Of a stretch of DNA of 64,000 nt, positions 1-64,000 are shown one piece after another. The stretch is from a virus (lineage: Duplodnaviria > Caudoviricetes), in IMG/VR virus record IMGVR_UViG_3300035208_004923, positions 192,001 through 256,000 of that record; one strand, 5' to 3'. The translations under genes were made by a program, and so were the position numbers. A model generated the notes under the pieces. It was given only the letters and a program-made list of their open reading frames with translations, had not been told where the DNA came from and did no database searches. The first letter of the stretch is position 1. Each line of letters begins with the position of its first letter.

Positions 1-720
1 TTCATGTAATGTAAAGAAAATTGGTGAATCTTTAACAATCCCACCTGGGTTTGTGTTTTGTGCAATTGTTGGATGCGTATAGTTATATTCAAAACCTGTA
101 GCATTATCAGGATTTTGCCAATATTCTGTTTGTATAAACTCCAATGATGGCATACTGAATGTAAGATATTTATCGTACATTTTTTCAGATAGCATAACAG
201 GTGACGGATTAAACACAGGTGTTTGTGTTTGCAAATCAGCGGAAAAACAGAATGTTGCGACTTTTAGATTTGACTTTGAGTTTTCTTTAAAGAAAACTTC
301 TAGCACGAATCCGTCTATACCTTCAAAATTATAGCCTGATAACACATGCATTTTCAATGTATCATAACTAACATTTGAGATTCGACTATTATAATCTTCC
401 AAAACAATTTCTGGGTGCTGTGTAAACACGTTTTCACCACTTCCTATTGTTGATAATGCCCATTTTGTTTGTTGCGCATTAACTGGGAGTGCAGTCCAAT
501 CTAAACAGTTGCCTGTTATATGCATGCCATTTACTGGTGCACCTTGGTTTACAAATTGATATTCGTTAGTGAAAGAATTTGTTATTCTATATATGCCTGC
601 ATACGTATCACCAACAGTTTCCGGAACTGTTGGATAATTTAAACTTGTAGGCGCATTCGCTGTGTACGAATACTCAAGTAATAACCAATCATTTAACTGT
701 ATGTATCTTGATGTTACCAT
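1..720 (-). CDS. Hypothetical, probably virion structural protein (5' part; runs off the window edge)
   Basis: ATG at 720; hand translation MVTSRYIQLNDWLLLEYSY...; tightly packed after 723..1580 in the late operon. Confidence 0.6.
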   Translation of the reverse strand, partial: MVTSRYIQLNDWLLLEYSYTANAPTSLNYPTVPETVGDTYAGIYRITNSFTNEYQFVNQGAPVNGMHITGNCLDWTALPVNAQQTKWALSTIGSGENVFTQHPEIVLEDYNSRISNVSYDTLKMHVLSGYNFEGIDGFVLEVFFKENSKSNLKVATFCFSADLQTQTPVFNPSPVMLSEKMYDKYLTFSMPSLEFIQTEYWQNPDNATGFEYNYTHPTIAQNTNPGGIVKDSPIFFTLHE

Positions 721-722
721 AA

Positions 723-1580
723 TTAAAATTCAAATATTTTATACGTTAAGCCGATTCCAATAAAAACTGAAGGATTGAATCCTGTCGATATTCCGAATCC
801 AATTTGTGGTCCAACAACAAAACGTTTTCTTGGGAAATACGATTTTATTAAAGGATCTTTTTGTGGGTCAATAATTGCTCCTTCTAATTCACTAATAACA
901 AATCCTGGATAATCTGAACGAACAAATATTCGTAATGTATTATCTTTTTTGTCACGTTCTAATCCTGTAACAATTGCAACATGAATTTCATCTTCTACTG
1001 CAACGTTAACTGCATTTTTATCAATAACAGGTAACTTTACATTAAATGTTTTATTACCTTTTATAATTTGTACATTAACTGTAGAATCTTGTAAAAAACC
1101 AACATCAATAGAACCTGAAATTATATGTTCATTTCCTTTTGAATAAATTTTATCATAATTAAATGTTACTGTTTGCGTACCGTCTTTATTTACAGTAACA
1201 TCAACCGCACCTGGATTTGTTGTGTTGTTTAATTTTGCAATCGAATCTTTCAATGCAGCGTTTAATTTTGTAATGTAAATAACTTTTCCTTTTTCTTTGT
1301 TAACTTCATCAGACAATCCTTTGTTTAATGTTTTCAAATTGCCGTTTTCTGCCGCAAGTACGCCTCTCTTATATTCTATTTCTTTTGCTTTATTTCTTTC
1401 AACAATAATAGAATCATGCTGTGCTGTTATATTTTGTTTCAATCTAGTTATTTCTTTATCTTGCGAATTTTGACCACAACCTTTAAAAATAAAAATTGAC
1501 ATAATGAATATAACAACAAGTAATGCTGTTTTCTGTACTGTTTGGTTTTTTAACCAATCTTTAATTGTATTTGTATTCAT
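723..1580 (-). CDS. Membrane-anchored/lipoprotein coiled-coil protein, spanin-like candidate
   Basis: N-terminal TM segment ending FKGC (possible lipobox), coiled coil, C-terminal beta hairpin VVGPQIGFG...FIGIGLTYKIFEF. Confidence 0.45.
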   Translation of the reverse strand: MNTNTIKDWLKNQTVQKTALLVVIFIMSIFIFKGCGQNSQDKEITRLKQNITAQHDSIIVERNKAKEIEYKRGVLAAENGNLKTLNKGLSDEVNKEKGKVIYITKLNAALKDSIAKLNNTTNPGAVDVTVNKDGTQTVTFNYDKIYSKGNEHIISGSIDVGFLQDSTVNVQIIKGNKTFNVKLPVIDKNAVNVAVEDEIHVAIVTGLERDKKDNTLRIFVRSDYPGFVISELEGAIIDPQKDPLIKSYFPRKRFVVGPQIGFGISTGFNPSVFIGIGLTYKIFEF

Positions 1581-1582
1581 AA

Positions 1583-2458
1583 TTATGGTTTTACTTGTCC
1601 TGTTAAATCATAAGTTGGTATTGCTGGTATGATTATGTTTTCAACTATCCAAAAGTTACCTGGCGTATTTGATGGGTATCCGTCAAAAGGTAACGGAGAA
1701 TATGGAACATAATTTTCAATATACCTTAATTTTATTATTTTTTCTGAAAATGCAATTGCTTGCATTTTCTTCTCTGTACTTTGTGCGTAATATTTTAGAT
1801 TGTCTGTCGTTGATACAGAATCGGCAACTAAATCACTCCATGAAAATAAATTTTTTTTTCTATCATACGTAACATACGCAGAGCCGTGAAAAATCATATT
1901 ACTAGGCGATGTACCATCAACTATTAAAGATGACGAAGATCCATTTGAACTATAATGCGTGGCATTATAATGCGAAAGATACTCCATGAAATTTGTGTTG
2001 AAGTTATAATCTTTTGACGTAATTGAATATTCTGTGCTATCTAATTGTTCATTCCAAAAATCGCCATGAACTTTTGTTGGCAATAAACTACCTGGAGCAC
2101 CGCCTGTTGGGTACGCAAATTGTCCTGGGCTACTTGTTGGAGTAAACATAGGAAACAAAATATTTTGTACTTGAGATTTTCCAGCAGTTACAGGAATTTT
2201 GTCTGAATAATTATGCGGCCATAATAATAATCCAATAGTTCCGTATTTTATAGGTGGATTCGTCGAATCGCATCCTAAATGAATAGTCAATTCATAACCG
2301 CTATACACATCTTTCGGCGGTTCAATTCTATAAATGTATCGTGAACCTGCACGGGTTTCGATATTATTACTCAATCTTATATAATTTTTCGTAAATTGTG
2401 ATAAGTCTAATATTTTAAAATTAGATGCTGTATAATCGTAATAATCTTTTCTTGCCAT
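1583..2458 (-). CDS. Hypothetical protein (tail/fibre-associated)
   Basis: 291-aa ORF, 2-nt gaps to both neighbours, downstream of fibre gene. Confidence 0.55.
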   Translation of the reverse strand: MARKDYYDYTASNFKILDLSQFTKNYIRLSNNIETRAGSRYIYRIEPPKDVYSGYELTIHLGCDSTNPPIKYGTIGLLLWPHNYSDKIPVTAGKSQVQNILFPMFTPTSSPGQFAYPTGGAPGSLLPTKVHGDFWNEQLDSTEYSITSKDYNFNTNFMEYLSHYNATHYSSNGSSSSLIVDGTSPSNMIFHGSAYVTYDRKKNLFSWSDLVADSVSTTDNLKYYAQSTEKKMQAIAFSEKIIKLRYIENYVPYSPLPFDGYPSNTPGNFWIVENIIIPAIPTYDLTGQVKP

Positions 2459-2460
2459 TT

Positions 2461-5025
2461 TTATAAATTTTGTATGTTAATGTATGTGTTATCGTCATAT
2501 GTAATATCGCTTGTTGACCCGCCAGATTGCGCTAAATTTTCAATTGTAACGATACGCCATTTATATTTATCAGCATCATATATTTTAGTTGCTTGTGATA
2601 CTAAATGTATGTATGCTGATTTATATTTTATCAATTTTAATTTTATCAAAAATTGATTTCCTGCTGATATTATTTTTTTGTCTTTTTGCGTTAATGTATA
2701 TGCAGTTTGTACAACGTTATTTATATCATTGAATACTATTTTTATTGTAGTGCTAGATAAATTAAGAACAGGCTTTGTGCTATCAACAGTACTAAATATT
2801 ATAGTATGTTCTTCACCTAAGTTTTCTTCTATATTTGATAAAGTATATGTAGGCAATACAATGTCTAAAGTGCTCACAGGTATTGATACATTATCATATT
2901 GCACCTGCCAAATTGGCCATTCAAATATATGATATAAACAATCTTTTGAAATAGACTGTCCTGTTGCTGCATTAACGCCAAATCCCATTCCAATCAATAC
3001 AGATAAATCAAAGTACTCATATTTTCCAACAATTGTTTGCATTGATTGCCATTGAGCAATACCGTCTGCTGTTTTACTTGTTAATACTTTGCCTAATACA
3101 TTTGTTGAATCAGGCGTCATTTGAAATCTTGCATTATCCAAAAACAATGCAACTGATTTATCAGTTGGGTTTGTAGGTTTATATGAAGCACTTGTTTGTG
3201 CTGTTGGCGTACTTTTCAGCCAAAGATAATTTTCGCTTGGTATTGTATGATTATCAGTATATCTAAAAAAGCCTAAAGTATATGAATCTTGTATGCCCCA
3301 TATATGGCCATTTATCATATAGTTCGGACCAAATGTATCACCTATATTGCTTATATATGCAGATCTGCCTTGTATTGTTGTAACAGTACTTGCCCATGCG
3401 TATTGTTGTTCTCGTATTTTCGAGTACGTTTGGTCAGGGCGTATTAATTCAACATATGATTTCGCATTGAGATTTGCACGTATGCCTAATGATATGCCAG
3501 GGTTACTTGTTGGTGTTTGTGGAAATACTGCAAAATATTCAGGTGTTCCAGTACCGTTGCCAAATTTGATTTCTGTTTTAAATATTGCGTCAGCAATACC
3601 TGAATGCCAAGTAGGAACACCGCCAAAATAATATTTTGATTTATATGTACTTGCTATATCTACTGTATCATATGCTGCTGCAATATCTTTACCTGATATA
3701 AATGCAATTGCGCCATTTTCATCAATTCTCATTGATTGAAAACGTGCAGTATCAGCATCTGTCTTAATTAAATTACCTGCTGCATTATTATTGCCGTTAT
3801 ATATGTTTATGCTACCAGCATGCGTTCCTGTTGCAGTTGTAACAATTTCTACACCTGTCATTAGTTTCAAATTATCGCCATTGCCATCATTTGTATAAGA
3901 TGCTATACCGAAATTTGTTTTAATTGGCGTTGCTGAAAAATTAGATGCAGATACGATAGTTGAATAATATCTATCATATGCACTTGTTTGTTCATTAGCT
4001 TCAGATATAAATGAACCTTCACTCCAAACTTTTTTAACTTTTAGATAAATGTCATTATTATTATTCTTTTCTGATGAAATGATTAAAACTGATTTATATT
4101 GGGTGTCATTTCCAAATTTTAACGGATCTTTTAATTTTTGAATAAATACGCCAAAATTTGATGCAAGAATAGGATCTTCGCTTAATGTATTATCTTCTTT
4201 TCTTACATGACCTTCTAAATATAAAACAGGAGCAGCAGTTCTTATATAATCAAACTTGCTCAAATCTGGGTTATAAACTGAACCAATTGTTATCGGAACA
4301 ACGTTAATATCTTCATAATTTGGTTGCAAATAGTTAACAGCGTCATACATGTTTGGTATTCTTGATGAAATTTCAACAATATCAGCATCTCTGAACTCGC
4401 TTCCAATAGGTGCACTTGTATTTGTTAATCCTAATTTGAAATGCGGCTTCTTATGAACCAAAATATCTGTATTATTTGAACCACCGAATGTTCCACTATT
4501 ATAATCTCTATAAGATACATACGCGTTACGTAATACATATTCATTTCCAGGATTTGCTTCATCAGCAGCACCTAAAAATGTTATGTTGTTTTCTAATGGG
4601 TATGTTGTCCAAACAGTATCTTGCGTTGTAGTAGGTGCAAATGAAGAAACTTGATAATCGTACGCAATTGGCGTGCCGATTGTTTCAACAATTTTGTATA
4701 ACTTGGTGTTCTCTACAAATGAATCGCCTATGTTATATGTTTTGTTTGCAATCAACGTTGGCAAATCATTAATAGCAGGTCTAGGTGTACCTGGGTATAA
4801 ATTGCTATTATCAGGTGTTGTGAAAAATATTCTAGTGCCATTTACGCCATCATCACCTTTTATTCCATTTCGTCCTTGCCCACCAGGTAATCCAGGTTGT
4901 CCACTCCCACCGCGTAATCCACGTGGCCCGCCATTTAGTTGTGCAATTTGTATGAAATTATCGTTTACCTTTTGTATGAAGACATCATATTGTTCGTTTC
5001 CTAATATCTTTTGAATATTTACCAT
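2461..5025 (-). CDS. Tail fibre-like protein with collagen repeat
   Basis: GPRGLRGGSGQPGLPGGQGRNGIKGDDGVNG Gly-X-Y run; N-terminal KVNDNF motif; GKVLTSKTADGIAQWQ fibre-type motif. Confidence 0.65.
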   Translation of the reverse strand: MVNIQKILGNEQYDVFIQKVNDNFIQIAQLNGGPRGLRGGSGQPGLPGGQGRNGIKGDDGVNGTRIFFTTPDNSNLYPGTPRPAINDLPTLIANKTYNIGDSFVENTKLYKIVETIGTPIAYDYQVSSFAPTTTQDTVWTTYPLENNITFLGAADEANPGNEYVLRNAYVSYRDYNSGTFGGSNNTDILVHKKPHFKLGLTNTSAPIGSEFRDADIVEISSRIPNMYDAVNYLQPNYEDINVVPITIGSVYNPDLSKFDYIRTAAPVLYLEGHVRKEDNTLSEDPILASNFGVFIQKLKDPLKFGNDTQYKSVLIISSEKNNNNDIYLKVKKVWSEGSFISEANEQTSAYDRYYSTIVSASNFSATPIKTNFGIASYTNDGNGDNLKLMTGVEIVTTATGTHAGSINIYNGNNNAAGNLIKTDADTARFQSMRIDENGAIAFISGKDIAAAYDTVDIASTYKSKYYFGGVPTWHSGIADAIFKTEIKFGNGTGTPEYFAVFPQTPTSNPGISLGIRANLNAKSYVELIRPDQTYSKIREQQYAWASTVTTIQGRSAYISNIGDTFGPNYMINGHIWGIQDSYTLGFFRYTDNHTIPSENYLWLKSTPTAQTSASYKPTNPTDKSVALFLDNARFQMTPDSTNVLGKVLTSKTADGIAQWQSMQTIVGKYEYFDLSVLIGMGFGVNAATGQSISKDCLYHIFEWPIWQVQYDNVSIPVSTLDIVLPTYTLSNIEENLGEEHTIIFSTVDSTKPVLNLSSTTIKIVFNDINNVVQTAYTLTQKDKKIISAGNQFLIKLKLIKYKSAYIHLVSQATKIYDADKYKWRIVTIENLAQSGGSTSDITYDDNTYINIQNL

Positions 5026-5040
5026 GTTGATGATTAATTT

Positions 5041-5052
5041 ATTTATATATTC
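5041..5052 (-). promoter_or_regulatory. Late-type promoter GAATATATAAAT
   Basis: Motif recurs about 11 times just upstream of virion genes. Confidence 0.65.
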
Positions 5053-5061
5053 CTTTTAAAA

Positions 5062-8000
5062 TTATATACGATTTACATCTATGCCAACTGAATATGTCAA
5101 ATAATCTTTAGTATCAACAAAAATCGAAATTGTCATTTGTAATTCAGATGTTTTGGTTATCTTTACATTTTTGTAATTTGAATATCCTGTGTTTAGTAAC
5201 ATTGATTCTGTTGTATCTAAATTTATTTGATTGCTGTTTGCTTTTATTGCTTTCTTTGCATATACTACAACATTTGTATAAGTATATAAATTTAAAATAT
5301 TAGCAGTAATATAATTTGACATATATAACTCTTTTTCAGCTTGTGACATGTTTGATACTAATGAATTGTCTACATTAGCACTTATCCAATCCAATTCTTT
5401 TATTGCATAATTATCAATCATTTCACGCAATAAACGTTTCTCCAAATTAAAAGTAATGTCAATTCTATTTTGTCCATTATCTATTGACGATATTGAGCCT
5501 ACTGATTTTAAAGCAGATACGTTTGCGCCTATGCTATTGATTTCTTTTATTGAATATTCGCTAGAATTAAAAGAAAAGAAATTAAAACCTTTAGGTACGT
5601 TCATAGTTTTACTTCCAAAAAACGATTTAATTTCAACAACATCGGCCATGCCATCAACTAATATTTTCTCATTTACTGTTGTGTTATTTACATAATATTT
5701 AGAATCCCATGAACTTGCAACAATGCATGTATCTTTTTTATCAATTGCAATTTCATCTATCAATGGATATTTGCTTTCGTAAGAAGAATCGTTTGAAAGT
5801 AATAAAATTTCTTTATCATTAACTTTATTATACGAATGATTAAGAATTACCGCATTATTTTCAATTGATGATCCTATAGATGTATTACATAATGTAAAAT
5901 CCTTTTTGAAATAATTTGAGAATTCAAGTTTTTCATTCAAGTTATATTCAATCACATTTCGCATTTTTGGCGCAAAATGTCCAGTGTAGCGATACAATAC
6001 TTCAGTTGAATCTGTTGACGCAATTGCATAACCTATAGTATCAATAGATTTAAGTTGCGTAGGCTTGTCAGTATCTTTTGTTACTTCTTGTATTTTTGTT
6101 TTTATGATTTTGTTATATTCAATGAATGACAATGCAAATTTATTATTGTATGAACCTTTTGAATCTACTGACACAAACTTTACAACATTGTGTTTTGTTT
6201 GTATCTTATCTGCAATATTTTTAAAAGACAATATATCTGATATTTTGCTATTATAGTTTTCACCACTATTTAGATAATAGATATTTCTATTTCCTCCACC
6301 TTGATGGGTTTCGTAATACGTCGAATTTGTTGTTAATGAATACTGTATTGCATTATTATCGAAATACATATTATAGTAATCATTAAAAGCAACAGGCGTA
6401 TATGTGTTAACTGCAGCAGGATCCTGTTTATCGCTTATATTTATTGACGAATTTGTTGCATTATACATATCTGAACCTAATAACATATCATACATATACA
6501 TTACTGATGGGTTATTTGGATATGACAATGTTTTTCTATAATGGTAAACAATACTTCCCGCTGTTGTTGCGCTTGGTTTATAATTAATGACACTTGGCCC
6601 TGCGTAATCATAGTATAAATTAGCAAAACCTTCAAATGAAATAATTTTACTTATTGGTAAGTTAACGCCATCGTTATCAAAATTTCCTACGTTATATGCT
6701 GTTTGTAAACTACCAGCATTAAATGGGCGGTATTCTTGAAAGTCAATTCCGTATTCGTCATTTAATGAATAATTAAGTTTTCTGTTATTTTTCTTTGTCG
6801 TAAATAACTGTTCAACATCTGTTTGTAATTGAATATCTTTATAGTCAACAATTACACCAAATTTATGCATATTCATATTTTTTTGCATATCATATTCGGT
6901 ATTCCACAAATCTTTCCATTCTCTAGAATTAATGTCTGTGTAAACTTTAATTGAATCTGACTTGAAAGCATTATTTATCGAATAAAGTGCAGCATAAGTT
7001 AACTTATCTAATTTATGATCTTGTAAAAATACTGTTACAACTATCGTAATATTTTTAAATACTTGGTTATCTATAATTTCAATATCATATAATTTATTAA
7101 GTGAAAATACGTCTACTGTTCTTTTTGTTAATATCGCAGTAAACTTATAATCTTCGTACTTTGTTGAATTTGCAACAATATTACCAAATTCGTCAATTTC
7201 ATCTATTTTAATATTAGCGCCATGAAACATTGTTTGTATTTCATTGATGCCATCAATCATTTTCGTAAATGTAAATCGTTCACTTTTTATTTTTGAAACA
7301 TTGTTATCATTATAATTTTCAACAGGATAACCAACTGAAAAATATTTTACGAAATAATCTGTACTTGTATCAGATAACAATTCTTTCCAAGTTCTTGTAT
7401 TATTTGTAAAATTTGGAACATCGCTTAATGATTCAAACATATAACTTCTAGCATTTTGTACAAAATCTATTGGAAATTGCGATGGGTGTTCATCAAGATA
7501 AAGCCATTCATGTGTGTACATACTAGGATCTTTAACAACATCAAAACTAGGCGAGAAGTTTGTTGCACCAAATGCAGATGATAAATTAAATCTGTATTTA
7601 TTGTCTCTAATGTCTGAGCCGTCACTTACCCATTTGTTTATATAAGGAACAACCATTGATGCTGTTGCCCATTCAGTTAAATAGTTTTCTTTTAATCTAT
7701 CGTATTCTGAAATTAACATATCATATACGAATCTACTAAAATCTTCAGCAGCGATTAATCCGCTAACGACTGATTCGTCCGCTAATGATAACAAATCACG
7801 TAATCCTGCAAATCCTTTAAATGTTTGCATGTCTCTATCAATATGTTCAGTTGATATTACAGAAATATTTTCTAAACCCGAATTAACGTTAATAACATTT
7901 TTGTTCATATACAAAAATTTCTCAAAAGTTAAAACTTGAGTACTGCTATTATTTCTTATTCTAATTTTTTCGTATTTTTTGCCTCTTATGTATCTTCTAT

Positions 8001-11000
8001 AAAACTGCGAATTAACATCTGTTACATGAAATATGCCAGGTGTGTATGTATTAAATAAACAGTCAGCAGGTTCTGCTGATAATAATTGTGGACTATTTAA
8101 AACAGGTTCAGCTGATTCGTATGGATAATTAACAGAATCGTATGCATATTCAGTAGAAATAATTTCCCATGTATTATCAATAAAACCTTCTAACGTTGGT
8201 TTGTTGTTACTGTCTGCTGCTGTTATTTTGTAAAATTCATTTAATTCTAATTCAAGTGTTTCATTGAAATTTACATTTAATTCATCAAAGTATTTTAGTA
8301 ATTCTGCAGTTGGCGTATACGCATATTGCGATTGGTAAAAATCAAAATCAAAATCTTGAACAGGAAAAAATGATAAAATTGAAAATGATGGTTTGAAAAC
8401 TTTGAATGCAGAAATTCGTAAATCGTTACTTGTATAGAATTCCATTGTTTCATCTTCTATTTCTATGATTTTATATGTATCAATATTTGCAAAACCCGAA
8501 AGTTTATTATCTACGTATAACGGTTCATCTAAATATGGCAATGCAATTAATTTATTACCATTAACGTCATATTCGCGTACAATTGAATACTTGTTACTTT
8601 GTGTTTGGAACCAATCTTCGTTTGTTACATTACTTGCAGTTGTAAAATCAATGCATGCTCTATTTCGTTTTCGCGTATTTCCACCTATGAAATTTGTTTT
8701 AACTTCATATGACATTGGTGAACCAATTGATGAAACGTTAGCAGGTAAGTCATAAAATTTCAAATTATCTTTATCACTTTCATCAGTTAATAAACGCGTG
8801 AAAGTATATGCATTGGCACCTGAGAATTTTTCTTTTGTGATAATGAAAACTTTATTATCAATTGCAACTGCATGCACAGGAATATTTTGAAATTGATTTA
8901 TGCAACCAGCAACTGCTATTGCAACATTGTTAGGATGTCCTTTAGGATTAAACGTATTAATAAATTCAAATACATCATTATTGTATAATGGGTAATCCCA
9001 CCAATCACCTTCTTGTAATCCAGTTTCATTAGCAATCATTGTCCATTTATGAAATTCACCATTTCTCTCCCACGCAATCGTTAGTTTTTCATTTGGGTTG
9101 AATACATATTTACTGTCTAATGAATCATATAAGTACAAAATACATTGTCCAAACGATTCATCCTTTAAAGTTGCAGGTAATTGGGCGCTTAAAGTTTCAA
9201 TACCGCATAATGATCCTGTGTTATATGTCTTATCATATAATTTAAAGTTTCTATATGTGACTGTTTCATTATCAATCGTTACATTTTCATCTGTTGCTGA
9301 ATGCACACGATTGAATACGCATTCTCTATTTTTAATTACAATGCATTTATTCTTATCTTCTAATTGTGTAGATGTCGGTAGCATATCTTCAATAATAACA
9401 GGTATACTTATTCCATCATCATTGGTTTGATTAAGTGCAGTTATTGAATAAGGTTGCAAATCAATATTTTTTCTAACAACTGGAATTTGATTTAATTCAT
9501 TTGCTAATATTGCGCTATTCACATTAAATTTTTTCAATTCTATATCGTTAACATAGAAACCAAAATATCTATTTATTGAATATTCATCTGCTTCATTATC
9601 GTCAAATAAGAATTCTAAATTTATTAAATTTTGTGAAATTATCGAATTTCTTTTAAATCCTTTTGTTATGTAATCGTCTAATTCTTTAATAGGTCTATCT
9701 GTTGTGAATACATCATATAAGTATTCGCCTTTTCCTGCAATTTGTCCATCTTCATACGAAACACCTGTCCATGTTGATAAAGTATCTTCATCAAATGATA
9801 CATATAATGGCGTTTGCGTAAAACTTGTATGATTTACAATATTTCTCAAATATGTGCCAATCTTTGTTCCTTGTCTTAAATCGAATGTTTTAACAATTTT
9901 AGCATTCGATAAAAATTCAGTTAATAAAGCTTCATTAGATAATCCTTTGTATGCCGCAATTGAAATTGGATGGTCAACTCTAAAAATAACAAAATTATCA
10001 GGTATGATTTTATTCAACCATATAGGTGCGAAGAAACTAAATTCTTCATCATATAAATTACTGTTTAATTGTGATACGCCATACGCATAAAAATTATCAT
10101 ATTGTAAATGATATTGATTCTTTGTGCTGTTATACAATGAATCATATTCTTTAATGTCAAAAATTACTTCAGACGGTACAGAACCATTATCTAGAAATCT
10201 GTATAAATCTGCTGCATAACTGGAATTTGGACTAAGTTTAAATTTCTTGAATCTTATGTCAGCAAGTGTTGGATTTGCATCAAATGAATTTAGCCAAATG
10301 TCATTATTGCTATCTGCTGTTATTTTTATATTACCTGAAATAAGAGGATTAGTTCGAATTAAAGAAGCTGACGCTTTGTCTGCATATAAAGCATTATCAT
10401 TAATAGGTAATTCATTTATGTTAGATCTTGATGCATTTTTATTCAATTTATATCCTGCAATGTCAAGTTCAACAAAATCAATTTTATAAACTGCATCCCA
10501 TATATTCTCGTCTAAATTTATATTTGAAATAACTTCATTAACTCCTTTGATTCCATTTTTCATATTAATCGCTGGATAATCTGATGCAATTTCTGTGTAT
10601 GTAGGCAAAAGTGTATCTAATGAAGGTATCTGTCCAGTGTATCTGAATTCGTATCCATCAACTCCATTATAAACAGGCTTATATGCACTAACAAGAATAA
10701 TAAATTTTGTTAGTTCGTCAGTTGTCCCATCATAATCAATTCTATATGCAAATTGTCCGCCTTTTCTTACTTTTTGCCACAATTCAGGTTTAGGCGCAAG
10801 GAATGTATCGAATGACGGGTTGCTACTAGGACTGCCTACATTATATTCATCATTTGTTCCATAAACATTTAATGCTTTATACGTTACGTAATTGTTTTGT
10901 ACGTAATTGCACGATTCATTTAATTCGATTCCGTTAATTTTAAATGAACTAGTGCTATTATTTTGTTTCACAGGAACAAGTGTTACATAATACTCTATTA

Positions 11001-11109
11001 AATTATCAGTCCATGCGTCTGTGAAATGTATACGTAGAAATCTTGTAGTTTTTCCGCTAAATATTAAATCATTAGGAAAATTTACATTATACCAAAAAGG
11101 GTTGCTCAT
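5062..11109 (-). CDS. Giant (2015 aa) putative virion structural protein
   Basis: Size, N/Y/D/T-rich composition, late promoter, position in tail/baseplate module. Confidence 0.55.
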   Translation of the reverse strand: MSNPFWYNVNFPNDLIFSGKTTRFLRIHFTDAWTDNLIEYYVTLVPVKQNNSTSSFKINGIELNESCNYVQNNYVTYKALNVYGTNDEYNVGSPSSNPSFDTFLAPKPELWQKVRKGGQFAYRIDYDGTTDELTKFIILVSAYKPVYNGVDGYEFRYTGQIPSLDTLLPTYTEIASDYPAINMKNGIKGVNEVISNINLDENIWDAVYKIDFVELDIAGYKLNKNASRSNINELPINDNALYADKASASLIRTNPLISGNIKITADSNNDIWLNSFDANPTLADIRFKKFKLSPNSSYAADLYRFLDNGSVPSEVIFDIKEYDSLYNSTKNQYHLQYDNFYAYGVSQLNSNLYDEEFSFFAPIWLNKIIPDNFVIFRVDHPISIAAYKGLSNEALLTEFLSNAKIVKTFDLRQGTKIGTYLRNIVNHTSFTQTPLYVSFDEDTLSTWTGVSYEDGQIAGKGEYLYDVFTTDRPIKELDDYITKGFKRNSIISQNLINLEFLFDDNEADEYSINRYFGFYVNDIELKKFNVNSAILANELNQIPVVRKNIDLQPYSITALNQTNDDGISIPVIIEDMLPTSTQLEDKNKCIVIKNRECVFNRVHSATDENVTIDNETVTYRNFKLYDKTYNTGSLCGIETLSAQLPATLKDESFGQCILYLYDSLDSKYVFNPNEKLTIAWERNGEFHKWTMIANETGLQEGDWWDYPLYNNDVFEFINTFNPKGHPNNVAIAVAGCINQFQNIPVHAVAIDNKVFIITKEKFSGANAYTFTRLLTDESDKDNLKFYDLPANVSSIGSPMSYEVKTNFIGGNTRKRNRACIDFTTASNVTNEDWFQTQSNKYSIVREYDVNGNKLIALPYLDEPLYVDNKLSGFANIDTYKIIEIEDETMEFYTSNDLRISAFKVFKPSFSILSFFPVQDFDFDFYQSQYAYTPTAELLKYFDELNVNFNETLELELNEFYKITAADSNNKPTLEGFIDNTWEIISTEYAYDSVNYPYESAEPVLNSPQLLSAEPADCLFNTYTPGIFHVTDVNSQFYRRYIRGKKYEKIRIRNNSSTQVLTFEKFLYMNKNVINVNSGLENISVISTEHIDRDMQTFKGFAGLRDLLSLADESVVSGLIAAEDFSRFVYDMLISEYDRLKENYLTEWATASMVVPYINKWVSDGSDIRDNKYRFNLSSAFGATNFSPSFDVVKDPSMYTHEWLYLDEHPSQFPIDFVQNARSYMFESLSDVPNFTNNTRTWKELLSDTSTDYFVKYFSVGYPVENYNDNNVSKIKSERFTFTKMIDGINEIQTMFHGANIKIDEIDEFGNIVANSTKYEDYKFTAILTKRTVDVFSLNKLYDIEIIDNQVFKNITIVVTVFLQDHKLDKLTYAALYSINNAFKSDSIKVYTDINSREWKDLWNTEYDMQKNMNMHKFGVIVDYKDIQLQTDVEQLFTTKKNNRKLNYSLNDEYGIDFQEYRPFNAGSLQTAYNVGNFDNDGVNLPISKIISFEGFANLYYDYAGPSVINYKPSATTAGSIVYHYRKTLSYPNNPSVMYMYDMLLGSDMYNATNSSINISDKQDPAAVNTYTPVAFNDYYNMYFDNNAIQYSLTTNSTYYETHQGGGNRNIYYLNSGENYNSKISDILSFKNIADKIQTKHNVVKFVSVDSKGSYNNKFALSFIEYNKIIKTKIQEVTKDTDKPTQLKSIDTIGYAIASTDSTEVLYRYTGHFAPKMRNVIEYNLNEKLEFSNYFKKDFTLCNTSIGSSIENNAVILNHSYNKVNDKEILLLSNDSSYESKYPLIDEIAIDKKDTCIVASSWDSKYYVNNTTVNEKILVDGMADVVEIKSFFGSKTMNVPKGFNFFSFNSSEYSIKEINSIGANVSALKSVGSISSIDNGQNRIDITFNLEKRLLREMIDNYAIKELDWISANVDNSLVSNMSQAEKELYMSNYITANILNLYTYTNVVVYAKKAIKANSNQINLDTTESMLLNTGYSNYKNVKITKTSELQMTISIFVDTKDYLTYSVGIDVNRI

Positions 11110-11121
11110 ACTTTATTGTTT

Positions 11122-11133
11122 ATTTATATATTC
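11122..11133 (-). promoter_or_regulatory. Late-type promoter GAATATATAAAT
   Basis: Exact motif upstream of the ATG at 11109. Confidence 0.65.
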
Positions 11134-11135
11134 AT

Positions 11136-11170
11136 AAAAAAAGGGAAGTACTTTTTTGTACTTCCCTTTT
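11136..11170 (-). terminator. Intrinsic terminator
   Basis: AAAAGGGAAGTAC-loop-GTACTTCCCTTTT hairpin followed by a T-tract on the minus strand. Confidence 0.8.
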
Positions 11171-11186
11171 CAATCAATATGTTATG

Positions 11187-14100
11187 TTATAGTTTCTTCA
11201 ATGAACTTTTATTAATGTTTTGAGAAGACGATTGTATTGATGTTGTTGCAGTAGTACTTACCTTTTCTGTTACTGTTGTTTTTGCGTATTTAGCAGTTAC
11301 ATCAACATCAAATGAAAATGCTGTTTCATTTAACATATAGATATCTAATCCGATTCGTTTTTCATATGTTAAGTTTATATTTGAATCCGAATTTATGTCA
11401 GCAGACCAACCGCCAACAAATCCTTTATCCATTTCATCATGAAAATCTGTCATTCTGTATTGGAAATAAATTGGTATTTGAATAGTTGAACTATCATTTG
11501 CTTTTACAATTTTCTTTGCTCTAAAATCGGTTCCATCGACTAATAATTGGTCGAATGTTGCAGGCCCAACGAATAAATACGCGCCACATGTTTGTCTTCC
11601 TATCAAATATCTGTCATGCGGATAAAAACCTAATTTATCAGGATAACCGTATGCATGTGGAAATTCACCGCCTTGCGTATAACTTTCTGTACTCATCATG
11701 AATGTTAATTGTTTTGTACCGTTGTCTTTTGATGCGTCAACATTAAAATTGTAAGCATGTTTAAATGCAGATGCGCGTAACGGTCCTGACCAATTTCCTG
11801 TTGTCCAATCATAACCAATTTGTGGCGTCATGTAACTTCCGTTAAAAGATAATGTAGATGATGTATTCCACTCGCTTGGTGTTGATTTTTGCAATATAGG
11901 ACATTTGGTATGAATACAAAATTCTGTTAATTTACCACCACCCGTAGGTGTTGTTGTGATATCTTTTGTAGTATCCCAAATCCACGATTTTGCTGTTCCT
12001 GTTGCTTGTGTAGGAATTAATGCTCTATCTGCAGTTGTTGTAGGCTCTATGTACAAATCATTTATTAAACCTATGTCTTTATAACGTAAATACATGAATT
12101 GTGATTTCAATTGGCCAGAAGATAATACAGCACTTCTAATATTACTGTTACTACTGTTAGGATTACATTCATCAGGACTTAATGACATGTTACAAATTGG
12201 AACCATATCATATTTACGTTTTACAAAATAATCATATACATCAGGTGATGATGTATTATAAGAAGGAGTTGCAACACGCGTACTTTCTAATTTTTCACCT
12301 AGGCCACCTGGGAATCTAGAAATTAATTCTAAATTTGTTCCACCTGTGTTTGATAATTGAATAACATATTTTTTTGTAATGATTGCACCCTTTTGTTCAG
12401 ATGCAGCCAATTTTGCAATTTCATCAACGTAATAGCCTGCAAATAATTTAATGCTTGAACCATTTGATAAGCTAACAGCATTACCAGTTTCATCAATAAT
12501 TTTTACATCAAGTGTTGGACCTATATTATTTAATTGGTCTTGCAATTGTTTTATAAGTAAATCTTGCGATTTCAATTTTTCGTATAGACTAATTATCATG
12601 CCAGCAGTATCAAAGAAACCTGAATTAATGGTATCTGCGTGATGTGGCCAATATTGATTTCCTGTTTGTGTTGCTGATGATAAATGCAAATCTAAACCTT
12701 GAGCATTTAATGTTTCTTGAAATTTAACACGTGTTTCTTCAGCAGCAGCATTTGATAATGCAACTTGTGCTTCATCATTTTTCAATAATTCAATTGGAAA
12801 ATCTTCTGTTAAAACATTTGACCACCCAGAAAGTATTGGATTTAATGGCCAACCTGCTTCAGATATTGCACGAACTTTTATTTCAACTTTTTCACCCTTT
12901 GTGATAGGTATATCTATTTGGTTTATATTTTCAACTTCAGGGTCTTCAATATTTTCTGCTTTCCATTTATAATTGCCATCAACAGGATCATAGTATTTTT
13001 TTCTAACTGGTGATTTGACAAAATTCCATGGTGAGAAAGTTCCACGTTTCACTTGGTTATTTGCACTTGTAAATGAAAATTGCTGTGCTTGTGAAGGCGT
13101 GCCATCTAATTTTAAATATCTGTATGCATATTCAAATTGTATAATGTTTTGTTCTCCAGTATCAGTATTATGTACAGCACTTGGAATATCAAAGAATCCT
13201 CTTATTCGATATTTAGGTTTATCTAATGTTGCAGGATCATCTTTTGTGATTGATGTTAACTCTGCAATTGTTGATGCGTATAATGCTGATTTTGATGTCT
13301 TATCTCTAATTGCAGCATCAAGTGAGTTTTTTACCGCACGTCTTTCAGCTTCTGTTTTAAATTTAGTATTACCTAGAACTTGTTTTTTATCAGATATTGA
13401 TTTTTCAAGTTGTGCAATTTCAGATGCTAATTTAACTTTATCTGCACCTTTTTTACGAATATCATCAAGTTCTTTTGTACTAAATATATGCGAATTTACT
13501 TGAACTACTTGAAAATTACCAGCAGTTAATGTAGGTGTGTTTGGCACTTCTCCATATACAGCAGGTATTGGATTTTCTTTTGCTGCTCCGATAATTACTT
13601 TACCAAAATCAGTTACATTTTTTTGATAATATTCATATAATGTTTGTTCGCCTGATGTTGTAATAATTTTCAAATCATTAGTAAAAAAAGCAGTTCCTTT
13701 TGACCATTCTGTTGAAAGTAAATAATTTTCATCATCAATAGATTTGAAGAACACAACTTGTCTTTCACCATAACCCACAGGTATATCTGCTTGTTTTGCT
13801 GCTTGCGCATCAGAATATAATGCTAAAATATCTGCTCCAATTGAAATAGGATCATATCCATTTACGTTTTTTAATGTAACAGAATTTGTTGAAACATCAA
13901 CTGATGTTATTTCATATATTGAGTTTTTAACTATAAATTGATTGCCTGTTGCTAACGTTAGATTATTACTAATAGTTGATAAGTTATCAGAATACATCAA
14001 TGTATTTAGATAATATTTTCTATCAGTTGATACAACACCTGTAGATGAAGTTATGTTAACATCTTTAATGTTTATAACATCAAAAGAACCATGATATCTT

Positions 14101-14726
14101 AAAATAGATAAAGGTAATTCTCTTATGTCTTCATCATCAACATATGTAATGCCATTTTTTGTTGCCCAAGAAATTAATTCATCAAGAACAATATCATTTC
14201 TTCCTTTTACATTTTCATTAAACAATGTAATTTTTGCATCAGAATCAGGCGTTAATATAATTCTTTTTGATTGAATTCTTTTTGCATTTTGTGGCACATA
14301 CTTTGAAATATCAACACTTATATAAAGTAATGGGTTCAAGAAATTTTCAAAAAACCAATTAGGTTTTATTCTAAAATATAATGGTGTGTCTACTTGCGTA
14401 ATTTTTGCAGGTTCTTTTGATACTTTTGCTTGATAAATTCTACTCCATGTGCCATCAGAATTTCTAACGATACTTTGTCCGGTATCATTTAATCCAAGCA
14501 TAGTTTGTAATGTATTATCAATTCTATCCATATATGACTTCATGAATTTGTATGAAGGCATATTGTAAAGTATCTTATTACCATTTACGTCACTTAATTC
14601 AAAAGAAATAGATTCAGAGTCTGTTGTAACTGATTCACTAACTTTTTGCATTATCAGAAATGCGTTATTTTGCAAAACGATAAAATTTTGTATAAGTTCT
14701 GAAAATGAATTTTGAGATGTATTCAT
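11187..14726 (-). CDS. Large putative virion structural protein with coiled coils and Fn3-like segment
   Basis: 1179 aa; coiled coil (KLASEIAQLEKSISDKK); EIKVRAISEAG...SGWS Fn3-like motif. Confidence 0.55.
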   Translation of the reverse strand: MNTSQNSFSELIQNFIVLQNNAFLIMQKVSESVTTDSESISFELSDVNGNKILYNMPSYKFMKSYMDRIDNTLQTMLGLNDTGQSIVRNSDGTWSRIYQAKVSKEPAKITQVDTPLYFRIKPNWFFENFLNPLLYISVDISKYVPQNAKRIQSKRIILTPDSDAKITLFNENVKGRNDIVLDELISWATKNGITYVDDEDIRELPLSILRYHGSFDVINIKDVNITSSTGVVSTDRKYYLNTLMYSDNLSTISNNLTLATGNQFIVKNSIYEITSVDVSTNSVTLKNVNGYDPISIGADILALYSDAQAAKQADIPVGYGERQVVFFKSIDDENYLLSTEWSKGTAFFTNDLKIITTSGEQTLYEYYQKNVTDFGKVIIGAAKENPIPAVYGEVPNTPTLTAGNFQVVQVNSHIFSTKELDDIRKKGADKVKLASEIAQLEKSISDKKQVLGNTKFKTEAERRAVKNSLDAAIRDKTSKSALYASTIAELTSITKDDPATLDKPKYRIRGFFDIPSAVHNTDTGEQNIIQFEYAYRYLKLDGTPSQAQQFSFTSANNQVKRGTFSPWNFVKSPVRKKYYDPVDGNYKWKAENIEDPEVENINQIDIPITKGEKVEIKVRAISEAGWPLNPILSGWSNVLTEDFPIELLKNDEAQVALSNAAAEETRVKFQETLNAQGLDLHLSSATQTGNQYWPHHADTINSGFFDTAGMIISLYEKLKSQDLLIKQLQDQLNNIGPTLDVKIIDETGNAVSLSNGSSIKLFAGYYVDEIAKLAASEQKGAIITKKYVIQLSNTGGTNLELISRFPGGLGEKLESTRVATPSYNTSSPDVYDYFVKRKYDMVPICNMSLSPDECNPNSSNSNIRSAVLSSGQLKSQFMYLRYKDIGLINDLYIEPTTTADRALIPTQATGTAKSWIWDTTKDITTTPTGGGKLTEFCIHTKCPILQKSTPSEWNTSSTLSFNGSYMTPQIGYDWTTGNWSGPLRASAFKHAYNFNVDASKDNGTKQLTFMMSTESYTQGGEFPHAYGYPDKLGFYPHDRYLIGRQTCGAYLFVGPATFDQLLVDGTDFRAKKIVKANDSSTIQIPIYFQYRMTDFHDEMDKGFVGGWSADINSDSNINLTYEKRIGLDIYMLNETAFSFDVDVTAKYAKTTVTEKVSTTATTSIQSSSQNINKSSLKKL

Positions 14727-14743
14727 ATATAGTTTGTTTATTT

Positions 14744-16972
14744 TTAAAATATATCAGTTACGAATTTTAAATTATCTGCATCAATACAGATAAGTTCAAT
14801 CACCGGTTTATTATTTCTTATGGTAAATTGGTCATACGTAATAATTGCTGCTTGTGTATTGTATTTATAACCAGTGTTTAATTTGTCTAATGCATCAGTA
14901 TAAATGAAAAGATTAAATGTGCCATTTTCATTATCCATATTTAAACCGTTTTCAAAACTGATTCTTAATTTTTGCCCAACTTCCCATTTATTATTTGTAT
15001 CATCAGCATACATGTAAATATCTCTATCAATTAATAATGGGGTACCATAAGTACCGTCTGATATTCTTATGTAATTATCGAATGTTACAAGAGGATGAAT
15101 GTACTTATACAATTTTGCCAACATTGTAAAATCTGTGCCTATTTGAATAACCGGTTTTGCTCCTATGTTAAATCCTTGTCTTGTATTTGCAATTGTAACG
15201 TATGAGCCTGTACTTCTATCAATGTTTATTCCTGCACCTTGTTTAATAGAATCAAGGTTATATGACATTTGAACTGAAGTATAATTTTTGTAAATGTTAG
15301 TTATTTCTTCATAGTTTTTATTCAATAAAGCAACTAAATTTTCATTATTTAGCATAACGGCTGCAGCATCGTCTAATTGTTTTTGTATAGAGTCGATTTG
15401 CGCAGATAAATCGTCGTACGTTTGTTGTCCGTAAATTAAACTTTTTATTTGGTCAAGTTCAGTTAAAACATCTTTGTATGTTGATATGTGTGCAGTTAAA
15501 AGATCATTAGAATTACGCATTTCAGATAAAGCATCTAAGTATAAATGCAATGAATATGTATTATAATCATTTATCGAAATTTCAACAGCAGGATCTTGTG
15601 CAGTTACATCATAACGTATGTTAAGTTTAAACGCATATGCATTTCCGTTTTGTTGTAAAATAGTATCAGGCTTGTATTTTGTAATTGGCTGCATATAACT
15701 GCTAACGCCAGGAACAGTATCAATGTTATCTAAAAATAATACTCCAAAAAGATTTGTTACGTAATCAGATGGATTATCTTCATTATATACATCGTAATAA
15801 ACAAGTACAGTATTGAAACTGAATGATTCTGCATAAGCTGATGCATTATATTCACCTAGATTTTTTATATCTGAACTTGTTGCAATTTTATTGTAAACAG
15901 AAGGTTGAAATTCTAATGAAATACCGTCTAATCTATTTCTAATGAATTTGATATTTTGAAATTCCTCAGTATCGTTAGGATTTTGTCCAATTGCAAATAT
16001 ATCATTTTGTGCGTTATTAAAAGTAACTGGCTCAAGGTGATATGTATCTTTGTCTGCTGTTGGAAACCACCATTTAAAATCAGGTGCTGTTGAATCAACC
16101 CATACCATTGATACTGGATTAAAGTACCAACAAGCTGCATCTGCAACATTAAAATTATCTAATGAATCATAGTGTGCATTTATTCTTAAACCCGCAGGGT
16201 GTACATCATCAACAGATCTTCCATAAATAACCCCATCATTTAATGGGTCAACTGGAAGATTTTTGAAAATCATGTCTTCCTTGTAATTATTGTCTGATAT
16301 TGCATTAAACAAAACATCACGAGTAGAACCGTGATTTGTAGGTATATGCACATATACTTCAGAATATGAATTTGCGGGGTTTTTAACAGAATTTATAACG
16401 TTAATATTGCCAATGTATTTTACAACGCGTTCGTATATAAAATTACCGTTTGCATCATATGTTTCATCTTCTTCAACATATCGTGCACCGAATGCAGTAC
16501 CATTAGATGAATTTACCGCTAATTCATTTGAATTAGCTTGTCTAAATCGTATTGCACCAATTTCTTTAAGCCATTTAAAAAATACACGTTCCGATACAGT
16601 TCGTGGGTTATCAATCGTATACGTATCTTCTGCTGTTATTAAAGTTTCTAGGTTATAGTAATAATTTTGAAAACTTTCAGCAAATGTATTATTATTTTCA
16701 ACCGAATCCATCATATCAGCATAAAATTTATATGCTGCTGCAGGTGTATCTAATTGAATGTGATTAGGTTTAGGCATTGCCGTGTTTCCAAAATCAGCAT
16801 TCGAATATCGTAATCTTTTTAGTTCAGGCAATTTCAATAAAGAAAAGTTACTGAATCTAAACTTATTTTTTGATTCGGATAATGTTAATTGCAAATCTTC
16901 AGCTGCAGATGAACATGTGTAAAACGTGCCACCTTGTGTTTTGATTGGCTTTATAAAAGGAGCAATCTTCAT
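14744..16972 (-). CDS. Putative virion structural protein
   Basis: 742 aa, C-terminal coiled coil, in late operon. Confidence 0.5.
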   Translation of the reverse strand: MKIAPFIKPIKTQGGTFYTCSSAAEDLQLTLSESKNKFRFSNFSLLKLPELKRLRYSNADFGNTAMPKPNHIQLDTPAAAYKFYADMMDSVENNNTFAESFQNYYYNLETLITAEDTYTIDNPRTVSERVFFKWLKEIGAIRFRQANSNELAVNSSNGTAFGARYVEEDETYDANGNFIYERVVKYIGNINVINSVKNPANSYSEVYVHIPTNHGSTRDVLFNAISDNNYKEDMIFKNLPVDPLNDGVIYGRSVDDVHPAGLRINAHYDSLDNFNVADAACWYFNPVSMVWVDSTAPDFKWWFPTADKDTYHLEPVTFNNAQNDIFAIGQNPNDTEEFQNIKFIRNRLDGISLEFQPSVYNKIATSSDIKNLGEYNASAYAESFSFNTVLVYYDVYNEDNPSDYVTNLFGVLFLDNIDTVPGVSSYMQPITKYKPDTILQQNGNAYAFKLNIRYDVTAQDPAVEISINDYNTYSLHLYLDALSEMRNSNDLLTAHISTYKDVLTELDQIKSLIYGQQTYDDLSAQIDSIQKQLDDAAAVMLNNENLVALLNKNYEEITNIYKNYTSVQMSYNLDSIKQGAGINIDRSTGSYVTIANTRQGFNIGAKPVIQIGTDFTMLAKLYKYIHPLVTFDNYIRISDGTYGTPLLIDRDIYMYADDTNNKWEVGQKLRISFENGLNMDNENGTFNLFIYTDALDKLNTGYKYNTQAAIITYDQFTIRNNKPVIELICIDADNLKFVTDIF

Positions 16973-16994
16973 ATCTTACTTTTGTTTATTTTAA

Positions 16995-17720
16995 TTAAAT
17001 TGTAACTTGAGATAAATCAGTAATACCAGCAACAGATATTACTTCCCATGCATTAGTTGCACTTGCGAATTGTAAAATCAATTTCAATTTACCTAAAATT
17101 GTTGGCGTAGCACTTATTGTTGCAATTGTAGTTCCTACTGCATTTTTCAATGTTAATGCGCCACTAGCAAATGTACCTGGGACATTATGTAAAATCAAAA
17201 TTTGTCCATCAACGCCATTTTCGATTGTTGCTTGTGTTGTTGTGTTCCAAGTAATTGATGCTGTTGATGATCCTGTTGATACTAATGGCGATTCTGGTGT
17301 AGGATTAACTGATGTTCTACGAGATACTATTAAAGCATCACCAAATAATGTTTTTATTCCTACAGTTAATGCTTTATCTGCACCGCTTAAATTGACATTA
17401 CTAGAAAAATTTGTTACATCATTAATATTCACTATGCTATTAACAGTTACCGATGTAGTTTGGCCAATTGTTCCTAATGTTAAGTTACCTGCAATAACGC
17501 CAGTTCCTTCACAGTTAAAGATAACATCTGTAATTGGACGAGAATATTTTTTAATTAAAGTTGTCCCAATAGTTAATGATCCACCTGTTGTTGATGTATT
17601 TAAAAATGTTTCAATTTTATTTGCCTCGTCAGCTAAAATTTTAAAGTTTGATGCAATGTCAGGACGAGAAGATGCCATATTATCGCTACCAAGAATGTCT
17701 TTTATCACTATTTGTGCCAT
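16995..17720 (-). CDS. Short fibre/appendage-like structural protein
   Basis: T/S/G-rich; N-terminus (KDILGSD...IASNF) resembles that of the fibre at 2461..5025. Confidence 0.5.
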   Translation of the reverse strand: MAQIVIKDILGSDNMASSRPDIASNFKILADEANKIETFLNTSTTGGSLTIGTTLIKKYSRPITDVIFNCEGTGVIAGNLTLGTIGQTTSVTVNSIVNINDVTNFSSNVNLSGADKALTVGIKTLFGDALIVSRRTSVNPTPESPLVSTGSSTASITWNTTTQATIENGVDGQILILHNVPGTFASGALTLKNAVGTTIATISATPTILGKLKLILQFASATNAWEVISVAGITDLSQVTI

Positions 17721-17738
17721 GATGTATATTATTTTTAT

Positions 17739-17749
17739 TTTATATATTC
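17739..17749 (-). promoter_or_regulatory. Late-type promoter GAATATATAAA
   Basis: Exact motif upstream of 17720. Confidence 0.65.
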
Positions 17750-17770
17750 CTTAAAATTTTTATTCTAATT

Positions 17771-18466
17771 TTAAGATTGCAAATTTGCAATTGCATGAGC
17801 AGCATTAACAAGTGCCATTACGTCAGCTTCACAATATTTTACAATATCGTTAATTCTGCCAGCGTAAAAATATGCATGCACCATTGTACCGTCCATTTCT
17901 GATTTAGGGCTAGGAACACCTAAAGAATATGCCATTTCATCAAATGTAACTGATTCGTAAGATGAACTTTTCCAAAACTCCATTAAATCTAAACATGTTA
18001 TATCCCATGGTTTTTTGTTATACGTTGAAATGTTGCCAGATGGCACAATTCCATTCATACACATTTTTTTGAACACCCAAGGAATATCGAACGATTTTAT
18101 ATTATAGCCGCATAAAGTTAAGTTAACAGAATGCACTTGGTCGAATACTTTTTTTGCTTCTTTAATCAATAAAGATTCATCTTCATTTTTTATACTGCCG
18201 AGTTTTAGTGAGCCGTCAGTATTATAATATGCGTATGATATACATACAATTCTGCCATATTCTGCAATTAATGATGCATTCTTTTGATAGCATTCATCTA
18301 CAGTTCCAGTCCATTGTAAATCGTTTGGATTTTGTTTTTGTTTACGTTTTACTTTTCCTTCGAATAAGTGTGCACCTCTTTCATCGTTTTTTGAAAAAGA
18401 ATTAAAATCAGAATATTTGCCCGCTGTTTCGATATCCCAATAAAAAAGTTTGTTTGCGTTAATCAT
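17771..18466 (-). CDS. 3'-5' exonuclease (DnaQ/PolB-exo, RNase H-like fold)
   Basis: ExoI WDIETAG, ExoII GYNIKSFDIP, ExoIII YCEADV. Confidence 0.85.
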   Translation of the reverse strand: MINANKLFYWDIETAGKYSDFNSFSKNDERGAHLFEGKVKRKQKQNPNDLQWTGTVDECYQKNASLIAEYGRIVCISYAYYNTDGSLKLGSIKNEDESLLIKEAKKVFDQVHSVNLTLCGYNIKSFDIPWVFKKMCMNGIVPSGNISTYNKKPWDITCLDLMEFWKSSSYESVTFDEMAYSLGVPSPKSEMDGTMVHAYFYAGRINDIVKYCEADVMALVNAAHAIANLQS

Positions 18467-18504
18467 TGTTAGAAATTTAAAGATTCTTATATAGTTAGTT
18501 ATAA

Positions 18505-18532
18505 ATTATATACATAATAAAAAAATAGTTTA
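18505..18532 (-). promoter_or_regulatory. Class-2 promoter TAAACT-N13-GTATATAAT
   Basis: Bipartite motif with fixed 13-nt spacer, seen at least 7 times. Confidence 0.6.
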
Positions 18533-18555
18533 TTTAAAAGTTTTTCTTCAAAAAT

Positions 18556-18583
18556 GAAACTATTTCTGAAATCTGAATATAAT
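18556..18583 (+). promoter_or_regulatory. Class-2-like promoter GAAACT-N13-GAATATAAT facing a non-coding repeat element
   Basis: Same spacing as class-2 promoters; divergent from the exonuclease promoter. Confidence 0.4.
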
Positions 18584-18619
18584 AATTACTCAATTTCGGT
18601 AAGGGTAGTATAGTAGTAG

Positions 18620-18718
18620 GTAGACTAAATACTCAGGTAAACTCAGGTTATTCTCAGTTTACTTTAATTATACATTTCTATAGGTAAAAACTCAGGTTAT
18701 TCTCAGTCGCTAGTCTAC
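18620..18718. repeat. Intergenic repeat element: two exact 20-nt direct repeats inside an 8-nt inverted repeat
   Basis: AAACTCAGGTTATTCTCAGT at 18639-18658 and 18688-18707; GTAGACTA (18620) and TAGTCTAC (18711). Confidence 0.8.
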
Positions 18719-18723
18719 ACTAG

Positions 18724-19281
18724 TTAAACTTTTACTGTATTAATTGAAACATTAGGTATTGATTCTTCTAATGATTTAGCCATTTGCAGATTCTCTGCAT
18801 TATCATCAAAAAAGGTTAAATCTTTATAGCCTTGTTTAATCAATCTTATAATAGCTTCCTGTTTTCGTTCTGCAGTACTACCTTGTAAATTCCATTTAGG
18901 ATCTCCAATTGCAATTACCAATTGTGGAAGAATATCAATTTTATGATATAGAAAAAATTCTCTAATCATATCAGATTTTTGTCTAGCAGTAAGTATACAT
19001 ATGTGTGTGCCTTTTTGGTATTCGTGTTTAAGCAATAACATGTATTTTGTTAATTTGGATTTTCGTAATATGCCATAATCCTGGAAATCATCAAAGTTCA
19101 ATATTCTGCCTTCCTTTTCAACATACGTATTATATTCTGCAGGTGTTAATTCTTTAACCAAACTACCAGTTGCCGCATCCATTACTTTAATTTTTGCTTT
19201 ACTTATGACTAACGTGTCATCTAAATCAAATATCATTAATTTATCAGAACTTTTCCCTTTTATGTTAAATCCTTCGTTCAT
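18724..19281 (-). CDS. HAD-superfamily phosphatase (PNK-3'-phosphatase/RNA-repair-type HAD)
   Basis: IFDLDDTL, ILTAR, K, FFDD motifs. Confidence 0.75.
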   Translation of the reverse strand: MNEGFNIKGKSSDKLMIFDLDDTLVISKAKIKVMDAATGSLVKELTPAEYNTYVEKEGRILNFDDFQDYGILRKSKLTKYMLLLKHEYQKGTHICILTARQKSDMIREFFLYHKIDILPQLVIAIGDPKWNLQGSTAERKQEAIIRLIKQGYKDLTFFDDNAENLQMAKSLEESIPNVSINTVKV

Positions 19282-19283
19282 TA

Positions 19284-20003
19284 TTAAATAGTTTTAAATG
19301 TTAATGATGGACTATAAATAGAACAATCATTTTCGTAATTTGCAAGTACTCTAATTTCATATGTTTCATCATAATCTAAATTATCGAAATGATATTTAGA
19401 TTCAGTTATATTTTCAATATATATCCATTCAGAATTTGCGGTATATAATTTTTTTCTGTATGATAGATTAAACGATACTGCATTTGTATTTTCATTTGTA
19501 AAATAAAAATCCAAAGAAACTGTGTTTGATGATCTTACAAGATTTGTTACATACAAATTATTTGGATAGTTTTTATTTAACGAATCGCTAATTATATATG
19601 CAAAATTGCACTTTAACAATTCATCAGCATCACTGTTTGCAATGTCTGTATTTGATAATACAGATATAAAAGTTGATATAGTATCAGTTGTTACATTAGT
19701 AACTTTTAGTACTACATCGTTTTCAGCATTAATATTAGGAAGTGTTTTATTACGAAATGCACATAATATTTCCTGTCCTATAAAAATTCTATTAGGCAAT
19801 ACATTAGAATTGCCATTGACATAATCTCCGGTAACTGTCAATAAATAACTTTTAACATTTTTTGGTACACCTGATGGACCTGTGACAGGTTGTTCTGTTA
19901 CAATTGAAACTGCAATGTCTAAATCATTCGCATTAATTAAACCGATGTTGCCATCACTATTAGCATTTTCAATAATAGTATATAAGTCGCCAATTTTTCT
20001 CAT
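19284..20003 (-). CDS. Fn3-domain structural protein
   Basis: C-terminal LDYDETYEIRVLANY...S Fn3 signature; TAATG coupling to upstream gene. Confidence 0.55.
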   Translation of the reverse strand: MRKIGDLYTIIENANSDGNIGLINANDLDIAVSIVTEQPVTGPSGVPKNVKSYLLTVTGDYVNGNSNVLPNRIFIGQEILCAFRNKTLPNINAENDVVLKVTNVTTDTISTFISVLSNTDIANSDADELLKCNFAYIISDSLNKNYPNNLYVTNLVRSSNTVSLDFYFTNENTNAVSFNLSYRKKLYTANSEWIYIENITESKYHFDNLDYDETYEIRVLANYENDCSIYSPSLTFKTI

Positions 20004-23000
20004 TATCGTACATTTATTAAACCTTGTTTTGTTGTTACTGCTGAGTTACCATTTATATCGAATATTTCTAATGATACATCATATGCACCTTCCTTTGTAA
20101 ACGTCCAAATTAAATGTTCCTTTGTAACTACGCATTCATCAAGTTTTGTTTCGTGATTTGTTATTGTCCATTTATATGAATTTTTACCAGCGATTTTTGA
20201 GTTCGTTGCAATAAAGAATAACGTTGTCATTCTTTTAATATTCATTATTGTTCTTGACGCAATTAAATCATCCCATGTAAATGGGCTTGTTATTGCATAA
20301 TCATATAATAATCTATATGCATCAGCATATCTCCAATCAACACTGTTTATTAAAGATGGAAATTTAGCATATATAGTATCATTTAAATCTGCTGGTTCAT
20401 AATACAAGAATTTGTTTGCATTTGAATTATAAACGTATCGTTCAGATGGAATTACTGAATAATCAACTTTTTCGGCAGGATACCAACCTTTATTATCGGT
20501 ATGGTCATAGCCAAATTCATAATATGCTCGTGCAACAGGATTCCAATTTGCATATTTATTATCTAAACCATATATGTATGGATTAACCCAATTGCTCCAA
20601 TTACCAACAGGATATGTATGACTATAATTTGGGTCTGCATATTTACCTAATACTCCATTTGCAAATTGTAAATATCCTAAATAGTATATGCCTTCGCCTT
20701 TTGCTGTTGCGTTTATTTTATAAGTTATCGGCGAACCTACTGCGGATAAAGAATATCTGAATCTTTGAAGACCTTCGTTTTCAGTTGAATTTAATTCATC
20801 AACAGCAGCGATAAACTGTTCTTCTAATGTGCCATTAACAGGTATTGTCTTAAATTCAAAAAATGGCAATTCATTGAATTGTATTCTGCCGTTAGGTTTA
20901 ACCATCATAATTTCAAATTCACATAATGGTGCTTTGTTATATTCTAACATATTCCAAGTCAAATGACTACAGTCATCCCATGTAACTTCATCGAAATTAT
21001 CCCATGTATATATGTCAGTACCGTATCTGTTACGTGCATAATCTTCATCAAAAGTAATATAACTCATGTCAAAATCAGGTGACATATAATATAATTCAGA
21101 ATGCGTATCATCCAATGTTAATAACGTATTGTCATTTTCAAATCCTATGTTTGTTACAAGTAATGAGAAAGATCCATCATTAATAATGTAATCGAATCTC
21201 CAATCATTACTATCATACGCAAATTGTGCATTATAAGGGTAATCATTAAAATTCAAGAAAACTGTATTAGCATTTTCGTTATTATCAATAAAGTGTCTAA
21301 GTTTTACTGTAAACGACCAATATTCATATGAAATTTCATTTGTTGAACCTACCATAATGCCCATGTCATTATCAATTTCGATAACATCAAGTATTGTATT
21401 TGTGCCATCATATCGAATATGCTGAACATGCAATGATTGCTCTATAGGACCATAAGAAGTATTAGAAATAACTTTAATTATTGAAAACCCTGGTATTAAT
21501 TCATCGTAAGTAACGTTATCAAAAATATCAGTTGCTATAAATGGTAATGTTACAGTTTTGGTTTCAGCATTGAATGCAAAATTTCCATTAGATATTGTTC
21601 TTAATTTGTAAACTTTGCCATATTCAGATTTAACTTTATTTATTGCAACATCAGTATTTATTGCAACAATGTTTGATGATTCTGCAACAGTACCTGTTAT
21701 TAGAATATTAGAAACAACTGGCACATTAATCGAATCTTGTTCAAAAATTGCATATTCGCCAACAGCAATACCTTCATTATTATTATTTACTTTTGAAATA
21801 TCACCTTCAATTAAAACAGTACCGCCAACTTCTCGAAGTAAATCCCAATTCGTATTCACCCCTCTAGGTATGCTATCACATACTACAGTTGTTTCGCCTT
21901 CGATTGAATAATCAGCAGATAATACACCGGCTCTGTATATGATTTCATCACTCCGTAAGTAAACAAAATCTTGTGGAATTCCATTAATTGCATTTCTTAA
22001 TTTTGGCGTAACATATTGTCCGTCACAAATAATAGTATTTAATGAAACTCTGGTAATATTACCAACGTAACGATCTTTTTCTGAAATTCTTATTATTTTT
22101 CTTTTTTGATTTTGTATGAAAGGTTTTTCTTGGTCTTTATATTTTGATATATCCAAGTCATCCCATGTTAATCCATCCAAGTCATCCCATGTTACATCAT
22201 TTGCAATTGCAGGATTTCTCCATTGGCAATTCATTTCATCCCAAGTAGTATTTGGTAATTCATCCCACGTAAGTACAGTATTTAAAGAACGGCCAAATGC
22301 AATAAAATCAACATTAGGCAATGAAACAATTAATGTTTTTCTTTTTCTAACTGAATGATTTGTCAAGTCATATAAAATACATGTGATATTATACTCGCCA
22401 ATGTATGGTAAGTCAACGTAGACATTTTTATATGTCGATATTTTGCCTCTTACGTTATATGTAAATTTGCCTTTTGTTGAATGTTCAACAAGCCATTCAA
22501 CTTCATACATTTCTTTTTGAGCAATATCGTCCCATGTGGTTGCTACTAAATCGTCCCATGTTACAGGACAATCGTCCCATGCAAGTATAAAGTCATTTAA
22601 TATCAATTCAGTTCTACACGCAATTGGTCCAGCATTATTTTTAAATGGTCCAGCATTCATAAAATTATTTAGGAATATGTCCTTTAGCGTAGATATATTT
22701 GTGTCATCAGATGGTTGTTCAACATTTGGTTCTCCATAGTTTTGAAGATCCGTTATTAAACCATCATTTGCATTTATTGCAAAGTCTACCGTATCATTTC
22801 TGTTAATTTCATATGCAACAACATCATCTTTCCAAATGTTTACTGCCCATCTATCGAAATAGATACCTTCGCCAACAATATCAATTATTCTTGCATTTAA
22901 TGGCATGAATTTATTTTTCAAATATTCACGTAATGCAAATAATTTTATGATAACTTCATCTTCACTGAACATGAAAGCATCTTCGGTAATTGGCATTCCA

Positions 23001-24643
23001 TAAATATCATATTCACCAGATTCTTTTGTTATATCGTAGAAAAGACCGAATAAATTTGTTTTCTTCCAAACGTTATTTGGTAGCATTTCTTCTGATTGCC
23101 AATGCTTACCTTTTTGTGCAAGTTGCATCGGTATTTCAATTTGTTTGAAATATTGTTCTTGGATAGAAATGATTTCATCTTGTTCCATTGGCATAGGAAC
23201 AGTTGTTTGAATTGCTTGTATAACTTTTAATGAATCTAAATCATTTGACAAAACATTTTTACCTGTTGTTGGTTCTTGTATGTCTGAATTAATTTGGTAT
23301 ACACGTTTTCCTGTTATTCCTCTAGATTCCTCAGTTTTCATAAACGGTGTCAAGTTTCCGTTTTCTTTACTATTAAAATCAACATTATCTTCTCCGAATC
23401 TGCCAATTATTTCTGAATCTTCAGCTGGTAATGGGAATCCTTGTTTATTTAAAGAATTTGGCAATGGCTTAAATGAATTACCAAAACTATGTAATGAAGT
23501 TAAATCAATTGGCAAATTTGTAGATGCACTCATTGATGCCAATGAGTTTTTTGTTTTTAACTTTTGCGTTTTTTTCGCATTAAGCCAATATTCTTTTAAT
23601 CGAGTATCGCCATATCCAAAATAATTTATGATATTTATTAATGCTTTATACGATCCTATATATGGGAAAATATTATGATATTCTAAAAGCATTTCTTTTC
23701 TTTTTGCATTTAATAACAAAAAGTTAGGTAATTCTTCGTTAATATCTGAGTCTCTGAATATCTTTAATTCTTGAAGATTTACCTGTATGCCAAAATTTTC
23801 TAGCATCAATTTTAAACGTTCATCTTCACCTATTATTTCTGCTCTGAATTTTATCGTAGCATAAATGTAATCATTTCCTTGCACTGTTTCATATATAGAT
23901 AATGATCTTTCAAATATTCCTTCTACTTCAGATTTAACAGATACGTTAAATGAAATTGCATTACTTTTATTTAATATGATATTTCTTTTTCCGTTAAAAA
24001 CTTCATCTGATAAACCATCATCAATAATCGCAGTTGATACATTTACAATATTTACGAACGGCCGTTCATCACTTGTGTAATCAATATCAAATAATGAAAT
24101 TTCATCTTCTGTGTTATCTTCAAATTTGCCATTTAAAGATGTTGTAACAGTATTAAAAATATCTTTGTATGTTCTTGGAGATGTATAAACGCTTTCTTGT
24201 GAATTTATATCTGTCATTTCTTCTAGCATATAAATCTGCGCAGTTTCGATTAAACCTGTAGAGATTTTTGGCGTATAAACATCGCCCGTGTAAACATACG
24301 ATGGATAACAAAAACCTGTAGGATTTGCAGGCAATTGAATACTTAAGATTTCACCATCAGGACCTAACATTATAAAATCAGCAGAATCAATTAAATAAAC
24401 AGTCCCAGTGTCTTTATCATTTATAGTGATTGTGAGTTTATCGTTATATTTTGTTCCACCTTTTACAATATGAAATAATTCGATATTTCCATAAACATTA
24501 GTGACAACCTCAATTTTTGCATCAGCATAGTCAACAACCGTATCGTCATTTCGATTAACTGTAACCGTAACATATTCTTCTTTGTTAAGATTAAGTTTCT
24601 TTCCGTATTTGTCGAAAAAATGTAAATTGTGATATAATATCAT
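20003..24643 (-). CDS. Large baseplate wedge-like protein with TWD(D/E) repeats and PKD-like C-terminus
   Basis: IGSYKALINIINYFGY wedge-like segment; about 10 TWDD-type repeats; WTFTKEGAYDVSL; next to gp6/gp25-like genes. Confidence 0.55.
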   Translation of the reverse strand: MILYHNLHFFDKYGKKLNLNKEEYVTVTVNRNDDTVVDYADAKIEVVTNVYGNIELFHIVKGGTKYNDKLTITINDKDTGTVYLIDSADFIMLGPDGEILSIQLPANPTGFCYPSYVYTGDVYTPKISTGLIETAQIYMLEEMTDINSQESVYTSPRTYKDIFNTVTTSLNGKFEDNTEDEISLFDIDYTSDERPFVNIVNVSTAIIDDGLSDEVFNGKRNIILNKSNAISFNVSVKSEVEGIFERSLSIYETVQGNDYIYATIKFRAEIIGEDERLKLMLENFGIQVNLQELKIFRDSDINEELPNFLLLNAKRKEMLLEYHNIFPYIGSYKALINIINYFGYGDTRLKEYWLNAKKTQKLKTKNSLASMSASTNLPIDLTSLHSFGNSFKPLPNSLNKQGFPLPAEDSEIIGRFGEDNVDFNSKENGNLTPFMKTEESRGITGKRVYQINSDIQEPTTGKNVLSNDLDSLKVIQAIQTTVPMPMEQDEIISIQEQYFKQIEIPMQLAQKGKHWQSEEMLPNNVWKKTNLFGLFYDITKESGEYDIYGMPITEDAFMFSEDEVIIKLFALREYLKNKFMPLNARIIDIVGEGIYFDRWAVNIWKDDVVAYEINRNDTVDFAINANDGLITDLQNYGEPNVEQPSDDTNISTLKDIFLNNFMNAGPFKNNAGPIACRTELILNDFILAWDDCPVTWDDLVATTWDDIAQKEMYEVEWLVEHSTKGKFTYNVRGKISTYKNVYVDLPYIGEYNITCILYDLTNHSVRKRKTLIVSLPNVDFIAFGRSLNTVLTWDELPNTTWDEMNCQWRNPAIANDVTWDDLDGLTWDDLDISKYKDQEKPFIQNQKRKIIRISEKDRYVGNITRVSLNTIICDGQYVTPKLRNAINGIPQDFVYLRSDEIIYRAGVLSADYSIEGETTVVCDSIPRGVNTNWDLLREVGGTVLIEGDISKVNNNNEGIAVGEYAIFEQDSINVPVVSNILITGTVAESSNIVAINTDVAINKVKSEYGKVYKLRTISNGNFAFNAETKTVTLPFIATDIFDNVTYDELIPGFSIIKVISNTSYGPIEQSLHVQHIRYDGTNTILDVIEIDNDMGIMVGSTNEISYEYWSFTVKLRHFIDNNENANTVFLNFNDYPYNAQFAYDSNDWRFDYIINDGSFSLLVTNIGFENDNTLLTLDDTHSELYYMSPDFDMSYITFDEDYARNRYGTDIYTWDNFDEVTWDDCSHLTWNMLEYNKAPLCEFEIMMVKPNGRIQFNELPFFEFKTIPVNGTLEEQFIAAVDELNSTENEGLQRFRYSLSAVGSPITYKINATAKGEGIYYLGYLQFANGVLGKYADPNYSHTYPVGNWSNWVNPYIYGLDNKYANWNPVARAYYEFGYDHTDNKGWYPAEKVDYSVIPSERYVYNSNANKFLYYEPADLNDTIYAKFPSLINSVDWRYADAYRLLYDYAITSPFTWDDLIASRTIMNIKRMTTLFFIATNSKIAGKNSYKWTITNHETKLDECVVTKEHLIWTFTKEGAYDVSLEIFDINGNSAVTTKQGLINVR

Positions 24644-24664
24644 TGTATCTTATTGATTATTTAA

Positions 24665-24674
24665 TTATATATTC
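24665..24674 (-). promoter_or_regulatory. Late-type promoter GAATATATAA
   Basis: Motif upstream of 24643, directly after a terminator. Confidence 0.55.
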
Positions 24675-24677
24675 CAC

Positions 24678-24707
24678 AAAAAATAAAGGGACATTTTATT
24701 GTCCCTT
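24678..24707 (-). terminator. Intrinsic terminator
   Basis: AAGGGACA-loop-TGTCCCTT plus T-rich tail on the minus strand. Confidence 0.7.
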
Positions 24708-24710
24708 CGT

Positions 24711-24977
24711 TTATCGCATTTTGATATGATTTTTATTTATTGCGTAGTTTCTGAATTTCTTTATATATTTAATTGAGTCAATAACGTATGATAGTAAATC
24801 GTCAAATGATTGAAGAATTCCAGTTTTCCGTGGGTCATCAAAATAAATTTTAGAAATTGAACGTTCAAATAATTTACCATGATAATCAAATCCGTAATTT
24901 TGTACGTCATCTTGAAAATGTTCTGCTACTTCAAAATAACTTGGTCTATTTGCATACTTATTATTTTTTGTTGCCAT
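24711..24977 (-). CDS. Small hypothetical (baseplate-associated)
   Basis: 88 aa, TAATG-coupled to gp6-like gene. Confidence 0.55.
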   Translation of the reverse strand: MATKNNKYANRPSYFEVAEHFQDDVQNYGFDYHGKLFERSISKIYFDDPRKTGILQSFDDLLSYVIDSIKYIKKFRNYAINKNHIKMR

Positions 24978-26662
24978 TACTTCTTAAGTTTATCCATATT
25001 AGCTTGATGCTTAGTCGCACTATATGATTTAGGTGTTATTTTTTCAAATATGATGTTTACCGGGCCTGGTTTAGAATTATCAATAACATCATTTATAACG
25101 ATTCCATTTCTATCTTTCCAACCGCCACGAATTAATGGCATTTCATTACGAGTTACAATGATATCTCCAAATTCATCAAGACCTAAATCTTGAGCGTTAA
25201 TATCATTTGCTTTAGATTGTTCGTTTTCTTCTGAAACAAACCAAATGTTTACACTATCAACGCCTTCAATGTTTTCGATTATTGCAATTAAGTCAGATTT
25301 TGGTATTCTATCACGTCGTTGATTTTTTAAAAGATAGTCCGATAATTTTGATACAATTTGGTCTTTAATCAAATCAGTACTATAATTTTCAAAAGTTATT
25401 AATGAAATGTTTATTGCGTATCTTTTAACAATTGGGTCAATAATTTGATTTACTACTGTTAAAACTTTTTGTCCGCTTTGTTCAATAAGATCATATATTT
25501 TTTTCTTTTCATCTTCAGATAATAAAAAATTTGATTGCGGAACGTTAAAGTAGTTTTCGTTTGCTCTTTTTCTTTTGTTAATGTCAGGCACTAAAAATAA
25601 ATACACAACATTATCATCAGCTGGATTGCTGTCATTGAATGTTGTATAAGCATCTATGTATGAAAAGTAATTAAACTTTTCTAAAAAGTATTCATAATTA
25701 ACAGTATTTGCTAATACATAATTTCTTGAGTTATGTGGAGCAATTAATTGTGTAAGATTTGTTGGTTCAGACGCAGAGCCAAAAGAAATACTTGTTTCTG
25801 CTGTAACTGTTACTGCATCGGTCATTGTAACTTCATTTCCTAACGCATCATAACCAACAGAATCGAATGTCCATCCAGAAGCATTTGATGTGCCTATGTT
25901 ACCTTCACCACCTGCAGTTACCAAGTATTGTATTTTTATTTCAACACCATAACCAGGTATTGCGCCATAATATCCATTGCCAAAGAAAACATCAATTCCT
26001 TCAGTTAATGATGTTTTTACTATGCAGCCTTTTGTTCCGTATGACATATCAGATAAACTGTCGTATATTTGCCATTCTTCAGAATTTACAAATACTTTAA
26101 CTTCATGCATATCAATATCTTTACCTTTTGCAGGAACAACATTGAATGAAAATAATTTATCGCCGTCACCGTATCTTCTTTGTGTTTCGATTTCACCTTG
26201 TTTAACATTTGCAATAAAAAAAGATCTTGGCTCCATTAATAAACGTGTATCTTCAGAAGGAAGGAATATAGTATAAGGTAATCCATTTTCTTTGCATGCA
26301 ACTTTACTAAAATTAGGAATAATTAAAGGGTTGCCATACATGTCAACCGATTCTTTATACGTAACACGAATAGTACCAGTTGCTGCAATTGCTCGTGTAG
26401 GATTATGTCCAGTTAAACGTGCTGCTCCATAAATAGAATTTTTCCTTGTTGCTGTTTGTATGTTTAACTCAGTTATTGAATCTTCGATATAATAAAACAT
26501 CAGTTGGCCCATATTCAAAATTACCTGAAGTAATTGACCGTATGGTGAAGCAACAGAAAAAACTTGTCCTGATTGTTGATACGTATCCGCAAGATAATGT
26601 ATAGCATCTTTATACATTTCATCGAACTTTATTCTATTTAGTTTGAAAATTTTTAATTCCAT
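24977..26662 (-). CDS. Baseplate wedge subunit (T4 gp6-like)
   Basis: ELNIQTATRKNSIYGAARLTGHNP...AA; VFFGNGYYGAIP; YLVTAGGEGN. Confidence 0.8.
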   Translation of the reverse strand: MELKIFKLNRIKFDEMYKDAIHYLADTYQQSGQVFSVASPYGQLLQVILNMGQLMFYYIEDSITELNIQTATRKNSIYGAARLTGHNPTRAIAATGTIRVTYKESVDMYGNPLIIPNFSKVACKENGLPYTIFLPSEDTRLLMEPRSFFIANVKQGEIETQRRYGDGDKLFSFNVVPAKGKDIDMHEVKVFVNSEEWQIYDSLSDMSYGTKGCIVKTSLTEGIDVFFGNGYYGAIPGYGVEIKIQYLVTAGGEGNIGTSNASGWTFDSVGYDALGNEVTMTDAVTVTAETSISFGSASEPTNLTQLIAPHNSRNYVLANTVNYEYFLEKFNYFSYIDAYTTFNDSNPADDNVVYLFLVPDINKRKRANENYFNVPQSNFLLSEDEKKKIYDLIEQSGQKVLTVVNQIIDPIVKRYAINISLITFENYSTDLIKDQIVSKLSDYLLKNQRRDRIPKSDLIAIIENIEGVDSVNIWFVSEENEQSKANDINAQDLGLDEFGDIIVTRNEMPLIRGGWKDRNGIVINDVIDNSKPGPVNIIFEKITPKSYSATKHQANMDKLKK

Positions 26663-26663
26663 T

Positions 26664-27026
26664 TTACTTTAATAATATTCCTATTGCAGGTGTTCCGTTT
26701 AGTTTTACGTCGATATAGCATATATCATTGGTTACACCTTGTTTAAATGAAATAACAACTTCTACATTAAAAAATTCCGATTCAGGAACGTATGTAGTTA
26801 TTTGTTGCAAAACCATCTTTTTCAAATCTTCGGCCGAAACTTTTGTTTCAAATACATAATCTTCAATACTTGTGCCAAAATCAGGTTCGCCTAAAACATC
26901 GCCTTTTCTTGTAAAAAGAATCATACGTATTTTAGAAAGAACGGCCTCATACAAATCACCATGTTCTAGTAATTCGGGTTGTATTGTTGGGTCATTTGCA
27001 GTTTTACAATAAATTTCTTTTAACAT
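26664..27026 (-). CDS. Baseplate wedge protein (gp25/GPW-like)
   Basis: ILFTRKGDVLGEPDFGTSIEDYVFE...YVP signature. Confidence 0.85.
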   Translation of the reverse strand: MLKEIYCKTANDPTIQPELLEHGDLYEAVLSKIRMILFTRKGDVLGEPDFGTSIEDYVFETKVSAEDLKKMVLQQITTYVPESEFFNVEVVISFKQGVTNDICYIDVKLNGTPAIGILLK

Positions 27027-27413
27027 TTATACTATAATTTTGTAAGCACCGTTTGCTTCTTTAAAACCTTTTTTTCTCATTACAGTAATTACAACAAGAA
27101 TTAATTCATTATTCTTTCTTGTAAGATTCGCAACAACATTTAAGTTATTTGCTGCATTTGAAATGCAATACTGTTTTCCAACAGTATCAATACCTTTTAA
27201 TTGTCTTTCTCCAATTTCTTCAATTGCTTTTTGTGTCGTATCTAAAATATCTTGGTTTGTAATTACATCACCGCCTTCATCTGTGTGACGAAACTTACGT
27301 TCTTCAGCATGTACAGTAGTATCAATTTCGATTTCAATTTTAATGTCATCGACTAGATTTCCTATTTTGCCTTCCGACATAAATTCATCAAAACTTGGTA
27401 TTCTTTTGTTCAT
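27027..27413 (-). CDS. Tagged small protein; possible RelE/DUF4258-like fold
   Basis: N-terminus MNKRIPSFDEFMSE; TVHAEER and VVITVMRK motifs. Confidence 0.55.
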   Translation of the reverse strand: MNKRIPSFDEFMSEGKIGNLVDDIKIEIEIDTTVHAEERKFRHTDEGGDVITNQDILDTTQKAIEEIGERQLKGIDTVGKQYCISNAANNLNVVANLTRKNNELILVVITVMRKKGFKEANGAYKIIV

Positions 27414-27414
27414 G

Positions 27415-27543
27415 TTAAAAATTATTTTTTATGAATTGATAAATCTGCCATATTTTATTTTCTCTAAACCATTGCTTACAGTCTAAACAAAATATACGCC
27501 ATTTATCTTTTCGACTTATCTCTATTTTTTTCTTTTTTGCCAT
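27415..27543 (-). CDS. Small basic protein (42 aa, CxxC), not in ORF track
   Basis: Hand translation MAKKKKIEISRKDKWRIFCLDCKQWFRENKIWQIYQFIKNNF; fills the gap almost exactly. Confidence 0.45.
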   Translation of the reverse strand: MAKKKKIEISRKDKWRIFCLDCKQWFRENKIWQIYQFIKNNF

Positions 27544-27553
27544 TAAGACATTA

Positions 27554-27856
27554 TTAATAGTATTGTTCTTTTATAACTTTTATGGCTTCTTCGATTGCTG
27601 ACGATAATTCAGACTTAGTTAAGCCAACAGTGCCTAATGCTGTAAGAATTGCTGTTAATGATTTTTCTGCATCATTAATAACTTTTGTTGATGAATTCTC
27701 GTCAGCAGGTTTTGTCATTGTTCCTTCAGGTGTAACTTCTTCCTCATCAACAACTTTCTTTTCAGCTGATTGTTGTGGTTGTGTACTTTGTGCAGGAGTT
27801 GATTTTTGTGTTTCAATCCATTCGGCCATCGATGGAATTCTTTTTATTTCAGACAT
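27554..27856 (-). CDS. Tagged small protein
   Basis: MSEIKRIPSMAEWIE; preceded by late promoter. Confidence 0.6.
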   Translation of the reverse strand: MSEIKRIPSMAEWIETQKSTPAQSTQPQQSAEKKVVDEEEVTPEGTMTKPADENSSTKVINDAEKSLTAILTALGTVGLTKSELSSAIEEAIKVIKEQYY

Positions 27857-27868
27857 AATGTATTTTAT

Positions 27869-27879
27869 TTTATATATTC
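27869..27879 (-). promoter_or_regulatory. Late-type promoter GAATATATAAA
   Basis: Exact motif. Confidence 0.65.
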
Positions 27880-27885
27880 TTTACT

Positions 27886-28332
27886 TTATAATATCATAAA
27901 TTCAAATCTATATCCTGCCTTTAAACACGCAAGTTCTTTTAGATTATTTGTTTTCGATTGAATTTTATATGTAAAACTTGATTTGACTTCAATTATTTTT
28001 CTTTCAGATATGATATAGATATCTGGTATGTAACGATGATCTTTGCCATCAAGACCTTTATAATAAATTTTTCCGATAAACCTTGCAATTGCGTCATCAT
28101 CAACAACTATGTCAGATTCTGCATAATCATTTAAAAGTATGTCAAGTGCTTTAGGTTCTGAACCTTGTACCCACACATGTTTTCCTGATGGGAATGTATA
28201 TGATTTTTTTATAAATCTATTTCCATCATCTTTTTTGATTTCACCAGCACGCATCCATCCATCGTCGGGTCCTTCTCGATATGTCTTTGTGTTTCTGTGA
28301 ACAAATTCACTTGGTTTATCCTTTTCAAACAT
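27886..28332 (-). CDS. PD-(D/E)xK endonuclease, catalytic domain only (paralog of 49528 and 61691)
   Basis: FPSGKHVWVQGSEP...HRYIPDIY...IIEVKS shared with the two plus-strand nucleases. Confidence 0.75.
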   Translation of the reverse strand: MFEKDKPSEFVHRNTKTYREGPDDGWMRAGEIKKDDGNRFIKKSYTFPSGKHVWVQGSEPKALDILLNDYAESDIVVDDDAIARFIGKIYYKGLDGKDHRYIPDIYIISERKIIEVKSSFTYKIQSKTNNLKELACLKAGYRFEFMIL

Positions 28333-28340
28333 AATTAATT

Positions 28341-28592
28341 TTATTCGTCTAATACGTCAATTGTTACACCAAATTCATCACGTAACATTTTACATGCTTT
28401 AATTTTATCTTCATCTTTTGCTGGACCACTTAAAGCAAATCTTTTACCATCGCCATCAATTGATACGATAATTTTTTTGTACCGCATGAAATTTTCCATG
28501 TACGAACATTGATTATTAACGCTTAAATCTCTGAAGTCGTGAATATTTTGTTCATTTATAAATTCTGTTAGCGTCGGTATTCTATTTTTCAT
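28341..28592 (-). CDS. Tagged small protein
   Basis: MKNRIPTLTEFINE. Confidence 0.65.
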   Translation of the reverse strand: MKNRIPTLTEFINEQNIHDFRDLSVNNQCSYMENFMRYKKIIVSIDGDGKRFALSGPAKDEDKIKACKMLRDEFGVTIDVLDE

Positions 28593-28597
28593 GTTTT

Positions 28598-28882
28598 TTA
28601 TTTATTTTCAATTTCGTGTCCGTTTGCTATAAGAATTTTTGCAATTATATTTAAAACACCGGATTGATGATGTGTTGCACCATAATGCATTATTATGCTA
28701 GCTATATCAGATCTGAATATAATTTTCTCATCTTTATCTGCTATATTAATTCCGAAATAATCATAAAAAACTTTCTTTAAAATGTCATATGTCCATTCAG
28801 ATTCTATATACGTTTTGTATGTTCTTGGTGAAACAAACATTTCATTTACATATTCGTTTAATGTAGGTATTCTATTTTTCAT
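28598..28882 (-). CDS. Tagged small protein
   Basis: MKNRIPTLNEYVNE. Confidence 0.65.
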   Translation of the reverse strand: MKNRIPTLNEYVNEMFVSPRTYKTYIESEWTYDILKKVFYDYFGINIADKDEKIIFRSDIASIIMHYGATHHQSGVLNIIAKILIANGHEIENK

Positions 28883-28883
28883 A

Positions 28884-29411
28884 CTAATATAATTTATCTT
28901 TTAAGGATTGATATTTTTCTTCTGCTTTATCAGCTTTTATTTGTAATGGCGCTAATTCTTTTTTGATTTTCTCAATTTTTGTATTTAATTTATTCAATTC
29001 ACCACCTATGCGATTTGCTTCTTTGTCTTTTTCTGCATCTGTTTTAAGATGACCAATAGTTTCTTCTTGGTCATGCATCAAGTTATTATAGTCATCTTGG
29101 TAACTTTTAAGTTCGTATTTCAAATCGCTAACTTGTCCATCTAACGCATAATAAATGTCTTCTGCTTTTTTGATTTCTGTTCTTAATTTATCATCATCAT
29201 TTTTATTTGCTAAATATTGCAAATCATAATCACTGTATTCTTTATTCGATAAGCTAAACTTTCCGTTTTCTTTGCGTATCCATCCATGCTGCGTTTTCAT
29301 GAATTTTTCGCCTTGCACTTCAATGAATCCACCAATTGGAGTTTTTGCAAACCCTGCTGGTAATTTTCCTTCATTTAAAAATTCGTCGAATGTTGGTATT
29401 CTTTGTATCAT
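28884..29411 (-). CDS. Tagged coiled-coil protein
   Basis: MIQRIPTFDEFLNE; C-terminal heptads. Confidence 0.65.
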   Translation of the reverse strand: MIQRIPTFDEFLNEGKLPAGFAKTPIGGFIEVQGEKFMKTQHGWIRKENGKFSLSNKEYSDYDLQYLANKNDDDKLRTEIKKAEDIYYALDGQVSDLKYELKSYQDDYNNLMHDQEETIGHLKTDAEKDKEANRIGGELNKLNTKIEKIKKELAPLQIKADKAEEKYQSLKDKLY

Positions 29412-29415
29412 ATAT

Positions 29416-30030
29416 TTATTTTATTTCTTTAAATTCTTTTCCATTAAATTTGAACCATCCACCCATACTTGTATTTGGGCCACACTCCATGTCAATTTCA
29501 ACAGATATTTGTTTTGCATCGTTATAACCATTTTTTGCAATTGCATCAGCTACAAATTCATTTTCTAACATATCAGTATCAAAAGGATTTGAATCACCAA
29601 GACAAATAAAAATTTTATTAGATTCTTTATGCCAATAAGTTATCCCATATTCGTGATTGCAAATAATTTCAATTGCTTTGGCGTAATTTACAAGTTTTTC
29701 TTCATCTATCAGCGAAGAACTGCTTTCAAAAATATATGATTCATTAACCGGTTCTTTAATTGTTTCGATACTTTTTATAAAATCAGGACCATCACCATCC
29801 CATCCAAAAGATTTTTTGTATTTGCCTGCATCAGGGTCTACAACAATTTCGTATGAATGACCAGTATTGCCTATGCCAGCAATATGTTCTAGCATTTTTA
29901 ATAAACTGCCTGATGGATTTCTTGCAACAATTTTTATAACTATATCGTTATCAGCTATTTCTTTTAATTTTGAATTTACACTAAAATCTTCTTTTATGAA
30001 TTCATCAATAGTCGGTATTCTTTGTATCAT
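29416..30030 (-). CDS. Tagged protein, two modules
   Basis: MIQRIPTIDEFIKE; internal VNES/IFES linker. Confidence 0.65.
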   Translation of the reverse strand: MIQRIPTIDEFIKEDFSVNSKLKEIADNDIVIKIVARNPSGSLLKMLEHIAGIGNTGHSYEIVVDPDAGKYKKSFGWDGDGPDFIKSIETIKEPVNESYIFESSSSLIDEEKLVNYAKAIEIICNHEYGITYWHKESNKIFICLGDSNPFDTDMLENEFVADAIAKNGYNDAKQISVEIDMECGPNTSMGGWFKFNGKEFKEIK

Positions 30031-30048
30031 ATAAAAATGAATATTATT

Positions 30049-30780
30049 TTAATGGAATATCATGAACCAGTCTGGTGAGTTTTCAGAATCAATCTTTTCT
30101 AATAGTTCTTTTATTTCGTCTTGTCCTTCAGATTTTATACCCTCACCATTTATTGTTACGCCACCTGGTAAGTTATATGTAAACATTGTTAAAATTCTTC
30201 CTAATGATATTTTTGCTTGCGCTGTACAATATCTTTGGAATGTCCAATCTTCAAACATTTTGTCTTCTGCTATTTTTATATATGCTTGCATGAAAACATC
30301 AGCTTTAGGGTCTCTACCTAAAATAACTAAACGTCGTGTGTTGTGATTAAAGTCATACGCAATTCTATCTAAGAAAAATGCTCTAGATAAATCCCAATAA
30401 GATTCATATGCAGTTCTTAATACCATATCATCAGCGTTGAATGGCGATAAATAAATTTCCTGCGCAATCATTTTCTCTGCAGAGAAATCTGCACCAAAAT
30501 ACGTGATTCTAGAATTACCTTTGATTTCTTTTACTTCATAAACAGAAACAACACAATCAGGTAATTGAACGGAACGCGTTTTTTTGAATTCTGCAGATTG
30601 GAACACATCTTTCTTAATTACAAAATAATGAGTTTCTACCGAATATTGATAGTTGATGTATGCCCATTTTAATGCCAAGTCAATAATACGATTGAACTCT
30701 TTGTCTGGAATTGCGTATGGCAATGCGCATGCAACTGTGAGTTCATCTTTGATTTGTTGAATAAATTCTTGTCTAGTCAT
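30049..30780 (-). CDS. Neck protein (T4 gp13-like)
   Basis: FQRYCTAQAKISLGRILTMFTYNLPGGVTINGEGIKSEGQDEI matches the gp13 C-terminal signature. Confidence 0.85.
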   Translation of the reverse strand: MTRQEFIQQIKDELTVACALPYAIPDKEFNRIIDLALKWAYINYQYSVETHYFVIKKDVFQSAEFKKTRSVQLPDCVVSVYEVKEIKGNSRITYFGADFSAEKMIAQEIYLSPFNADDMVLRTAYESYWDLSRAFFLDRIAYDFNHNTRRLVILGRDPKADVFMQAYIKIAEDKMFEDWTFQRYCTAQAKISLGRILTMFTYNLPGGVTINGEGIKSEGQDEIKELLEKIDSENSPDWFMIFH

Positions 30781-30794
30781 TATACGACATTATT

Positions 30795-31490
30795 TTATTT
30801 CCAGTCTTCTGGAAGTTCGTCAGGTTTACCTAAAGCTTTCGCTCTTTTTATTATGTGTTTTTTTGTTTCTGCTTTATTTGCACCTGTTCTGCCAAATGCA
30901 CGTATTGCGTTTTGCAAATCTTTAACAGTTTCAATTGGATATGAGCCATCTTCCATTGCAAAACCTTTATCTGTTAGTTTTTGTCTTTCTTCAGATGAAA
31001 ATTCCCGTTCAACAATATATGATATATGACTGAATGGCACATTTATTTCTTTTCCTTTATATTTAACAACAGCAAAATCTTCAGACCTTGATGATACACG
31101 ATTTATAACAGTTTCTTCTCCCAGTTCATTACTTGTTCCTGGGACAACAAATTCTATCTTATCACCTTTTGTTAATAAACGGATATCTTTATTTTCTAAT
31201 AATTCGCTTTCAAGAACAGCTTCAAGATCTTTTTTAACGAATTGTGTATTTGCATATATTCGCCATTCATCAAATTGATTTTGCATCATTGCAGCAATTT
31301 TTTCGGAACCTTTATAAATTTCATAATTCTTTAATCCATTCTTTTGGTTTATCTTATTGCATTTATATCCTTTTAATTTATTAGTTTCAATTGCTTTTAC
31401 TAATTTATCACTAGGTACCTCAATAAAATTAGAATCTTGATTTATTGATTCGTTTATAAATTCGTCTAATGTTGGTATTCTTTTTTTCAT
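30795..31490 (-). CDS. Tagged multi-module protein with C-terminal DUF6582-like domain
   Basis: MKKRIPTLDEFINE; AMEDGSYPIETVKDLQNAIRAFGR...HIIKRAKALG. Confidence 0.6.
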   Translation of the reverse strand: MKKRIPTLDEFINESINQDSNFIEVPSDKLVKAIETNKLKGYKCNKINQKNGLKNYEIYKGSEKIAAMMQNQFDEWRIYANTQFVKKDLEAVLESELLENKDIRLLTKGDKIEFVVPGTSNELGEETVINRVSSRSEDFAVVKYKGKEINVPFSHISYIVEREFSSEERQKLTDKGFAMEDGSYPIETVKDLQNAIRAFGRTGANKAETKKHIIKRAKALGKPDELPEDWK

Positions 31491-31494
31491 GTGT

Positions 31495-32916
31495 TTATCT
31501 TTTTCCTTTTCCTTTAGTTGCTTTTAAAATTTTTGCTTGTTTATAATCTTTTGGATTAGGTTCTTTATAAACACCGAACGTTCCTTTAAGTCTTTTCGGT
31601 TTATCTTCAGTTATGCTAACAATACTTGTTTCTGGCGAGATATCTGCATTTGCACCTTTTTTACCTTTTCTGAAAACACCTTCCTCCATTTTGCAGTCAA
31701 TTATATAAATGCCATCATTTGCAACATAGCAATCTTGCATAAGATTCGATTTTTGAACATTTGTATTTTCAACTTTACAGCCTTTTAATGTGTTATCTTT
31801 AATTACATCACATTCAATAAAATGTGTTTTATCCATTTCGCAATTGTAAAATTTGCATCTTGTAAAAATTCCATAGCCAGTACAATGAACTAGTTCTAAA
31901 TCAAAGCATTCAACATTTTGCAAATCTGCATCTTTAATTTGTAATGCGCCTATTTCAGAATCGTAGTTAATATCCATTTTTTCACATTTTGATGCAACAA
32001 GAAATTTGAACAACATATCGTTAACATGTGACCATGATGATTTTAATGTTTGAATATCATTTTTCATATCAAAAGTTAAATTAATATGTGGAAACGTTTT
32101 TTTGAACAATTCTGGGTTTTTATAGCAGTCAAGATATTTTTTATGGTCATCTAAAATTTTGTTTAATTTCGTGATGTCATTTTGATTTAATGTAGTTGTT
32201 TGCGATAACGTATAAAGTGATGTAATTGAAAACTCAAGTACCTCTAAGATATCTTGTTTTTTCTTTTGATAATCTGCACCACCAAGAAATCTAAATTCGA
32301 TATAATTAAGTGGTGCTTTTGTTAAGTTAACAGCATAATATTTTGTTGGCGCAACAGTAAATTGCGAATTAGCATTTGCAACACCGATGTCGAATATGCT
32401 ATTGATTACCATGTTCTTTATTGATTTTGCATAAACAGAATCTTTTCTGTTTGGAAATCTTTTCCAAACAAATTCTTCATTAAATCCTAGGCAGAATTTA
32501 ACTTTGTTCATGTGTGAAATTGGTGTTTGCATTTTAATTTTCCATGCATCGAATGATATGTTTAATTGTATTGCTGTTCTTTCAGTTGTCCATGCGTTTT
32601 CATCAATCCATTTTAACACTTTAAGTAACACGATTTTCGCATCAGCAAAAGGCAATGGCCCAGTGATTAATTCTTTACAATCTTTACCGCCTGAAAAGTC
32701 AGATTCAATTTTAAATAAATTAGCAGTTGTTGTTACTGGTGTATGATATTTTAATTCTGGCGAATTAAAGCTATCAACATTCATAGGAACAACAACTTTA
32801 ATGCCTAATGTTTCAGTAAGACTACGTGCAACAATGAGAGGTTCTTCCTTTGTTAAAAATTCAAACTCGAATCCAATTTTTGAACTATTTAGTATTTCGT
32901 CTTCTGTATATTTCAT
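31495..32916 (-). CDS. Putative amidoligase (COOH-NH2 ligase) with C-terminal beta-helix-like repeats
   Basis: GFEFE, ELITGP, KYYAVNL, IEFRFLGG motifs. Confidence 0.7.
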   Translation of the reverse strand: MKYTEDEILNSSKIGFEFEFLTKEEPLIVARSLTETLGIKVVVPMNVDSFNSPELKYHTPVTTTANLFKIESDFSGGKDCKELITGPLPFADAKIVLLKVLKWIDENAWTTERTAIQLNISFDAWKIKMQTPISHMNKVKFCLGFNEEFVWKRFPNRKDSVYAKSIKNMVINSIFDIGVANANSQFTVAPTKYYAVNLTKAPLNYIEFRFLGGADYQKKKQDILEVLEFSITSLYTLSQTTTLNQNDITKLNKILDDHKKYLDCYKNPELFKKTFPHINLTFDMKNDIQTLKSSWSHVNDMLFKFLVASKCEKMDINYDSEIGALQIKDADLQNVECFDLELVHCTGYGIFTRCKFYNCEMDKTHFIECDVIKDNTLKGCKVENTNVQKSNLMQDCYVANDGIYIIDCKMEEGVFRKGKKGANADISPETSIVSITEDKPKRLKGTFGVYKEPNPKDYKQAKILKATKGKGKR

Positions 32917-32933
32917 AAACTATTTATATTTTA

Positions 32934-32944
32934 TTTATATATTC
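32934..32944 (-). promoter_or_regulatory. Late-type promoter GAATATATAAA
   Basis: Exact motif after terminator. Confidence 0.65.
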
Positions 32945-32950
32945 AAAACT

Positions 32951-32979
32951 AAAAAAGACCGTATCAAAATACGGTCTTT
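32951..32979 (-). terminator. Intrinsic terminator of the S1-like gene
   Basis: AAAGACCGTAT-4nt-ATACGGTCTTT plus T-tract. Confidence 0.8.
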
Positions 32980-33000
32980 CAATGTATTGCAAAATTTGAA

Positions 33001-34128
33001 TTATTTTGATTCTGTTTCCTCTGTGAAGAAGATTTTGTCTTCTTTAATTTCAGTTATCTTAACAACAATGATTTCGCCCATTTCGTAAGTTCGTTTAACA
33101 TTGTTTTTACCGATAAGACCGGATTCGCCAGATTTTAATCTAACGAATACGCCGTAATCTTTGATACCTGTTACTTTTCCTTTGTGAATTTCATCAACTT
33201 TAATTGAATCTTCCTCTGAACCTGGTTCAAAATTAGTAAGAACTAAACGATTGTCTTTGTCGATTTCTCTAACCCATGTCACTAGTTCAGAACCACTTTT
33301 TATTTGTCTGTTATCAAATTTTTCGCGAACATCAGATGTCATTTTTGATGTATGTAATAAACCAGTGAATTGCCCATAGAATTCAACAAATACGCCATGT
33401 TTACTGCAACCTGTTACAATTCCTGTGTGCTGTACTGTCCAGTCATGTTTATCAAGTAACGATGGTAATACATGTTCAAGATATTTTTTATGACTTACAA
33501 TAAATGTATTAATGTCACTTAAATAATCTTCAATCATTACTTTTACGTTTTGACCGATATATTCATCGAAATTTACAATTTTGTTTGCTGCCGCTAGACC
33601 GCCTGGAAGGAATGCCTGGACACCGCATACATCAACAATAAATCCACCTTGATTTTTGCCTATTACTTTTGCTTCGAATGCACTTGTAGGTTTTTTCAAT
33701 TGTTCTCTAAAATCATCTTTTACTTTTTCTGCATATCCTGCAAGTAAAGAAGCACGAAGATTTGGTGTTGATTGTAAAACTAAGATTTGGTGTTTGCTGT
33801 CGATGAACGATTGCTTTCCTTCTTTTGAAGTTATCCACGCCATGAAACTTTTATGGTCACAATCGTGAAGTTCTAAGAATCGCTTTTCTTTCTTTATATC
33901 AATTGGGATATTGATAGAGTTGTTTACTTCGAAAAAGATTTCGTTTTTTTGTGTTCCCGCAATTCCTGTGATTTTAACAAGTTCGCCTGCACTAAGATCT
34001 TTTTTGATGAATGATGACTCGCTACGACAGCAGTATAATTTATAAAGGTCTGTTGCATAATCTTCTTGGCAGAAAATTCTGTCGTCATTGTTGATTTTTT
34101 TAACTGATAAGTTTTCGGTTAAACGCAT
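33001..34128 (-). CDS. Ribosomal protein bS1-like protein (three S1 domains)
   Basis: AKVIGKNQGGFIVDVCGVQAFLPG; GIVTGCSKHGVFVEF...GLLHTS; GKVTGIKDYGVFVRL...GLI. Confidence 0.8.
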   Translation of the reverse strand: MRLTENLSVKKINNDDRIFCQEDYATDLYKLYCCRSESSFIKKDLSAGELVKITGIAGTQKNEIFFEVNNSINIPIDIKKEKRFLELHDCDHKSFMAWITSKEGKQSFIDSKHQILVLQSTPNLRASLLAGYAEKVKDDFREQLKKPTSAFEAKVIGKNQGGFIVDVCGVQAFLPGGLAAANKIVNFDEYIGQNVKVMIEDYLSDINTFIVSHKKYLEHVLPSLLDKHDWTVQHTGIVTGCSKHGVFVEFYGQFTGLLHTSKMTSDVREKFDNRQIKSGSELVTWVREIDKDNRLVLTNFEPGSEEDSIKVDEIHKGKVTGIKDYGVFVRLKSGESGLIGKNNVKRTYEMGEIIVVKITEIKEDKIFFTEETESK

Positions 34129-34180
34129 TTTTTTAGGTTTGTGTGTTAGTACTAAATTAATCTATAATCTATATTATATT

Positions 34181-34191
34181 TTTATATATTC
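34181..34191 (-). promoter_or_regulatory. Late-type promoter GAATATATAAA
   Basis: Exact motif about 50 nt upstream of the S1-like gene. Confidence 0.6.
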
Positions 34192-34194
34192 TTT

Positions 34195-35691
34195 TTATTT
34201 CTTCACTTTTTTGATGCCAACATTTTTGTCACCAATTACATCATTTTTTCCTAATAATGTTTTTTGATTGTTAGTAAGTATTGCATTCCCTTTTGCATCT
34301 TTAACAAAATCTTCACCTAACGTAGGATCTGTTGTTAATACGATTTTATTTGTTGTCTTTACTATTTTTGCAATTTCAACTTTGTATTTCTTATTAAGTG
34401 TTCCATGTGTAAATTCGATAAAATCACCTTTAGCATATAAAGTACTTATATCTGCAATTTCCCCATTATCTAAAACAGGATTTATTACTAATGTTTTTGT
34501 TTTGTAATCATAAGAGACTGATGGCAATGGTGGCGGTGCCGCAAGTGCGCTTGCGTCTGATTGTGTCATGGTTTTTTTACCTGATTCTCCAATTATAGGA
34601 TACATGAACATTGTTATCATTTGCGGTATGTCTGTTATGAAACAGAAAAACCATTTGATAACACAAACTATCATTTTAACAAATCCCATAAGTAACCCAA
34701 GTACTTCTTTGTACGTTTTACCTGCTGCTGTTTTTGTGTTAGCTAACCATTTACAAAATTTTTTACCATTAAGTGTTAAAATATTTTTAATTAAGTATGC
34801 AACTGCAGCAGCAATAGTTTCGGCCATTTCGATATCTGCATCTGGCGGCATAAAATCATGCATAAGCGATATGAGTATTGGAGAAATGATGCTACCCAGC
34901 ATATTCATTATAAATTTTCCAGGGTTTGACAATAATTCTGACATTTTAGCAACACCTTTGAATATGTTAGTAACTAATCCTTTAACAAGTGTGATTACTG
35001 CACATATTAATCCTTGCGCCAATTTGATAGGAAAGAAAATAAAAGACATGATTTTTATTATTGGCGTAAGTTCAATCATTTCTTCTAAATTTGCATTGAT
35101 TGGAATTTTCCATAATTGCAAAACATTTTCCACGTATGAACGGCCAACAATTGAACTTACGGCTTCAGTTGCACTAAAATCAATTCCTAAATCTTTTAAT
35201 TTTTTAGGAATCATTATTTTACCTTCTTTTAAATATTGTGGAAAGCAACGAATTACATCTATGATGGTTAATCTTCCCATTAACAAATCAAGCAGTATTT
35301 CAATACTCGGAAGAATTACTAATAAGTTATCAATTAAAGGACCTGCAACTTCGCATATCAATGCTTTAAGTAATTTTTCAACACCTGCTAAATCGGCTAA
35401 ACCAGAAACTAAACTTGCTACTTGTTTGAGAAATTCAGCTGGTGCTTTTATACCTTTTTTTAAAGATTTTACTATTACTTGAATTAATGCAATCATCGGT
35501 TTCCATGAAGCAATTAAACTTGCTTCTAAACTGCGTACAATAGATTCTAACAATGCGCCAATTCCAGGTTCGCCTACTGTAATTTTAGGCAAAATAAGAC
35601 CTGCTTCAGTCATACAACATTGAATATCATCAATTATTGTTTGCAATGAAGGGTCACTTATTATATGTACATCTAAATTTAATATTGCCAT
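34195..35691 (-). CDS. Hydrophobic alpha-helical protein downstream of the spike gene
   Basis: I/L-rich amphipathic helices, poly-Pro linker, small beta C-terminal domain. Confidence 0.5.
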   Translation of the reverse strand: MAILNLDVHIISDPSLQTIIDDIQCCMTEAGLILPKITVGEPGIGALLESIVRSLEASLIASWKPMIALIQVIVKSLKKGIKAPAEFLKQVASLVSGLADLAGVEKLLKALICEVAGPLIDNLLVILPSIEILLDLLMGRLTIIDVIRCFPQYLKEGKIMIPKKLKDLGIDFSATEAVSSIVGRSYVENVLQLWKIPINANLEEMIELTPIIKIMSFIFFPIKLAQGLICAVITLVKGLVTNIFKGVAKMSELLSNPGKFIMNMLGSIISPILISLMHDFMPPDADIEMAETIAAAVAYLIKNILTLNGKKFCKWLANTKTAAGKTYKEVLGLLMGFVKMIVCVIKWFFCFITDIPQMITMFMYPIIGESGKKTMTQSDASALAAPPPLPSVSYDYKTKTLVINPVLDNGEIADISTLYAKGDFIEFTHGTLNKKYKVEIAKIVKTTNKIVLTTDPTLGEDFVKDAKGNAILTNNQKTLLGKNDVIGDKNVGIKKVKK

Positions 35692-35693
35692 TT

Positions 35694-36473
35694 TTAATCT
35701 GCTGCTTTTTGTGTAAATGATAATTCGCTAATATCACAAATAAATCCGTTTGCTTTTGCTGGTCCTGTAGGTGCACCTAAATTTCCTATATGAAAATGAT
35801 TATCGAACATCGGTTTAAATAATGTACCTAATACTAGTGCTTGTTCTGCATTTGCACCTAACCGTATTTTCTTGTGTGCTGTTACTGTTAAATTTTGGCA
35901 TTCAACATTAACATCCTTACCAGTTGTTACATTTATATTGTCGCTTGTTTTGATATTAAGTTCACCGCCATTTGTTAATTCGATTGAATCACCATTTGGA
36001 TTATTTATAAAAATGTTATTATTATTTAGAACATTAATTAATGTTCCTTTTAATTTAAGAACTAAACCTTGATTTTGAGTATAAAGAATTCTCAAATCTT
36101 CATCTTCATCAAAACATATAACGTGGGCATTTACATAATCATTAGAAATTTCATTTCTAATAGTCTCATTGATATTTTGAACTGCAAAATATTCACCTGC
36201 ATATATGTCACCATTATTAAACTTAACTTTTACAATTGTGCCTTTCTTTGGAACGTCGAATGAACCAAATCCGCCTTTTGCACTTGAAAATCCTGATGAA
36301 TACGCAGGAAATGCCCATGGCAAAAGATCATCTTCAATATCATTAAACAAGCCGTAGACCCGAATTTTACATCTAAGCATTTTTAATGAATCTTCAACAT
36401 TTACAATTTCTCCAAGCCATTCTCTACTCGCAATATCACGAGTAAACATTTTCTTTTTATCGTCTGCATTCAT
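35694..36473 (-). CDS. Baseplate central spike (gp5/gpV-like: OB fold plus beta helix, no lysozyme)
   Basis: RCKIRVYGLF...LPWAFP...VPKKGTIVKVKFNNGD; C-terminal HFH apex motif. Confidence 0.85.
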   Translation of the reverse strand: MNADDKKKMFTRDIASREWLGEIVNVEDSLKMLRCKIRVYGLFNDIEDDLLPWAFPAYSSGFSSAKGGFGSFDVPKKGTIVKVKFNNGDIYAGEYFAVQNINETIRNEISNDYVNAHVICFDEDEDLRILYTQNQGLVLKLKGTLINVLNNNNIFINNPNGDSIELTNGGELNIKTSDNINVTTGKDVNVECQNLTVTAHKKIRLGANAEQALVLGTLFKPMFDNHFHIGNLGAPTGPAKANGFICDISELSFTQKAAD

Positions 36474-36474
36474 A

Positions 36475-37971
36475 TTAATCGAATATATTTCCTAAGTTTG
36501 TGTATACTGGCATGTCTGGCACAATTAATCCAACATTTGCAGGCGTAACTGCTGATGTATTTATAATTGGTTCAATAACCATATCATCATGCGGTACATT
36601 TGTATGTCCATCAGGACCTGGGTTGGCAACTGATTCGTTTGCTCCCAAATCTTGTGATAATCCTGGGTTACTATTAACAATGCTAAATTCAATTTGTTTT
36701 GCAAGTGTTTGTCTTGCAGTTTCCATTCGGCCATTTGCATCTTTTGTTATGTTTTCTCCGTTAAATGATTTTCCAAGAAATATTGATTCGACAAATCTAT
36801 CAAGTGCTTCACCTGCAACTGTGCTTGCAACTGATTTCAATCTATCTTTCAAGAAATTCGTGTTACTTGAATTGTGTGTAATGTCTTTTGTAATATCTTC
36901 AGTGCCCATCATAACAGATTTCATGCCATCTGGCCAAATTTCATCAATTGCTTTTTGTTGCAAATCTCGTAAACTTACATCTTGTAAATATATGTTGGAT
37001 AAACGATAATCATTAGCTTCACGTATTCTGCCTACATTAAATGAAATTGAATTTGAGATATTTTCACCAGGATCTGCCATACTTATACTTGACATATAAG
37101 GATGCGCTCTATTTAAAAAATCAAATTCACACATATCTAAAGTAATTACATGCATAGGTAAAAAAGTATTTTGCATTGAAGGCAAAATCATATCTTCCGA
37201 TATATTTGATGAACCATCAGGATGAATTAAATTACCAACTCTATTTATAATGTCACCACCTTTTTTTATCATATTATTTACGCTATTTACAACTGCTGAT
37301 TGTTTTGCCATTTGTTGTAACGCGGTTCCATTTATGTTACTTCCTAATTGTGGTGTATCTGCGGGCGGCGGAACGGAATTTGCTCCTTGTATACTTAATT
37401 GAAAATCTCTAATTTCTGCAATAACAATTTCAACTTTAAACCAACGCATGTTTTCAGGAAGCATCCATCTTGAATAAATTGGATCCCATGCAGCTTTTCT
37501 ATAAAGGTCAATAAGCATTGAAACTCGCATATCAATACTTTCTAATGTTTCAATTGTTATTTTGCCATCAGGTCCAGGTCGCCATGCTTTTGTTGGGTCA
37601 ATTTTTTGTAATGAATCAAGTCCAGATATTGATTGGAAATACCAAGGAGTATCTTCTTGCAAACTTTTAAGTGTTGCAATAAAAGATTTTAAATGCGCTG
37701 CTCTTTGTTGTTCATTTATATTCATCAAATATTGATACGCTGATGATCTATCCTTTGGGTCCATTAATAAAGCATTCGGCAAATTGTCAAAATCATACAA
37801 ATTTTCTTTTTCTAAAAAATCGAATCTTATTCTGAAACCAACAATTGAAGGATCTTGAAAATCATACGGACTATAAGACAACCCATCAATTGATGTTGAT
37901 GGTTTTGCATCATACTGTGTGTCTGAATCAAGAAACGCTCTTCTGTATTTGTGTCTATAAACTGTTGACAT
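36475..37971 (-). CDS. Putative tail tube-fold/baseplate protein
   Basis: ITIETLESIDMRVSMLIDLYRKAAWD tube-like segment; context between spike and hub. Confidence 0.4.
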   Translation of the reverse strand: MSTVYRHKYRRAFLDSDTQYDAKPSTSIDGLSYSPYDFQDPSIVGFRIRFDFLEKENLYDFDNLPNALLMDPKDRSSAYQYLMNINEQQRAAHLKSFIATLKSLQEDTPWYFQSISGLDSLQKIDPTKAWRPGPDGKITIETLESIDMRVSMLIDLYRKAAWDPIYSRWMLPENMRWFKVEIVIAEIRDFQLSIQGANSVPPPADTPQLGSNINGTALQQMAKQSAVVNSVNNMIKKGGDIINRVGNLIHPDGSSNISEDMILPSMQNTFLPMHVITLDMCEFDFLNRAHPYMSSISMADPGENISNSISFNVGRIREANDYRLSNIYLQDVSLRDLQQKAIDEIWPDGMKSVMMGTEDITKDITHNSSNTNFLKDRLKSVASTVAGEALDRFVESIFLGKSFNGENITKDANGRMETARQTLAKQIEFSIVNSNPGLSQDLGANESVANPGPDGHTNVPHDDMVIEPIINTSAVTPANVGLIVPDMPVYTNLGNIFD

Positions 37972-37984
37972 TATTTTTATTTTT

Positions 37985-39439
37985 TTATACGCCTGTTAAC
38001 GATGGCCATTCTCTTCTTGTAAGAATAAATGTTTGTGTTATATTGCTATTTGTATTTTCAATAGATCTTGGCGTTAATTTGTAATTTATCGTATATCCTT
38101 TTATTGCATACATGCCAGTGTATAACTTATCAATTACAACTCTGCCTTCTCTGTTTTCTAACGACGGATCTTTTATCAAATCATCATCAACTTTATTTGC
38201 TCTTTGCTCATCAGATAGTATTGCCATAATAACTGGCATTTTTTCAAATCTAACAAAGTTCAAATTCATTTTCGGAGTAGTGACACTAAGATTCATTTTA
38301 TCAATTTCAGCAAGATTCATCATGTTATGAGCCTTTGCTAAGTAATAATGTTCATGCACATTGTGGTCAGGTGCAGAATATTGAATTCCTAAGTAATTAA
38401 ATCGTTGTTGCGATTTGTAAAATTCCTCTTTTGGCCTGCCTTTTAATAATACTTTTGTTTTCTCATTACCTTCTGTAACTAATGGGGTAATCGGAAATTC
38501 CCAATTCTTTAAACTATTATGTTCAAAAAAATTTAAGTTATATGTATATCCATAATTTTTTGCAATTTCAGAACTTTTATTTAATGGCTTAAACGTTTGA
38601 ATATAAAATGATGTTGTGATAAAACTCGGATGATTCGACAAAAGTTTTTGTAATCCTTCTGTTGTATGCGGCAATGTATCATTGTAACTAGAGAATACAT
38701 TATCAGACATACCAAGTAGCGCACCAGTTTCATCACCAAATTGTGTATTCACATTTATAAAATTCAAGTGATAATAAACATCAATGAATGCAGTGAAAAA
38801 ACATTTTTCATCTTGCCATGCGCAATCAACAATTTTTTTGATATATTCTTCCTTTGTTTCGTTAGGGCAAATCCATGTCATACTATCATTTGTAGATGAA
38901 ATGTTAGATGCAAATCCTAATTTTAATTCTGTTGCAATTTCTTTTAAAACTTCAAATGATGTTCCTTTTTTTGCAAACGATTTTTCATCGTATAAACCTG
39001 GAATATGTAATTTACCTTGTAAAAATAATTTACCACCTGCACCATCTGGTGTGTCAGATTTAGTCATTTCTATACTAGTAATCAAATAATCATTTCTAAT
39101 TGGCTTGAATATATCGTCACGTCCTCGTATGAACACACTTAACAAATCGCCGTCTGTTGGAAATGCAGTTGATAAAAACGCGCCAGATGCACCTAAGTCA
39201 ATACGCATACTTACAGTAGGAATAAATTGTGTAGTATCAATTTCAAAAGATACAATTTCTTTTACTCCAAATTCGTGTTCTTTAATAACAACATACGGGC
39301 AATCAACTGTAACTGCTTCTAATGATCTATTTGCTTTTGGAACATCGCCATTTGAGCCATATTGTGTGTCTATAACTTTTAATTCATCTAAAGTCAATGT
39401 AGGTTCACTTAATGAACGAATTATTGATTTGCTATCCAT
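37985..39439 (-). CDS. Putative baseplate hub (gp27-like)
   Basis: KGTSFEVLKEIATELKLG; DKLYTGMYAIKG...LTR; position next to gp53/gp5-like genes. Confidence 0.55.
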   Translation of the reverse strand: MDSKSIIRSLSEPTLTLDELKVIDTQYGSNGDVPKANRSLEAVTVDCPYVVIKEHEFGVKEIVSFEIDTTQFIPTVSMRIDLGASGAFLSTAFPTDGDLLSVFIRGRDDIFKPIRNDYLITSIEMTKSDTPDGAGGKLFLQGKLHIPGLYDEKSFAKKGTSFEVLKEIATELKLGFASNISSTNDSMTWICPNETKEEYIKKIVDCAWQDEKCFFTAFIDVYYHLNFINVNTQFGDETGALLGMSDNVFSSYNDTLPHTTEGLQKLLSNHPSFITTSFYIQTFKPLNKSSEIAKNYGYTYNLNFFEHNSLKNWEFPITPLVTEGNEKTKVLLKGRPKEEFYKSQQRFNYLGIQYSAPDHNVHEHYYLAKAHNMMNLAEIDKMNLSVTTPKMNLNFVRFEKMPVIMAILSDEQRANKVDDDLIKDPSLENREGRVVIDKLYTGMYAIKGYTINYKLTPRSIENTNSNITQTFILTRREWPSLTGV

Positions 39440-40005
39440 TAGCTTCTTAATTTATTTAATAAATTTTGATTTGACGTTAACGTTTCGGTTTGTGTTATTT
39501 TACGCGTAACATTTGGTCCAAAATATATAACGCCATCTTTAATTATCATTTCTTTGTCACCTTCTTTTGAATAGTTTGGTGGCAAAGCAGTTTTTTCTCT
39601 TTGTTTGTAATCATTAAGCGCAGTATTCATTGCAGATGTGTCAGGTGCTTTCGTAGCATCAATGTATTGTTTTCTTATTGCTTTACGAACATCTTCAATT
39701 ATTCCTGCCGATTTGAATACTTCTTTTGCAGTTGTCATTTCTGGCACCAGAAAAGATTCGCCAGCATTTATCGCAAACGGATTAGAAACTTCATTCGATT
39801 TCAATAAATCTTCAGCTCTATAGATGTTTCCGAATGCAACGGTCGCAAGTAAATCAGGACGCATTGCTTGCATTTCTGTTGTCATAATCATATCAACAAA
39901 CTCAAATTCTAGACGATTCATTGATGATGCTGTCATATCAATTATTTCATTGCCTTTTCCGTCAATGACATGAGGTTTAGCATCTAATACTTTTGGAAAT
40001 TTCAT
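39439..40005 (-). CDS. Baseplate wedge gp53/LysM-like protein
   Basis: RPDLLATVAFGN...LLKSNEVSNPFAINAGESFLVP. Confidence 0.7.
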   Translation of the reverse strand: MKFPKVLDAKPHVIDGKGNEIIDMTASSMNRLEFEFVDMIMTTEMQAMRPDLLATVAFGNIYRAEDLLKSNEVSNPFAINAGESFLVPEMTTAKEVFKSAGIIEDVRKAIRKQYIDATKAPDTSAMNTALNDYKQREKTALPPNYSKEGDKEMIIKDGVIYFGPNVTRKITQTETLTSNQNLLNKLRS

Positions 40006-40012
40006 ATTACTT

Positions 40013-42121
40013 TTATTTATTTACTTGTACAGGTCCACTTCCTTTGTTTGCTGCATCATTTACTGTTTTGTTGAAATATCCTAATTCTCGTTTGATTGAT
40101 AATGCAACAGAATCAATATTTCCTTGGTTATATGTTTTGCCACCATTTTTTATATACCAATCATAATCCTTATCTTTAAAGCTTGGTGCTTTATGTTCAA
40201 CAGGTTTACCACCAGCAGTTGCGCCTGCAACATAATCAACGTATGGATTTCTTCCTTTACCTGTTTTTGAATCGACTGCTGTTTCATGTGCTGCAGCAGT
40301 ATCGCCAACACCTGTAGGCAATGTATATATTCGTCCTCGTCCTCTATTAAACATGGATTCAACACCTGCTCTATCTAATGACATTCCGTGATCCAATGTA
40401 ACAGTAACTGTCATTTCAGTTGGGAAATCATCAGGTCCAAGTTCTTCACCAAATGAAAACGAGCATCCTGTACAAATTAAATTTCCTATCATCATCGTAG
40501 GATTTAACGGATTTCCTATAACTAAATGCCATTCACCAACAGGCTCACCTGTTAATAACGAACGATATCCGTGAAATAACGGTACAGATCCACCTTTTCT
40601 AACCAATTCGACCATACCTGTTTTTGCAAGATTTTTTAATGCGCCGATAGGGTCACTCATTGCGCTATCAAAAAGTTTTGATAAATTTGTAACTGATGTA
40701 CTTATTGATTCTGTAATTGCGCCATAAAATGCAACAGGATCTCCTTTGTACCAAGCAGCCATACCTTTTTTCCATGGGAATCCTTGCATTTGACCTCTGA
40801 ATCTTCGTGCACCTCCCCAGAACGAACCTGTGCCATACGATAACAATAAAAAGTTTGCAATTATGTCAAGCATAGCAGCTTTAGTATTTATTCCGCCTAT
40901 TGAGTTTGCGCTATAATGGAACTTTAAAGATATTGATTGACTGAAATCTAAACCTGGCTTTCTTCTTTTAACACTGTCAATTCTATTAACAGGTCCTTGT
41001 ATTCTGTTTGCATACGGACCTTCAGCATATGGGTCAGGTGGAGTTTGTCCATCATGTAAACGGCCCGCTCTTGTTGATTCACCTGAAAGCACAGATAATG
41101 TTTTTCCCATACCTGCCAAAAACCCACCAGGTAAATTACTAGCATCACCTCTTTGTTCTGTTAAGTCATCAACTTGCGCTTGTAAATCGTCCCATGGTAA
41201 TTTTACAGTAAATGACATTAATGAATCCATAGTATTGCCAGTTTCATTGCCTAACCATGTTACTGCTTGAGCAATTGGCAAAAACTTGCTGTTTAATTTT
41301 TCAGGCTTTGGATTTGTTTTGCCTGATTTGTCAGGTTCTGGTCCAAAATCAGGAAATTCTAATGAACCGTACGTTGGCACAGCGTATCGTCGTAATGTGA
41401 TAAGTCGATTGTTTGGCACTTTTCTCCAATATTTGCAAAAAGCAAAATCTGAATAATAGTAAGGTGTTCTTCCTGCCGGGTCGATTTGGCCGTATGCAAT
41501 AAGAGCAGATGTTGTAGGTTCTTTTGATGCATTCTTCATATTAAGATGCGGCCCATCGTTTACAACAATATTATCGGTTTCGTACCATCTTCTTTCGCCT
41601 TCAACATCAAAGTATAATTTTTTATCATCCTTTGTTGCGCCAGGACCAGACAATGTCAAATAAGCATACCAGTTATTTATAGCAGGTACACCAGTTGTAG
41701 TATCATCATTAGGGTCCATTTTTTCTTTTGCACTTTTATCATACCCACCTTCATTTGTTGTTTGAATTTCTTCTGGGTTAAGTGCATATACTGAATCTGC
41801 ATAAGGATTACCTTTTCTTGGTTTTGCAAGTCTAGGGTCGAATGCAATTCGTGAATCGTTTTTTGGCGGTTTTGCAAGATCATCATTTTGTTGAACAACA
41901 TCAGCAGGTTTTTGTGGAACTGGACGAGATGGAAAACCGACATATCCTTTAGCACCGCCTTCAATCAATTTCCATGTCATGTTTTTTGATTGCGTTGTAT
42001 GTTCCTCAGTTGTAACAGGCTGTCCATCTACAGTATCACTACCGTCAATAATTTGCACGATTTTGATATTGAAAGAATCGCCTTTCTCACCTTCGTAATA
42101 ATGTGTGTATGAATTTGCCAT
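40013..42121 (-). CDS. Putative baseplate/tail-tube initiator-like structural protein
   Basis: GNLICTGCSFSF...DDFPTEMTVTVTL tube-initiator-like C-terminus; context. Confidence 0.45.
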   Translation of the reverse strand: MANSYTHYYEGEKGDSFNIKIVQIIDGSDTVDGQPVTTEEHTTQSKNMTWKLIEGGAKGYVGFPSRPVPQKPADVVQQNDDLAKPPKNDSRIAFDPRLAKPRKGNPYADSVYALNPEEIQTTNEGGYDKSAKEKMDPNDDTTTGVPAINNWYAYLTLSGPGATKDDKKLYFDVEGERRWYETDNIVVNDGPHLNMKNASKEPTTSALIAYGQIDPAGRTPYYYSDFAFCKYWRKVPNNRLITLRRYAVPTYGSLEFPDFGPEPDKSGKTNPKPEKLNSKFLPIAQAVTWLGNETGNTMDSLMSFTVKLPWDDLQAQVDDLTEQRGDASNLPGGFLAGMGKTLSVLSGESTRAGRLHDGQTPPDPYAEGPYANRIQGPVNRIDSVKRRKPGLDFSQSISLKFHYSANSIGGINTKAAMLDIIANFLLLSYGTGSFWGGARRFRGQMQGFPWKKGMAAWYKGDPVAFYGAITESISTSVTNLSKLFDSAMSDPIGALKNLAKTGMVELVRKGGSVPLFHGYRSLLTGEPVGEWHLVIGNPLNPTMMIGNLICTGCSFSFGEELGPDDFPTEMTVTVTLDHGMSLDRAGVESMFNRGRGRIYTLPTGVGDTAAAHETAVDSKTGKGRNPYVDYVAGATAGGKPVEHKAPSFKDKDYDWYIKNGGKTYNQGNIDSVALSIKRELGYFNKTVNDAANKGSGPVQVNK

Positions 42122-42139
42122 TAATGATATCTTATTTAT

Positions 42140-42150
42140 TTTATATATTT
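42140..42150 (-). promoter_or_regulatory. Late-type promoter variant AAATATATAAA
   Basis: One mismatch to consensus; heads the baseplate operon. Confidence 0.5.
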
Positions 42151-42232
42151 ATAAGAATTCATCAGCTGATTTGTAGGAAAAAACTTATCATAAAAAGATC
42201 TTTCATTTTTGATATAGTTGTATATTCAAATG

Positions 42233-42270
42233 AAAAAAAAGTCAATCTAATGGCTATAGATTGACTTTTT
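42233..42270. terminator. Intrinsic (possibly bidirectional) terminator
   Basis: AAAAAGTCAATCTA-7nt-TAGATTGACTTTTT. Confidence 0.8.
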
Positions 42271-42304
42271 ATGAATAGATAAGTTTGGGTGAGTATCTTT
42301 GTAA

Positions 42305-42751
42305 TTATCGGTTGTTTATCCAATAGTACATTGGATTTTTAATCGTATCGCATTGCATGATTCTAACGCGTTTTGTTTTCGGATATAGAATGATTTCGTC
42401 GAATAGCGGATAAACATCTTTGTTTGAATTTTCTTCATCGTCTATAAAAATAAATTTATCAATTGACTCTGTATCATTGATGTATTCTTTCAAATTCTCA
42501 ATCTTTTCGATAGTCAATTCAGTATTTATATAAATGATATTGAAAAATTTCTTTTTTGCAATAGATTCTCGTAAGATGCTTTGAATTTCGTTATTCACAA
42601 TGAATTGCGAATATTCATTCATAGATTCACTATTATAGTTAAAAGATTTTATTATATCTTGAACATTAATAACAGAAAATGAACGAAAATTTAAAAACGA
42701 ATTTTTAACTTTTTCATAATCTGCATTAGTTACGTAAAGTTTCATTTGCAT
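42305..42751 (-). CDS. Hypothetical protein
   Basis: 148-aa ORF in operon. Confidence 0.55.
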   Translation of the reverse strand: MQMKLYVTNADYEKVKNSFLNFRSFSVINVQDIIKSFNYNSESMNEYSQFIVNNEIQSILRESIAKKKFFNIIYINTELTIEKIENLKEYINDTESIDKFIFIDDEENSNKDVYPLFDEIILYPKTKRVRIMQCDTIKNPMYYWINNR

Positions 42752-42771
42752 ACGGTAATCTTTAATTTTGA

Positions 42772-43167
42772 TTATTTATTTGCCTTTTTTTCTGCAAGTA
42801 TTTGATTCTGTTTTTCGATTTTAGCCGCTTGTTTTTCTAAACGTTTTCGTTCAATTTCGTAATTGTGTAACACAAAAGCTTTTGCTTCTTCATATGTTTT
42901 TCCTTTACGTATAAAATTACCTTTATGGTCAACAACATCGGCCATAAGTTCTCTTAATATCTTTGCTTCTTTTTCAACAGCTTGTTTGTCTTGTTCGTTT
43001 ATTACGCTTTCTTTGAATTGCAAATTAAGCTGTTTGCCCATTTCCATTCTTCTTTGCTGAAATTCTGCACGTTCCTTTGGATCTGTTGGCTTTACAAGAT
43101 TGAAAGTTTTTTCTAATTGTTTTCTTTCTCTTCTGCTGTAATGTTTTTTTGCTGTTGCTGTTGACAT
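42772..43167 (-). CDS. Hypothetical charged helical protein
   Basis: 131 aa, K/E-rich; overlaps the 3' end of 43113..43901. Confidence 0.55.
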   Translation of the reverse strand: MSTATAKKHYSRRERKQLEKTFNLVKPTDPKERAEFQQRRMEMGKQLNLQFKESVINEQDKQAVEKEAKILRELMADVVDHKGNFIRKGKTYEEAKAFVLHNYEIERKRLEKQAAKIEKQNQILAEKKANK

Positions 43168-43901
43168 TGTTCTTGTGTATTAATGTTATAAATTTTAATT
43201 AAATTATTTTTGATTTGACTATCCAAATCGTTTTGTTTTATTTTATTTATCAATGCATTTAATAAGCCATCCATGTTATCATTTACAAAATCATCATCTA
43301 GCATATCAAAAAATCCAAGAACTGGTAACTTAACTTTTAATGTTAAATTCATCTCTAATTCGACTTTTTTTGTTTTGTCAATTATTGCATTTAATGGATT
43401 TTCAATTGGCGGACGATATGATTGCAAGTTATCATGTGAAATACCTTGCGTGAAATCTGCGTGTGACATTGATTCATCGCCATCTTCTCTTAATCCACCA
43501 GCAAAATTATCATTACGAGATTGCTGTACTTGTTGAACAGGCGGCATATCATCAGGATGCGGAATTGCTTTAGCAGTTCCCATTGAGTATTTTCCATCTT
43601 TCATGCTATTTGCTAATTCTTCCTCTGTTGGATAATCATAAGCAGCAACTTTCTTATTTGACGGTTTCTTTTGCTTTGGTGGTTGTGCAACTGGTACTTC
43701 ACCAATGGCAAATAATGGTTCGGCAAGTGATGGTATTTGTACTAAGAATTCGTCAACAAGATTTTTGTTTAATAGTCTACCGCTTTCAAATACCAAGAAT
43801 GCAGCATCACCAATTGTTTGTTCTGATTGTAATTTGTCGACTTGTGAATAGTTTTCACCTTTTTTCCATTGATAGCATAAAGGTTCTTCTTTTTTGGCCA
43901 T
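43113..43901 (-). CDS. Hypothetical protein
   Basis: 262-aa ORF. Confidence 0.55.
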   Translation of the reverse strand: MAKKEEPLCYQWKKGENYSQVDKLQSEQTIGDAAFLVFESGRLLNKNLVDEFLVQIPSLAEPLFAIGEVPVAQPPKQKKPSNKKVAAYDYPTEEELANSMKDGKYSMGTAKAIPHPDDMPPVQQVQQSRNDNFAGGLREDGDESMSHADFTQGISHDNLQSYRPPIENPLNAIIDKTKKVELEMNLTLKVKLPVLGFFDMLDDDFVNDNMDGLLNALINKIKQNDLDSQIKNNLIKIYNINTQEQCQQQQQKNITAEEKENN

Positions 43902-43910
43902 ATTTTTAAA

Positions 43911-44252
43911 TTAAAAAGTAATATAATTTCTATACATATAAAGATACTCTCGCATCCATTCAGTTTGTTCTTCTGTTCGACTCCATTCGATTAAATCTTC
44001 TCTAAAATTCTTCAGAAAATCTCGGTAATGTGCTTCATGATCTCCTTTAGATATAACGTTTAATTCTCGAGACGGTATTGTGAATGTATGAGATGTTCCT
44101 TTTATTCTCCAGTATACAGTAGTTTTTGTTCCTGCAAAATTTGCATTTGCATATTCGATTGTTATTGGATTAAGCCATCCGGCTAAATTTGCAATTTCTA
44201 ATTCTTTTATGCTCGATTTTTCGAATGCATTAAAATCAAAATGATGTGGCAT
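43911..44252 (-). CDS. Hypothetical protein
   Basis: 113-aa ORF; weak class-2 promoter at 44272-44298. Confidence 0.55.
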   Translation of the reverse strand: MPHHFDFNAFEKSSIKELEIANLAGWLNPITIEYANANFAGTKTTVYWRIKGTSHTFTIPSRELNVISKGDHEAHYRDFLKNFREDLIEWSRTEEQTEWMREYLYMYRNYITF

Positions 44253-44306
44253 AATGTCTTTCTGTTATGTACTTATATAATTTGTATACTTAAGTTTTAA
44301 TTAGTT

Positions 44307-44981
44307 TCAATCCCATTTTGCTTTTGGCAGAAGCTTTTTACCTAATTCTATAAATTTTTCACGTACTGTATTGATTTCTATTTCATTAATAAACAGATGT
44401 TTTCTTTCTTCTAGCCACATTTCAATTATCGTGTTCATTGATACTTTCATCGTTTTTGCTTTTTGATGAAAACCGTATACGTATGCATATAATTCGGGGT
44501 ATTCAAGAACATAACTGAAATATGATTCATCGTCACTTTCAATATCATTAATTTTCAAAAAATCTTTTTTGATGATTAATTCTAAATCCTCATCTTTGTT
44601 TGTGTTATTAAATTGGGACACATGCTCAATTTCATGTCGAATTGTATCTTTAAATTCTGCTATGAAATTATTATATTCTAATGGAAACTTTTTATTGTTT
44701 ATAATGATACTAAAAATAACATATGAAAAATTGCCGTGATCATAATTATCAACACAACCGTCTATGTCAAATGCCATTTCAGCATCAGGATCTTTCGATA
44801 TTCTTACGGTAAATGGCACAACATCAATAAAATCAATGTCGCTTTGTATAATTATGTTTTTCTTTCTAGATTTTAAGAATTTTTTCAATTCTTGAACATA
44901 ATATCTACTTATTTCTAATACGATAGCATTATAACTTCCAGTAAATACAAATGTTGCAAAATCTATTCGTTTACGTTTCAC
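44307..44981 (-). CDS. HExxH zincin-like protein
   Basis: IRHEIEHVSQ plus downstream ELYAY. Confidence 0.55.
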   Translation of the reverse strand: MKRKRIDFATFVFTGSYNAIVLEISRYYVQELKKFLKSRKKNIIIQSDIDFIDVVPFTVRISKDPDAEMAFDIDGCVDNYDHGNFSYVIFSIIINNKKFPLEYNNFIAEFKDTIRHEIEHVSQFNNTNKDEDLELIIKKDFLKINDIESDDESYFSYVLEYPELYAYVYGFHQKAKTMKVSMNTIIEMWLEERKHLFINEIEINTVREKFIELGKKLLPKAKWD

Positions 44982-45238
44982 GTTAACCCTTCTTTAATCT
45001 TTGTTCTTATTTCATCTTCGTATTTGTCCCATTCAACATTATCATATTCTTCTTTCATTTTATTTAGAATATATTCTGTTGCTTCTCCGCAATCATAACT
45101 GTTTGGATTATTGTAATTTGGAAATTTTGTTGCGATATCTTCCCAATACGCATCTTCCAATGAATTGTCATATATTGCATCAGCTTCAGGCGATTCCATT
45201 AACAGAAATTCGTCAAATGTAGGTATTCTTTTGTTCAT
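44978..45238 (-). CDS. Tagged small acidic protein
   Basis: MNKRIPTFDEFLLME. Confidence 0.65.
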   Translation of the reverse strand: MNKRIPTFDEFLLMESPEADAIYDNSLEDAYWEDIATKFPNYNNPNSYDCGEATEYILNKMKEEYDNVEWDKYEDEIRTKIKEGLT

Positions 45239-45243
45239 TGCGT

Positions 45244-45624
45244 TTATGAATTTAATTGTTGTGTTTGGTCATCAGATACTGTTACGTCCGATGTAGTATC
45301 GGTTGATGCATTATCAGTTGTTGTATTATCAGTTGTTGCATTATCTGTTACTTCATTTCTATGCAATGGCATATTGCCATCTTTTGATAATTTTCTAGCA
45401 CCTAATAAAACAGTTCCTAATGTAACCATACCGAGACTTTGTAACAATACATTGTCTGCTCCTGATGAAACTCCTAAAAACCAATACATTGCCAACCCTG
45501 ATACAAATCCTATTAATCCTGTCATCACAGACAATACACCTGCGAAACCGGAACCTGATGTTTTTCCGTTGTTATTACTGAAAATTTCTCTCCAGTTAAA
45601 TTTCGTGATATTTGAAATGTCCAT
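45244..45624 (-). CDS. Two-TM membrane protein, holin-like
   Basis: NGKTSGS motif, two hydrophobic helices, Thr/Asp-rich tail encoded by 15-nt tandem repeats (45311-45350). Confidence 0.5.
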   Translation of the reverse strand: MDISNITKFNWREIFSNNNGKTSGSGFAGVLSVMTGLIGFVSGLAMYWFLGVSSGADNVLLQSLGMVTLGTVLLGARKLSKDGNMPLHRNEVTDNATTDNTTTDNASTDTTSDVTVSDDQTQQLNS

Positions 45625-45638
45625 GATATTTAATTATT

Positions 45639-47048
45639 TTAATATACTTTTGCAAACACAGATGAAAATGATGATTGCGATGCAGCATATAAAACTATAT
45701 CATTTATAATATCATTTTCTTTGTTTGAATTTTTTATTGCACTTAAAACTTTCATTCCAAGATATTTTGAAAAAATCCATCCTTGTTCGCTAGGATTTGA
45801 TGCTTTGCCTTTTACAAAATCGCCAAACGTGTTTATATCATACGAATGAGAGTTATCAAATTCATTGTATAATAAGAACATGTCATCAATGAAATTTGCA
45901 TCAGGCTTCATTGAATTTTTCTTTATTTCAGTATAATTCAAAATTGGTGGCGTTACACCATTATAATTCATAATTCCTAAAATAGGTGTCAAACCGCATT
46001 TGCCACCAGCTGCGTATTTGCCTTGTATTTCTAATGCCCAATTTGAAAAAGCATTAAATGTTCTACCTTCAGATTTGCCACCATTGAATGACATAAATAC
46101 TTTCATATTTGATTCAAATGTTGATTTTTTTCCGTCCGAAACAGTATATGTTATAGGATGAAAGTTTGGTTTTTCGCTACCGCCATTAAATATTTCAACC
46201 TTAGGTTTACCTTCGGTTTTCTTTAACGATATTGGAACAAACTGTCTTTTATTGAATAACTCTAAAATCTCTTCATTTAGCGCAGGTAATGATGTAGTGT
46301 TTAAATCTGCAACAATAACAGATGGCAATATACCAAAAATATCGGCGGGATTCCATTTATCAGAATTAAAAGAAATTTCAGAATTTGTTCCTGCTGTTTT
46401 TGCGAGTTCATATATTTTTTTAAAGATTGCTGAACCTCTATGAAAAATCATTCCTTTTGAAATAATGCCTTTATTGAATAATTCATTTGCAATTACAACT
46501 GATGATGTAATCCAATCATCTTCAATTTTGCTTATAACATCATCAACCGATGTTGATGCTTGAACGTATTGTGCCGCTTTTTTCAATACATCAGGAGTGA
46601 ATGCGCTTTCATCAGATTCTGAATTTAAAATATTGCAAACAGCAGAACAATAATAGCATTGTGCAGATTCATTTAAATCTGTATTATCAGCACCTCCGCG
46701 TTTTCCGCCTCCGCTACCAAATTCAGCAGTTTTCAAGAATTGCGATGTTGATATAGTAGTCGACTTGCCCTTTATTTCACCTTTTAAATTGAATGATAAT
46801 GGGTGTGTTAAATCTAAATTATTTATTTTATTGATTGCATCATCAGTATCAGTAACCGTAAAAAAACCACCTTTTACTAATTCTATAGGCTCGTGATTCA
46901 TTATTTTACGTTTCAAAATTTCGGTGCGAAGTTCACCTGTTTTTGAATTTATTTTTCCTAATTCTTGTGCACCAAGGTTTGTTTCGTTTAACTGTGTTTT
47001 TAAATACTCGTCTAAACCTAAAAAACCATTAATGTTTATATGCTTCAT
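45639..47048 (-). CDS. Putative PD-(D/E)xK-like nuclease
   Basis: NESAQC, KWNPADIF, ISLKK motifs; N-terminal LDEYLKTQLNE. Confidence 0.45.
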   Translation of the reverse strand: MKHININGFLGLDEYLKTQLNETNLGAQELGKINSKTGELRTEILKRKIMNHEPIELVKGGFFTVTDTDDAINKINNLDLTHPLSFNLKGEIKGKSTTISTSQFLKTAEFGSGGGKRGGADNTDLNESAQCYYCSAVCNILNSESDESAFTPDVLKKAAQYVQASTSVDDVISKIEDDWITSSVVIANELFNKGIISKGMIFHRGSAIFKKIYELAKTAGTNSEISFNSDKWNPADIFGILPSVIVADLNTTSLPALNEEILELFNKRQFVPISLKKTEGKPKVEIFNGGSEKPNFHPITYTVSDGKKSTFESNMKVFMSFNGGKSEGRTFNAFSNWALEIQGKYAAGGKCGLTPILGIMNYNGVTPPILNYTEIKKNSMKPDANFIDDMFLLYNEFDNSHSYDINTFGDFVKGKASNPSEQGWIFSKYLGMKVLSAIKNSNKENDIINDIVLYAASQSSFSSVFAKVY

Positions 47049-47060
47049 TTATTATTTTAT

Positions 47061-47071
47061 TTTATATATTC
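47061..47071 (-). promoter_or_regulatory. Late-type promoter GAATATATAAA
   Basis: Exact motif. Confidence 0.65.
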
Positions 47072-47098
47072 ATCAAAAATTGTCTTTATGAACTGCAT

Positions 47099-47125
47099 AA
47101 AAAAAAGGGAACCGAAGTTCCCTTT
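47099..47125 (-). terminator. Intrinsic terminator with C(UUCG)G tetraloop
   Basis: Minus strand AAAGGGAAC-TTCG-GTTCCCTTTTTTT. Confidence 0.85.
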
Positions 47126-47169
47126 ATTCAGCATTGCCGACCACTTTGTTTTTAAGAAACAAAGAAAAC

Positions 47170-48291
47170 TTATTCCATTTCAACAAAATGAGGATATTCA
47201 ACTTTTTGTTGTGAAGCAATTAATTCCATGTCAAGTTCTTTTGCTGTAAATATGCCAGTGATTGCATTTTTCAATTCGTAAGCATGAGCTTCAGACATTT
47301 TCGATTCTTCAATATGTGATGCCAACCAAGTGTTCAAATTGATAAAATCATACGCGTTAATTCCAGTATCTGCACTTGCTTTCCACGTTTTCGATTTTTT
47401 GCAAACGTTATCGCCCCATGCTTTGTAGAATGGCGCTTCGATAAAATATTTATCTGCTAATTCTTCATACCCACGTTTAATCAAAAAGTTACGGTGATTA
47501 TAGAATTCACGTAATGAAATTGTTGTTCCTTTCATATGTTCAGCAAATCCTTTTATAAGATGTGCAACATTATCGTTATCTTCAGATAATGCATTTGATA
47601 TTGCCTTTTCAAGTTTCTCATTATTAAATGATGCTTTTGAGATATTTGAACGGAAACCGTATGATGGTTTTCTCATGCCATTACCGCAGATAAGACGGTC
47701 GAAAAATGGTTCGTTAATAAAAGAAGTTGAATTGAATATTAATGTTTGACCTTGTTTCCATAAGTCATTTTCAAAAACTTCAATTGGATTACTATCATTT
47801 AATAATGAAATTGTGTATTTGGAAGTTTCATTATCAAATCCTATTTTAGATAATGACCAATCAACAGATGATGTTGATAAAATGCGAGTTACTGTTTCAA
47901 CAAGTGCTTTAGAATTTGTTAAATCATCAGCCTTATTTTTCTTTGGATTTTTGAAGAAGATTGCATCAATTGTATGCGTTCCATCAGGATTATGTAGCAA
48001 TGATCCGTATAAATTAACATCGCCTTTTGCTGCTTTTAATCTGCTTGAAACTAAATTCCAATCAGTCACTTCCATTAAACTTTGATATTCTTTAAATGCA
48101 GGTTTTGCGTTTAAAACACTTAAAACAGCATCAGCTGCTCTGTCAGTTAAATCCATTTCATCAACAATGAATTTATCATTAATTACAATGTCTTGTAAAT
48201 TGAATTGCACAATATCACGTCTTGTTGGTGTTTCACGTTCAATTGCTTCAACGAATTGATTAATTTGGTCAATAGTACCTTTATTTTTCAT
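47170..48291 (-). CDS. DUF932-like protein
   Basis: RLICGNGM motif; NAYDFINLNT. Confidence 0.5.
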   Translation of the reverse strand: MKNKGTIDQINQFVEAIERETPTRRDIVQFNLQDIVINDKFIVDEMDLTDRAADAVLSVLNAKPAFKEYQSLMEVTDWNLVSSRLKAAKGDVNLYGSLLHNPDGTHTIDAIFFKNPKKNKADDLTNSKALVETVTRILSTSSVDWSLSKIGFDNETSKYTISLLNDSNPIEVFENDLWKQGQTLIFNSTSFINEPFFDRLICGNGMRKPSYGFRSNISKASFNNEKLEKAISNALSEDNDNVAHLIKGFAEHMKGTTISLREFYNHRNFLIKRGYEELADKYFIEAPFYKAWGDNVCKKSKTWKASADTGINAYDFINLNTWLASHIEESKMSEAHAYELKNAITGIFTAKELDMELIASQQKVEYPHFVEME

Positions 48292-48327
48292 ACTTTTTAA
48301 ATTAAGAATTTGTAAAATTATTTATCA

Positions 48328-48355
48328 ATTATATACACAAGTAATTAAAAGTTTT
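48328..48355 (-). promoter_or_regulatory. Class-2 promoter AAAACT-N13-GTATATAAT
   Basis: Exact consensus. Confidence 0.65.
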
Positions 48356-48725
48356 AATTCCATGTAGGTCGATGTCTTGTATATTTTGTAGGATCGTCAT
48401 CAGCCTGTGCAACTTTATTAATTAGGTTTTGTTCTGAATCGTCTTCATTATGTTCAGTATTCGATTTCGCTTCTGGACCTAATGAACGTGAACGTTCTTT
48501 ATACATAAAGTCAATAATTTTGTCTGGGTATTTACTACCGCCATTTGCATTAAGTTCTTCTCTTGCTGTTCGTAAATCATCATGTGTTTGCGCCATTACA
48601 AAATACGCTCTAAGTTCATCACCATATTTTGCAATTTGGTCAGCCATTCCTTTATAATCATCAAAACTTGGAATTCTTTTTCTATCATTTGATGAACCGG
48701 GTGTATCGTATAAACTATTTGACAT
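48354..48725 (-). CDS. Tagged small protein (tag after a short extension)
   Basis: ...NDRKRIPSFDDYKG; own late promoter. Confidence 0.6.
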   Translation of the reverse strand: MSNSLYDTPGSSNDRKRIPSFDDYKGMADQIAKYGDELRAYFVMAQTHDDLRTAREELNANGGSKYPDKIIDFMYKERSRSLGPEAKSNTEHNEDDSEQNLINKVAQADDDPTKYTRHRPTWN

Positions 48726-48736
48726 TATTGTTTTAT

Positions 48737-48747
48737 TTTATATATTC
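48737..48747 (-). promoter_or_regulatory. Late-type promoter GAATATATAAA
   Basis: Exact motif after terminator. Confidence 0.65.
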
Positions 48748-48756
48748 GTTATGCAT

Positions 48757-48788
48757 AAAAAAACGGTCGTACCTTTCGATACGACCGT
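48757..48788 (-). terminator. Intrinsic terminator with GAAA tetraloop
   Basis: Minus strand ACGGTCGTATC-GAAA-GGTACGACCGT plus T-tract. Confidence 0.8.
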
Positions 48789-48819
48789 ATTCATCCAATA
48801 AATATTTGGCAACATTATA

Positions 48820-49257
48820 TTAGATACTTGTTGTGTTTTTCTCAAACAATTTTGAAGCGATGTAATTTTTATCTTCCATTTTCAATTTTGCAGATTTGAT
48901 TCCTTGATTGAATCTTTGTTCGCATGTACTTGATTGTTCAGAACCAGTTGCTTCTCTATATTTTAATAGCATTTCCGCATGATTAGAACTGTTTGCAATT
49001 TTTTTGATTTCTAGTACAGATACCGATGTGCCGTTATTATCATTAAAGATTTTTACGATATGGTCACCTTCGTCGATTGGAATTAAGCTTTGTTTAGAAC
49101 CGAATTGTCTGATGAAAATAGAATTCTTAATCTCCCCTTCTTTACCTATTACAACGATTGCTCTTTTAAGATTATCGAACTCGGTATAAGATTCCCATAA
49201 GCAAGGTGTTCCCGATTTTGTGCGAGCAATTTTGATTTGTTTTTCGTTAATTTCCAT
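48820..49257 (-). CDS. Hypothetical protein
   Basis: 145-aa ORF with class-2 promoter. Confidence 0.55.
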   Translation of the reverse strand: MEINEKQIKIARTKSGTPCLWESYTEFDNLKRAIVVIGKEGEIKNSIFIRQFGSKQSLIPIDEGDHIVKIFNDNNGTSVSVLEIKKIANSSNHAEMLLKYREATGSEQSSTCEQRFNQGIKSAKLKMEDKNYIASKLFEKNTTSI

Positions 49258-49296
49258 ATGTTTAATTTATTGTTAATTTTTATTAATTTGTTTAAT

Positions 49297-49324
49297 ATAT
49301 TATACATAATAGTTAAATAGTTTT
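49297..49324 (-). promoter_or_regulatory. Class-2 promoter AAAACT-N13-GTATAATAT
   Basis: Near consensus. Confidence 0.55.
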
Positions 49325-49391
49325 ATATTTCAAATTTTCTTTAAATGCAATGTATATATAATTATATAAATAAATTATAAAAAATATAAAC

Positions 49392-49535
49392 ATGAAAAAA
49401 CTTACAGCTTTCTCCATAGAAGAATCAATTGCAGATGAATTTGATAAACTTGCAAAAGAAAATTCTTTAAACAAATCAAGTTACATACAAAAATATATGG
49501 AAGCTTATATAAAAAAATGCAAAGAAAATGTATAA
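49392..49535 (+). CDS. Ribbon-helix-helix (Arc/CopG-like) protein, 47 aa, not in ORF track
   Basis: Hand translation MKKLTAFSIEESIADEFDKLAKENSLNKSSYIQKYMEAYIKKCKENV; similar to 61507..61710. Confidence 0.7.
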   Translation: MKKLTAFSIEESIADEFDKLAKENSLNKSSYIQKYMEAYIKKCKENV

Positions 49536-50199
49536 AAATAAATGCAAAATATGTGGGCAGTTATTTAATGCTAAATCACCAGCTTCAAACCGTTGCGATA
49601 ACTGTATTACCGTAGAAAAACATTGCGTTCAATGCAATTCAGTATTTACCGTTATAAATTCAGACAAAGGTATTTCACAACAATTTTGTTGCAAAAGTTG
49701 CGCAGCAACGCATGTGCATAACAAGATCGACGTAAAGAAACGAATGTCAGATTTTCAAAAGAAACGTCAAAACACTCCTGCTGTTAAGGAAGCAAAATCA
49801 AAGTTTCAAAAAGAATACCAAAATAGACCAGAAGTAAAAGCTGAAACGTTCAAACGTTTACAACGATGTTTTAAATATAAAGAATTCATATTGCCGTCTG
49901 GAAAAATTGTTAAAATTCAAGGATATGAACCACAAGTTTTGACTGAACTTTTAAAAACGTATAACGAAGACGATATAATTATTGGTATAAAGGAAATGAA
50001 TAAATCAATTGGCAAAATTGATTATTTTTACGAAAATAACGTTCATACATACTACCCAGACTTTTATATTAAATCTATAAATACGATTATAGAAGTCAAA
50101 AGCGAATGGACGTATTCTAAAGAATTAGAAAAGAATTTAGCAAAACAACAAGCTTGCCTTGCTAAATTGTTTAATTTTGAATTCGTTATAATAAACTAA
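49528..50199 (+). CDS. Zn-finger + PD-(D/E)xK endonuclease (homing endonuclease-like)
   Basis: CKIC/CDNC/CVQC/FCCKSC; LPSGKIVKIQGYEP; HTYYPDFY...IIEVKS. Confidence 0.75.
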   Translation: MYKNKCKICGQLFNAKSPASNRCDNCITVEKHCVQCNSVFTVINSDKGISQQFCCKSCAATHVHNKIDVKKRMSDFQKKRQNTPAVKEAKSKFQKEYQNRPEVKAETFKRLQRCFKYKEFILPSGKIVKIQGYEPQVLTELLKTYNEDDIIIGIKEMNKSIGKIDYFYENNVHTYYPDFYIKSINTIIEVKSEWTYSKELEKNLAKQQACLAKLFNFEFVIIN

Positions 50200-50594
50200 T
50201 TAGTTTTATTTGCTTTAATTTGTTTGAATGTTTCGATATTAAAAGTAGTGTCATTTTCTTTTTCCCATTTTGCTATCATATCGGTAAGTTTTGATATTTC
50301 GGCATTTGCTGCATCATAAAAATCAAAACCTAATTTTGATGCGAGTATAGCCATATAAAATAAAGTATCACCCATTTCAGTTTTAATTTTTTCTTTGCGT
50401 TCTTCCGTTAAAATGCCGTCATCGTCACGCATCATTTTTTTAATTTCGTCACCGGCTTCACCCGCTTCTGCACACATTGCTAACGCAAGATATAGTAATT
50501 CTTCTCTTTTGGTTTCGCCTACAAAATAATATGTAGAGTTTACCATGTCTTGGAATTTGTTGAATTGTCCAAATCCGTTAATGCCCATTCCCAT
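50196..50594 (-). CDS. MazG-like NTP pyrophosphohydrolase
   Basis: EAGEAGDEIKKMMRD...EMGDTLFY. Confidence 0.85.
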   Translation of the reverse strand: MGMGINGFGQFNKFQDMVNSTYYFVGETKREELLYLALAMCAEAGEAGDEIKKMMRDDDGILTEERKEKIKTEMGDTLFYMAILASKLGFDFYDAANAEISKLTDMIAKWEKENDTTFNIETFKQIKANKTN

Positions 50595-50595
50595 T

Positions 50596-51444
50596 TTACT
50601 TTATATCAAAAAAATTACTTAATCCTTCAATGTATTGTTCGGTTGTTGCTTCTTCTGCTGCTTGATGTAATACAAACTCCGTGTACGATTTCGCATCCCA
50701 TGTCATTGAATATTCACCATCTTCATCAATGTCAAACATGCGTTTTTTCAATATAAATGACTTTGGCATTGTTAATAGTTCTTTTGTTATTTCATTTGCA
50801 ACATCAAAATGTCTTTCATAAAAATGTATATTATCGGCAAAATGATAATATGTTCCTAATTCCAAATCAGGATATTTTGTTTCTTTTAACCATAAATACA
50901 TATGCTGTTGAACAAAAGAAAAGAATGGCGCATCAAATGTAAAACCAAAAAATATATCATTTGACCGCATAGTAACTTTCATATTCAATTTATTTTTTCT
51001 TACAAAGAAATTTAGGGAAAACGTACATACGAAATCTTTATTTCCTTTGTATTGAAACTTAGGCTGATTTAAAAATGCAACTGCTTGTCTTGTATCAATA
51101 TCAGCAACTAAGGAGTCATAAACCCATCGTAGCTGTTTTCCAAATAATAGATTACCATAATTTGAATTTATTTCGCCATTTTCATCGGCAATTCTGTTCC
51201 AAAAACTTGAAAACGGTTTTATGTTATCCAATGATTTTTCTCTGCGTAAATACCATCCAAGTTCACCTGCTAAATATTTCCAGGGAAATTCTCTTGCTTT
51301 AAAATCAACAATTGGATAACGCGGGTCAATCTCCATCATTTCTAATAATGTTTCTTTGACTTTTAATCCTCTTGGATTTACTTCATTGTTGCTTTTTTGG
51401 ATTTTTTTAATTACTCTTACAAATTCTTTTGTTGCTGTTTCCAT
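50596..51444 (-). CDS. dCMP hydroxymethylase-like thymidylate synthase homolog (T4 gp42-like)
   Basis: GEINSNYG, DFVCT (catalytic Cys), MRSNDIFFGFTFD with Asp at the dUMP/dCMP specificity position, HFYERHF. Confidence 0.8.
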   Translation of the reverse strand: METATKEFVRVIKKIQKSNNEVNPRGLKVKETLLEMMEIDPRYPIVDFKAREFPWKYLAGELGWYLRREKSLDNIKPFSSFWNRIADENGEINSNYGNLLFGKQLRWVYDSLVADIDTRQAVAFLNQPKFQYKGNKDFVCTFSLNFFVRKNKLNMKVTMRSNDIFFGFTFDAPFFSFVQQHMYLWLKETKYPDLELGTYYHFADNIHFYERHFDVANEITKELLTMPKSFILKKRMFDIDEDGEYSMTWDAKSYTEFVLHQAAEEATTEQYIEGLSNFFDIK

Positions 51445-51447
51445 CTA

Positions 51448-52011
51448 TTACAAATTTAAAAATTCTTTTACTGATTTTTGAATTTCATTCAATGGTCTAT
51501 ATGTTTCATTTTTAGTTACGTCAATGATTAATTTATTTTTGATATGCGATTTACCAACCGCTTCAATAAATAATGAAATTTCTTTTTGTCTATCTTCTAA
51601 TTTACTTGATAACGAATGTCCATCCTCATTCGCAATAAGAAATTCTGGACTGCCTATTAATAAAATAAGATACGTATCGTTTGATATATCATATTCATAT
51701 TCTTTTTCTAAATCGAAAATCCACGAAGGATCATATTTTCGATAAATATTTCCATATACGTATTCTCCGATGTGTGACCTGTTCCATACGAACATATCAT
51801 CAGCATTTTTGAACATTGTCCTATAAATTTTTATTCTTTCAAATTCTATAGAAAAATCCGTTTGTTGAAATTCAATCTTTTCTTCGATTGTATTTCCTAG
51901 AGGTGTCATGAAGTGATGTTGTTCATAATTATTTTTGCTTAAAGATTCGATGTATTCAATCAATGTATCTTTTCCTGTTCGGTCACAGCCTTCAACAATT
52001 ATATGTTTCAT
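51448..52011 (-). CDS. dNMP (thymidylate-type) kinase
   Basis: IIVEGCDRTGKDT P-loop; NRSHIGEYVYG. Confidence 0.85.
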   Translation of the reverse strand: MKHIIVEGCDRTGKDTLIEYIESLSKNNYEQHHFMTPLGNTIEEKIEFQQTDFSIEFERIKIYRTMFKNADDMFVWNRSHIGEYVYGNIYRKYDPSWIFDLEKEYEYDISNDTYLILLIGSPEFLIANEDGHSLSSKLEDRQKEISLFIEAVGKSHIKNKLIIDVTKNETYRPLNEIQKSVKEFLNL

Positions 52012-52041
52012 ATAGTTATCTTGCTAAATTGTAAATTTATT

Positions 52042-52069
52042 ATTATATACATTAAGTATTAAAAGTTTT
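52042..52069 (-). promoter_or_regulatory. Class-2 promoter AAAACT-N13-GTATATAAT
   Basis: Exact consensus; heads the kinase/gp42-like/MazG unit. Confidence 0.65.
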
Positions 52070-52694
52070 CAATTGGAATGAACGGTATAGTGGTAACCAT
52101 ACTGTTATGATTTAAGTTAAATAATGAACAATTGTTTTCGCTTAACACGTGCGTAAGATTTTTATAAAGATTATTAATTTCTTTTAATTTGTCGTACTGT
52201 ACTAATTCGTGATGACCATCGTCTGCGTAAAAATGATTTGGTGTATAATCAACACCTAATATGCCTATTCGTCTAAAACCCATTTTATACGCTAATTGAA
52301 TTCCCATGTATGGCGAATCTAAGCCTGTGTCAATAATGGATTTCTCATTAATGTTTTTTAAATTTCCATGCGCACCAAAATTCATGTTATAAACGTTATC
52401 ATGTTTAAAGTTCCAAGATTCATCTTTTGCTATAATGTAATCTGGATTTGCATTTTCTATATCATATATTCTATTAGGTATATTTTTTGCTTCGAATCTT
52501 TTCTTTGTATCAATTAAAAATAATACGTTTGGCGTTACGAATTTGCAAATATCGTTTACCCCAATAGTAAAAACATCATCATCACTTTTGAATTTCTTTA
52601 CTGATGTCCCATTTCCTAATACAATGCATTTAGATTGTTTAAATTTTTTTGTATATATATCATTTAAATCTTTATACGCCATAGAAATATTCAT
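52059..52694 (-). CDS. Maf/DUF115-like (CST/GT42-related fold) putative nonulosonyltransferase
   Basis: CIVLGNGTS, TIGVND, QLAYKMGFRRIGILGVDY...HFY. Confidence 0.6.
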   Translation of the reverse strand: MNISMAYKDLNDIYTKKFKQSKCIVLGNGTSVKKFKSDDDVFTIGVNDICKFVTPNVLFLIDTKKRFEAKNIPNRIYDIENANPDYIIAKDESWNFKHDNVYNMNFGAHGNLKNINEKSIIDTGLDSPYMGIQLAYKMGFRRIGILGVDYTPNHFYADDGHHELVQYDKLKEINNLYKNLTHVLSENNCSLFNLNHNSMVTTIPFIPIENF

Positions 52695-53031
52695 TTGAAT
52701 TTAATGCTTTATCGTCAATGAATAAATCGAATAACGGTTTATCCATTTCTAATTTATGATATAAGCAACCCCATTGTGTTAATTGTTTGCTTGTAAGTTC
52801 CCTTAAATTTTGTCCTGACCCAACGCCACGCGATGTCCAATAAATAATGGTATGTCCTGACATGTATAAGTTATTAATACGCATTATTCGATTGTGATTT
52901 GGAATGGAGTTTTTATAATCTGTTCCTGGCGTTTTACATATTGTGTTATCAATGTCAACTCTGATTATCATACTTCCATTTTTTTGTTTTTCGGTTTTTT
53001 TCCCGAATATATTTTTCAAGAATCCTAACAT
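52672..53031 (-). CDS. Small HAD phosphatase (capsule-biosynthesis type)
   Basis: VDIDNTIC, WTSRG, KP, FIDDKA. Confidence 0.75.
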   Translation of the reverse strand: MLGFLKNIFGKKTEKQKNGSMIIRVDIDNTICKTPGTDYKNSIPNHNRIMRINNLYMSGHTIIYWTSRGVGSGQNLRELTSKQLTQWGCLYHKLEMDKPLFDLFIDDKALNSNEYFYGV

Positions 53032-53915
53032 TATATTCCTCTTAGAGATTTTCTTTTATCTAGTTCCGATTCGTGAACAATTCTTTCGTTTATAATATCA
53101 GGACCCATTGCAATTTCAAGTTCTTTCAATCCTTTTATTAATTTTGATTGACCTATAGGTTCAACTGATGCCATTTGGTCAGATCCCCATAATGTTCTGT
53201 CTCGCGTAATGTGTCTTTCAATATATTCTGCTCCAATAACAGCAGCAGCAAAAGTAGCAGTTAAACCAAATTCATGACCACTATATCCTATTGAAGTTTT
53301 GTCGCCATATTTTGTAATTAGGTGCTTAATATAGTTTAAATTTATTCCTTCTAATGGAGATGGATATGCAGAATTTGTATGAAATAAAACATCTGGCATC
53401 CCCTCGGCAACAGCAATTTCGATTTCACGTTCTGTACTCATGCCAGTAGATAACATAAGTATATCAGCGGCAGATCTTGCATATTTAATTAATGCAGTGT
53501 CAGTAATCAATGCAGATGGTATTTTCATGATTAATGGTCGTTCTTCTATTCCAACCGTAACATCGTGTAATTCGATTGCAAAATTAACAGAATCAATATC
53601 CCATACAGATAGAAAAAAACCTATTCCTAAATCCATTGCTAATATGTATAACATTGTGTAATCTGCAATGTCTAATTCAATATCTTTCTTATATTGCAAA
53701 TATGTTATAGGTTCTTTTTCCCATGGAACGGATTTCATCACATGTTTTTGACTTTCAGGAATACATATGTCAGGATTTCTTTTTTGAAACTTTACATAAT
53801 CAAATCCTGACATTGCCGCAAGTCGAACAAGATTCATTGCGTTATCAATAAATTTTGTTTTATCTGTGCCATACGCATAATTGATACCTATTTCTGCTAT
53901 AGTTTTTGTTTTCAT
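53031..53915 (-). CDS. neuB: N-acetylneuraminate/nonulosonate synthase, lacking the C-terminal SAF domain
   Basis: IAEIGIN, VKFQKR, KIPSA, LSTGMS, GYSGHE, IERHIT, GSDQMASVEP. Confidence 0.9.
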   Translation of the reverse strand: MKTKTIAEIGINYAYGTDKTKFIDNAMNLVRLAAMSGFDYVKFQKRNPDICIPESQKHVMKSVPWEKEPITYLQYKKDIELDIADYTMLYILAMDLGIGFFLSVWDIDSVNFAIELHDVTVGIEERPLIMKIPSALITDTALIKYARSAADILMLSTGMSTEREIEIAVAEGMPDVLFHTNSAYPSPLEGINLNYIKHLITKYGDKTSIGYSGHEFGLTATFAAAVIGAEYIERHITRDRTLWGSDQMASVEPIGQSKLIKGLKELEIAMGPDIINERIVHESELDKRKSLRGI

Positions 53916-54556
53916 ATAATATTGTTACTAAAAGGTATTTCGATATGAACGCTGTAATCAATAACTGCATTCGATAAATCTGAGAATCCAGTAGATTGCG
54001 TTGCAATTATTGGATTTACACAAAAACATGGGACTGACTTTTGTAAAATTGAAAAGTAAACATCACCAACATCTTCTGGAACAATGATTGCATTTGTTTT
54101 TGTGAATTGTTCTATGATGATATCATAAACACAACTATTGTAGCATATTGCATGCGAACAATATGAATTTGTTATTCTTATTAAATTTTCTGATACTTTG
54201 CGTTGTTTTGCACCATTTATGTTTGCACCTAAATAAAACATATGCCAATCAATATTTGAAATCTGTTCATTGGCTTTTGTTAATGTAGATGTAACATTAT
54301 TTGCGTGTAGAAATTTTACATCATCTTCTAAAATTAATATGTTTTTTAATTTTTTTTCTTTTGCATATATTAGCAAATTAAGAATAGACTTTATTAATCC
54401 GATTCTACCATCTTCGTGCGTTATTGCACTTAATCTTTGTACTTTATTTCGTATACCAAGCGTATCGAATTCTTTTACAACAGATTCCCATCTGTCAGGT
54501 CTTCTATCCAAATTAATACACCAAATTTCTTCAAAAAAATCAAACGGATTATTCAT
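53912..54556 (-). CDS. Glycosyltransferase family 25
   Basis: CINLDRRPDRW, ILILEDD, FYLG. Confidence 0.8.
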   Translation of the reverse strand: MNNPFDFFEEIWCINLDRRPDRWESVVKEFDTLGIRNKVQRLSAITHEDGRIGLIKSILNLLIYAKEKKLKNILILEDDVKFLHANNVTSTLTKANEQISNIDWHMFYLGANINGAKQRKVSENLIRITNSYCSHAICYNSCVYDIIIEQFTKTNAIIVPEDVGDVYFSILQKSVPCFCVNPIIATQSTGFSDLSNAVIDYSVHIEIPFSNNII

Positions 54557-55280
54557 TGCATTCTATGTATTTTTCGTTCTGTAAATTTTCAAATGCAGCA
54601 TGTTCATTTTCATCAAATTCTGCGCCATGAATTCTAGTACCGCTATGAATTTCTACTGATTGCCCAATTAATTGAATAAAATTATTGCTATCAACCACGT
54701 CTATAAATCCGGGCGCAAATCCATGAATTATACAACGCAATGTATAATTTGAATGTTCATGTCCATACTTGTGCGGTAAAACTTTAAAGTATCCAATATT
54801 CTTTACAATATTTTTTGTTAACACTAGCATACATCCATTAGTATGATCTGATTGAATTACATTGAAATCATTCTTTTCAATATTTTTTGTATTTTTATGA
54901 TCTCCAGGCACTTGATAGCATAAATGTTCAATTCCTGTATTTTCTATTGCATCAACATACTGTTTAACAAAATCTGGACTAACAACTTTCATGTCATCAT
55001 CAATTAAGAAACAAATATCATATTCATTTTCTTCAAAATACTTTATAGCTGTATTTTTGCATTTTGCAATACCGCCATTATACGTTCTGTTAATGATATG
55101 AAACTTATCTTTATATGTTTCCAATAATTCGTTATGAAGTTTGTTTGTCGATGCATCATTTACAATTACCACTTTGGCATTTACATTAATAAATGAATCT
55201 AAACATTCTTTTATTATTTTTATACGATCATCTGATGCTTTATCTGATACATATGTTGATATTGCTATACATATTTTCAT
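54549..55280 (-). CDS. Glycosyltransferase family 2
   Basis: VIVNDAS, GIAKCKN, FLIDDD, GHEH. Confidence 0.75.
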   Translation of the reverse strand: MKICIAISTYVSDKASDDRIKIIKECLDSFINVNAKVVIVNDASTNKLHNELLETYKDKFHIINRTYNGGIAKCKNTAIKYFEENEYDICFLIDDDMKVVSPDFVKQYVDAIENTGIEHLCYQVPGDHKNTKNIEKNDFNVIQSDHTNGCMLVLTKNIVKNIGYFKVLPHKYGHEHSNYTLRCIIHGFAPGFIDVVDSNNFIQLIGQSVEIHSGTRIHGAEFDENEHAAFENLQNEKYIECNE

Positions 55281-57481
55281 ACGCCTTGTATTTTTAATTT
55301 ATTTTGGCAAACATATATTCCAAAGATTCTCTCCATCGAGTGTTCATGCGTTCCGCCATTTTTATCATTTGATTTTCCTTTATTGAATTTGCTGTAAGTT
55401 TCATCTATATTAATTTCTTCAAAGAATTTTTCCCATAAATCCCCTTTAACCCAAAACATTGTTCCGCCAATAAAGAAACTAGTTGTTTCCCAATTACTCC
55501 AGTTTAATTTAGTTGCATATTGCTTGATTATTTCTAGGTTCTGCTTTGTATACCATTCATTTATGTTAAATGTAATTCTCCATTTATTTGAACCTACCAT
55601 GCCTACATCAGGTGCATTCAAACAATTGATGCATGTCATAACATTATCTTCACTTCCGCATAATGGCTGTATTAATGCATTACGCCATACTTCACCATGC
55701 ACAATTCTAGCTTCATTAATGTCACCTGGGTCTATACTTTTCTTCGTGTGGATTTTCAAATAGTAATCATAATGCATATTATTTTTTGCAATTTCTTTCA
55801 TAGTAAGAAATGTTGGCCCAATATCCATTCCGATATTTCCAGCAGTTATGAATATGACTTTGTGCATCAAATCAGAATCTTTGAATATTTTCTTAAGTCG
55901 CATTGTTTCTAACATGCTAGTGTTATCAGGTATTGTTACGTATACATCACTAGGATATTTGATATTTTTAATACTATCTATAAATTCTTTTACTAAATCT
56001 ATATAATATAAATGCATCAGAACAGCAATCTTTGCTTTGGATTCTTTAACAACAGGTATCTCATACGCATTCGGGTCAAAGTAATGTTTGCAAAAAGGTG
56101 TAAAATGAAATGCATGATAATTGAATGCTTTTACATTGCTATCAGACAATATCCACATTTCAGCTTTGTAACGATCTCTACCGGTTACTGTATATGTTTC
56201 ATTTAATGAATTCAATTTTTTTATATAGGAACTATTTGCACACCAGAAGTTACCTGCATAATGATCTTTGTACCAGCTATTAGCTTCGCCCAGAATCATA
56301 CTTGTACCGACGGTATCGTATTTTTCAAGTAATGACATGTTACGTTCCCAATGGTCAAATACAAAGTGCTCCATATATTTTCGCCATGAACCTAATTTAT
56401 TTGCATCATAATTTTGTAATCTAGATGATGAGCCTTTTGTGTGAAAGTATATACATTTGAAATCTTCAGTTTGCGAATCATTTCGTAAAATCTCAAGTAT
56501 TGGCATTTCAGCATCACTTATATTTTCACTTTTATATACGCATTCAAATTTTTTTGGTAATTTAGGCAATAATTTGATATTTCCCACTACACTATATAAA
56601 ATCTTATTAGCCGCATCGTATATGCCTGTATCTTTTAACGTTTTTATTTGGTCGTTTATTATTTCGATACATGAATCATCAATTAAACCAATATGATAAT
56701 AAATTTTTATTTTCTTGGTGTTTTTTGGCAAAATCGAATTATCTATCATGCCATCAACAAATGTCAAGCCATTTTCCTTTTTGCATGTTCGTATGTACGG
56801 CATTTGCATTTCTTTCGATATTTGTATTGGATTTGCTGATATAAACGCATCAAGATCCTTTGCCGTGTCAACATCGATTGTATCATTTATTTTATGAAAT
56901 ATGGTATTCGGGTAATACAAATTTTGATTCAGTAAAGAAACAATCGCAGGTTCAAATATTGCAACAAAATGAGAAATCTCAAAAACTTTTGGATAATCTT
57001 GTCTTCTGTATAAATCGTGTTTAATTACCTGTTCTCCAAATAATGCATTTTTTTCAATCATCATAAGATATGGACTTTGCTTTACATCCTTTTTACATAG
57101 TAGCGAGTTGCCTCTATGCATTCTTAATTTTGCATACGCATTTTGAATATCTTCCCATGTACGTTCTGGGTACGTGAGATACAACATAATAATTGTTGAT
57201 TGAATTCTTTGTGTTGCTATAAATTCATTAACAAGCGTTTTTGTTGACGCATTATCTGTTGCTGAAGATTCAGTTCTTCTATGAACTTTAACACCTTTGC
57301 TTTCGCATATTTGCTGTATGTATTCATCATCTGTGCTAACCCATACTTTATTAATGTAAAACGATGGTATTGAATTTAGCGTATAATCCAACAGTCTCCT
57401 GTTTTTGAAAGGGAGCCCTTTGCTCCCTTTCCTTGCAGGAATTAAAATTATAAAGTTATCATCAACAAGAAACTTGCTCAT
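55277..57481 (-). CDS. Fusion: CMP-nonulosonate synthetase (NeuA) + GT-like domain + RgpF-like domain
   Basis: IPARKGSKGLPFKN, VSTDD; IYFHTKG...HYAGNFW; HLYYIDL, GMDIGP, KIHTKKS, GGTMFW, HSMER. Confidence 0.75.
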   Translation of the reverse strand: MSKFLVDDNFIILIPARKGSKGLPFKNRRLLDYTLNSIPSFYINKVWVSTDDEYIQQICESKGVKVHRRTESSATDNASTKTLVNEFIATQRIQSTIIMLYLTYPERTWEDIQNAYAKLRMHRGNSLLCKKDVKQSPYLMMIEKNALFGEQVIKHDLYRRQDYPKVFEISHFVAIFEPAIVSLLNQNLYYPNTIFHKINDTIDVDTAKDLDAFISANPIQISKEMQMPYIRTCKKENGLTFVDGMIDNSILPKNTKKIKIYYHIGLIDDSCIEIINDQIKTLKDTGIYDAANKILYSVVGNIKLLPKLPKKFECVYKSENISDAEMPILEILRNDSQTEDFKCIYFHTKGSSSRLQNYDANKLGSWRKYMEHFVFDHWERNMSLLEKYDTVGTSMILGEANSWYKDHYAGNFWCANSSYIKKLNSLNETYTVTGRDRYKAEMWILSDSNVKAFNYHAFHFTPFCKHYFDPNAYEIPVVKESKAKIAVLMHLYYIDLVKEFIDSIKNIKYPSDVYVTIPDNTSMLETMRLKKIFKDSDLMHKVIFITAGNIGMDIGPTFLTMKEIAKNNMHYDYYLKIHTKKSIDPGDINEARIVHGEVWRNALIQPLCGSEDNVMTCINCLNAPDVGMVGSNKWRITFNINEWYTKQNLEIIKQYATKLNWSNWETTSFFIGGTMFWVKGDLWEKFFEEINIDETYSKFNKGKSNDKNGGTHEHSMERIFGIYVCQNKLKIQGV

Positions 57482-58962
57482 TAGAATAATTTTTTTGCTT
57501 TATCGTTTACAGTTGCTCTGTTTTGATGTTTATTATTTTGTCTGAAATCTTTTTCATTTGAAAATGGTAATTCGCCATTTATGAATTTCATTACTTCCAT
57601 TGCAAAATGACTAGCAGTTACAACAGGAACGTTTTGTGAAATTTGTTGTGTTGCAGCATTTCCTTTTTCATTTTCCCACATGTTGAAATCATGAGGATGA
57701 CCCATTAGCCAAATCAATTCACGTAGAGTTAAAAATCTCATTTTAGTAGGGTGCATACCACGATACATGTTTCTTCCAACAACGGCGTTGAAATGTCCAT
57801 GGAAAAAGTGTGGTGAATTGTCCCACCATCCCATTTTTTTCGCTAATTTATTTTTAACGTGAACAAGATTTTTGATTTCCCATTCAGCAGCTTCAGCATC
57901 AGCGTAATCTTTTCTGATTACTTCAATTGCTTCATCAATTTTGCCTGTCCATGCAAGATGATTATGTAATGTAGTATGGTCATGTTCAGCAACCCATTCA
58001 GCGTGTGTTTTATTATTTTGTTTCAACACCCAATCATATGATGGGTAAACTGGTGTTGTCCATTCTTCACCATCGTGCTGATAAACACCTTCAGGAATTT
58101 GTGCTAAAAAGTCAGGTAAGAAAGCTTCATCTCTCGACATAAAATTCATAATAGGTGCAGTTTCGCTATTCCAGAAGAAATAGAATGTACGTTCACGTTT
58201 TTGTGGAACGCCATGCAATAATGAATTTGTTTTCATTAATGAAAATGAATATCCAAATTCTTTTGCAATTTCCGCTAATTTTGTTGCAACACCTACACCA
58301 GTTTTAGTAAATAAAGCAGGTGCATTTTCACCCCAAAGAACTTTAGGTTTTACATGTTCAAGAACAAATCTTGCGGATTTGTACATCCATTGATTTTGAA
58401 TTGCATCAGAGCCACGTGACATTTCTGAACGACCTTTCGATGCATTTAAACTTGATAAACCAGCGCATGGCGGTACCGCATTCATAAAATCGACATCTTT
58501 AAATGCTTCAGCTAATAATGAAAGACTTTTCTTTTCCTCAGCAGATTCAGTGTTTGCAAACATTGGAATATCATATTCATCGAGATTATGATATGGAACA
58601 TCTGGCCAGTAATCAACTAAACTTTTTTCGTTACCCATAAATCCTGAAAATGTAACCATAAAATCAGGTTTCTTTTGCGTTGCTAATGCGCAGCCCATTG
58701 ACATACCGCCGATAAGTGGTATAATAGTTCCCCATTTAAAAGGCTTGCCATCATTTTTTAATACTGGTCCGTTTTCAAATTCTTTTAATGTATACGGATA
58801 TTTATTTTCAGGTGCAACATATGTACCGCTGTTTGGGATTTTAGAACCTTGAATCATTACTTTAGGTAACGCAACAATTTCTTCAATTTCTGTTTGATTG
58901 CAGTCGCATTCAACTACAGGAATACGTTTTTTTGTTTTAACAATTTTTTGTTCTTTACTCAT
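57481..58962 (-). CDS. C5 cytosine DNA methyltransferase-like protein
   Basis: PPCAGLS (IV), GENAP (VI), PQKRERTF (VIII), RFLTLRE (IX), SQNVP (X); motif I atypical (IPLIGG). Confidence 0.75.
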   Translation of the reverse strand: MSKEQKIVKTKKRIPVVECDCNQTEIEEIVALPKVMIQGSKIPNSGTYVAPENKYPYTLKEFENGPVLKNDGKPFKWGTIIPLIGGMSMGCALATQKKPDFMVTFSGFMGNEKSLVDYWPDVPYHNLDEYDIPMFANTESAEEKKSLSLLAEAFKDVDFMNAVPPCAGLSSLNASKGRSEMSRGSDAIQNQWMYKSARFVLEHVKPKVLWGENAPALFTKTGVGVATKLAEIAKEFGYSFSLMKTNSLLHGVPQKRERTFYFFWNSETAPIMNFMSRDEAFLPDFLAQIPEGVYQHDGEEWTTPVYPSYDWVLKQNNKTHAEWVAEHDHTTLHNHLAWTGKIDEAIEVIRKDYADAEAAEWEIKNLVHVKNKLAKKMGWWDNSPHFFHGHFNAVVGRNMYRGMHPTKMRFLTLRELIWLMGHPHDFNMWENEKGNAATQQISQNVPVVTASHFAMEVMKFINGELPFSNEKDFRQNNKHQNRATVNDKAKKLF

Positions 58963-58970
58963 TTTTATTT

Positions 58971-59573
58971 TTATAAGTTGTTTATAAATGGATTTTCGTG
59001 TTTTACATGATGTATTTCAAAATTCTTTATACGTTTTTCGTACATGTGAATAAATTTACTAGCTGCAAGTAATCCTGCAATAGAATCTTCATATATATGA
59101 AGTTCATCAGTTGAACTATGAAATTGATGTTTTATTTTTTCAAACGCTGTAACGTAAACATCAGGTTCAGGCTTACGTTTAATACCGCTATACGTTCCGA
59201 CGATATCTTGCCATGGAACAGTATTAGAAAATTTCTTATTTAGCATTGTTGTTACAAGTTCTTCATTTGTATTTGTAACAATGTAATATTGATGATCTAT
59301 TCGATTATTTTTAAAATCGGGTAGTTTGAATATGATTTCATCAAAGTAAGTATTGATATAATGATGTTCTTTTACTTTTTTGATTTCTGCAATTTCATCG
59401 ATTGAAAAATTTAATCCTTGTAAGAATTTGTTTGAATCATCGTAAATAAAATCATTAAAATAGTTAAAATCGAATTGTATGTCAAAATCTTTTAGTGCTT
59501 CTTTATATGAAAGATATAATGCTTTTCTCGTCAGTGCTAGAGTATCGTCCCAATCGTAGAAATGCCACTTCAT
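58971..59573 (-). CDS. HAD hydrolase (beta-PGM-like)
   Basis: YDWDDTL, VTN, KPEPD, EDSIAG. Confidence 0.75.
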   Translation of the reverse strand: MKWHFYDWDDTLALTRKALYLSYKEALKDFDIQFDFNYFNDFIYDDSNKFLQGLNFSIDEIAEIKKVKEHHYINTYFDEIIFKLPDFKNNRIDHQYYIVTNTNEELVTTMLNKKFSNTVPWQDIVGTYSGIKRKPEPDVYVTAFEKIKHQFHSSTDELHIYEDSIAGLLAASKFIHMYEKRIKNFEIHHVKHENPFINNL

Positions 59574-59902
59574 TAAATCAAGTTATTAGAATGTTTTATT
59601 TCAACTATTTTTTCTTTATCATTCGATTTAAAAATTAATTTTGTATCATCCCAACGCATGTTAGGGTCAACAAAAACATCTGCGTGTTTTAACTTAATGA
59701 TTTTGTATGTTTCAGGATTTTTGATTAGTCCAAGACTTGGTTTAATCACTGGCAGCTGTTGTGCTTCGAATGCATCCATTAAAAAGGTGCCTAATTGCGC
59801 ATTTGTTATGATTTTGTTATATGAAGCTTGTTCATTTATAAAAACCATAATTTGTTTTAGACCATCCCACGGGCCTAAATTAGAAATATCAATTACTTCC
59901 AT
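59573..59902 (-). CDS. Hypothetical protein
   Basis: 109 aa, TAATG-coupled. Confidence 0.55.
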   Translation of the reverse strand: MEVIDISNLGPWDGLKQIMVFINEQASYNKIITNAQLGTFLMDAFEAQQLPVIKPSLGLIKNPETYKIIKLKHADVFVDPNMRWDDTKLIFKSNDKEKIVEIKHSNNLI

Positions 59903-59926
59903 TGTTTTAGATTTAGAAATTATATT

Positions 59927-60646
59927 TTATATATTGCTTGCTTTTGCTATGGCAGAACTTACATCTGTATCATCTGATTGATATGTCAAATCAATCCAAT
60001 GTTCAACAACTGGTGTAATTGTACGTTTCTCGATTGAATTGAAAAACTCTGTAATTTCATACTCTTTACGTTTTACGGAAGGTGATAAATCATTCAATTT
60101 TCTAAAGCCATCCGGTGTAAAATAAGCAAAACCGATAAAGAATTTGCCTTCTCTGTATAGATGAGGTTTTTCTATTAACTTGTTTCCGTCGATTGCACCA
60201 AATCTTTCATTTGTCGAATCTTTTTCCAATTCCTTATATGTTGCAACCGCATCGAATTCTTTCAGTAATGATTTGTCGAATTTACCTTTAACAAAGTTAT
60301 CACCAAAAAGAACAAGTACATCTTCTTGATTATCTGGTAGCCAAGGCAGTAGTCCTGCACCAGGACCATATTTATCGGTATCTTGGAATTTGAATGATAG
60401 ATTTATTTTCTCTGCTGAAAATTTTTCGACATACGAAACTAAATTTGATACAACATCATTACCAATTTCGCCATAATATGTAATATCACATTGATTTCGT
60501 GAAACTGTTACGCAAATATCTGTTATTCCATTTTCGATGCAAAAGTCGATATTATACTCTGGTAATGTCTTGTCATTAAATTTTGCAAGTAATTTATTTT
60601 TTCCGTATCTTGTTGAATTACCTGCACATAGTATGATTGCTTTCAT
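59927..60646 (-). CDS. Sugar-1-phosphate nucleotidyltransferase (RmlA-like)
   Basis: AIILCAGNSTRY...K, GDN, IEKP, EYEITE. Confidence 0.85.
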   Translation of the reverse strand: MKAIILCAGNSTRYGKNKLLAKFNDKTLPEYNIDFCIENGITDICVTVSRNQCDITYYGEIGNDVVSNLVSYVEKFSAEKINLSFKFQDTDKYGPGAGLLPWLPDNQEDVLVLFGDNFVKGKFDKSLLKEFDAVATYKELEKDSTNERFGAIDGNKLIEKPHLYREGKFFIGFAYFTPDGFRKLNDLSPSVKRKEYEITEFFNSIEKRTITPVVEHWIDLTYQSDDTDVSSAIAKASNI

Positions 60647-60906
60647 TATTTTTTATCTTTTATAAAGTTCACAATTCTATTCGGTATTGTTGCCCAATCA
60701 TTTCTATTCATTCCATAATTTATAGGCAATGAATTATCGTCATCTTCTATTAATAAATACCAATAATTGTCGAAGTCATCTGAATAAATGTTATACACTT
60801 GATGTATGCCAGGTATATAATCCGGCAAATTTGCAATACGTTTCAATTTTATCATATTGCCAGGTATATAACCTTCTACTTCAATAATATCATTTAATTC
60901 TATCAT
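60646..60906 (-). CDS. Hypothetical protein
   Basis: 86 aa, TAATG-coupled, class-2 promoter upstream. Confidence 0.5.
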   Translation of the reverse strand: MIELNDIIEVEGYIPGNMIKLKRIANLPDYIPGIHQVYNIYSDDFDNYWYLLIEDDDNSLPINYGMNRNDWATIPNRIVNFIKDKK

Positions 60907-60928
60907 ATATCTTTTATTTCCTATTGTT

Positions 60929-60956
60929 ATTATATACAGAACAATTTTTTAGTTTT
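60929..60956 (-). promoter_or_regulatory. Class-2 promoter AAAACT-N13-GTATATAAT
   Basis: Exact consensus; heads the glycan operon. Confidence 0.65.
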
Positions 60957-61413
60957 ACTTTCCAATTTTCACAGAATTAATATCAATGTCATTCATGTAA
61001 TTTTTTGATACTTTTCCTTTTTTCATTTCTTCAATTAAAAAAGAAATTGTATCTCTAATCATTATATGAACTGATTTTTGAGGTTCCCAACCTATTGCTT
61101 TTGCTTTGTCAATATTTGCAACAATCGTATGAGCTTCACCATTAATTTCTGGCATATATACGATAGGTATTCTTACATTAAGATACGTATAAATAATTTC
61201 AACAATTTCACGTAATGAATGCGATTCGCCTCTTCCTAAATTGAAAACTTGATTATCTGTTTTTCTATCTTCAATACATTGTATATGAAAATTATTCACA
61301 TCATCAACATGAATAAAATCTCTACGTCTTGTTTCATCGCCAAAAATGATAGGGCCATCACCATTCATTAATCGAATTGCAACGCCAGCAAATAAAGGTG
61401 GTATTGTTCTCAT
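60955..61413 (-). CDS. Stand-alone C-terminal half of the NAD-dependent epimerase (duplicated fragment)
   Basis: About 55% identical by manual alignment to the C-terminus of 62499..63521 (RRRDFIHVDDVN, PEINGEA, ANIDKAKA); lacks GxxGxxG and YxxxK. Confidence 0.75.
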   Translation of the reverse strand: MRTIPPLFAGVAIRLMNGDGPIIFGDETRRRDFIHVDDVNNFHIQCIEDRKTDNQVFNLGRGESHSLREIVEIIYTYLNVRIPIVYMPEINGEAHTIVANIDKAKAIGWEPQKSVHIMIRDTISFLIEEMKKGKVSKNYMNDIDINSVKIGK

Positions 61414-61422
61414 TTATTTATA

Positions 61423-61450
61423 TTTATATACATAGATTTCAGAAAGTTTT
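61423..61450 (-). promoter_or_regulatory. Class-2 promoter AAAACT-N13-GTATATAAA
   Basis: Directly upstream of the ATG of the epimerase fragment. Confidence 0.6.
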
Positions 61451-61506
61451 AATTTTTCTAAACATCATTTTAATATATAATTTATAAAATTAATAATTTT
61501 TACAAT

Positions 61507-61710
61507 ATGAAAAAAGCTCAAGCATTCTCAATATCAGAAGAAACAATTAAAAAACTTAACATCGTGTCAAAGGCGATGGGTTTTAATAAGTCGGCCATTG
61601 TCGAATCTCAAATAATAAAATTTATTAAACAGATTGAGAATGGGATGTATGATGGCTGTGAAAACTTATCAGAACAAATAAAAGAATTATATGAAAAAGA
61701 AAATTTGTAA
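61507..61710 (+). CDS. Ribbon-helix-helix (Arc/CopG-like) protein
   Basis: MKKAQAFSISEETIKKLNIVSKAMGFNKSAIVE. Confidence 0.7.
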   Translation: MKKAQAFSISEETIKKLNIVSKAMGFNKSAIVESQIIKFIKQIENGMYDGCENLSEQIKELYEKENL

Positions 61711-62524
61711 ATTTTGCGGCAATGAATTTATGTCAAGACATGATAATCATATGTTTTGTACGAGGTCGTGTTCCATGAATTATAGACACCAGGATCCTAC
61801 ATATACGCAGAACATAAAAGAAAAAGTCACGGTAACAAAAAACACACCCGAGTTTAAAAAAGAGCAAAGTGTCAGGTCGTCTAAACAAATAGCTGAATTG
61901 AAAATAAATAACCCTATAAGATTTCAAATGCAATTAGACAATATGAATAGAGGTTTTAAAGATTGGATATCTATTGATGATAATCGTAAACACTTGTCTG
62001 ATAAAACAACTGAATTTTTTGAAGATCCTGTGAATAGAAAAAATTTATCAAACAAACGCATGGAATATTATGCCGTACCCGGTAATATTGAAAAACAACG
62101 TGTAATAAACAAAGAAATCCAAAACAGACCAGAAGTACGCGAAAAACAACGATCTCATTGGCGAGATGACGAATACGCAGATAAACGATTAAAACAAAGA
62201 TATAAATTTAAAAAGTATGAGATGCCGTCAGGAAGAATCGTACACGTACAAGGGTATGAAAATTTCGCCATTGACCTTTTATTACAACAATATGAGGAAA
62301 ACGATATTGTGGTAGCATGCGACGGTATCTCAAAATTTACTGGCGTTATCGAGTATGAACTTAACGGAACTCATACATATAAACCTGATATTTATATCAA
62401 ATCAAAAAACATGATAATAGAGGTTAAATCTGCTTATACATATAATGCGGCAAAAAAACAAACCCATGCAAAAGCGCAGGCTTGTGTGAATCTTGGATTT
62501 ACTTTTTATCTGATGATATTGTAA
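61691..62524 (+). CDS. Zn-finger + PD-(D/E)xK endonuclease (homing endonuclease-like)
   Basis: CKFC...FCTRSC; QNRPEV; MPSGRIVHVQGYE; HTYKPDIY...IIEVKS. Confidence 0.75.
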   Translation: MKKKICKFCGNEFMSRHDNHMFCTRSCSMNYRHQDPTYTQNIKEKVTVTKNTPEFKKEQSVRSSKQIAELKINNPIRFQMQLDNMNRGFKDWISIDDNRKHLSDKTTEFFEDPVNRKNLSNKRMEYYAVPGNIEKQRVINKEIQNRPEVREKQRSHWRDDEYADKRLKQRYKFKKYEMPSGRIVHVQGYENFAIDLLLQQYEENDIVVACDGISKFTGVIEYELNGTHTYKPDIYIKSKNMIIEVKSAYTYNAAKKQTHAKAQACVNLGFTFYLMIL

Positions 62525-63521
62525 CTTCTTCTATATTTATATTATCCATATAATCTTTTGGGAAATAGCCGTTCTCATAAAGATCTTTAAGATACCCTAT
62601 TAAATCTTCATGGCCTTCATCAAATTTTACCTGTGGCTCCCATCCCAGTGCTTTAGCTTTATCAATATTTGCATAGATTTCAAATGCTTCCCCATTAATT
62701 TCGGGAAGATGGTTTATTTCGTATTTATTGATTTTTAAGCTATTTGCTATACTCTTAATCATCTCATATAAAGAATAACTTTGTCCTGTTCCAAGATTGA
62801 AGACTTCGTTATCTGTTCTACTGTCTTGTATACATTGTATATGAAATCTATTAACATCATCAACATGTATGAAATCTCTACGTCTATTACCGTCTCCAAA
62901 TACTATTGGATTGGCACCGTTTAATAGTCTTATAGCAAACCCGCATGATGCAGGCGGGACTGTTCGTTTCCAATCCTGTAATTTTCCGTAAATATTAAAA
63001 TAGCGTAAACCTGTGTATGTTAATCCTTTTGTTTTGCGATATGATTCTGCTAACAAATGCAAACATGCTTTTGATGTTGCATAAATTGTTCCCGGATTCC
63101 ACTCTGATTCAACATGTGGCAAAATTTTTGAATCTTCATACATTGCAGATGTTTCTGAAAAAATAACTTTTTTCACATTATTTTCAATGCATGCATCAAA
63201 CACATTGATTGAACCCATTATGTTATTTGAAAATGCTTCCATTGGATTTTTATCGCAGTCATAAATTGAAACTAATCCCGCAAAATGAAATACATAATCA
63301 ACATCTTTAAAATGATTTTTAATATCATGATATCTTATGTCATCTTCAATTAATGTTATTTTATCATGAACACCTTCTAGAAAAGTGCCATGCGACATAT
63401 TGTCGATTCCTATAATATTTTCTTTTGGATTGGTTATTACATTTTTAGTAATCAAATCGTTAATTAAATTTGTGCCAACGAATCCACATGCGCCTGTTAT
63501 TAAAATCTTAGGTTCTTTCAT
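62499..63521 (-). CDS. NAD-dependent nucleotide-sugar epimerase/dehydratase (extended SDR)
   Basis: ITGACGFVG, YATSK, LRYFNIYG; start moved from 63629 to the ATG at 63521 (MKEPKILITG), downstream of the promoter. Confidence 0.9.
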   Translation of the reverse strand: MKEPKILITGACGFVGTNLINDLITKNVITNPKENIIGIDNMSHGTFLEGVHDKITLIEDDIRYHDIKNHFKDVDYVFHFAGLVSIYDCDKNPMEAFSNNIMGSINVFDACIENNVKKVIFSETSAMYEDSKILPHVESEWNPGTIYATSKACLHLLAESYRKTKGLTYTGLRYFNIYGKLQDWKRTVPPASCGFAIRLLNGANPIVFGDGNRRRDFIHVDDVNRFHIQCIQDSRTDNEVFNLGTGQSYSLYEMIKSIANSLKINKYEINHLPEINGEAFEIYANIDKAKALGWEPQVKFDEGHEDLIGYLKDLYENGYFPKDYMDNINIEEVTISSDKK

Positions 63522-63545
63522 ATATTTTCTTATTAATATTTTATA

Positions 63546-63573
63546 ATTATATACATTAATGACAAATAGTTTT
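63546..63573 (-). promoter_or_regulatory. Class-2 promoter AAAACT-N13-GTATATAAT
   Basis: Exact consensus. Confidence 0.65.
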
Positions 63574-63646
63574 TTGACGAAATGATTAAAAATATTCACA
63601 ACAAGTTTCCTTTTTTGCTTGTTTGTCAAAAATCACAAACTGATAT

Positions 63647-63657
63647 GAATATATAAA
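63647..63657 (+). promoter_or_regulatory. Late-type promoter GAATATATAAA
   Basis: Exact motif upstream of the ATG at 63673. Confidence 0.6.
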
Positions 63658-63672
63658 TTAAAATTAAGTATT

Positions 63673-64000
63673 ATGAAAGTATATACAACACAAATTATTG
63701 AAAAAATTTATGAAGACTATTACGCAGGTCGTCAATCAAAAATATCAGACATATGCTATAATAAAATGACGGGTTATCGAAAGGCCGGCATTATGTTTTC
63801 TTTTTCGCCACAAGAATTACTTGAATATTCAAAGTGTGCAACAGATCCCATTTATTTTATAGAAAAATATTGTACAGCATCAACAATAAACGGTATTCAA
63901 CATATTTTATTGCGAGATTACCAAAAAGATATTGTAAAGAAATACATTGACTACAGATTTAACGTTGTTATGAATTCTCGACAAACCGGGTTATCAACAA
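63673..64000 (+). CDS. Terminase large subunit-like protein (T4 gp17-like), 5' part, runs off the window
   Basis: Hand translation ...EYSKCATDPIYFIEKYC...LRDYQKDIV...RFNVVMNSRQTGLST. Confidence 0.8.
   Translation, partial: MKVYTTQIIEKIYEDYYAGRQSKISDICYNKMTGYRKAGIMFSFSPQELLEYSKCATDPIYFIEKYCTASTINGIQHILLRDYQKDIVKKYIDYRFNVVMNSRQTGLST

Follow-up and report, generated by a model that had tools for sequence, protein, structure and literature searches.

A 14-residue N-terminal leader common to about 64 unrelated proteins of an uncultured giant phage resembles a T4-type capsid-targeting sequence

The window analysed here, a 64-kb stretch of DNA (64,000 nucleotides), lies in the genome of an uncultured phage that is distant kin to T4 and to the Lak megaphages. 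The two ends of the 425-kb contig that contains the window (C1) overlap, and thus the genome measures roughly 421 kb. About 64 unrelated proteins of this genome have in common a 14-residue N-terminal tag, and nine of them are encoded within the window, all on the minus strand, at the coordinates and with the peptides that an earlier sequence-only reading had described. The leader occupies the extreme N-terminus in eight of these nine (starts at 27413, 27856, 28592, 28882, 29411, 30030, 31490 and 45238). When the window is scanned in six frames for R-I-P-x3-[EDNQ]-[FYW], exactly the nine tagged ORFs match and no further match is found. The ORFs are listed below with their scores against a leader profile, for which an ORF was called tagged at a score of at least 10 and noise reached no higher than 6.5.

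27027..27413, minus strand: tagged ORF, 128 aa; codons 1-14 (27372-27413) encode the leader, which ends M-S-E then G; profile score 25.8
27554..27856, minus strand: tagged ORF, 100 aa; leader is a variant in which two additional residues precede K-R-I-P; end motif W-I-E
28341..28592, minus strand: tagged ORF, 83 aa; canonical leader, ending F-I-N-E then Q; profile score 32.9
28598..28882, minus strand: tagged ORF, 94 aa; leader ending Y-V-N-E then M; profile score 31.6
28884..29411, minus strand: tagged ORF, 175 aa; leader ending F-L-N-E then G; profile score 32.7
29416..30030, minus strand: tagged ORF, 204 aa, two fused cargo modules; leader ending F-I-K-E then D; profile score 27.4
30795..31490, minus strand: tagged ORF, 231 aa; canonical leader, ending F-I-N-E then S; profile score 35.0
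44978..45238, minus strand: tagged ORF, 86 aa; leader with a one-residue insertion, ending L-M-E then S; profile score 27.3
45639..47048, minus strand: possible degenerate-leader ORF, 469 aa; member of phrog_1462, a family without known function; L-D-E-Y-L precedes L-N-E (residues 20-22)
48354..48725, minus strand: atypical ORF, 123 aa; residues 16-25 (48651-48680) correspond to the front half of the tag; profile score 12.2, exceeding noise

In the ORF starting at 48725, 15 additional residues precede the tag and R-I-P-S-F-D-D-Y occupies residues 17-24; the protein may remain uncleaved since it has no terminal h-x-E. Two weaker variants had also been proposed. The one at 47048 is retained as a possible degenerate leader on the strength of its L-D-E-Y-L and L-N-E segments, but its membership is uncertain because it scores below the noise level of the profile and is not recovered. 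The candidate at 44981, which has no acidic or h-x-E part, was rejected as a tag.

A scan of the whole genome, which the earlier reading of nine ORFs had proposed and which was run as a profile search, identifies 64 Met-initiated tagged ORFs on C1, or about 10% of its ORFs. The same profile has zero matches in the other 77 contigs of the bin (1.18 Mb in total). Residue Met1 of the model coincides with the start in 62 of the 66 top matches. The tagged genes form 14 clusters across 360 kb, and 16 of them flank the protease and capsid genes at 264-286 kb of C1.

Alignment of the leaders yields the consensus M-K-x-R-I-P-(T/S)-(L/F/I)-(D/E)-(E/D)-(F/Y)-(I/L/V)-N-E. Position 8 is L, F or I in 60 of 61 leaders and position 11 is F, Y or H in all 61. 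At the leader end, P3 is I, L or V (55/61), P2 is N (42/61) and P1 is E, and the P1′ residue that follows this Glu is S, A, G, N or Q in 51/61. The codons at tag positions 6-14 are mixed: Pro is encoded by CCA (32), CCT (19), CCG (6) and CCC (2), Asp by GAT (27) and GAC (15), and Leu by five different codons, such that synonymous codon use there roughly equals that of the rest of the genome. This free variation of synonymous codons, with the amino acids kept, indicates that selection acts on the leader peptide. A second [ILV]NE[SAGNQ] motif occurs within residues 15-40 in 14 of the 64 tagged proteins; its density per 100 aa is 0.84 in residues 15-40 and 0.06 in the bodies, compared with a background of 0.047.

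The claim that the tagged ORFs lie in units headed by a particular promoter motif holds up, as copies of GAATATATAA at 27879, 32944, 47071 and 48747 head the units that hold all nine.

27870..27879, minus strand: late-promoter-like GAATATATAA, heading the unit from 27856 to 27413
32935..32944, minus strand: late-promoter-like motif, heading the unit with the tagged ORFs starting at 31490, 30030, 29411, 28882 and 28592
47062..47071, minus strand: late-promoter-like motif, heading the unit from 47048 to 45624 to 45238
48738..48747, minus strand: late-promoter-like GAATATATAA, 22 nt before the ATG of the ORF that begins at 48725, which it heads

The window contains 11 occurrences of GAATATATAA versus 2.6 expected. 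The ORF at 27554..27856 begins 23 nt downstream of one copy, and its unit runs on from 27413 into gp25-like and larger baseplate genes. The median distance to an upstream same-strand [GT]AATATATAA is 1.4 kb for tagged genes versus 8.0 kb for other ORFs, and this motif is also found upstream of the protease-scaffold gene.

Behind the leader the proteins are highly diverse. The 64 tagged bodies fall into 63 BLASTP families (E<1e-3), in agreement with the earlier description of the bodies as unrelated, and none of the nine window ORFs reaches a Pfam family cut-off or matches a PHROG at E<0.005. Tagged proteins range from 70 to 387 aa, the mature part has a median pI of 6.5 (exceeding 8.5 in only 14%), and a membrane-like segment is present in only 1 of 64. 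Enzyme domains among the cargo comprise an M16 peptidase, a 2H/Acb1-like phosphoesterase and a hydrolase. The Acb1/2H-like domain is found in one tagged protein (Pfam Acb1, 27.3 bits versus a cut-off of 27), and a LicD-like protein has a sub-threshold match. For the M16 peptidase, the hydrolase and the LicD-like protein, a cytoplasmic role late in infection is a plausible alternative to action from the virion.

Among the window ORFs, that at 27027..27413 has five orthologues in other metagenomic phages that keep the leader, with lineage-specific first halves and an invariant E14; as a weak lead from structure modelling, its body possibly adopts a RelE/ParE-like fold (pLDDT 61, VIA Z 5.0-5.8, Atlas DUF4258 score 0.83). 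The body of the 27554..27856 ORF is acidic and of low complexity, and that of the 44978..45238 ORF is very acidic (pI 4.05). The 28884..29411 ORF has a coiled-coil-like C-terminal half, its Pfam matches being only to coiled coils and sub-threshold. The orthologue P0006 of the 30795..31490 ORF bears the same leader.

Two of the window proteins contain internal features that bear on processing.

29725..29751, minus strand: internal leader-derived site, residues 94-102, P-V-N-E-S-Y-I-F-E then S-S, between the modules of the 204-aa protein
30798..31007, minus strand: C-terminal 70-residue domain of the 231-aa protein, residues 162-231, containing D-G-S-Y-P-I and preceded by I-V-E161 then R

Homologues of the C-terminal half of the 204-aa protein are separate ORFs of 114 and 124 aa with their own N-terminal leaders, and residues 94-102 align with the leaders of such stand-alone homologues (P0083 and P0084; alignment A2). 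The domain at residues 162-231 of the 231-aa protein occurs elsewhere, at 50-70% identity, in phage proteins with S78 or ClpP prohead protease domains. Its closer, AT-rich homologues carry h-x-E, then (R/K)-E-F-S, immediately before the domain, and the end of the leader itself forms this junction in P0008, as it does in the relative G001. Leader-derived internal sites fall exactly on the junctions between fused modules. The earlier suggestion of further internal processing is backed for the 29416 ORF by the alignment with stand-alone leaders; for the 30795 ORF it had named V-L-E and L-L-E, but the likely cleavage site, judged from these junctions, is I-V-E161|R ahead of the C-terminal domain.

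The genome also encodes a candidate enzyme for such cleavage. A Peptidase_S77 domain (PF03420, E=1e-11, 45 bits versus a cut-off of 27) is fused to the scaffold in a 683-aa protein with a coiled-coil C-terminal part. Its His motif (G-E-L-D-H-P) and Ser motif (I-S-S-R-A) can be aligned with those of T4 gp21, and both are unchanged across 16 relatives. The scaffold part contains six [ILV]-N-E sites versus 0.65 expected (P=6e-5), at positions that are conserved in relatives. The N-terminus of the major capsid protein has W13-x-P15, at the positions seen in T4 gp23, and the next h-N-E is L-N-E43 then S, which is conserved in relatives whose capsid proteins are 50-66% identical. For comparison, T4 gp23 is cut at L-T-E65 then A (PMC9026906). 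The comparison with the capsid protein site that the sequence-only reading had put forward therefore comes out in its favour: the (I/L/V)-N-E motif coincides with a conserved propeptide boundary, L-N-E43|S, and appears to mark maturation sites of both the major capsid protein and the scaffold, as at the leader end.

A relative with a 66% identical capsid protein (G001) has about 25-30 tagged ORFs with a lineage-specific leader variant, of which 13 are consecutive and lie directly upstream of the protease. Only 5 of the 64 tagged cargo bodies have a homologue in this relative, which has its own tagged set, consistent with the proposal of swappable cargo behind a common leader. In the more distant relatives Lak-A1 and LR756500.1, no obvious equivalent tag is found within 20 kb on each side of the capsid gene. 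Metagenomic homologues carry leaders that bridge to T4, such as M-K-Y-F-K-T-Y-S-N-F-I-N-E.

Proteins IPII and IPIII start with M-K-T-Y-Q-E-F-I-A-E then A in the T4 record, which confirms the leader given in the earlier reading. The resemblance that it drew is also borne out, with an S77 protease present: T-Y-Q-E-F-I-A-E of T4 and T-L-D-E-F-I-N-E here agree at five of eight positions, with a shared core T-h-x-E-F-I-x-E. Genetic work on T4 attributes targeting to leader residues 4 and 7, and processing to residues 8 and 10 (PMC9026906); these four fall on the conserved positions 8, 11, 12 and 14 of the leader described here. Both are short N-terminal leaders on otherwise unrelated proteins, both end in (I/L)-x-E followed by a small residue, and in both systems there is an S77 protease and the capsid propeptide ends in the same motif. 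T4 IPII even has a second site, K-L-E then A, close behind its leader, like the second sites noted above. However, the leader here has 14 residues rather than 10, Asn occupies P2 in nearly every case, and protease and scaffold form one fused protein. Because the tag is four residues longer and its added, highly conserved R-I-P has no T4 counterpart, its likeness to the T4 sequence may be due to homology or to convergence. The cargo also differs. T4 IPI-III are small and basic, whereas the proteins here are not basic and include enzyme domains. Small, basic cargo is a trait of the T4 examples and not of the targeting mechanism. About 64 tagged proteins are encoded per genome here, compared with 3-4 in T4. 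These 64 species are about 20 times the known packaged set of any T-even phage.

We therefore favour the interpretation put forward in the earlier reading, with which every indirect test is in accord, and give it a probability of roughly 0.7, namely that the leader is this phage's T4-type capsid-targeting sequence joined to a prohead-protease cleavage site, and that it loads proteins into the head. According to this model, the tagged genes would be transcribed late, alongside virion genes. Residues 7-14, after the Pro, would form a short amphipathic helix whose hydrophobic face, made up of positions 8, 11 and 12, docks the cargo on the scaffolding core during prohead assembly, the likely partner being the C-terminal coiled-coil part of the 683-aa fusion protein. 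The S77 protease would then cut after Glu14, in (I/L/V)-N-E followed by S, A, G, N or Q, and the same enzyme would remove the capsid propeptide and fragment the scaffold. The freed cargo would be retained in the head and ejected with the DNA into the host at the next infection.

Entry into the prohead need not imply injection. The tagged proteins may instead be disposable core or scaffold parts like T4 gp67 and gp68, which would help to build a large head and then be degraded and expelled before DNA packaging. Such a role would suit the 16 tagged genes around the protease and capsid genes, given that gp67 and gp68 hold the equivalent map position in T4, as well as the small size of many tagged proteins, the coiled-coil-like character of some and the frequency of a second cleavage motif near the tag. 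We nevertheless regard it as unlikely. The bodies do not look designed for degradation, because [ILV]NE[SAGNQ] is not enriched there (0.06 versus 0.047 per 100 aa) while such sites are strongly enriched in the scaffold. Moreover, the presence of enzyme domains (M16 peptidase, 2H/Acb1-like phosphoesterase and hydrolase) argues against this role, and the sharing of just 5/64 bodies with a close relative is unlike the behaviour of essential assembly parts. Nor do we think it likely that the leader is a recognition signal in a different process of the phage (for instance for a chaperone, for some other compartment or for degradation at a set time), with only a convergent likeness to the T4 sequence. 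The most conserved part of the leader, R-I-P, is the one that T4 lacks, and some of the cargo looks cytoplasmic or envelope-directed. However, the end motif recurs at the conserved capsid propeptide boundary and in the scaffold, the conserved leader residues are those that T4 uses for targeting and processing (PMC9026906), the closest relative places its 13-gene tagged array directly upstream of the protease, and only 1 of 64 proteins has a membrane-like segment.

The similarity might also lie at the level of the DNA. A mobile 5′ cassette comprising promoter, start region and first codons could have spread by recombination, like the PeSL elements of T4-type phages (PMC2839356), leaving a functionless peptide. 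Codons 4-5 are indeed biased (AGA 55/61 and ATA 53/61, versus 50% and 35% in the genome), and one recent local duplication has 80 nt of upstream sequence in common. But no relationship is seen between upstream regions apart from this case, most tagged genes lack their own promoter motif, and the amino-acid pattern persists in orthologues from other phages although their sequences differ. In PeSL cassettes it is the DNA (promoter plus stem-loop) that is conserved and not the peptide, whereas here the amino acids at positions 6-14 are kept despite free variation at synonymous sites, which largely refutes this very improbable explanation.

The capsid-targeting interpretation can be set beside other phages that deliver proteins with their DNA. 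In phage P1, the Dar anti-restriction proteins are loaded into the head via their N-terminal regions and injected. Their loading is hierarchical and protein-dependent and is not known to use a common cleavable tag, whereas here there is one common tag with a putative cleavage motif. The ip loci of T-even phages encode at least 10 Ip types, and Ip1-3 each block one GmrSD type IV restriction enzyme (PMC12373910). As at those loci, unrelated and fast-changing cargo here follows a single putative packaging leader and is grouped in variable regions, but the clusters number 14 over 360 kb, and the Acb1/2H-like cargo would represent another anti-defence class. In phiKZ and SPN3US, ejection or inner-body proteins are processed by a gp21-like protease (PMC5694885, PMC7411985, PMC10052503). 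These giant heads contain about 50 different proteins, among which those that are ejected make up a large mass, and cleavage follows a Glu in a short motif, as proposed here. Their propeptides are mostly longer than 100 residues and individual (PMC5694885), unlike the uniform 14-residue tag, and the logos of their cleavage sites are different (A-L-E in SPN3US, for instance).

A broader proposal, which we hold tentatively and at slightly less than even odds, is that a Lak-related megaphage clade preloads about one-tenth of its proteome via one programmable N-terminal address and injects it with the DNA as a takeover and counter-defence kit. This kit would consist of at least 60 fast-evolving proteins, including the M16 peptidase, the Acb1-like phosphoesterase and the possible RelE/ParE-fold protein. 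If this is true, the tag would be a sequence-only readout of the injected proteome in uncultured giant phages, and it could serve as a means to load very large capsids with foreign proteins.

The tag is a 14-residue N-terminal leader of the form M-K-x-R-I-P-(T/S)-(L/F/I)-(D/E)-(E/D)-(F/Y)-(I/L/V)-N-E; the rest of each tagged protein is called its cargo or body. An ORF listing and a six-frame motif scan reproduced all nine tagged peptides recognized in the sequence-only reading, each at its expected start and all on the minus strand. The leader begins at Met1 in eight of the nine ORFs. In the ninth, which starts at 48725, residues 16-25 correspond to the tag's first half only, and the terminal hydrophobic-x-Glu motif (h-x-E, where h is hydrophobic) is missing. 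Beyond these nine ORFs, R-I-P-x3-[EDNQ]-[FYW] is absent from all six frames of the window, and a supposed weaker variant at 44981 is not a tag, as both its acidic part and h-x-E are missing. Four of the tagged proteins are discussed individually below.

Window 27027-27413, minus strand: tagged 128-aa protein
Window 29416-30030, minus strand: tagged 204-aa protein
Window 30795-31490, minus strand: tagged 231-aa protein
Window 44978-45238, minus strand: tagged 86-aa protein

A leader profile was used to search all stop-to-stop frames in the entire 1.6-Mb bin, which consists of the phage contig C1 and 77 other contigs. On C1 it matched 64 Met-initiated ORFs with scores of 10-38, separated by a clear gap from noise at 6.5 or less, and it had zero matches on the remaining 77 contigs. 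The tagged ORFs amount to roughly 10% of the approximately 617 ORFs of at least 60 aa on C1 and form 14 clusters between 51 and 412 kb, with 52 of the 64 on the minus strand. Thus, the nine ORFs of the window sample a genome-wide system. A strict DNA pattern for the tag retrieved four stretches from IMG/VR, three of which are genuine tags in related large phage contigs; the fourth, in a contig of 60% GC, looks like a chance match. A literature search that included peptide strings found no paper describing this tag.

C1, the contig of an uncultured phage, is 425,361 bp long with 31% GC, and the window spans its bases 192001-256000. Because bases 1-4593 repeat at 420769-425361 with 108 mismatches over 4,593 bases, the genome is estimated at about 420.8 kb; either the assembly merged two population variants at this overlap or, alternatively, the ends are diverged terminal repeats. 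Its genes include one for a Gp23-type major capsid protein (C1 278799-280508) and one for a protease-scaffold protein (C1 280540-282591) that contains a Peptidase_S77 prohead protease. By capsid protein, the nearest named relatives are an uncultured 462-kb phage (47% identity) and the Prevotella Lak megaphages (around 40%), and IMG/VR holds 41 contigs whose capsid proteins are 49-76% identical in the best aligned segment (49-66% over near-full-length matches). A megablast search of the phage collection with 12 kb of window sequence returned no match. The other contigs of the bin (1.18 Mb, roughly 30% GC) resemble a small bacterial genome and contain no tagged ORFs; the whole bin scored 88.8% complete.

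The similarity among tags is maintained at the level of the peptide. Across tag positions 6-14 the residues are conserved, but synonymous codons are chosen much as in the genome at large, with four codons used for Pro, five for Leu and three at about equal frequency for Ile12, and the sequences upstream of tagged genes are unrelated except for promoter motifs. This combination of conserved residues, free synonymous codons and unrelated upstream sequences indicates selection on the peptide, and the variation in synonymous codons excludes a DNA-level cassette as the source of the similarity. Arg4-Ile5 is encoded as AGA-ATA in roughly 88% of tags (61 ORFs across C1; for example, window 31476-31481), where these codons account for 50% of Arg and 35% of Ile in the genome. 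The tag is otherwise selected as a peptide, and this nucleotide-level bias may be connected with translation initiation.

The textbook example of a transferable signal for loading proteins into a virus head is the capsid-targeting sequence of phage T4. The proteins it delivers are Ip1-3, injected inhibitors of host restriction enzymes, and each T-even phage has about three such proteins. In the T4 record, M-K-T-Y-Q-E-F-I-A-E and then A opens both IPII and IPIII, and IPII has a second K-L-E nine residues on, again followed by A. The tag end T-L-D-E-F-I-N-E is identical to T4 T-Y-Q-E-F-I-A-E at five of the last eight positions. T4 genetics assigns targeting to residues 4 and 7 and processing to residues 8 and 10 (PMC9026906). 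The former align with tag positions 8 and 11, which are always hydrophobic or aromatic here, and the latter with positions 12 and 14, which are I/L/V and Glu. After Pro6, (T/S)-x-x-E at positions 7-10 would form a classic helix N-cap pattern; an AlphaFold model of the 128-aa protein places a low-confidence helix at residues 8-13. Leaders of intermediate form occur on homologues in other metagenomic phages (for example, M-K-Y-F-K-T-Y-S-N-F-I-N-E), so that a graded series connects the T4 leader to this one.

The presumptive cleavage motif at the end of the tag recurs in the proteins of head assembly. The S77 protease occupies the N-terminal 200 or so residues of a 683-aa protein, and its G-E-L-D-H-P and I-S-S-R-A motifs align with T4 gp21 and do not vary among 16 relatives. 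The remainder of this protein is a coiled coil of 11-residue repeats, which is the scaffold. It carries six [ILV]-N-E sites against an expectation of 0.65 (P=6e-5), with equivalents at the same alignment columns in relatives. Behind the tag itself, a second [ILV]NE[SAGNQ] lies within residues 15-40 in 14 of the 64 proteins, a density 14-18 times that of bodies or background. The major capsid protein has a W13-x-P15 motif in common with T4 gp23, and its first h-N-E downstream of this is H-A-L-N-E43 (next residues S-S), some 22 residues ahead of the first conserved block shared with mature gp23. In comparison, T4 gp23 is cut at L-T-E65, before A, about 12 residues ahead of the same block; its propeptide is 65 residues (PMC9026906). 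The comparison with the capsid protein suggested by the sequence-only reading thus favours a common motif, judged from alignment: L-N-E43 then S stands at the probable propeptide boundary, and L-N-E-S is unchanged even in relatives with about 55% capsid protein identity.

The closest contig, G001 (217.7 kb, capsid protein 66% identical), has roughly 25-30 leaders of the same design with a variable residue in place of Pro6, and 13 of these belong to a run of adjacent genes immediately upstream of its protease gene. G001 has homologues of only 5 of the 64 cargo bodies. Orthologues of the 128-aa protein keep the leader in five of five other phages; the first half varies (K-I-V, R-L-L, K-V-P), and h-x-x-(F/Y)-h-x-E with Glu14 is invariant. 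That the first half varies by lineage while cargo is swapped is expected if all tags of one phage fit one shared receptor. More distant relatives have looser leaders, such as M-K-H-I-K-L-F-E-S-F-I-N-E. Near the capsid gene of the 41 IMG/VR relatives there are no R-I-P-type tags, only looser variants, and the surroundings of the capsid gene in Lak-A1 and LR756500.1 showed no clear equivalent.

Further cleavage had been proposed at internal sites of the 204-aa and 231-aa proteins, and this view holds in part. Homologues of the C-terminal half of the 204-aa protein exist as separate ORFs of 114 and 124 aa, whose N-terminal leaders align with its internal P-V-N-E-S-Y-I-F-E, followed by S-S; by these alignments the 204-aa protein is a fusion, and internal processing is supported. 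The V-L-E and L-L-E sites put forward in the 231-aa protein are less likely than I-V-E161. This protein has a C-terminal 70-residue domain (window 30798-31007) that occurs elsewhere within proteins with S78- or ClpP-type prohead protease domains. Directly before the domain, 11 close, AT-rich homologues have h-x-E and then (R/K)-E-F-S, the junction being supplied in two cases by the leader's own end, so a second cut after I-V-E161 is likely; distant HK97-type phages have no Glu before it. The domain (D-G-S-Y-P-I ... G-R ... L-P-x-x-W) is widespread in phages and has no Pfam family; in other phages, fusions place it on either side of S78 (HK97-type) or ClpP-type prohead protease domains and occasionally next to ChaB or DUF5872. 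The domain could be a module of the head interior or one that binds the scaffold.

All nine window ORFs fall, as previously read, in units headed by [GT]AATATATAA, a motif that resembles the T4 late promoter core and that has 11 copies in the window versus 2.6 expected. A same-strand copy lies a median 1.4 kb upstream of tagged genes versus 8.0 kb for other ORFs, and within 5 kb of 89% versus 37%, although the P value for this distance overstates independence because tagged genes are clustered. The motif also precedes the protease-scaffold gene, many large untagged ORFs and GIY-YIG-type genes; GIY-YIG-like genes elsewhere on C1 lie directly behind it. In the window, tagged genes sit among baseplate-type genes (including a gp25-like protein) and homing-endonuclease-like genes, two of which, of DUF7487/TnsA-like type (27886-28332 and 49528-50199), are inserted among the tagged-gene arrays. 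The tail/baseplate block also holds a 375-aa protein with several S1 RNA-binding domains (33001-34128) and its own upstream GAATATATAA motif. A 702-aa ORF with no family match (40013-42121) lies in the sole window stretch with raised GC (0.38 versus about 0.30).

Behind the shared leader, the cargo is diverse. With the first 18 residues removed, the 64 bodies fall into 63 BLASTP families, the sole exception being a 100%-identical tandem duplicate. Tagged proteins are 70-387 aa long (median 146), and one of the 64 has a membrane-like segment. T4 internal proteins are basic, whereas the median pI of the cargo is 6.5, and a basic, DNA-binding character of the cargo is rejected on this ground; the 86-aa protein is acidic. 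Among the 20 largest tagged proteins, Pfam detects an M16 peptidase, a UPF0227-type hydrolase, a 2H/Acb1-like phosphoesterase and a sub-threshold LicD-like stretch; none of the nine window proteins reaches a Pfam family cut-off or matches a PHROG at E<0.005. The tandem duplicate (C1 264585-265663; L005:8097-9663) has bodies identical over 158 residues and differing tag starts, M-E-R-R and M-K-Q-R, and an adjoining third tagged gene has the same 80-nt upstream sequence; the duplication reflects either recent amplification of the gene or a repeat in the assembly. Another tagged protein, of 185 aa and encoded outside the window (C1 267348-267902; L005:11348-11902, minus strand), matches the 2'-5' RNA ligase/2H superfamily and, at about gathering score, Pfam Acb1. 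Acb1 is an anti-CBASS phosphodiesterase, and a head-cargo tag on such an anti-signalling enzyme would mean a new delivery mode for that class.

The 128-aa cargo has an invariant T-x-H-A-E-E-R-K-x-R-H motif. Its AlphaFold model is of middling quality (pLDDT 60.7), and Foldseek found no match to it at an E value of 0.001 or better. VIA-align gave best Z values of 5.0-5.8, many to ParE/RelE-type toxins and all under the level for claiming a shared fold, and the nearest named Atlas cluster is DUF4258 (0.83). A RelE/ParE-type or DUF4258 fold is a lead only; should it prove correct, a nuclease-like effector may be among the packaged proteins.

The most likely explanation, to which we assign a probability of about 0.7, is that the tag is a capsid-targeting leader of the T4 type that includes its own S77 cleavage site and has been extended to around 64 cargo proteins. 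Tagged proteins would dock to the scaffold, be cleaved, be retained in the head and be injected. The main rival holds that many of them are disposable core parts rather than effectors. The ejection proteins of phage SPN3US are reported to exceed 40 MDa in mass (PMC7411985); a head with 64 tagged species, each present in tens of copies, would carry a comparable mass, and such a load would in this respect be physically plausible. Compared with T-even phages, the principle would be the same, with roughly twenty-fold more tagged proteins and with cargo that differs almost completely even in a close relative.

If this targeting-leader reading holds, exact mature N-termini are predicted and can be checked by mass spectrometry. 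It would also provide a simple sequence rule for listing candidate injected proteins, anti-defence proteins included, in metagenomic phages, and would explain part of the use that giant phages make of their extra genes and capsid volume.

Follow-up and report, generated by a model that had tools for sequence, protein, structure and literature searches.

Does a phage that makes its own sialic-type sugar place it on its DNA? The question is raised by a 421-kb jumbo phage in which T4-like genes for modified cytosine adjoin a mobile, putative gene set for a sialic-acid-like sugar. We analyzed the 64,000-nucleotide stretch that holds both sets (the window), the features of which are summarized in Table 1. 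Each of the gene families named in the original prediction was found as one intact open reading frame on the minus strand, with matches to MazG, thymidylate synthase (TS), small HAD, NeuB, GT25, GT2, NeuA plus DUF8361 plus RgpF, C5-methyltransferase (MTase), HAD_2, NTP transferase and epimerase families; the matches were weak for the thymidylate kinase-like protein and for the MptE/Maf-like protein (weak in Pfam, with the fold confirmed). These genes had been described as one contiguous minus-strand island, and they do share the strand, but their contiguity is interrupted by a plus-strand DUF7487 ORF (with a second copy at 49528-50199), a duplicate of half of the epimerase gene and two small ORFs. 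Positions 46000-64000 were reproduced, with 0 to 2 differences, by contigs from two public DNA runs, which may be the source samples, in two pieces overlapping at a short repeat (54504-54550). The system also reaches past the window, to GT-B genes at contig C1:260073-261425 and about 269639-271100.

Table 1. Genes and promoters of the island, in window coordinates
Feature	Position	Strand	Support or remark
MazG-family nucleotide pyrophosphohydrolase, putative dCTPase	50196..50594	-	PF03819 over cut-off; phrog_229 E 8e-22
T4-type dCMP hydroxymethylase (HMase)	50596..51444	-	best PDB match T4 gp42, E 4e-19
dNMP kinase, thymidylate kinase type	51448..52011	-	PF02223 weak; phrog_761 E 4e-11
Class-2 (replication-gene type) promoter for kinase-HMase-MazG	52042..52069	-	genome-wide motif family
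Maf/CstII-fold (GT42-like) nonulosonate transferase candidate, single domain	52059..52682	-	fold match
Small capless HAD phosphatase, putative NulO-9-phosphate phosphatase	52672..53031	-	phrog_1238 E 2e-25
SAF-less NeuB nonulosonate synthase	53031..53915	-	PF03102 E 2e-48; SAF match absent
GT25 glycosyltransferase, variable part	53912..54556	-	PF01755
GT2 glycosyltransferase, variable part	54549..55280	-	PF00535 E 1e-12
NeuA (CMP-nonulosonate synthetase)-DUF8361-RgpF fusion	55277..57481	-	PF02348 residues 11-120; PF05045 residues 472-727
C5-cytosine MTase, C-terminal KKLF tag, DNA-directed	57481..58962	-	PF00145, 78.9 vs 22 bits
HAD_2 phosphatase, probably NDP-sugar supply	58971..59573	-	PF13419; kept in L089, L091
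109-aa ORF, weak gp23-type capsid-fold likeness	59573..59902	-	phrog_28442 E 0.007
Late-type promoter (AATATATAAAA)	59925..59935	-	heads 109aa-HAD-MTase-NeuA-GT2-GT25-NeuB-HAD-Maf unit
RmlA-like sugar-1-phosphate nucleotidyltransferase	59927..60646	-	PF00483/PF12804; TIGR01208 below cut-off
Duplicated 3' half of epimerase	60955..61413	-	55% identical over 151 aa
DUF7487 endonuclease-like ORF, probably mobile	61691..62524	+	PF24308 E 6e-27
NAD-dependent NDP-sugar epimerase/dehydratase	62499..63521	-	PF01370 E 1e-42; own class-2 promoter about 63546-63573

The catalytic residues C140 and E61 of the HMase align with C148 and E60 of gp42, in the TS fold. Read against the diagnostic residues of TS homologs (N177D, L143D/E and D169N; PMC13326640), its D171 corresponds to N177D, the mark of dCMP preference, and its D137 to L143D of ThyA, where D or E goes with a hydroxymethyl product. 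A 5-hydroxy-dCMP synthase of the RB69/DLP3 type (D169N) was considered and rejected: the HMase and 64 close homologs carry RSND with D163, and since D169 is kept in this way, the enzyme is not a 5-hydroxylase. The dNMP kinase keeps its position in relatives, and a separate ThyX is encoded on the phage. The signature residues and the separate ThyX uphold the predicted pathway to 5-hydroxymethylcytosine (hmC), and HMase, kinase and MazG enzyme, judged by sequence, should make hmC DNA. From these gene identities we infer the activities: the HMase would convert dCMP to hm-dCMP, the kinase would phosphorylate it, MazG would remove dCTP and ThyX would supply dTMP, so that hmC would replace C in the DNA. 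This system would be expressed in the middle period. The two GT-Bs outside the window, putatively clamp-tagged and 5 and 14 kb past the island, are the likely hmC sugar transferases (a homolog of the second folds like T4 beta-GT) and would add one or more NDP-sugars, supplied by the RmlA-like enzyme, epimerase, HAD and an APH-like kinase; donor supply for the GT-Bs is the probable role of the RmlA-like enzyme. The epimerase reached none of the NCBIfam equivalog cut-offs. The MTase has PC at 165-166, ENA (ENV-like) at 212-214 and an atypical motif I. A PF12851 (5mYOX) profile search gave zero matches on the phage, but its control also gave none.

The second gene set was predicted to make, activate and transfer a nonulosonate, and at the gene level this route is complete, with NeuB, HAD, NeuA and an enzyme of Maf/CstII fold. 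The structure model of the last (pLDDT 90.6; gene start probably 52682) matched CstII in Foldseek (E 2e-5), and it aligned with Maf (5mu5) over 187 residues at Z 14.1 and rmsd 4.0 and with MptE at Z 10.9. By sequence it matched the sialyltransferase family phrog_4603 (E 2e-5) and, below cut-off, PF01973 (MptE-like), and a profile search of PDB gave no match. Its invariant residues are G27/G29/S31, DSPY, GVD, H154 and H162, the last two forming a His pair that we take to resemble that of sialyltransferases. NeuB, with 6ncs as best PDB match (290 aa), is 50-63% identical to viral-type copies and about 40% to cellular ones, the nearest of which are largely from Bacteroidota/Chlorobi/Ignavibacteria; its group is mainly viral, with relatives at at least 482 places in IMG/VR. 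The small HAD is EcbF-BcbF-like, below cut-off, and 70 of 80 viral NeuB loci have a homolog of it close to NeuB. DUF8361, the GT-like middle domain of the NeuA fusion, is almost wholly viral and also occurs in giant viruses, there fused to GT17; in one relative (L091) NeuA stands alone, unfused. The GT25 is 42% identical to each half of a tandem GT25 at C1:378353 and is missing from its slot in L089, L091 and L094. The phrog_28442 family, to which the 109-aa ORF is weakly linked, also matches a major head protein. Membrane segments were found in none of the cassette proteins, and a flippase was likewise absent from the cassette.

NeuC (PF02350) was found nowhere in the assembly, and DegT (PF01041) only on other contigs, with no match on the phage; controls matched in both searches. 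NeuB, HAD phosphatase and CMP-synthetase without NeuC or aminotransferase is the make-up of a CMP-Kdn pathway, and the cassette is probably Kdn-type. Equivalogs for Neu5Ac/Leg (NeuB_NnaB) or Pse (PseI, PseF) were rejected (145 versus 400, 104 versus 340 and 46 versus 206 bits). NeuB would condense PEP with a host hexose-6-phosphate, in the simplest case Man-6-P to give Kdn-9-P, which the small HAD would dephosphorylate before NeuA makes the CMP-sugar; host ManNAc-6-P or another sugar phosphate may take the place of Man-6-P. A relative (L330) carries a NeuD-like acetyltransferase.

The predicted class-2 promoter between the two gene sets is a member of a genome-wide motif family. Under a strict pattern the motif has 15 copies, 14 of them within 130 nt of a start, and under a relaxed one 71 copies versus 10.5 in shuffles. 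Further copies stand upstream of the genes for the putative clamp, the helicase and ThyX, of both DNA GT-B genes and of the unit of the RmlA-like gene, and most relatives have a similar motif upstream of the kinase. The late-type motif lies within 70 nt of a start in 43 of its 56 copies, at genes that include those read as head protease, baseplate, tail tube and terminase, and its core is kept in L089 and L091 in differing reading frames of the upstream gene. The unit that it heads is gapless (gene gaps of -11 to +8 nt). The two classes would be active in the middle and late periods, respectively.

A terminal K-x-LF is found on 9 of the 455 phage proteins, versus 0.3 expected, including ligase, PolB, an RNase H-type exonuclease, the MTase and a GT-B; on the second GT-B the tag is N-terminal. 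Terminal LF recurs in homologs of the MTase (13/14), GT-B (4/5) and alpha-GT (4/4), and in none of those of the Maf-like protein (0/90), NeuA (0/79) or NeuB (0/83); none of the cassette transferases (Maf, GT25, GT2, NeuA fusion) carries K-x-LF. A model of the putative clamp with the GT-B tail scored 0.50 versus 0.00 for the best control. The mark was reached by 51 of 78 solved pairs and 2 of 108 mismatched ones, contact agreement was 36% and partner pLDDT 41+, and the result weakly suggests that K-x-LF is a sliding-clamp tag.

The Maf-like family is located between head and baseplate genes in phages, and in another phage (L199) within the operon from head protease to portal. In bacteria its domain is fused to GT2/GT4 domains and lies beside eCIS_core genes. 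To our knowledge, eCIS particles carry no DNA.

Linkage of the two gene sets across relatives, proposed as a check of the DNA version, holds in the phage's own clade, where 8 related loci have Maf, kinase and HMase side by side, among them loci with another subtype of HMase (L091) or of NeuB (L094, L097). It breaks within that clade, where the gene next to Maf is instead the downstream core gene (L334, L096, L099) or a canonical ThyA gene (L331), and is absent elsewhere: among comparison contigs that are mostly fragments, no dCMP enzyme lay within 8-10 kb of a viral NeuB (0/80 and 0/73 IMG/VR loci examined), and no NeuB was found in 28 contigs with close HMase relatives, one complete genome included. 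Sister phages carry HMase, kinase and MTase along with sugar-activation genes and either alpha-GT or GT-B, and they lack NeuB; conversely, NeuA/NeuB/HAD clusters occur in phages where the dCMP enzyme was not found (LR756508.1, G015, G024), and G008 has NeuB, NeuA and Maf without it, the syntenic site being covered. In a second phage group, a dCMP enzyme lies about 10-23 kb off in 10 of the 11 site-spanning Maf-cassette contigs, with no GT-B or MTase homolog detected.

A target other than DNA is favored by the K-x-LF distribution, by the class of promoter and by the neighborhoods in which Maf-like genes lie. We consider it moderately probable that these are two adjacent systems and that the second puts a nonulosonate on the virion; the earlier caveat that there may be two systems is supported. 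We infer sugar and acceptor as follows: expressed late, the Maf/CstII-fold enzyme would act in the cytoplasm and place the sugar on virion proteins or on a short protein-borne glycan built by GT2, GT25, DUF8361 and RgpF, and the outcome would be a particle with an acidic sugar coat. Against this reading stand the adjacency in 8 loci despite subtype swaps, the translational coupling of the cassette to a tagged MTase, and the dCMP enzyme of the second phage group.

Remodelling of the host surface, in which the soluble glycosyltransferases and the Maf-like enzyme act at the cytoplasmic face on LPS core, O-unit or protein O-glycan intermediates and so block superinfection or grazers, is unlikely. 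GT25, GT2, RgpF, WbsX, GT11 and GT29 of the cassettes are surface-polysaccharide families, the closest cellular NeuBs have the distribution given above, and cyanophage sugar islands including KdsA/KdsB were so interpreted (PMC12801897). However, a late-type promoter is late for superinfection exclusion, the Maf family sits within virion and eCIS operons, DUF8361 is shared with giant viruses, and the cassette has neither membrane proteins nor flippase.

We regard as rather improbable a single system in which the nonulosonate goes on DNA, capping a glycan started on hmC by the GT-Bs or set directly on the hydroxymethyl by the Maf-like enzyme. That a CstII/Maf-fold enzyme would thus place a self-made nonulosonate on hmC or its glycan in packaged DNA, giving a 'sialylated' base, is equally doubtful. 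The conserved adjacency, the gapless unit shared with the tagged MTase and the dCMP enzyme of the second group, there without detectable GT-B, speak for it, as do the fold in common with MptE, whose substrate is a hydroxymethyl-heterocycle, and the report that phage glycosyltransferases in E. coli put Kdo, an ulosonic acid, as well as uronic acids on hmC (bioRxiv 10.1101/2023.12.21.572611). There, Pyle et al. prospectively assigned a Kdo appendage on hmC, so that the earlier statement that no precedent exists was too strong; sialyl and neuraminate terms are absent from their text. That precedent is a GT-B, however, not a CstII fold, and the DNA version is further weakened by a tag on none of the cassette proteins, by promoter class and Maf context including eCIS loci, and by cassette and dCMP enzyme each persisting without the other. 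For a transferase that attaches the second or third sugar, clamp binding would not be required.

That the Maf-like protein is no sugar transferase (for instance an MptE-like pyrophosphokinase in nucleotide or hmC metabolism, another island glycosyltransferase using the CMP-sugar) would suit MptE as second-best fold and sole Pfam match and the Maf-like genes of phages without NeuB (G012, G013), but is very improbable given CstII and Maf at the top of the fold ranking, the His pair, bacterial fusions to glycosyltransferases and, in most cassettes, a position immediately next to NeuA or HAD-NeuB.

The hmC genes resemble the T-even hmC/glucosyl-hmC pathway and the RB69, DLP3 and RL38J1 clusters (PMC13326640) in a TS-fold dCMP enzyme with N177D and L143D, adjacent nucleotide kinase, MazG-type pyrophosphatase, GT-B transferases, and HAD, NTP transferase and APH-like kinase for sugar supply; unlike in those, D169 is kept, dTMP comes from ThyX, a C5-MTase is co-encoded and the GT-Bs lie 5-14 kb away with a K-x-LF tag. 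With the 5mYOX/MTase/GT clusters of Pyle et al., including GT94 Kdo-mC, they share MTase, epimerase, HAD and APH-like kinase neighbors, and those clusters show that an ulosonic acid can go on hmC; in contrast to the island, they modify DNA after replication (TET), with GT-A/GT-B enzymes and host donors. Like the CMP-Kdn pathway of Bacteroides thetaiotaomicron and Prymnesium parvum (PMC6200933), the cassette has a NeuB-family synthase, HAD phosphatase and CMP-synthetase and does not need NeuC, but it is phage-encoded, its NeuB SAF-less and of a mainly viral group and its HAD EcbF/BcbF-like. The Maf-like enzyme shares with Maf flagellin transferases (5mu5) and CstII/GT42 the catalytic fold, solubility and a neighboring CMP-nonulosonate pathway; it differs as a stand-alone 207-aa domain without Maf accessory domains, at 13-15% identity, and occurs in virion regions of phages and in eCIS loci. 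For mycobacteriophages (Freeman et al. 2023, cited in PMC12619734) and giant viruses, decoration of particle proteins by soluble virus-encoded glycosyltransferases has likewise been proposed; unlike them, this phage would also make its own acidic nine-carbon donor.

Phage-made sialic-type sugars are apparently undescribed in the literature within reach of our search. Since the enzymes are all small and soluble, the target of the sugar can be tested in E. coli. If it sits on DNA, the base would be new, and so would action on DNA by an enzyme of the CstII/Maf fold. K-x-LF offers a simple rule by which, in these jumbo phages, glycosyltransferases that act on DNA can be told from others. If the sugars coat virions, acidic shields would be common in large aquatic phages, and possibly on eCIS particles, and would affect adsorption, stability, grazing and immune recognition.

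C1, the phage contig of 425 kb that carries the window at positions 192001-256000, has a 4,593-nt terminal overlap and was closed into a circular T4-like jumbo phage genome of 420,768 nt. The contig was binned into a small MAG (1.6 Mb, phage included), and this membership was not accepted as evidence on the host of the phage; a TAnnTTTG-containing motif enriched upstream of genes on the contig, which we take to resemble Bacteroidota promoters, serves as a lead only. Landfill and groundwater metagenomes contain identical DNA and are possibly the source samples themselves. GATC is strongly depleted across C1, with an observed/expected ratio of 0.35; this suggests that a host restriction system acts at GATC and is not stopped by the cytosine modification. 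An N-terminal RIP-T/S/N-L/F/I-D/E-E/D motif recurs in at least 41 proteins and probably directs a very numerous class of internal proteins to the capsid and marks them for protease cleavage.

All genes named in the original prediction for the sugar/nucleotide island were found as intact ORFs of the families stated, and the promoter placed between the nucleotide and glycan genes is real; the island is not contiguous as claimed, since a DUF7487 ORF on the plus strand and a second copy of the epimerase 3' half lie within it. This endonuclease-like DUF7487 gene adjoins the duplicated half with its own promoter, an arrangement that a mobile endonuclease cassette would show; one further DUF7487 gene occurs elsewhere in the window, and another inside the hydroxymethylase region of locus L093. 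Paralogs or fragments of gp23 fold lie among the modification genes, and the longer one, a major-capsid paralog, was ruled out as a base-modifying enzyme.

Coordinates of the features discussed (window positions unless a contig or locus is named)
Feature	Position	Strand	Remark
Predicted hmC genes	50196-52011		MazG, dCMP hydroxymethylase, kinase
Promoter	52069-52042		
Nonulosonate cassette	52059-57481		NeuA fusion to Maf-like gene
C5-MTase	57481-58962		tagged
gp23-fold, 109 aa	59573-59902		weak
gp23-fold, 300 aa	C1:258335-259237		clear
DUF7487 and epimerase 3' half	60955-62524		
Further DUF7487	49528-50199		
RIP-motif examples	27027-27413, 28884-30030, 30795-31490		
First GT-B	C1:260073-261425		
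Second GT-B	about C1:269639-271100		
Poly-A tract	C1:~271050 (L336:~13050)	minus	12 A
Phosphonate cluster	C1:161649-165911 (L008:6649-10911)	minus	outside window; putative families, order read by eye: cytidylyltransferase-PEP mutase, phosphonopyruvate decarboxylase, NTP transferase, AEP transaminase
Bacterial Maf-like fusions	L137:9011-14044, L164:9950-12574, L171:10001-12658, L172:9926-12691		GT2/GT4/methyltransferase; 2 beside eCIS_core

The nearest solved structure to the thymidylate synthase (TS) homolog is T4 gp42. Because it carries N177D and L143D and keeps D169 intact, it reads, by the residues diagnostic for TS-family enzymes (PMC13326640), as a dCMP hydroxymethylase, an activity predicted from sequence. 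A phage thymidylate synthase was ruled out by N177D and the phage's own ThyX, and a 5-hydroxylase by the retained D169. Upstream of the same kinase-hydroxymethylase pair, sister phages hold a HAD, an NTP-transferase/kinase fusion, a second GT-B and one or two C5-cytosine methyltransferases (MTases), as well as an alpha-GT (phrog_2888) or, alternatively, a GT-B; NeuB is absent from this gene set. Both GT-B orthologs are kept in this phage at relocated positions, so candidate sugar transferases for hmC are already available from beyond the island: an Atlas search marks the first as GT-like, and the second has a homolog whose model (pLDDT 67) matches the T4 beta-GT fold (E 3e-6). A poly-A tract shifts the reading frame between the tagged N-terminus and the rest of the second GT-B, reflecting either phase variation or an assembly error; its homologs are continuous across this position. 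The MTase, of which relatives often have two, is kept beside the hydroxymethylase, which suggests partial hmC substitution or another reaction on hmC, because full substitution would leave the MTase without a substrate. Dozens of large IMG/VR phages (L001, L013, L016-L085) have a dCMP hydroxymethylase-type gene (50-55% identical), near which no kinase, MTase or GT-B homologs were detected.

In the nonulosonate (NulO) cassette, NeuB is without a SAF domain and falls below the NeuB_NnaB and PseI cut-offs, the small HAD comes next, with a homolog close to NeuB at 70 of the 80 viral NeuB loci compared, and neither NeuC nor a DegT-type aminotransferase was found on the phage. This gene content fits the phosphorylated Kdn route (PMC6200933), whose predicted product would here most simply derive from host Man-6-P. 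Aminoethylphosphonate for the cassette's glycan might come from the four-gene phosphonate cluster. The 207-aa Maf-like protein, a candidate nonulosonate transferase with an invariant His pair, is closest in its modelled fold to CstII and Maf and next closest to MptE; a profile search of PDB sequences with its alignment gave no match. RNA runs X6 and X8 yielded low-depth contig pieces that match segments of NeuB, GT2, the NeuA fusion and the MTase at 99-100% identity; they were set aside as expression evidence because contigs cannot show transcription.

A terminal K-x-LF motif, a putative sliding-clamp tag, ends 9 of 455 phage proteins versus 0.3 expected, among them ligase, PolB and an RNase H-type exonuclease (PHROG matches), the MTase and a GT-B, together with putative RNase HII, NADAR and macro-domain proteins; the second GT-B bears it N-terminally, not C-terminally. 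The tag is retained in homologs of the MTase (13/14), GT-B (4/5) and alpha-GT (4/4), and terminal K-x-LF was found in none of the Maf-like (0/90), NeuA (0/79) or NeuB (0/83) homologs. A putative clamp at C1:147021-147764, which has no PHROG match and was named from its size and position, was modelled as a trimer together with the GT-B tail; the predicted complex scored 0.50 versus 0.00 for the best control, on a mark reached by 51 of 78 solved and 2 of 108 mismatched pairs; with contact agreement of 36% and partner pLDDT of at least 41, the model lends weak support to binding. Most simply, the tagged enzymes would travel with the replisome and the cassette transferases would not; a tag might still be dispensable for an enzyme that adds a terminal sugar. 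Net charge did not discriminate between the enzymes (Maf -1, GT-B +3). From the 109-aa ORF through the Maf-like gene, ORFs abut or overlap behind a late-type motif that precedes virion genes elsewhere in the genome and is conserved in both L089 and L091. The class-2 promoter belongs to the kinase, both GT-Bs, epimerase, RmlA unit, clamp candidate, helicase and thyX. The tagged MTase is located in the late unit, into which read-through from the RmlA promoter may occur.

The proposed linkage of neuAB/maf to gp42 homologs was kept in loci of the phage's own clade, but it is broken within that clade and elsewhere. The order (NeuB)-HAD-Maf followed directly by kinase-hydroxymethylase recurs in L089, L091, L093, L094, L097/L104, L098, L101 and L330 (the L093 and L101 contigs start past the point where NeuB would be seen), despite another hydroxymethylase subtype in L091 and another NeuB subtype in L094/L097. 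Within the same Maf clade, Maf is followed directly by the next core gene, without kinase-hydroxymethylase, in L334, L096 and L099, and neighbors baseplate-side genes in L333 and canonical ThyA in L331; linked and unlinked copies intermix in the Maf tree, which lost many rows in trimming and was used for intermixing only. Among contigs that are mostly fragments, with gene order common to kin, a dCMP-type enzyme lay within 8-10 kb of NeuB in 0/80 and 0/73 IMG/VR loci (partly overlapping sets), NeuB was present on 0/28 contigs with close hydroxymethylases, and no dCMP enzyme was found in LR756508.1, G015 or G024, which have NeuA/NeuB/HAD. The hmC and NulO clusters of G018 are ~25 kb apart, and G008 has the full cassette with only a kinase at the corresponding dCMP-enzyme site.

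Phage NulO cassettes are widespread (at least 482 IMG/VR matches), and no description of them was found in the literature searched, nor a direct one of phage NeuB or sialyltransferase, eCIS glycosylation or a clamp tag on DNA-modifying enzymes. Many large phages have Maf-like genes that stand by themselves, and another phage has one inside its head protease-to-portal operon. DUF8361 occurs almost exclusively in viruses, and giant viruses have it fused to GT17. In bacteria, the Maf-like domain is N-terminal in fusions adjoining eCIS_core genes, making glycosylation of contractile injection particles possible; since eCIS particles are not known to hold DNA, the domain would not be modifying packaged DNA there.

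Remodeling of the host surface by the cassette appears unlikely, and placement of the nonulosonate on DNA slightly more so. The latter has a partial precedent in the prospective Kdo-mC of Pyle et al., and it is kept alive by a second phage group with the same cassette between head and baseplate genes (in L332, NeuB is 61% identical and the DUF8361-RgpF pair is the same), where, on 10 of 11 cassette contigs, a single dCMP enzyme lies ~10-23 kb from the cassette and neither GT-B nor MTase was detected. The cassette is best read as a virion glycosylation system using a Kdn-like sugar, a reasonably probable reading, and the island as a whole appears to represent two systems sharing one variable sugar/nucleotide locus.
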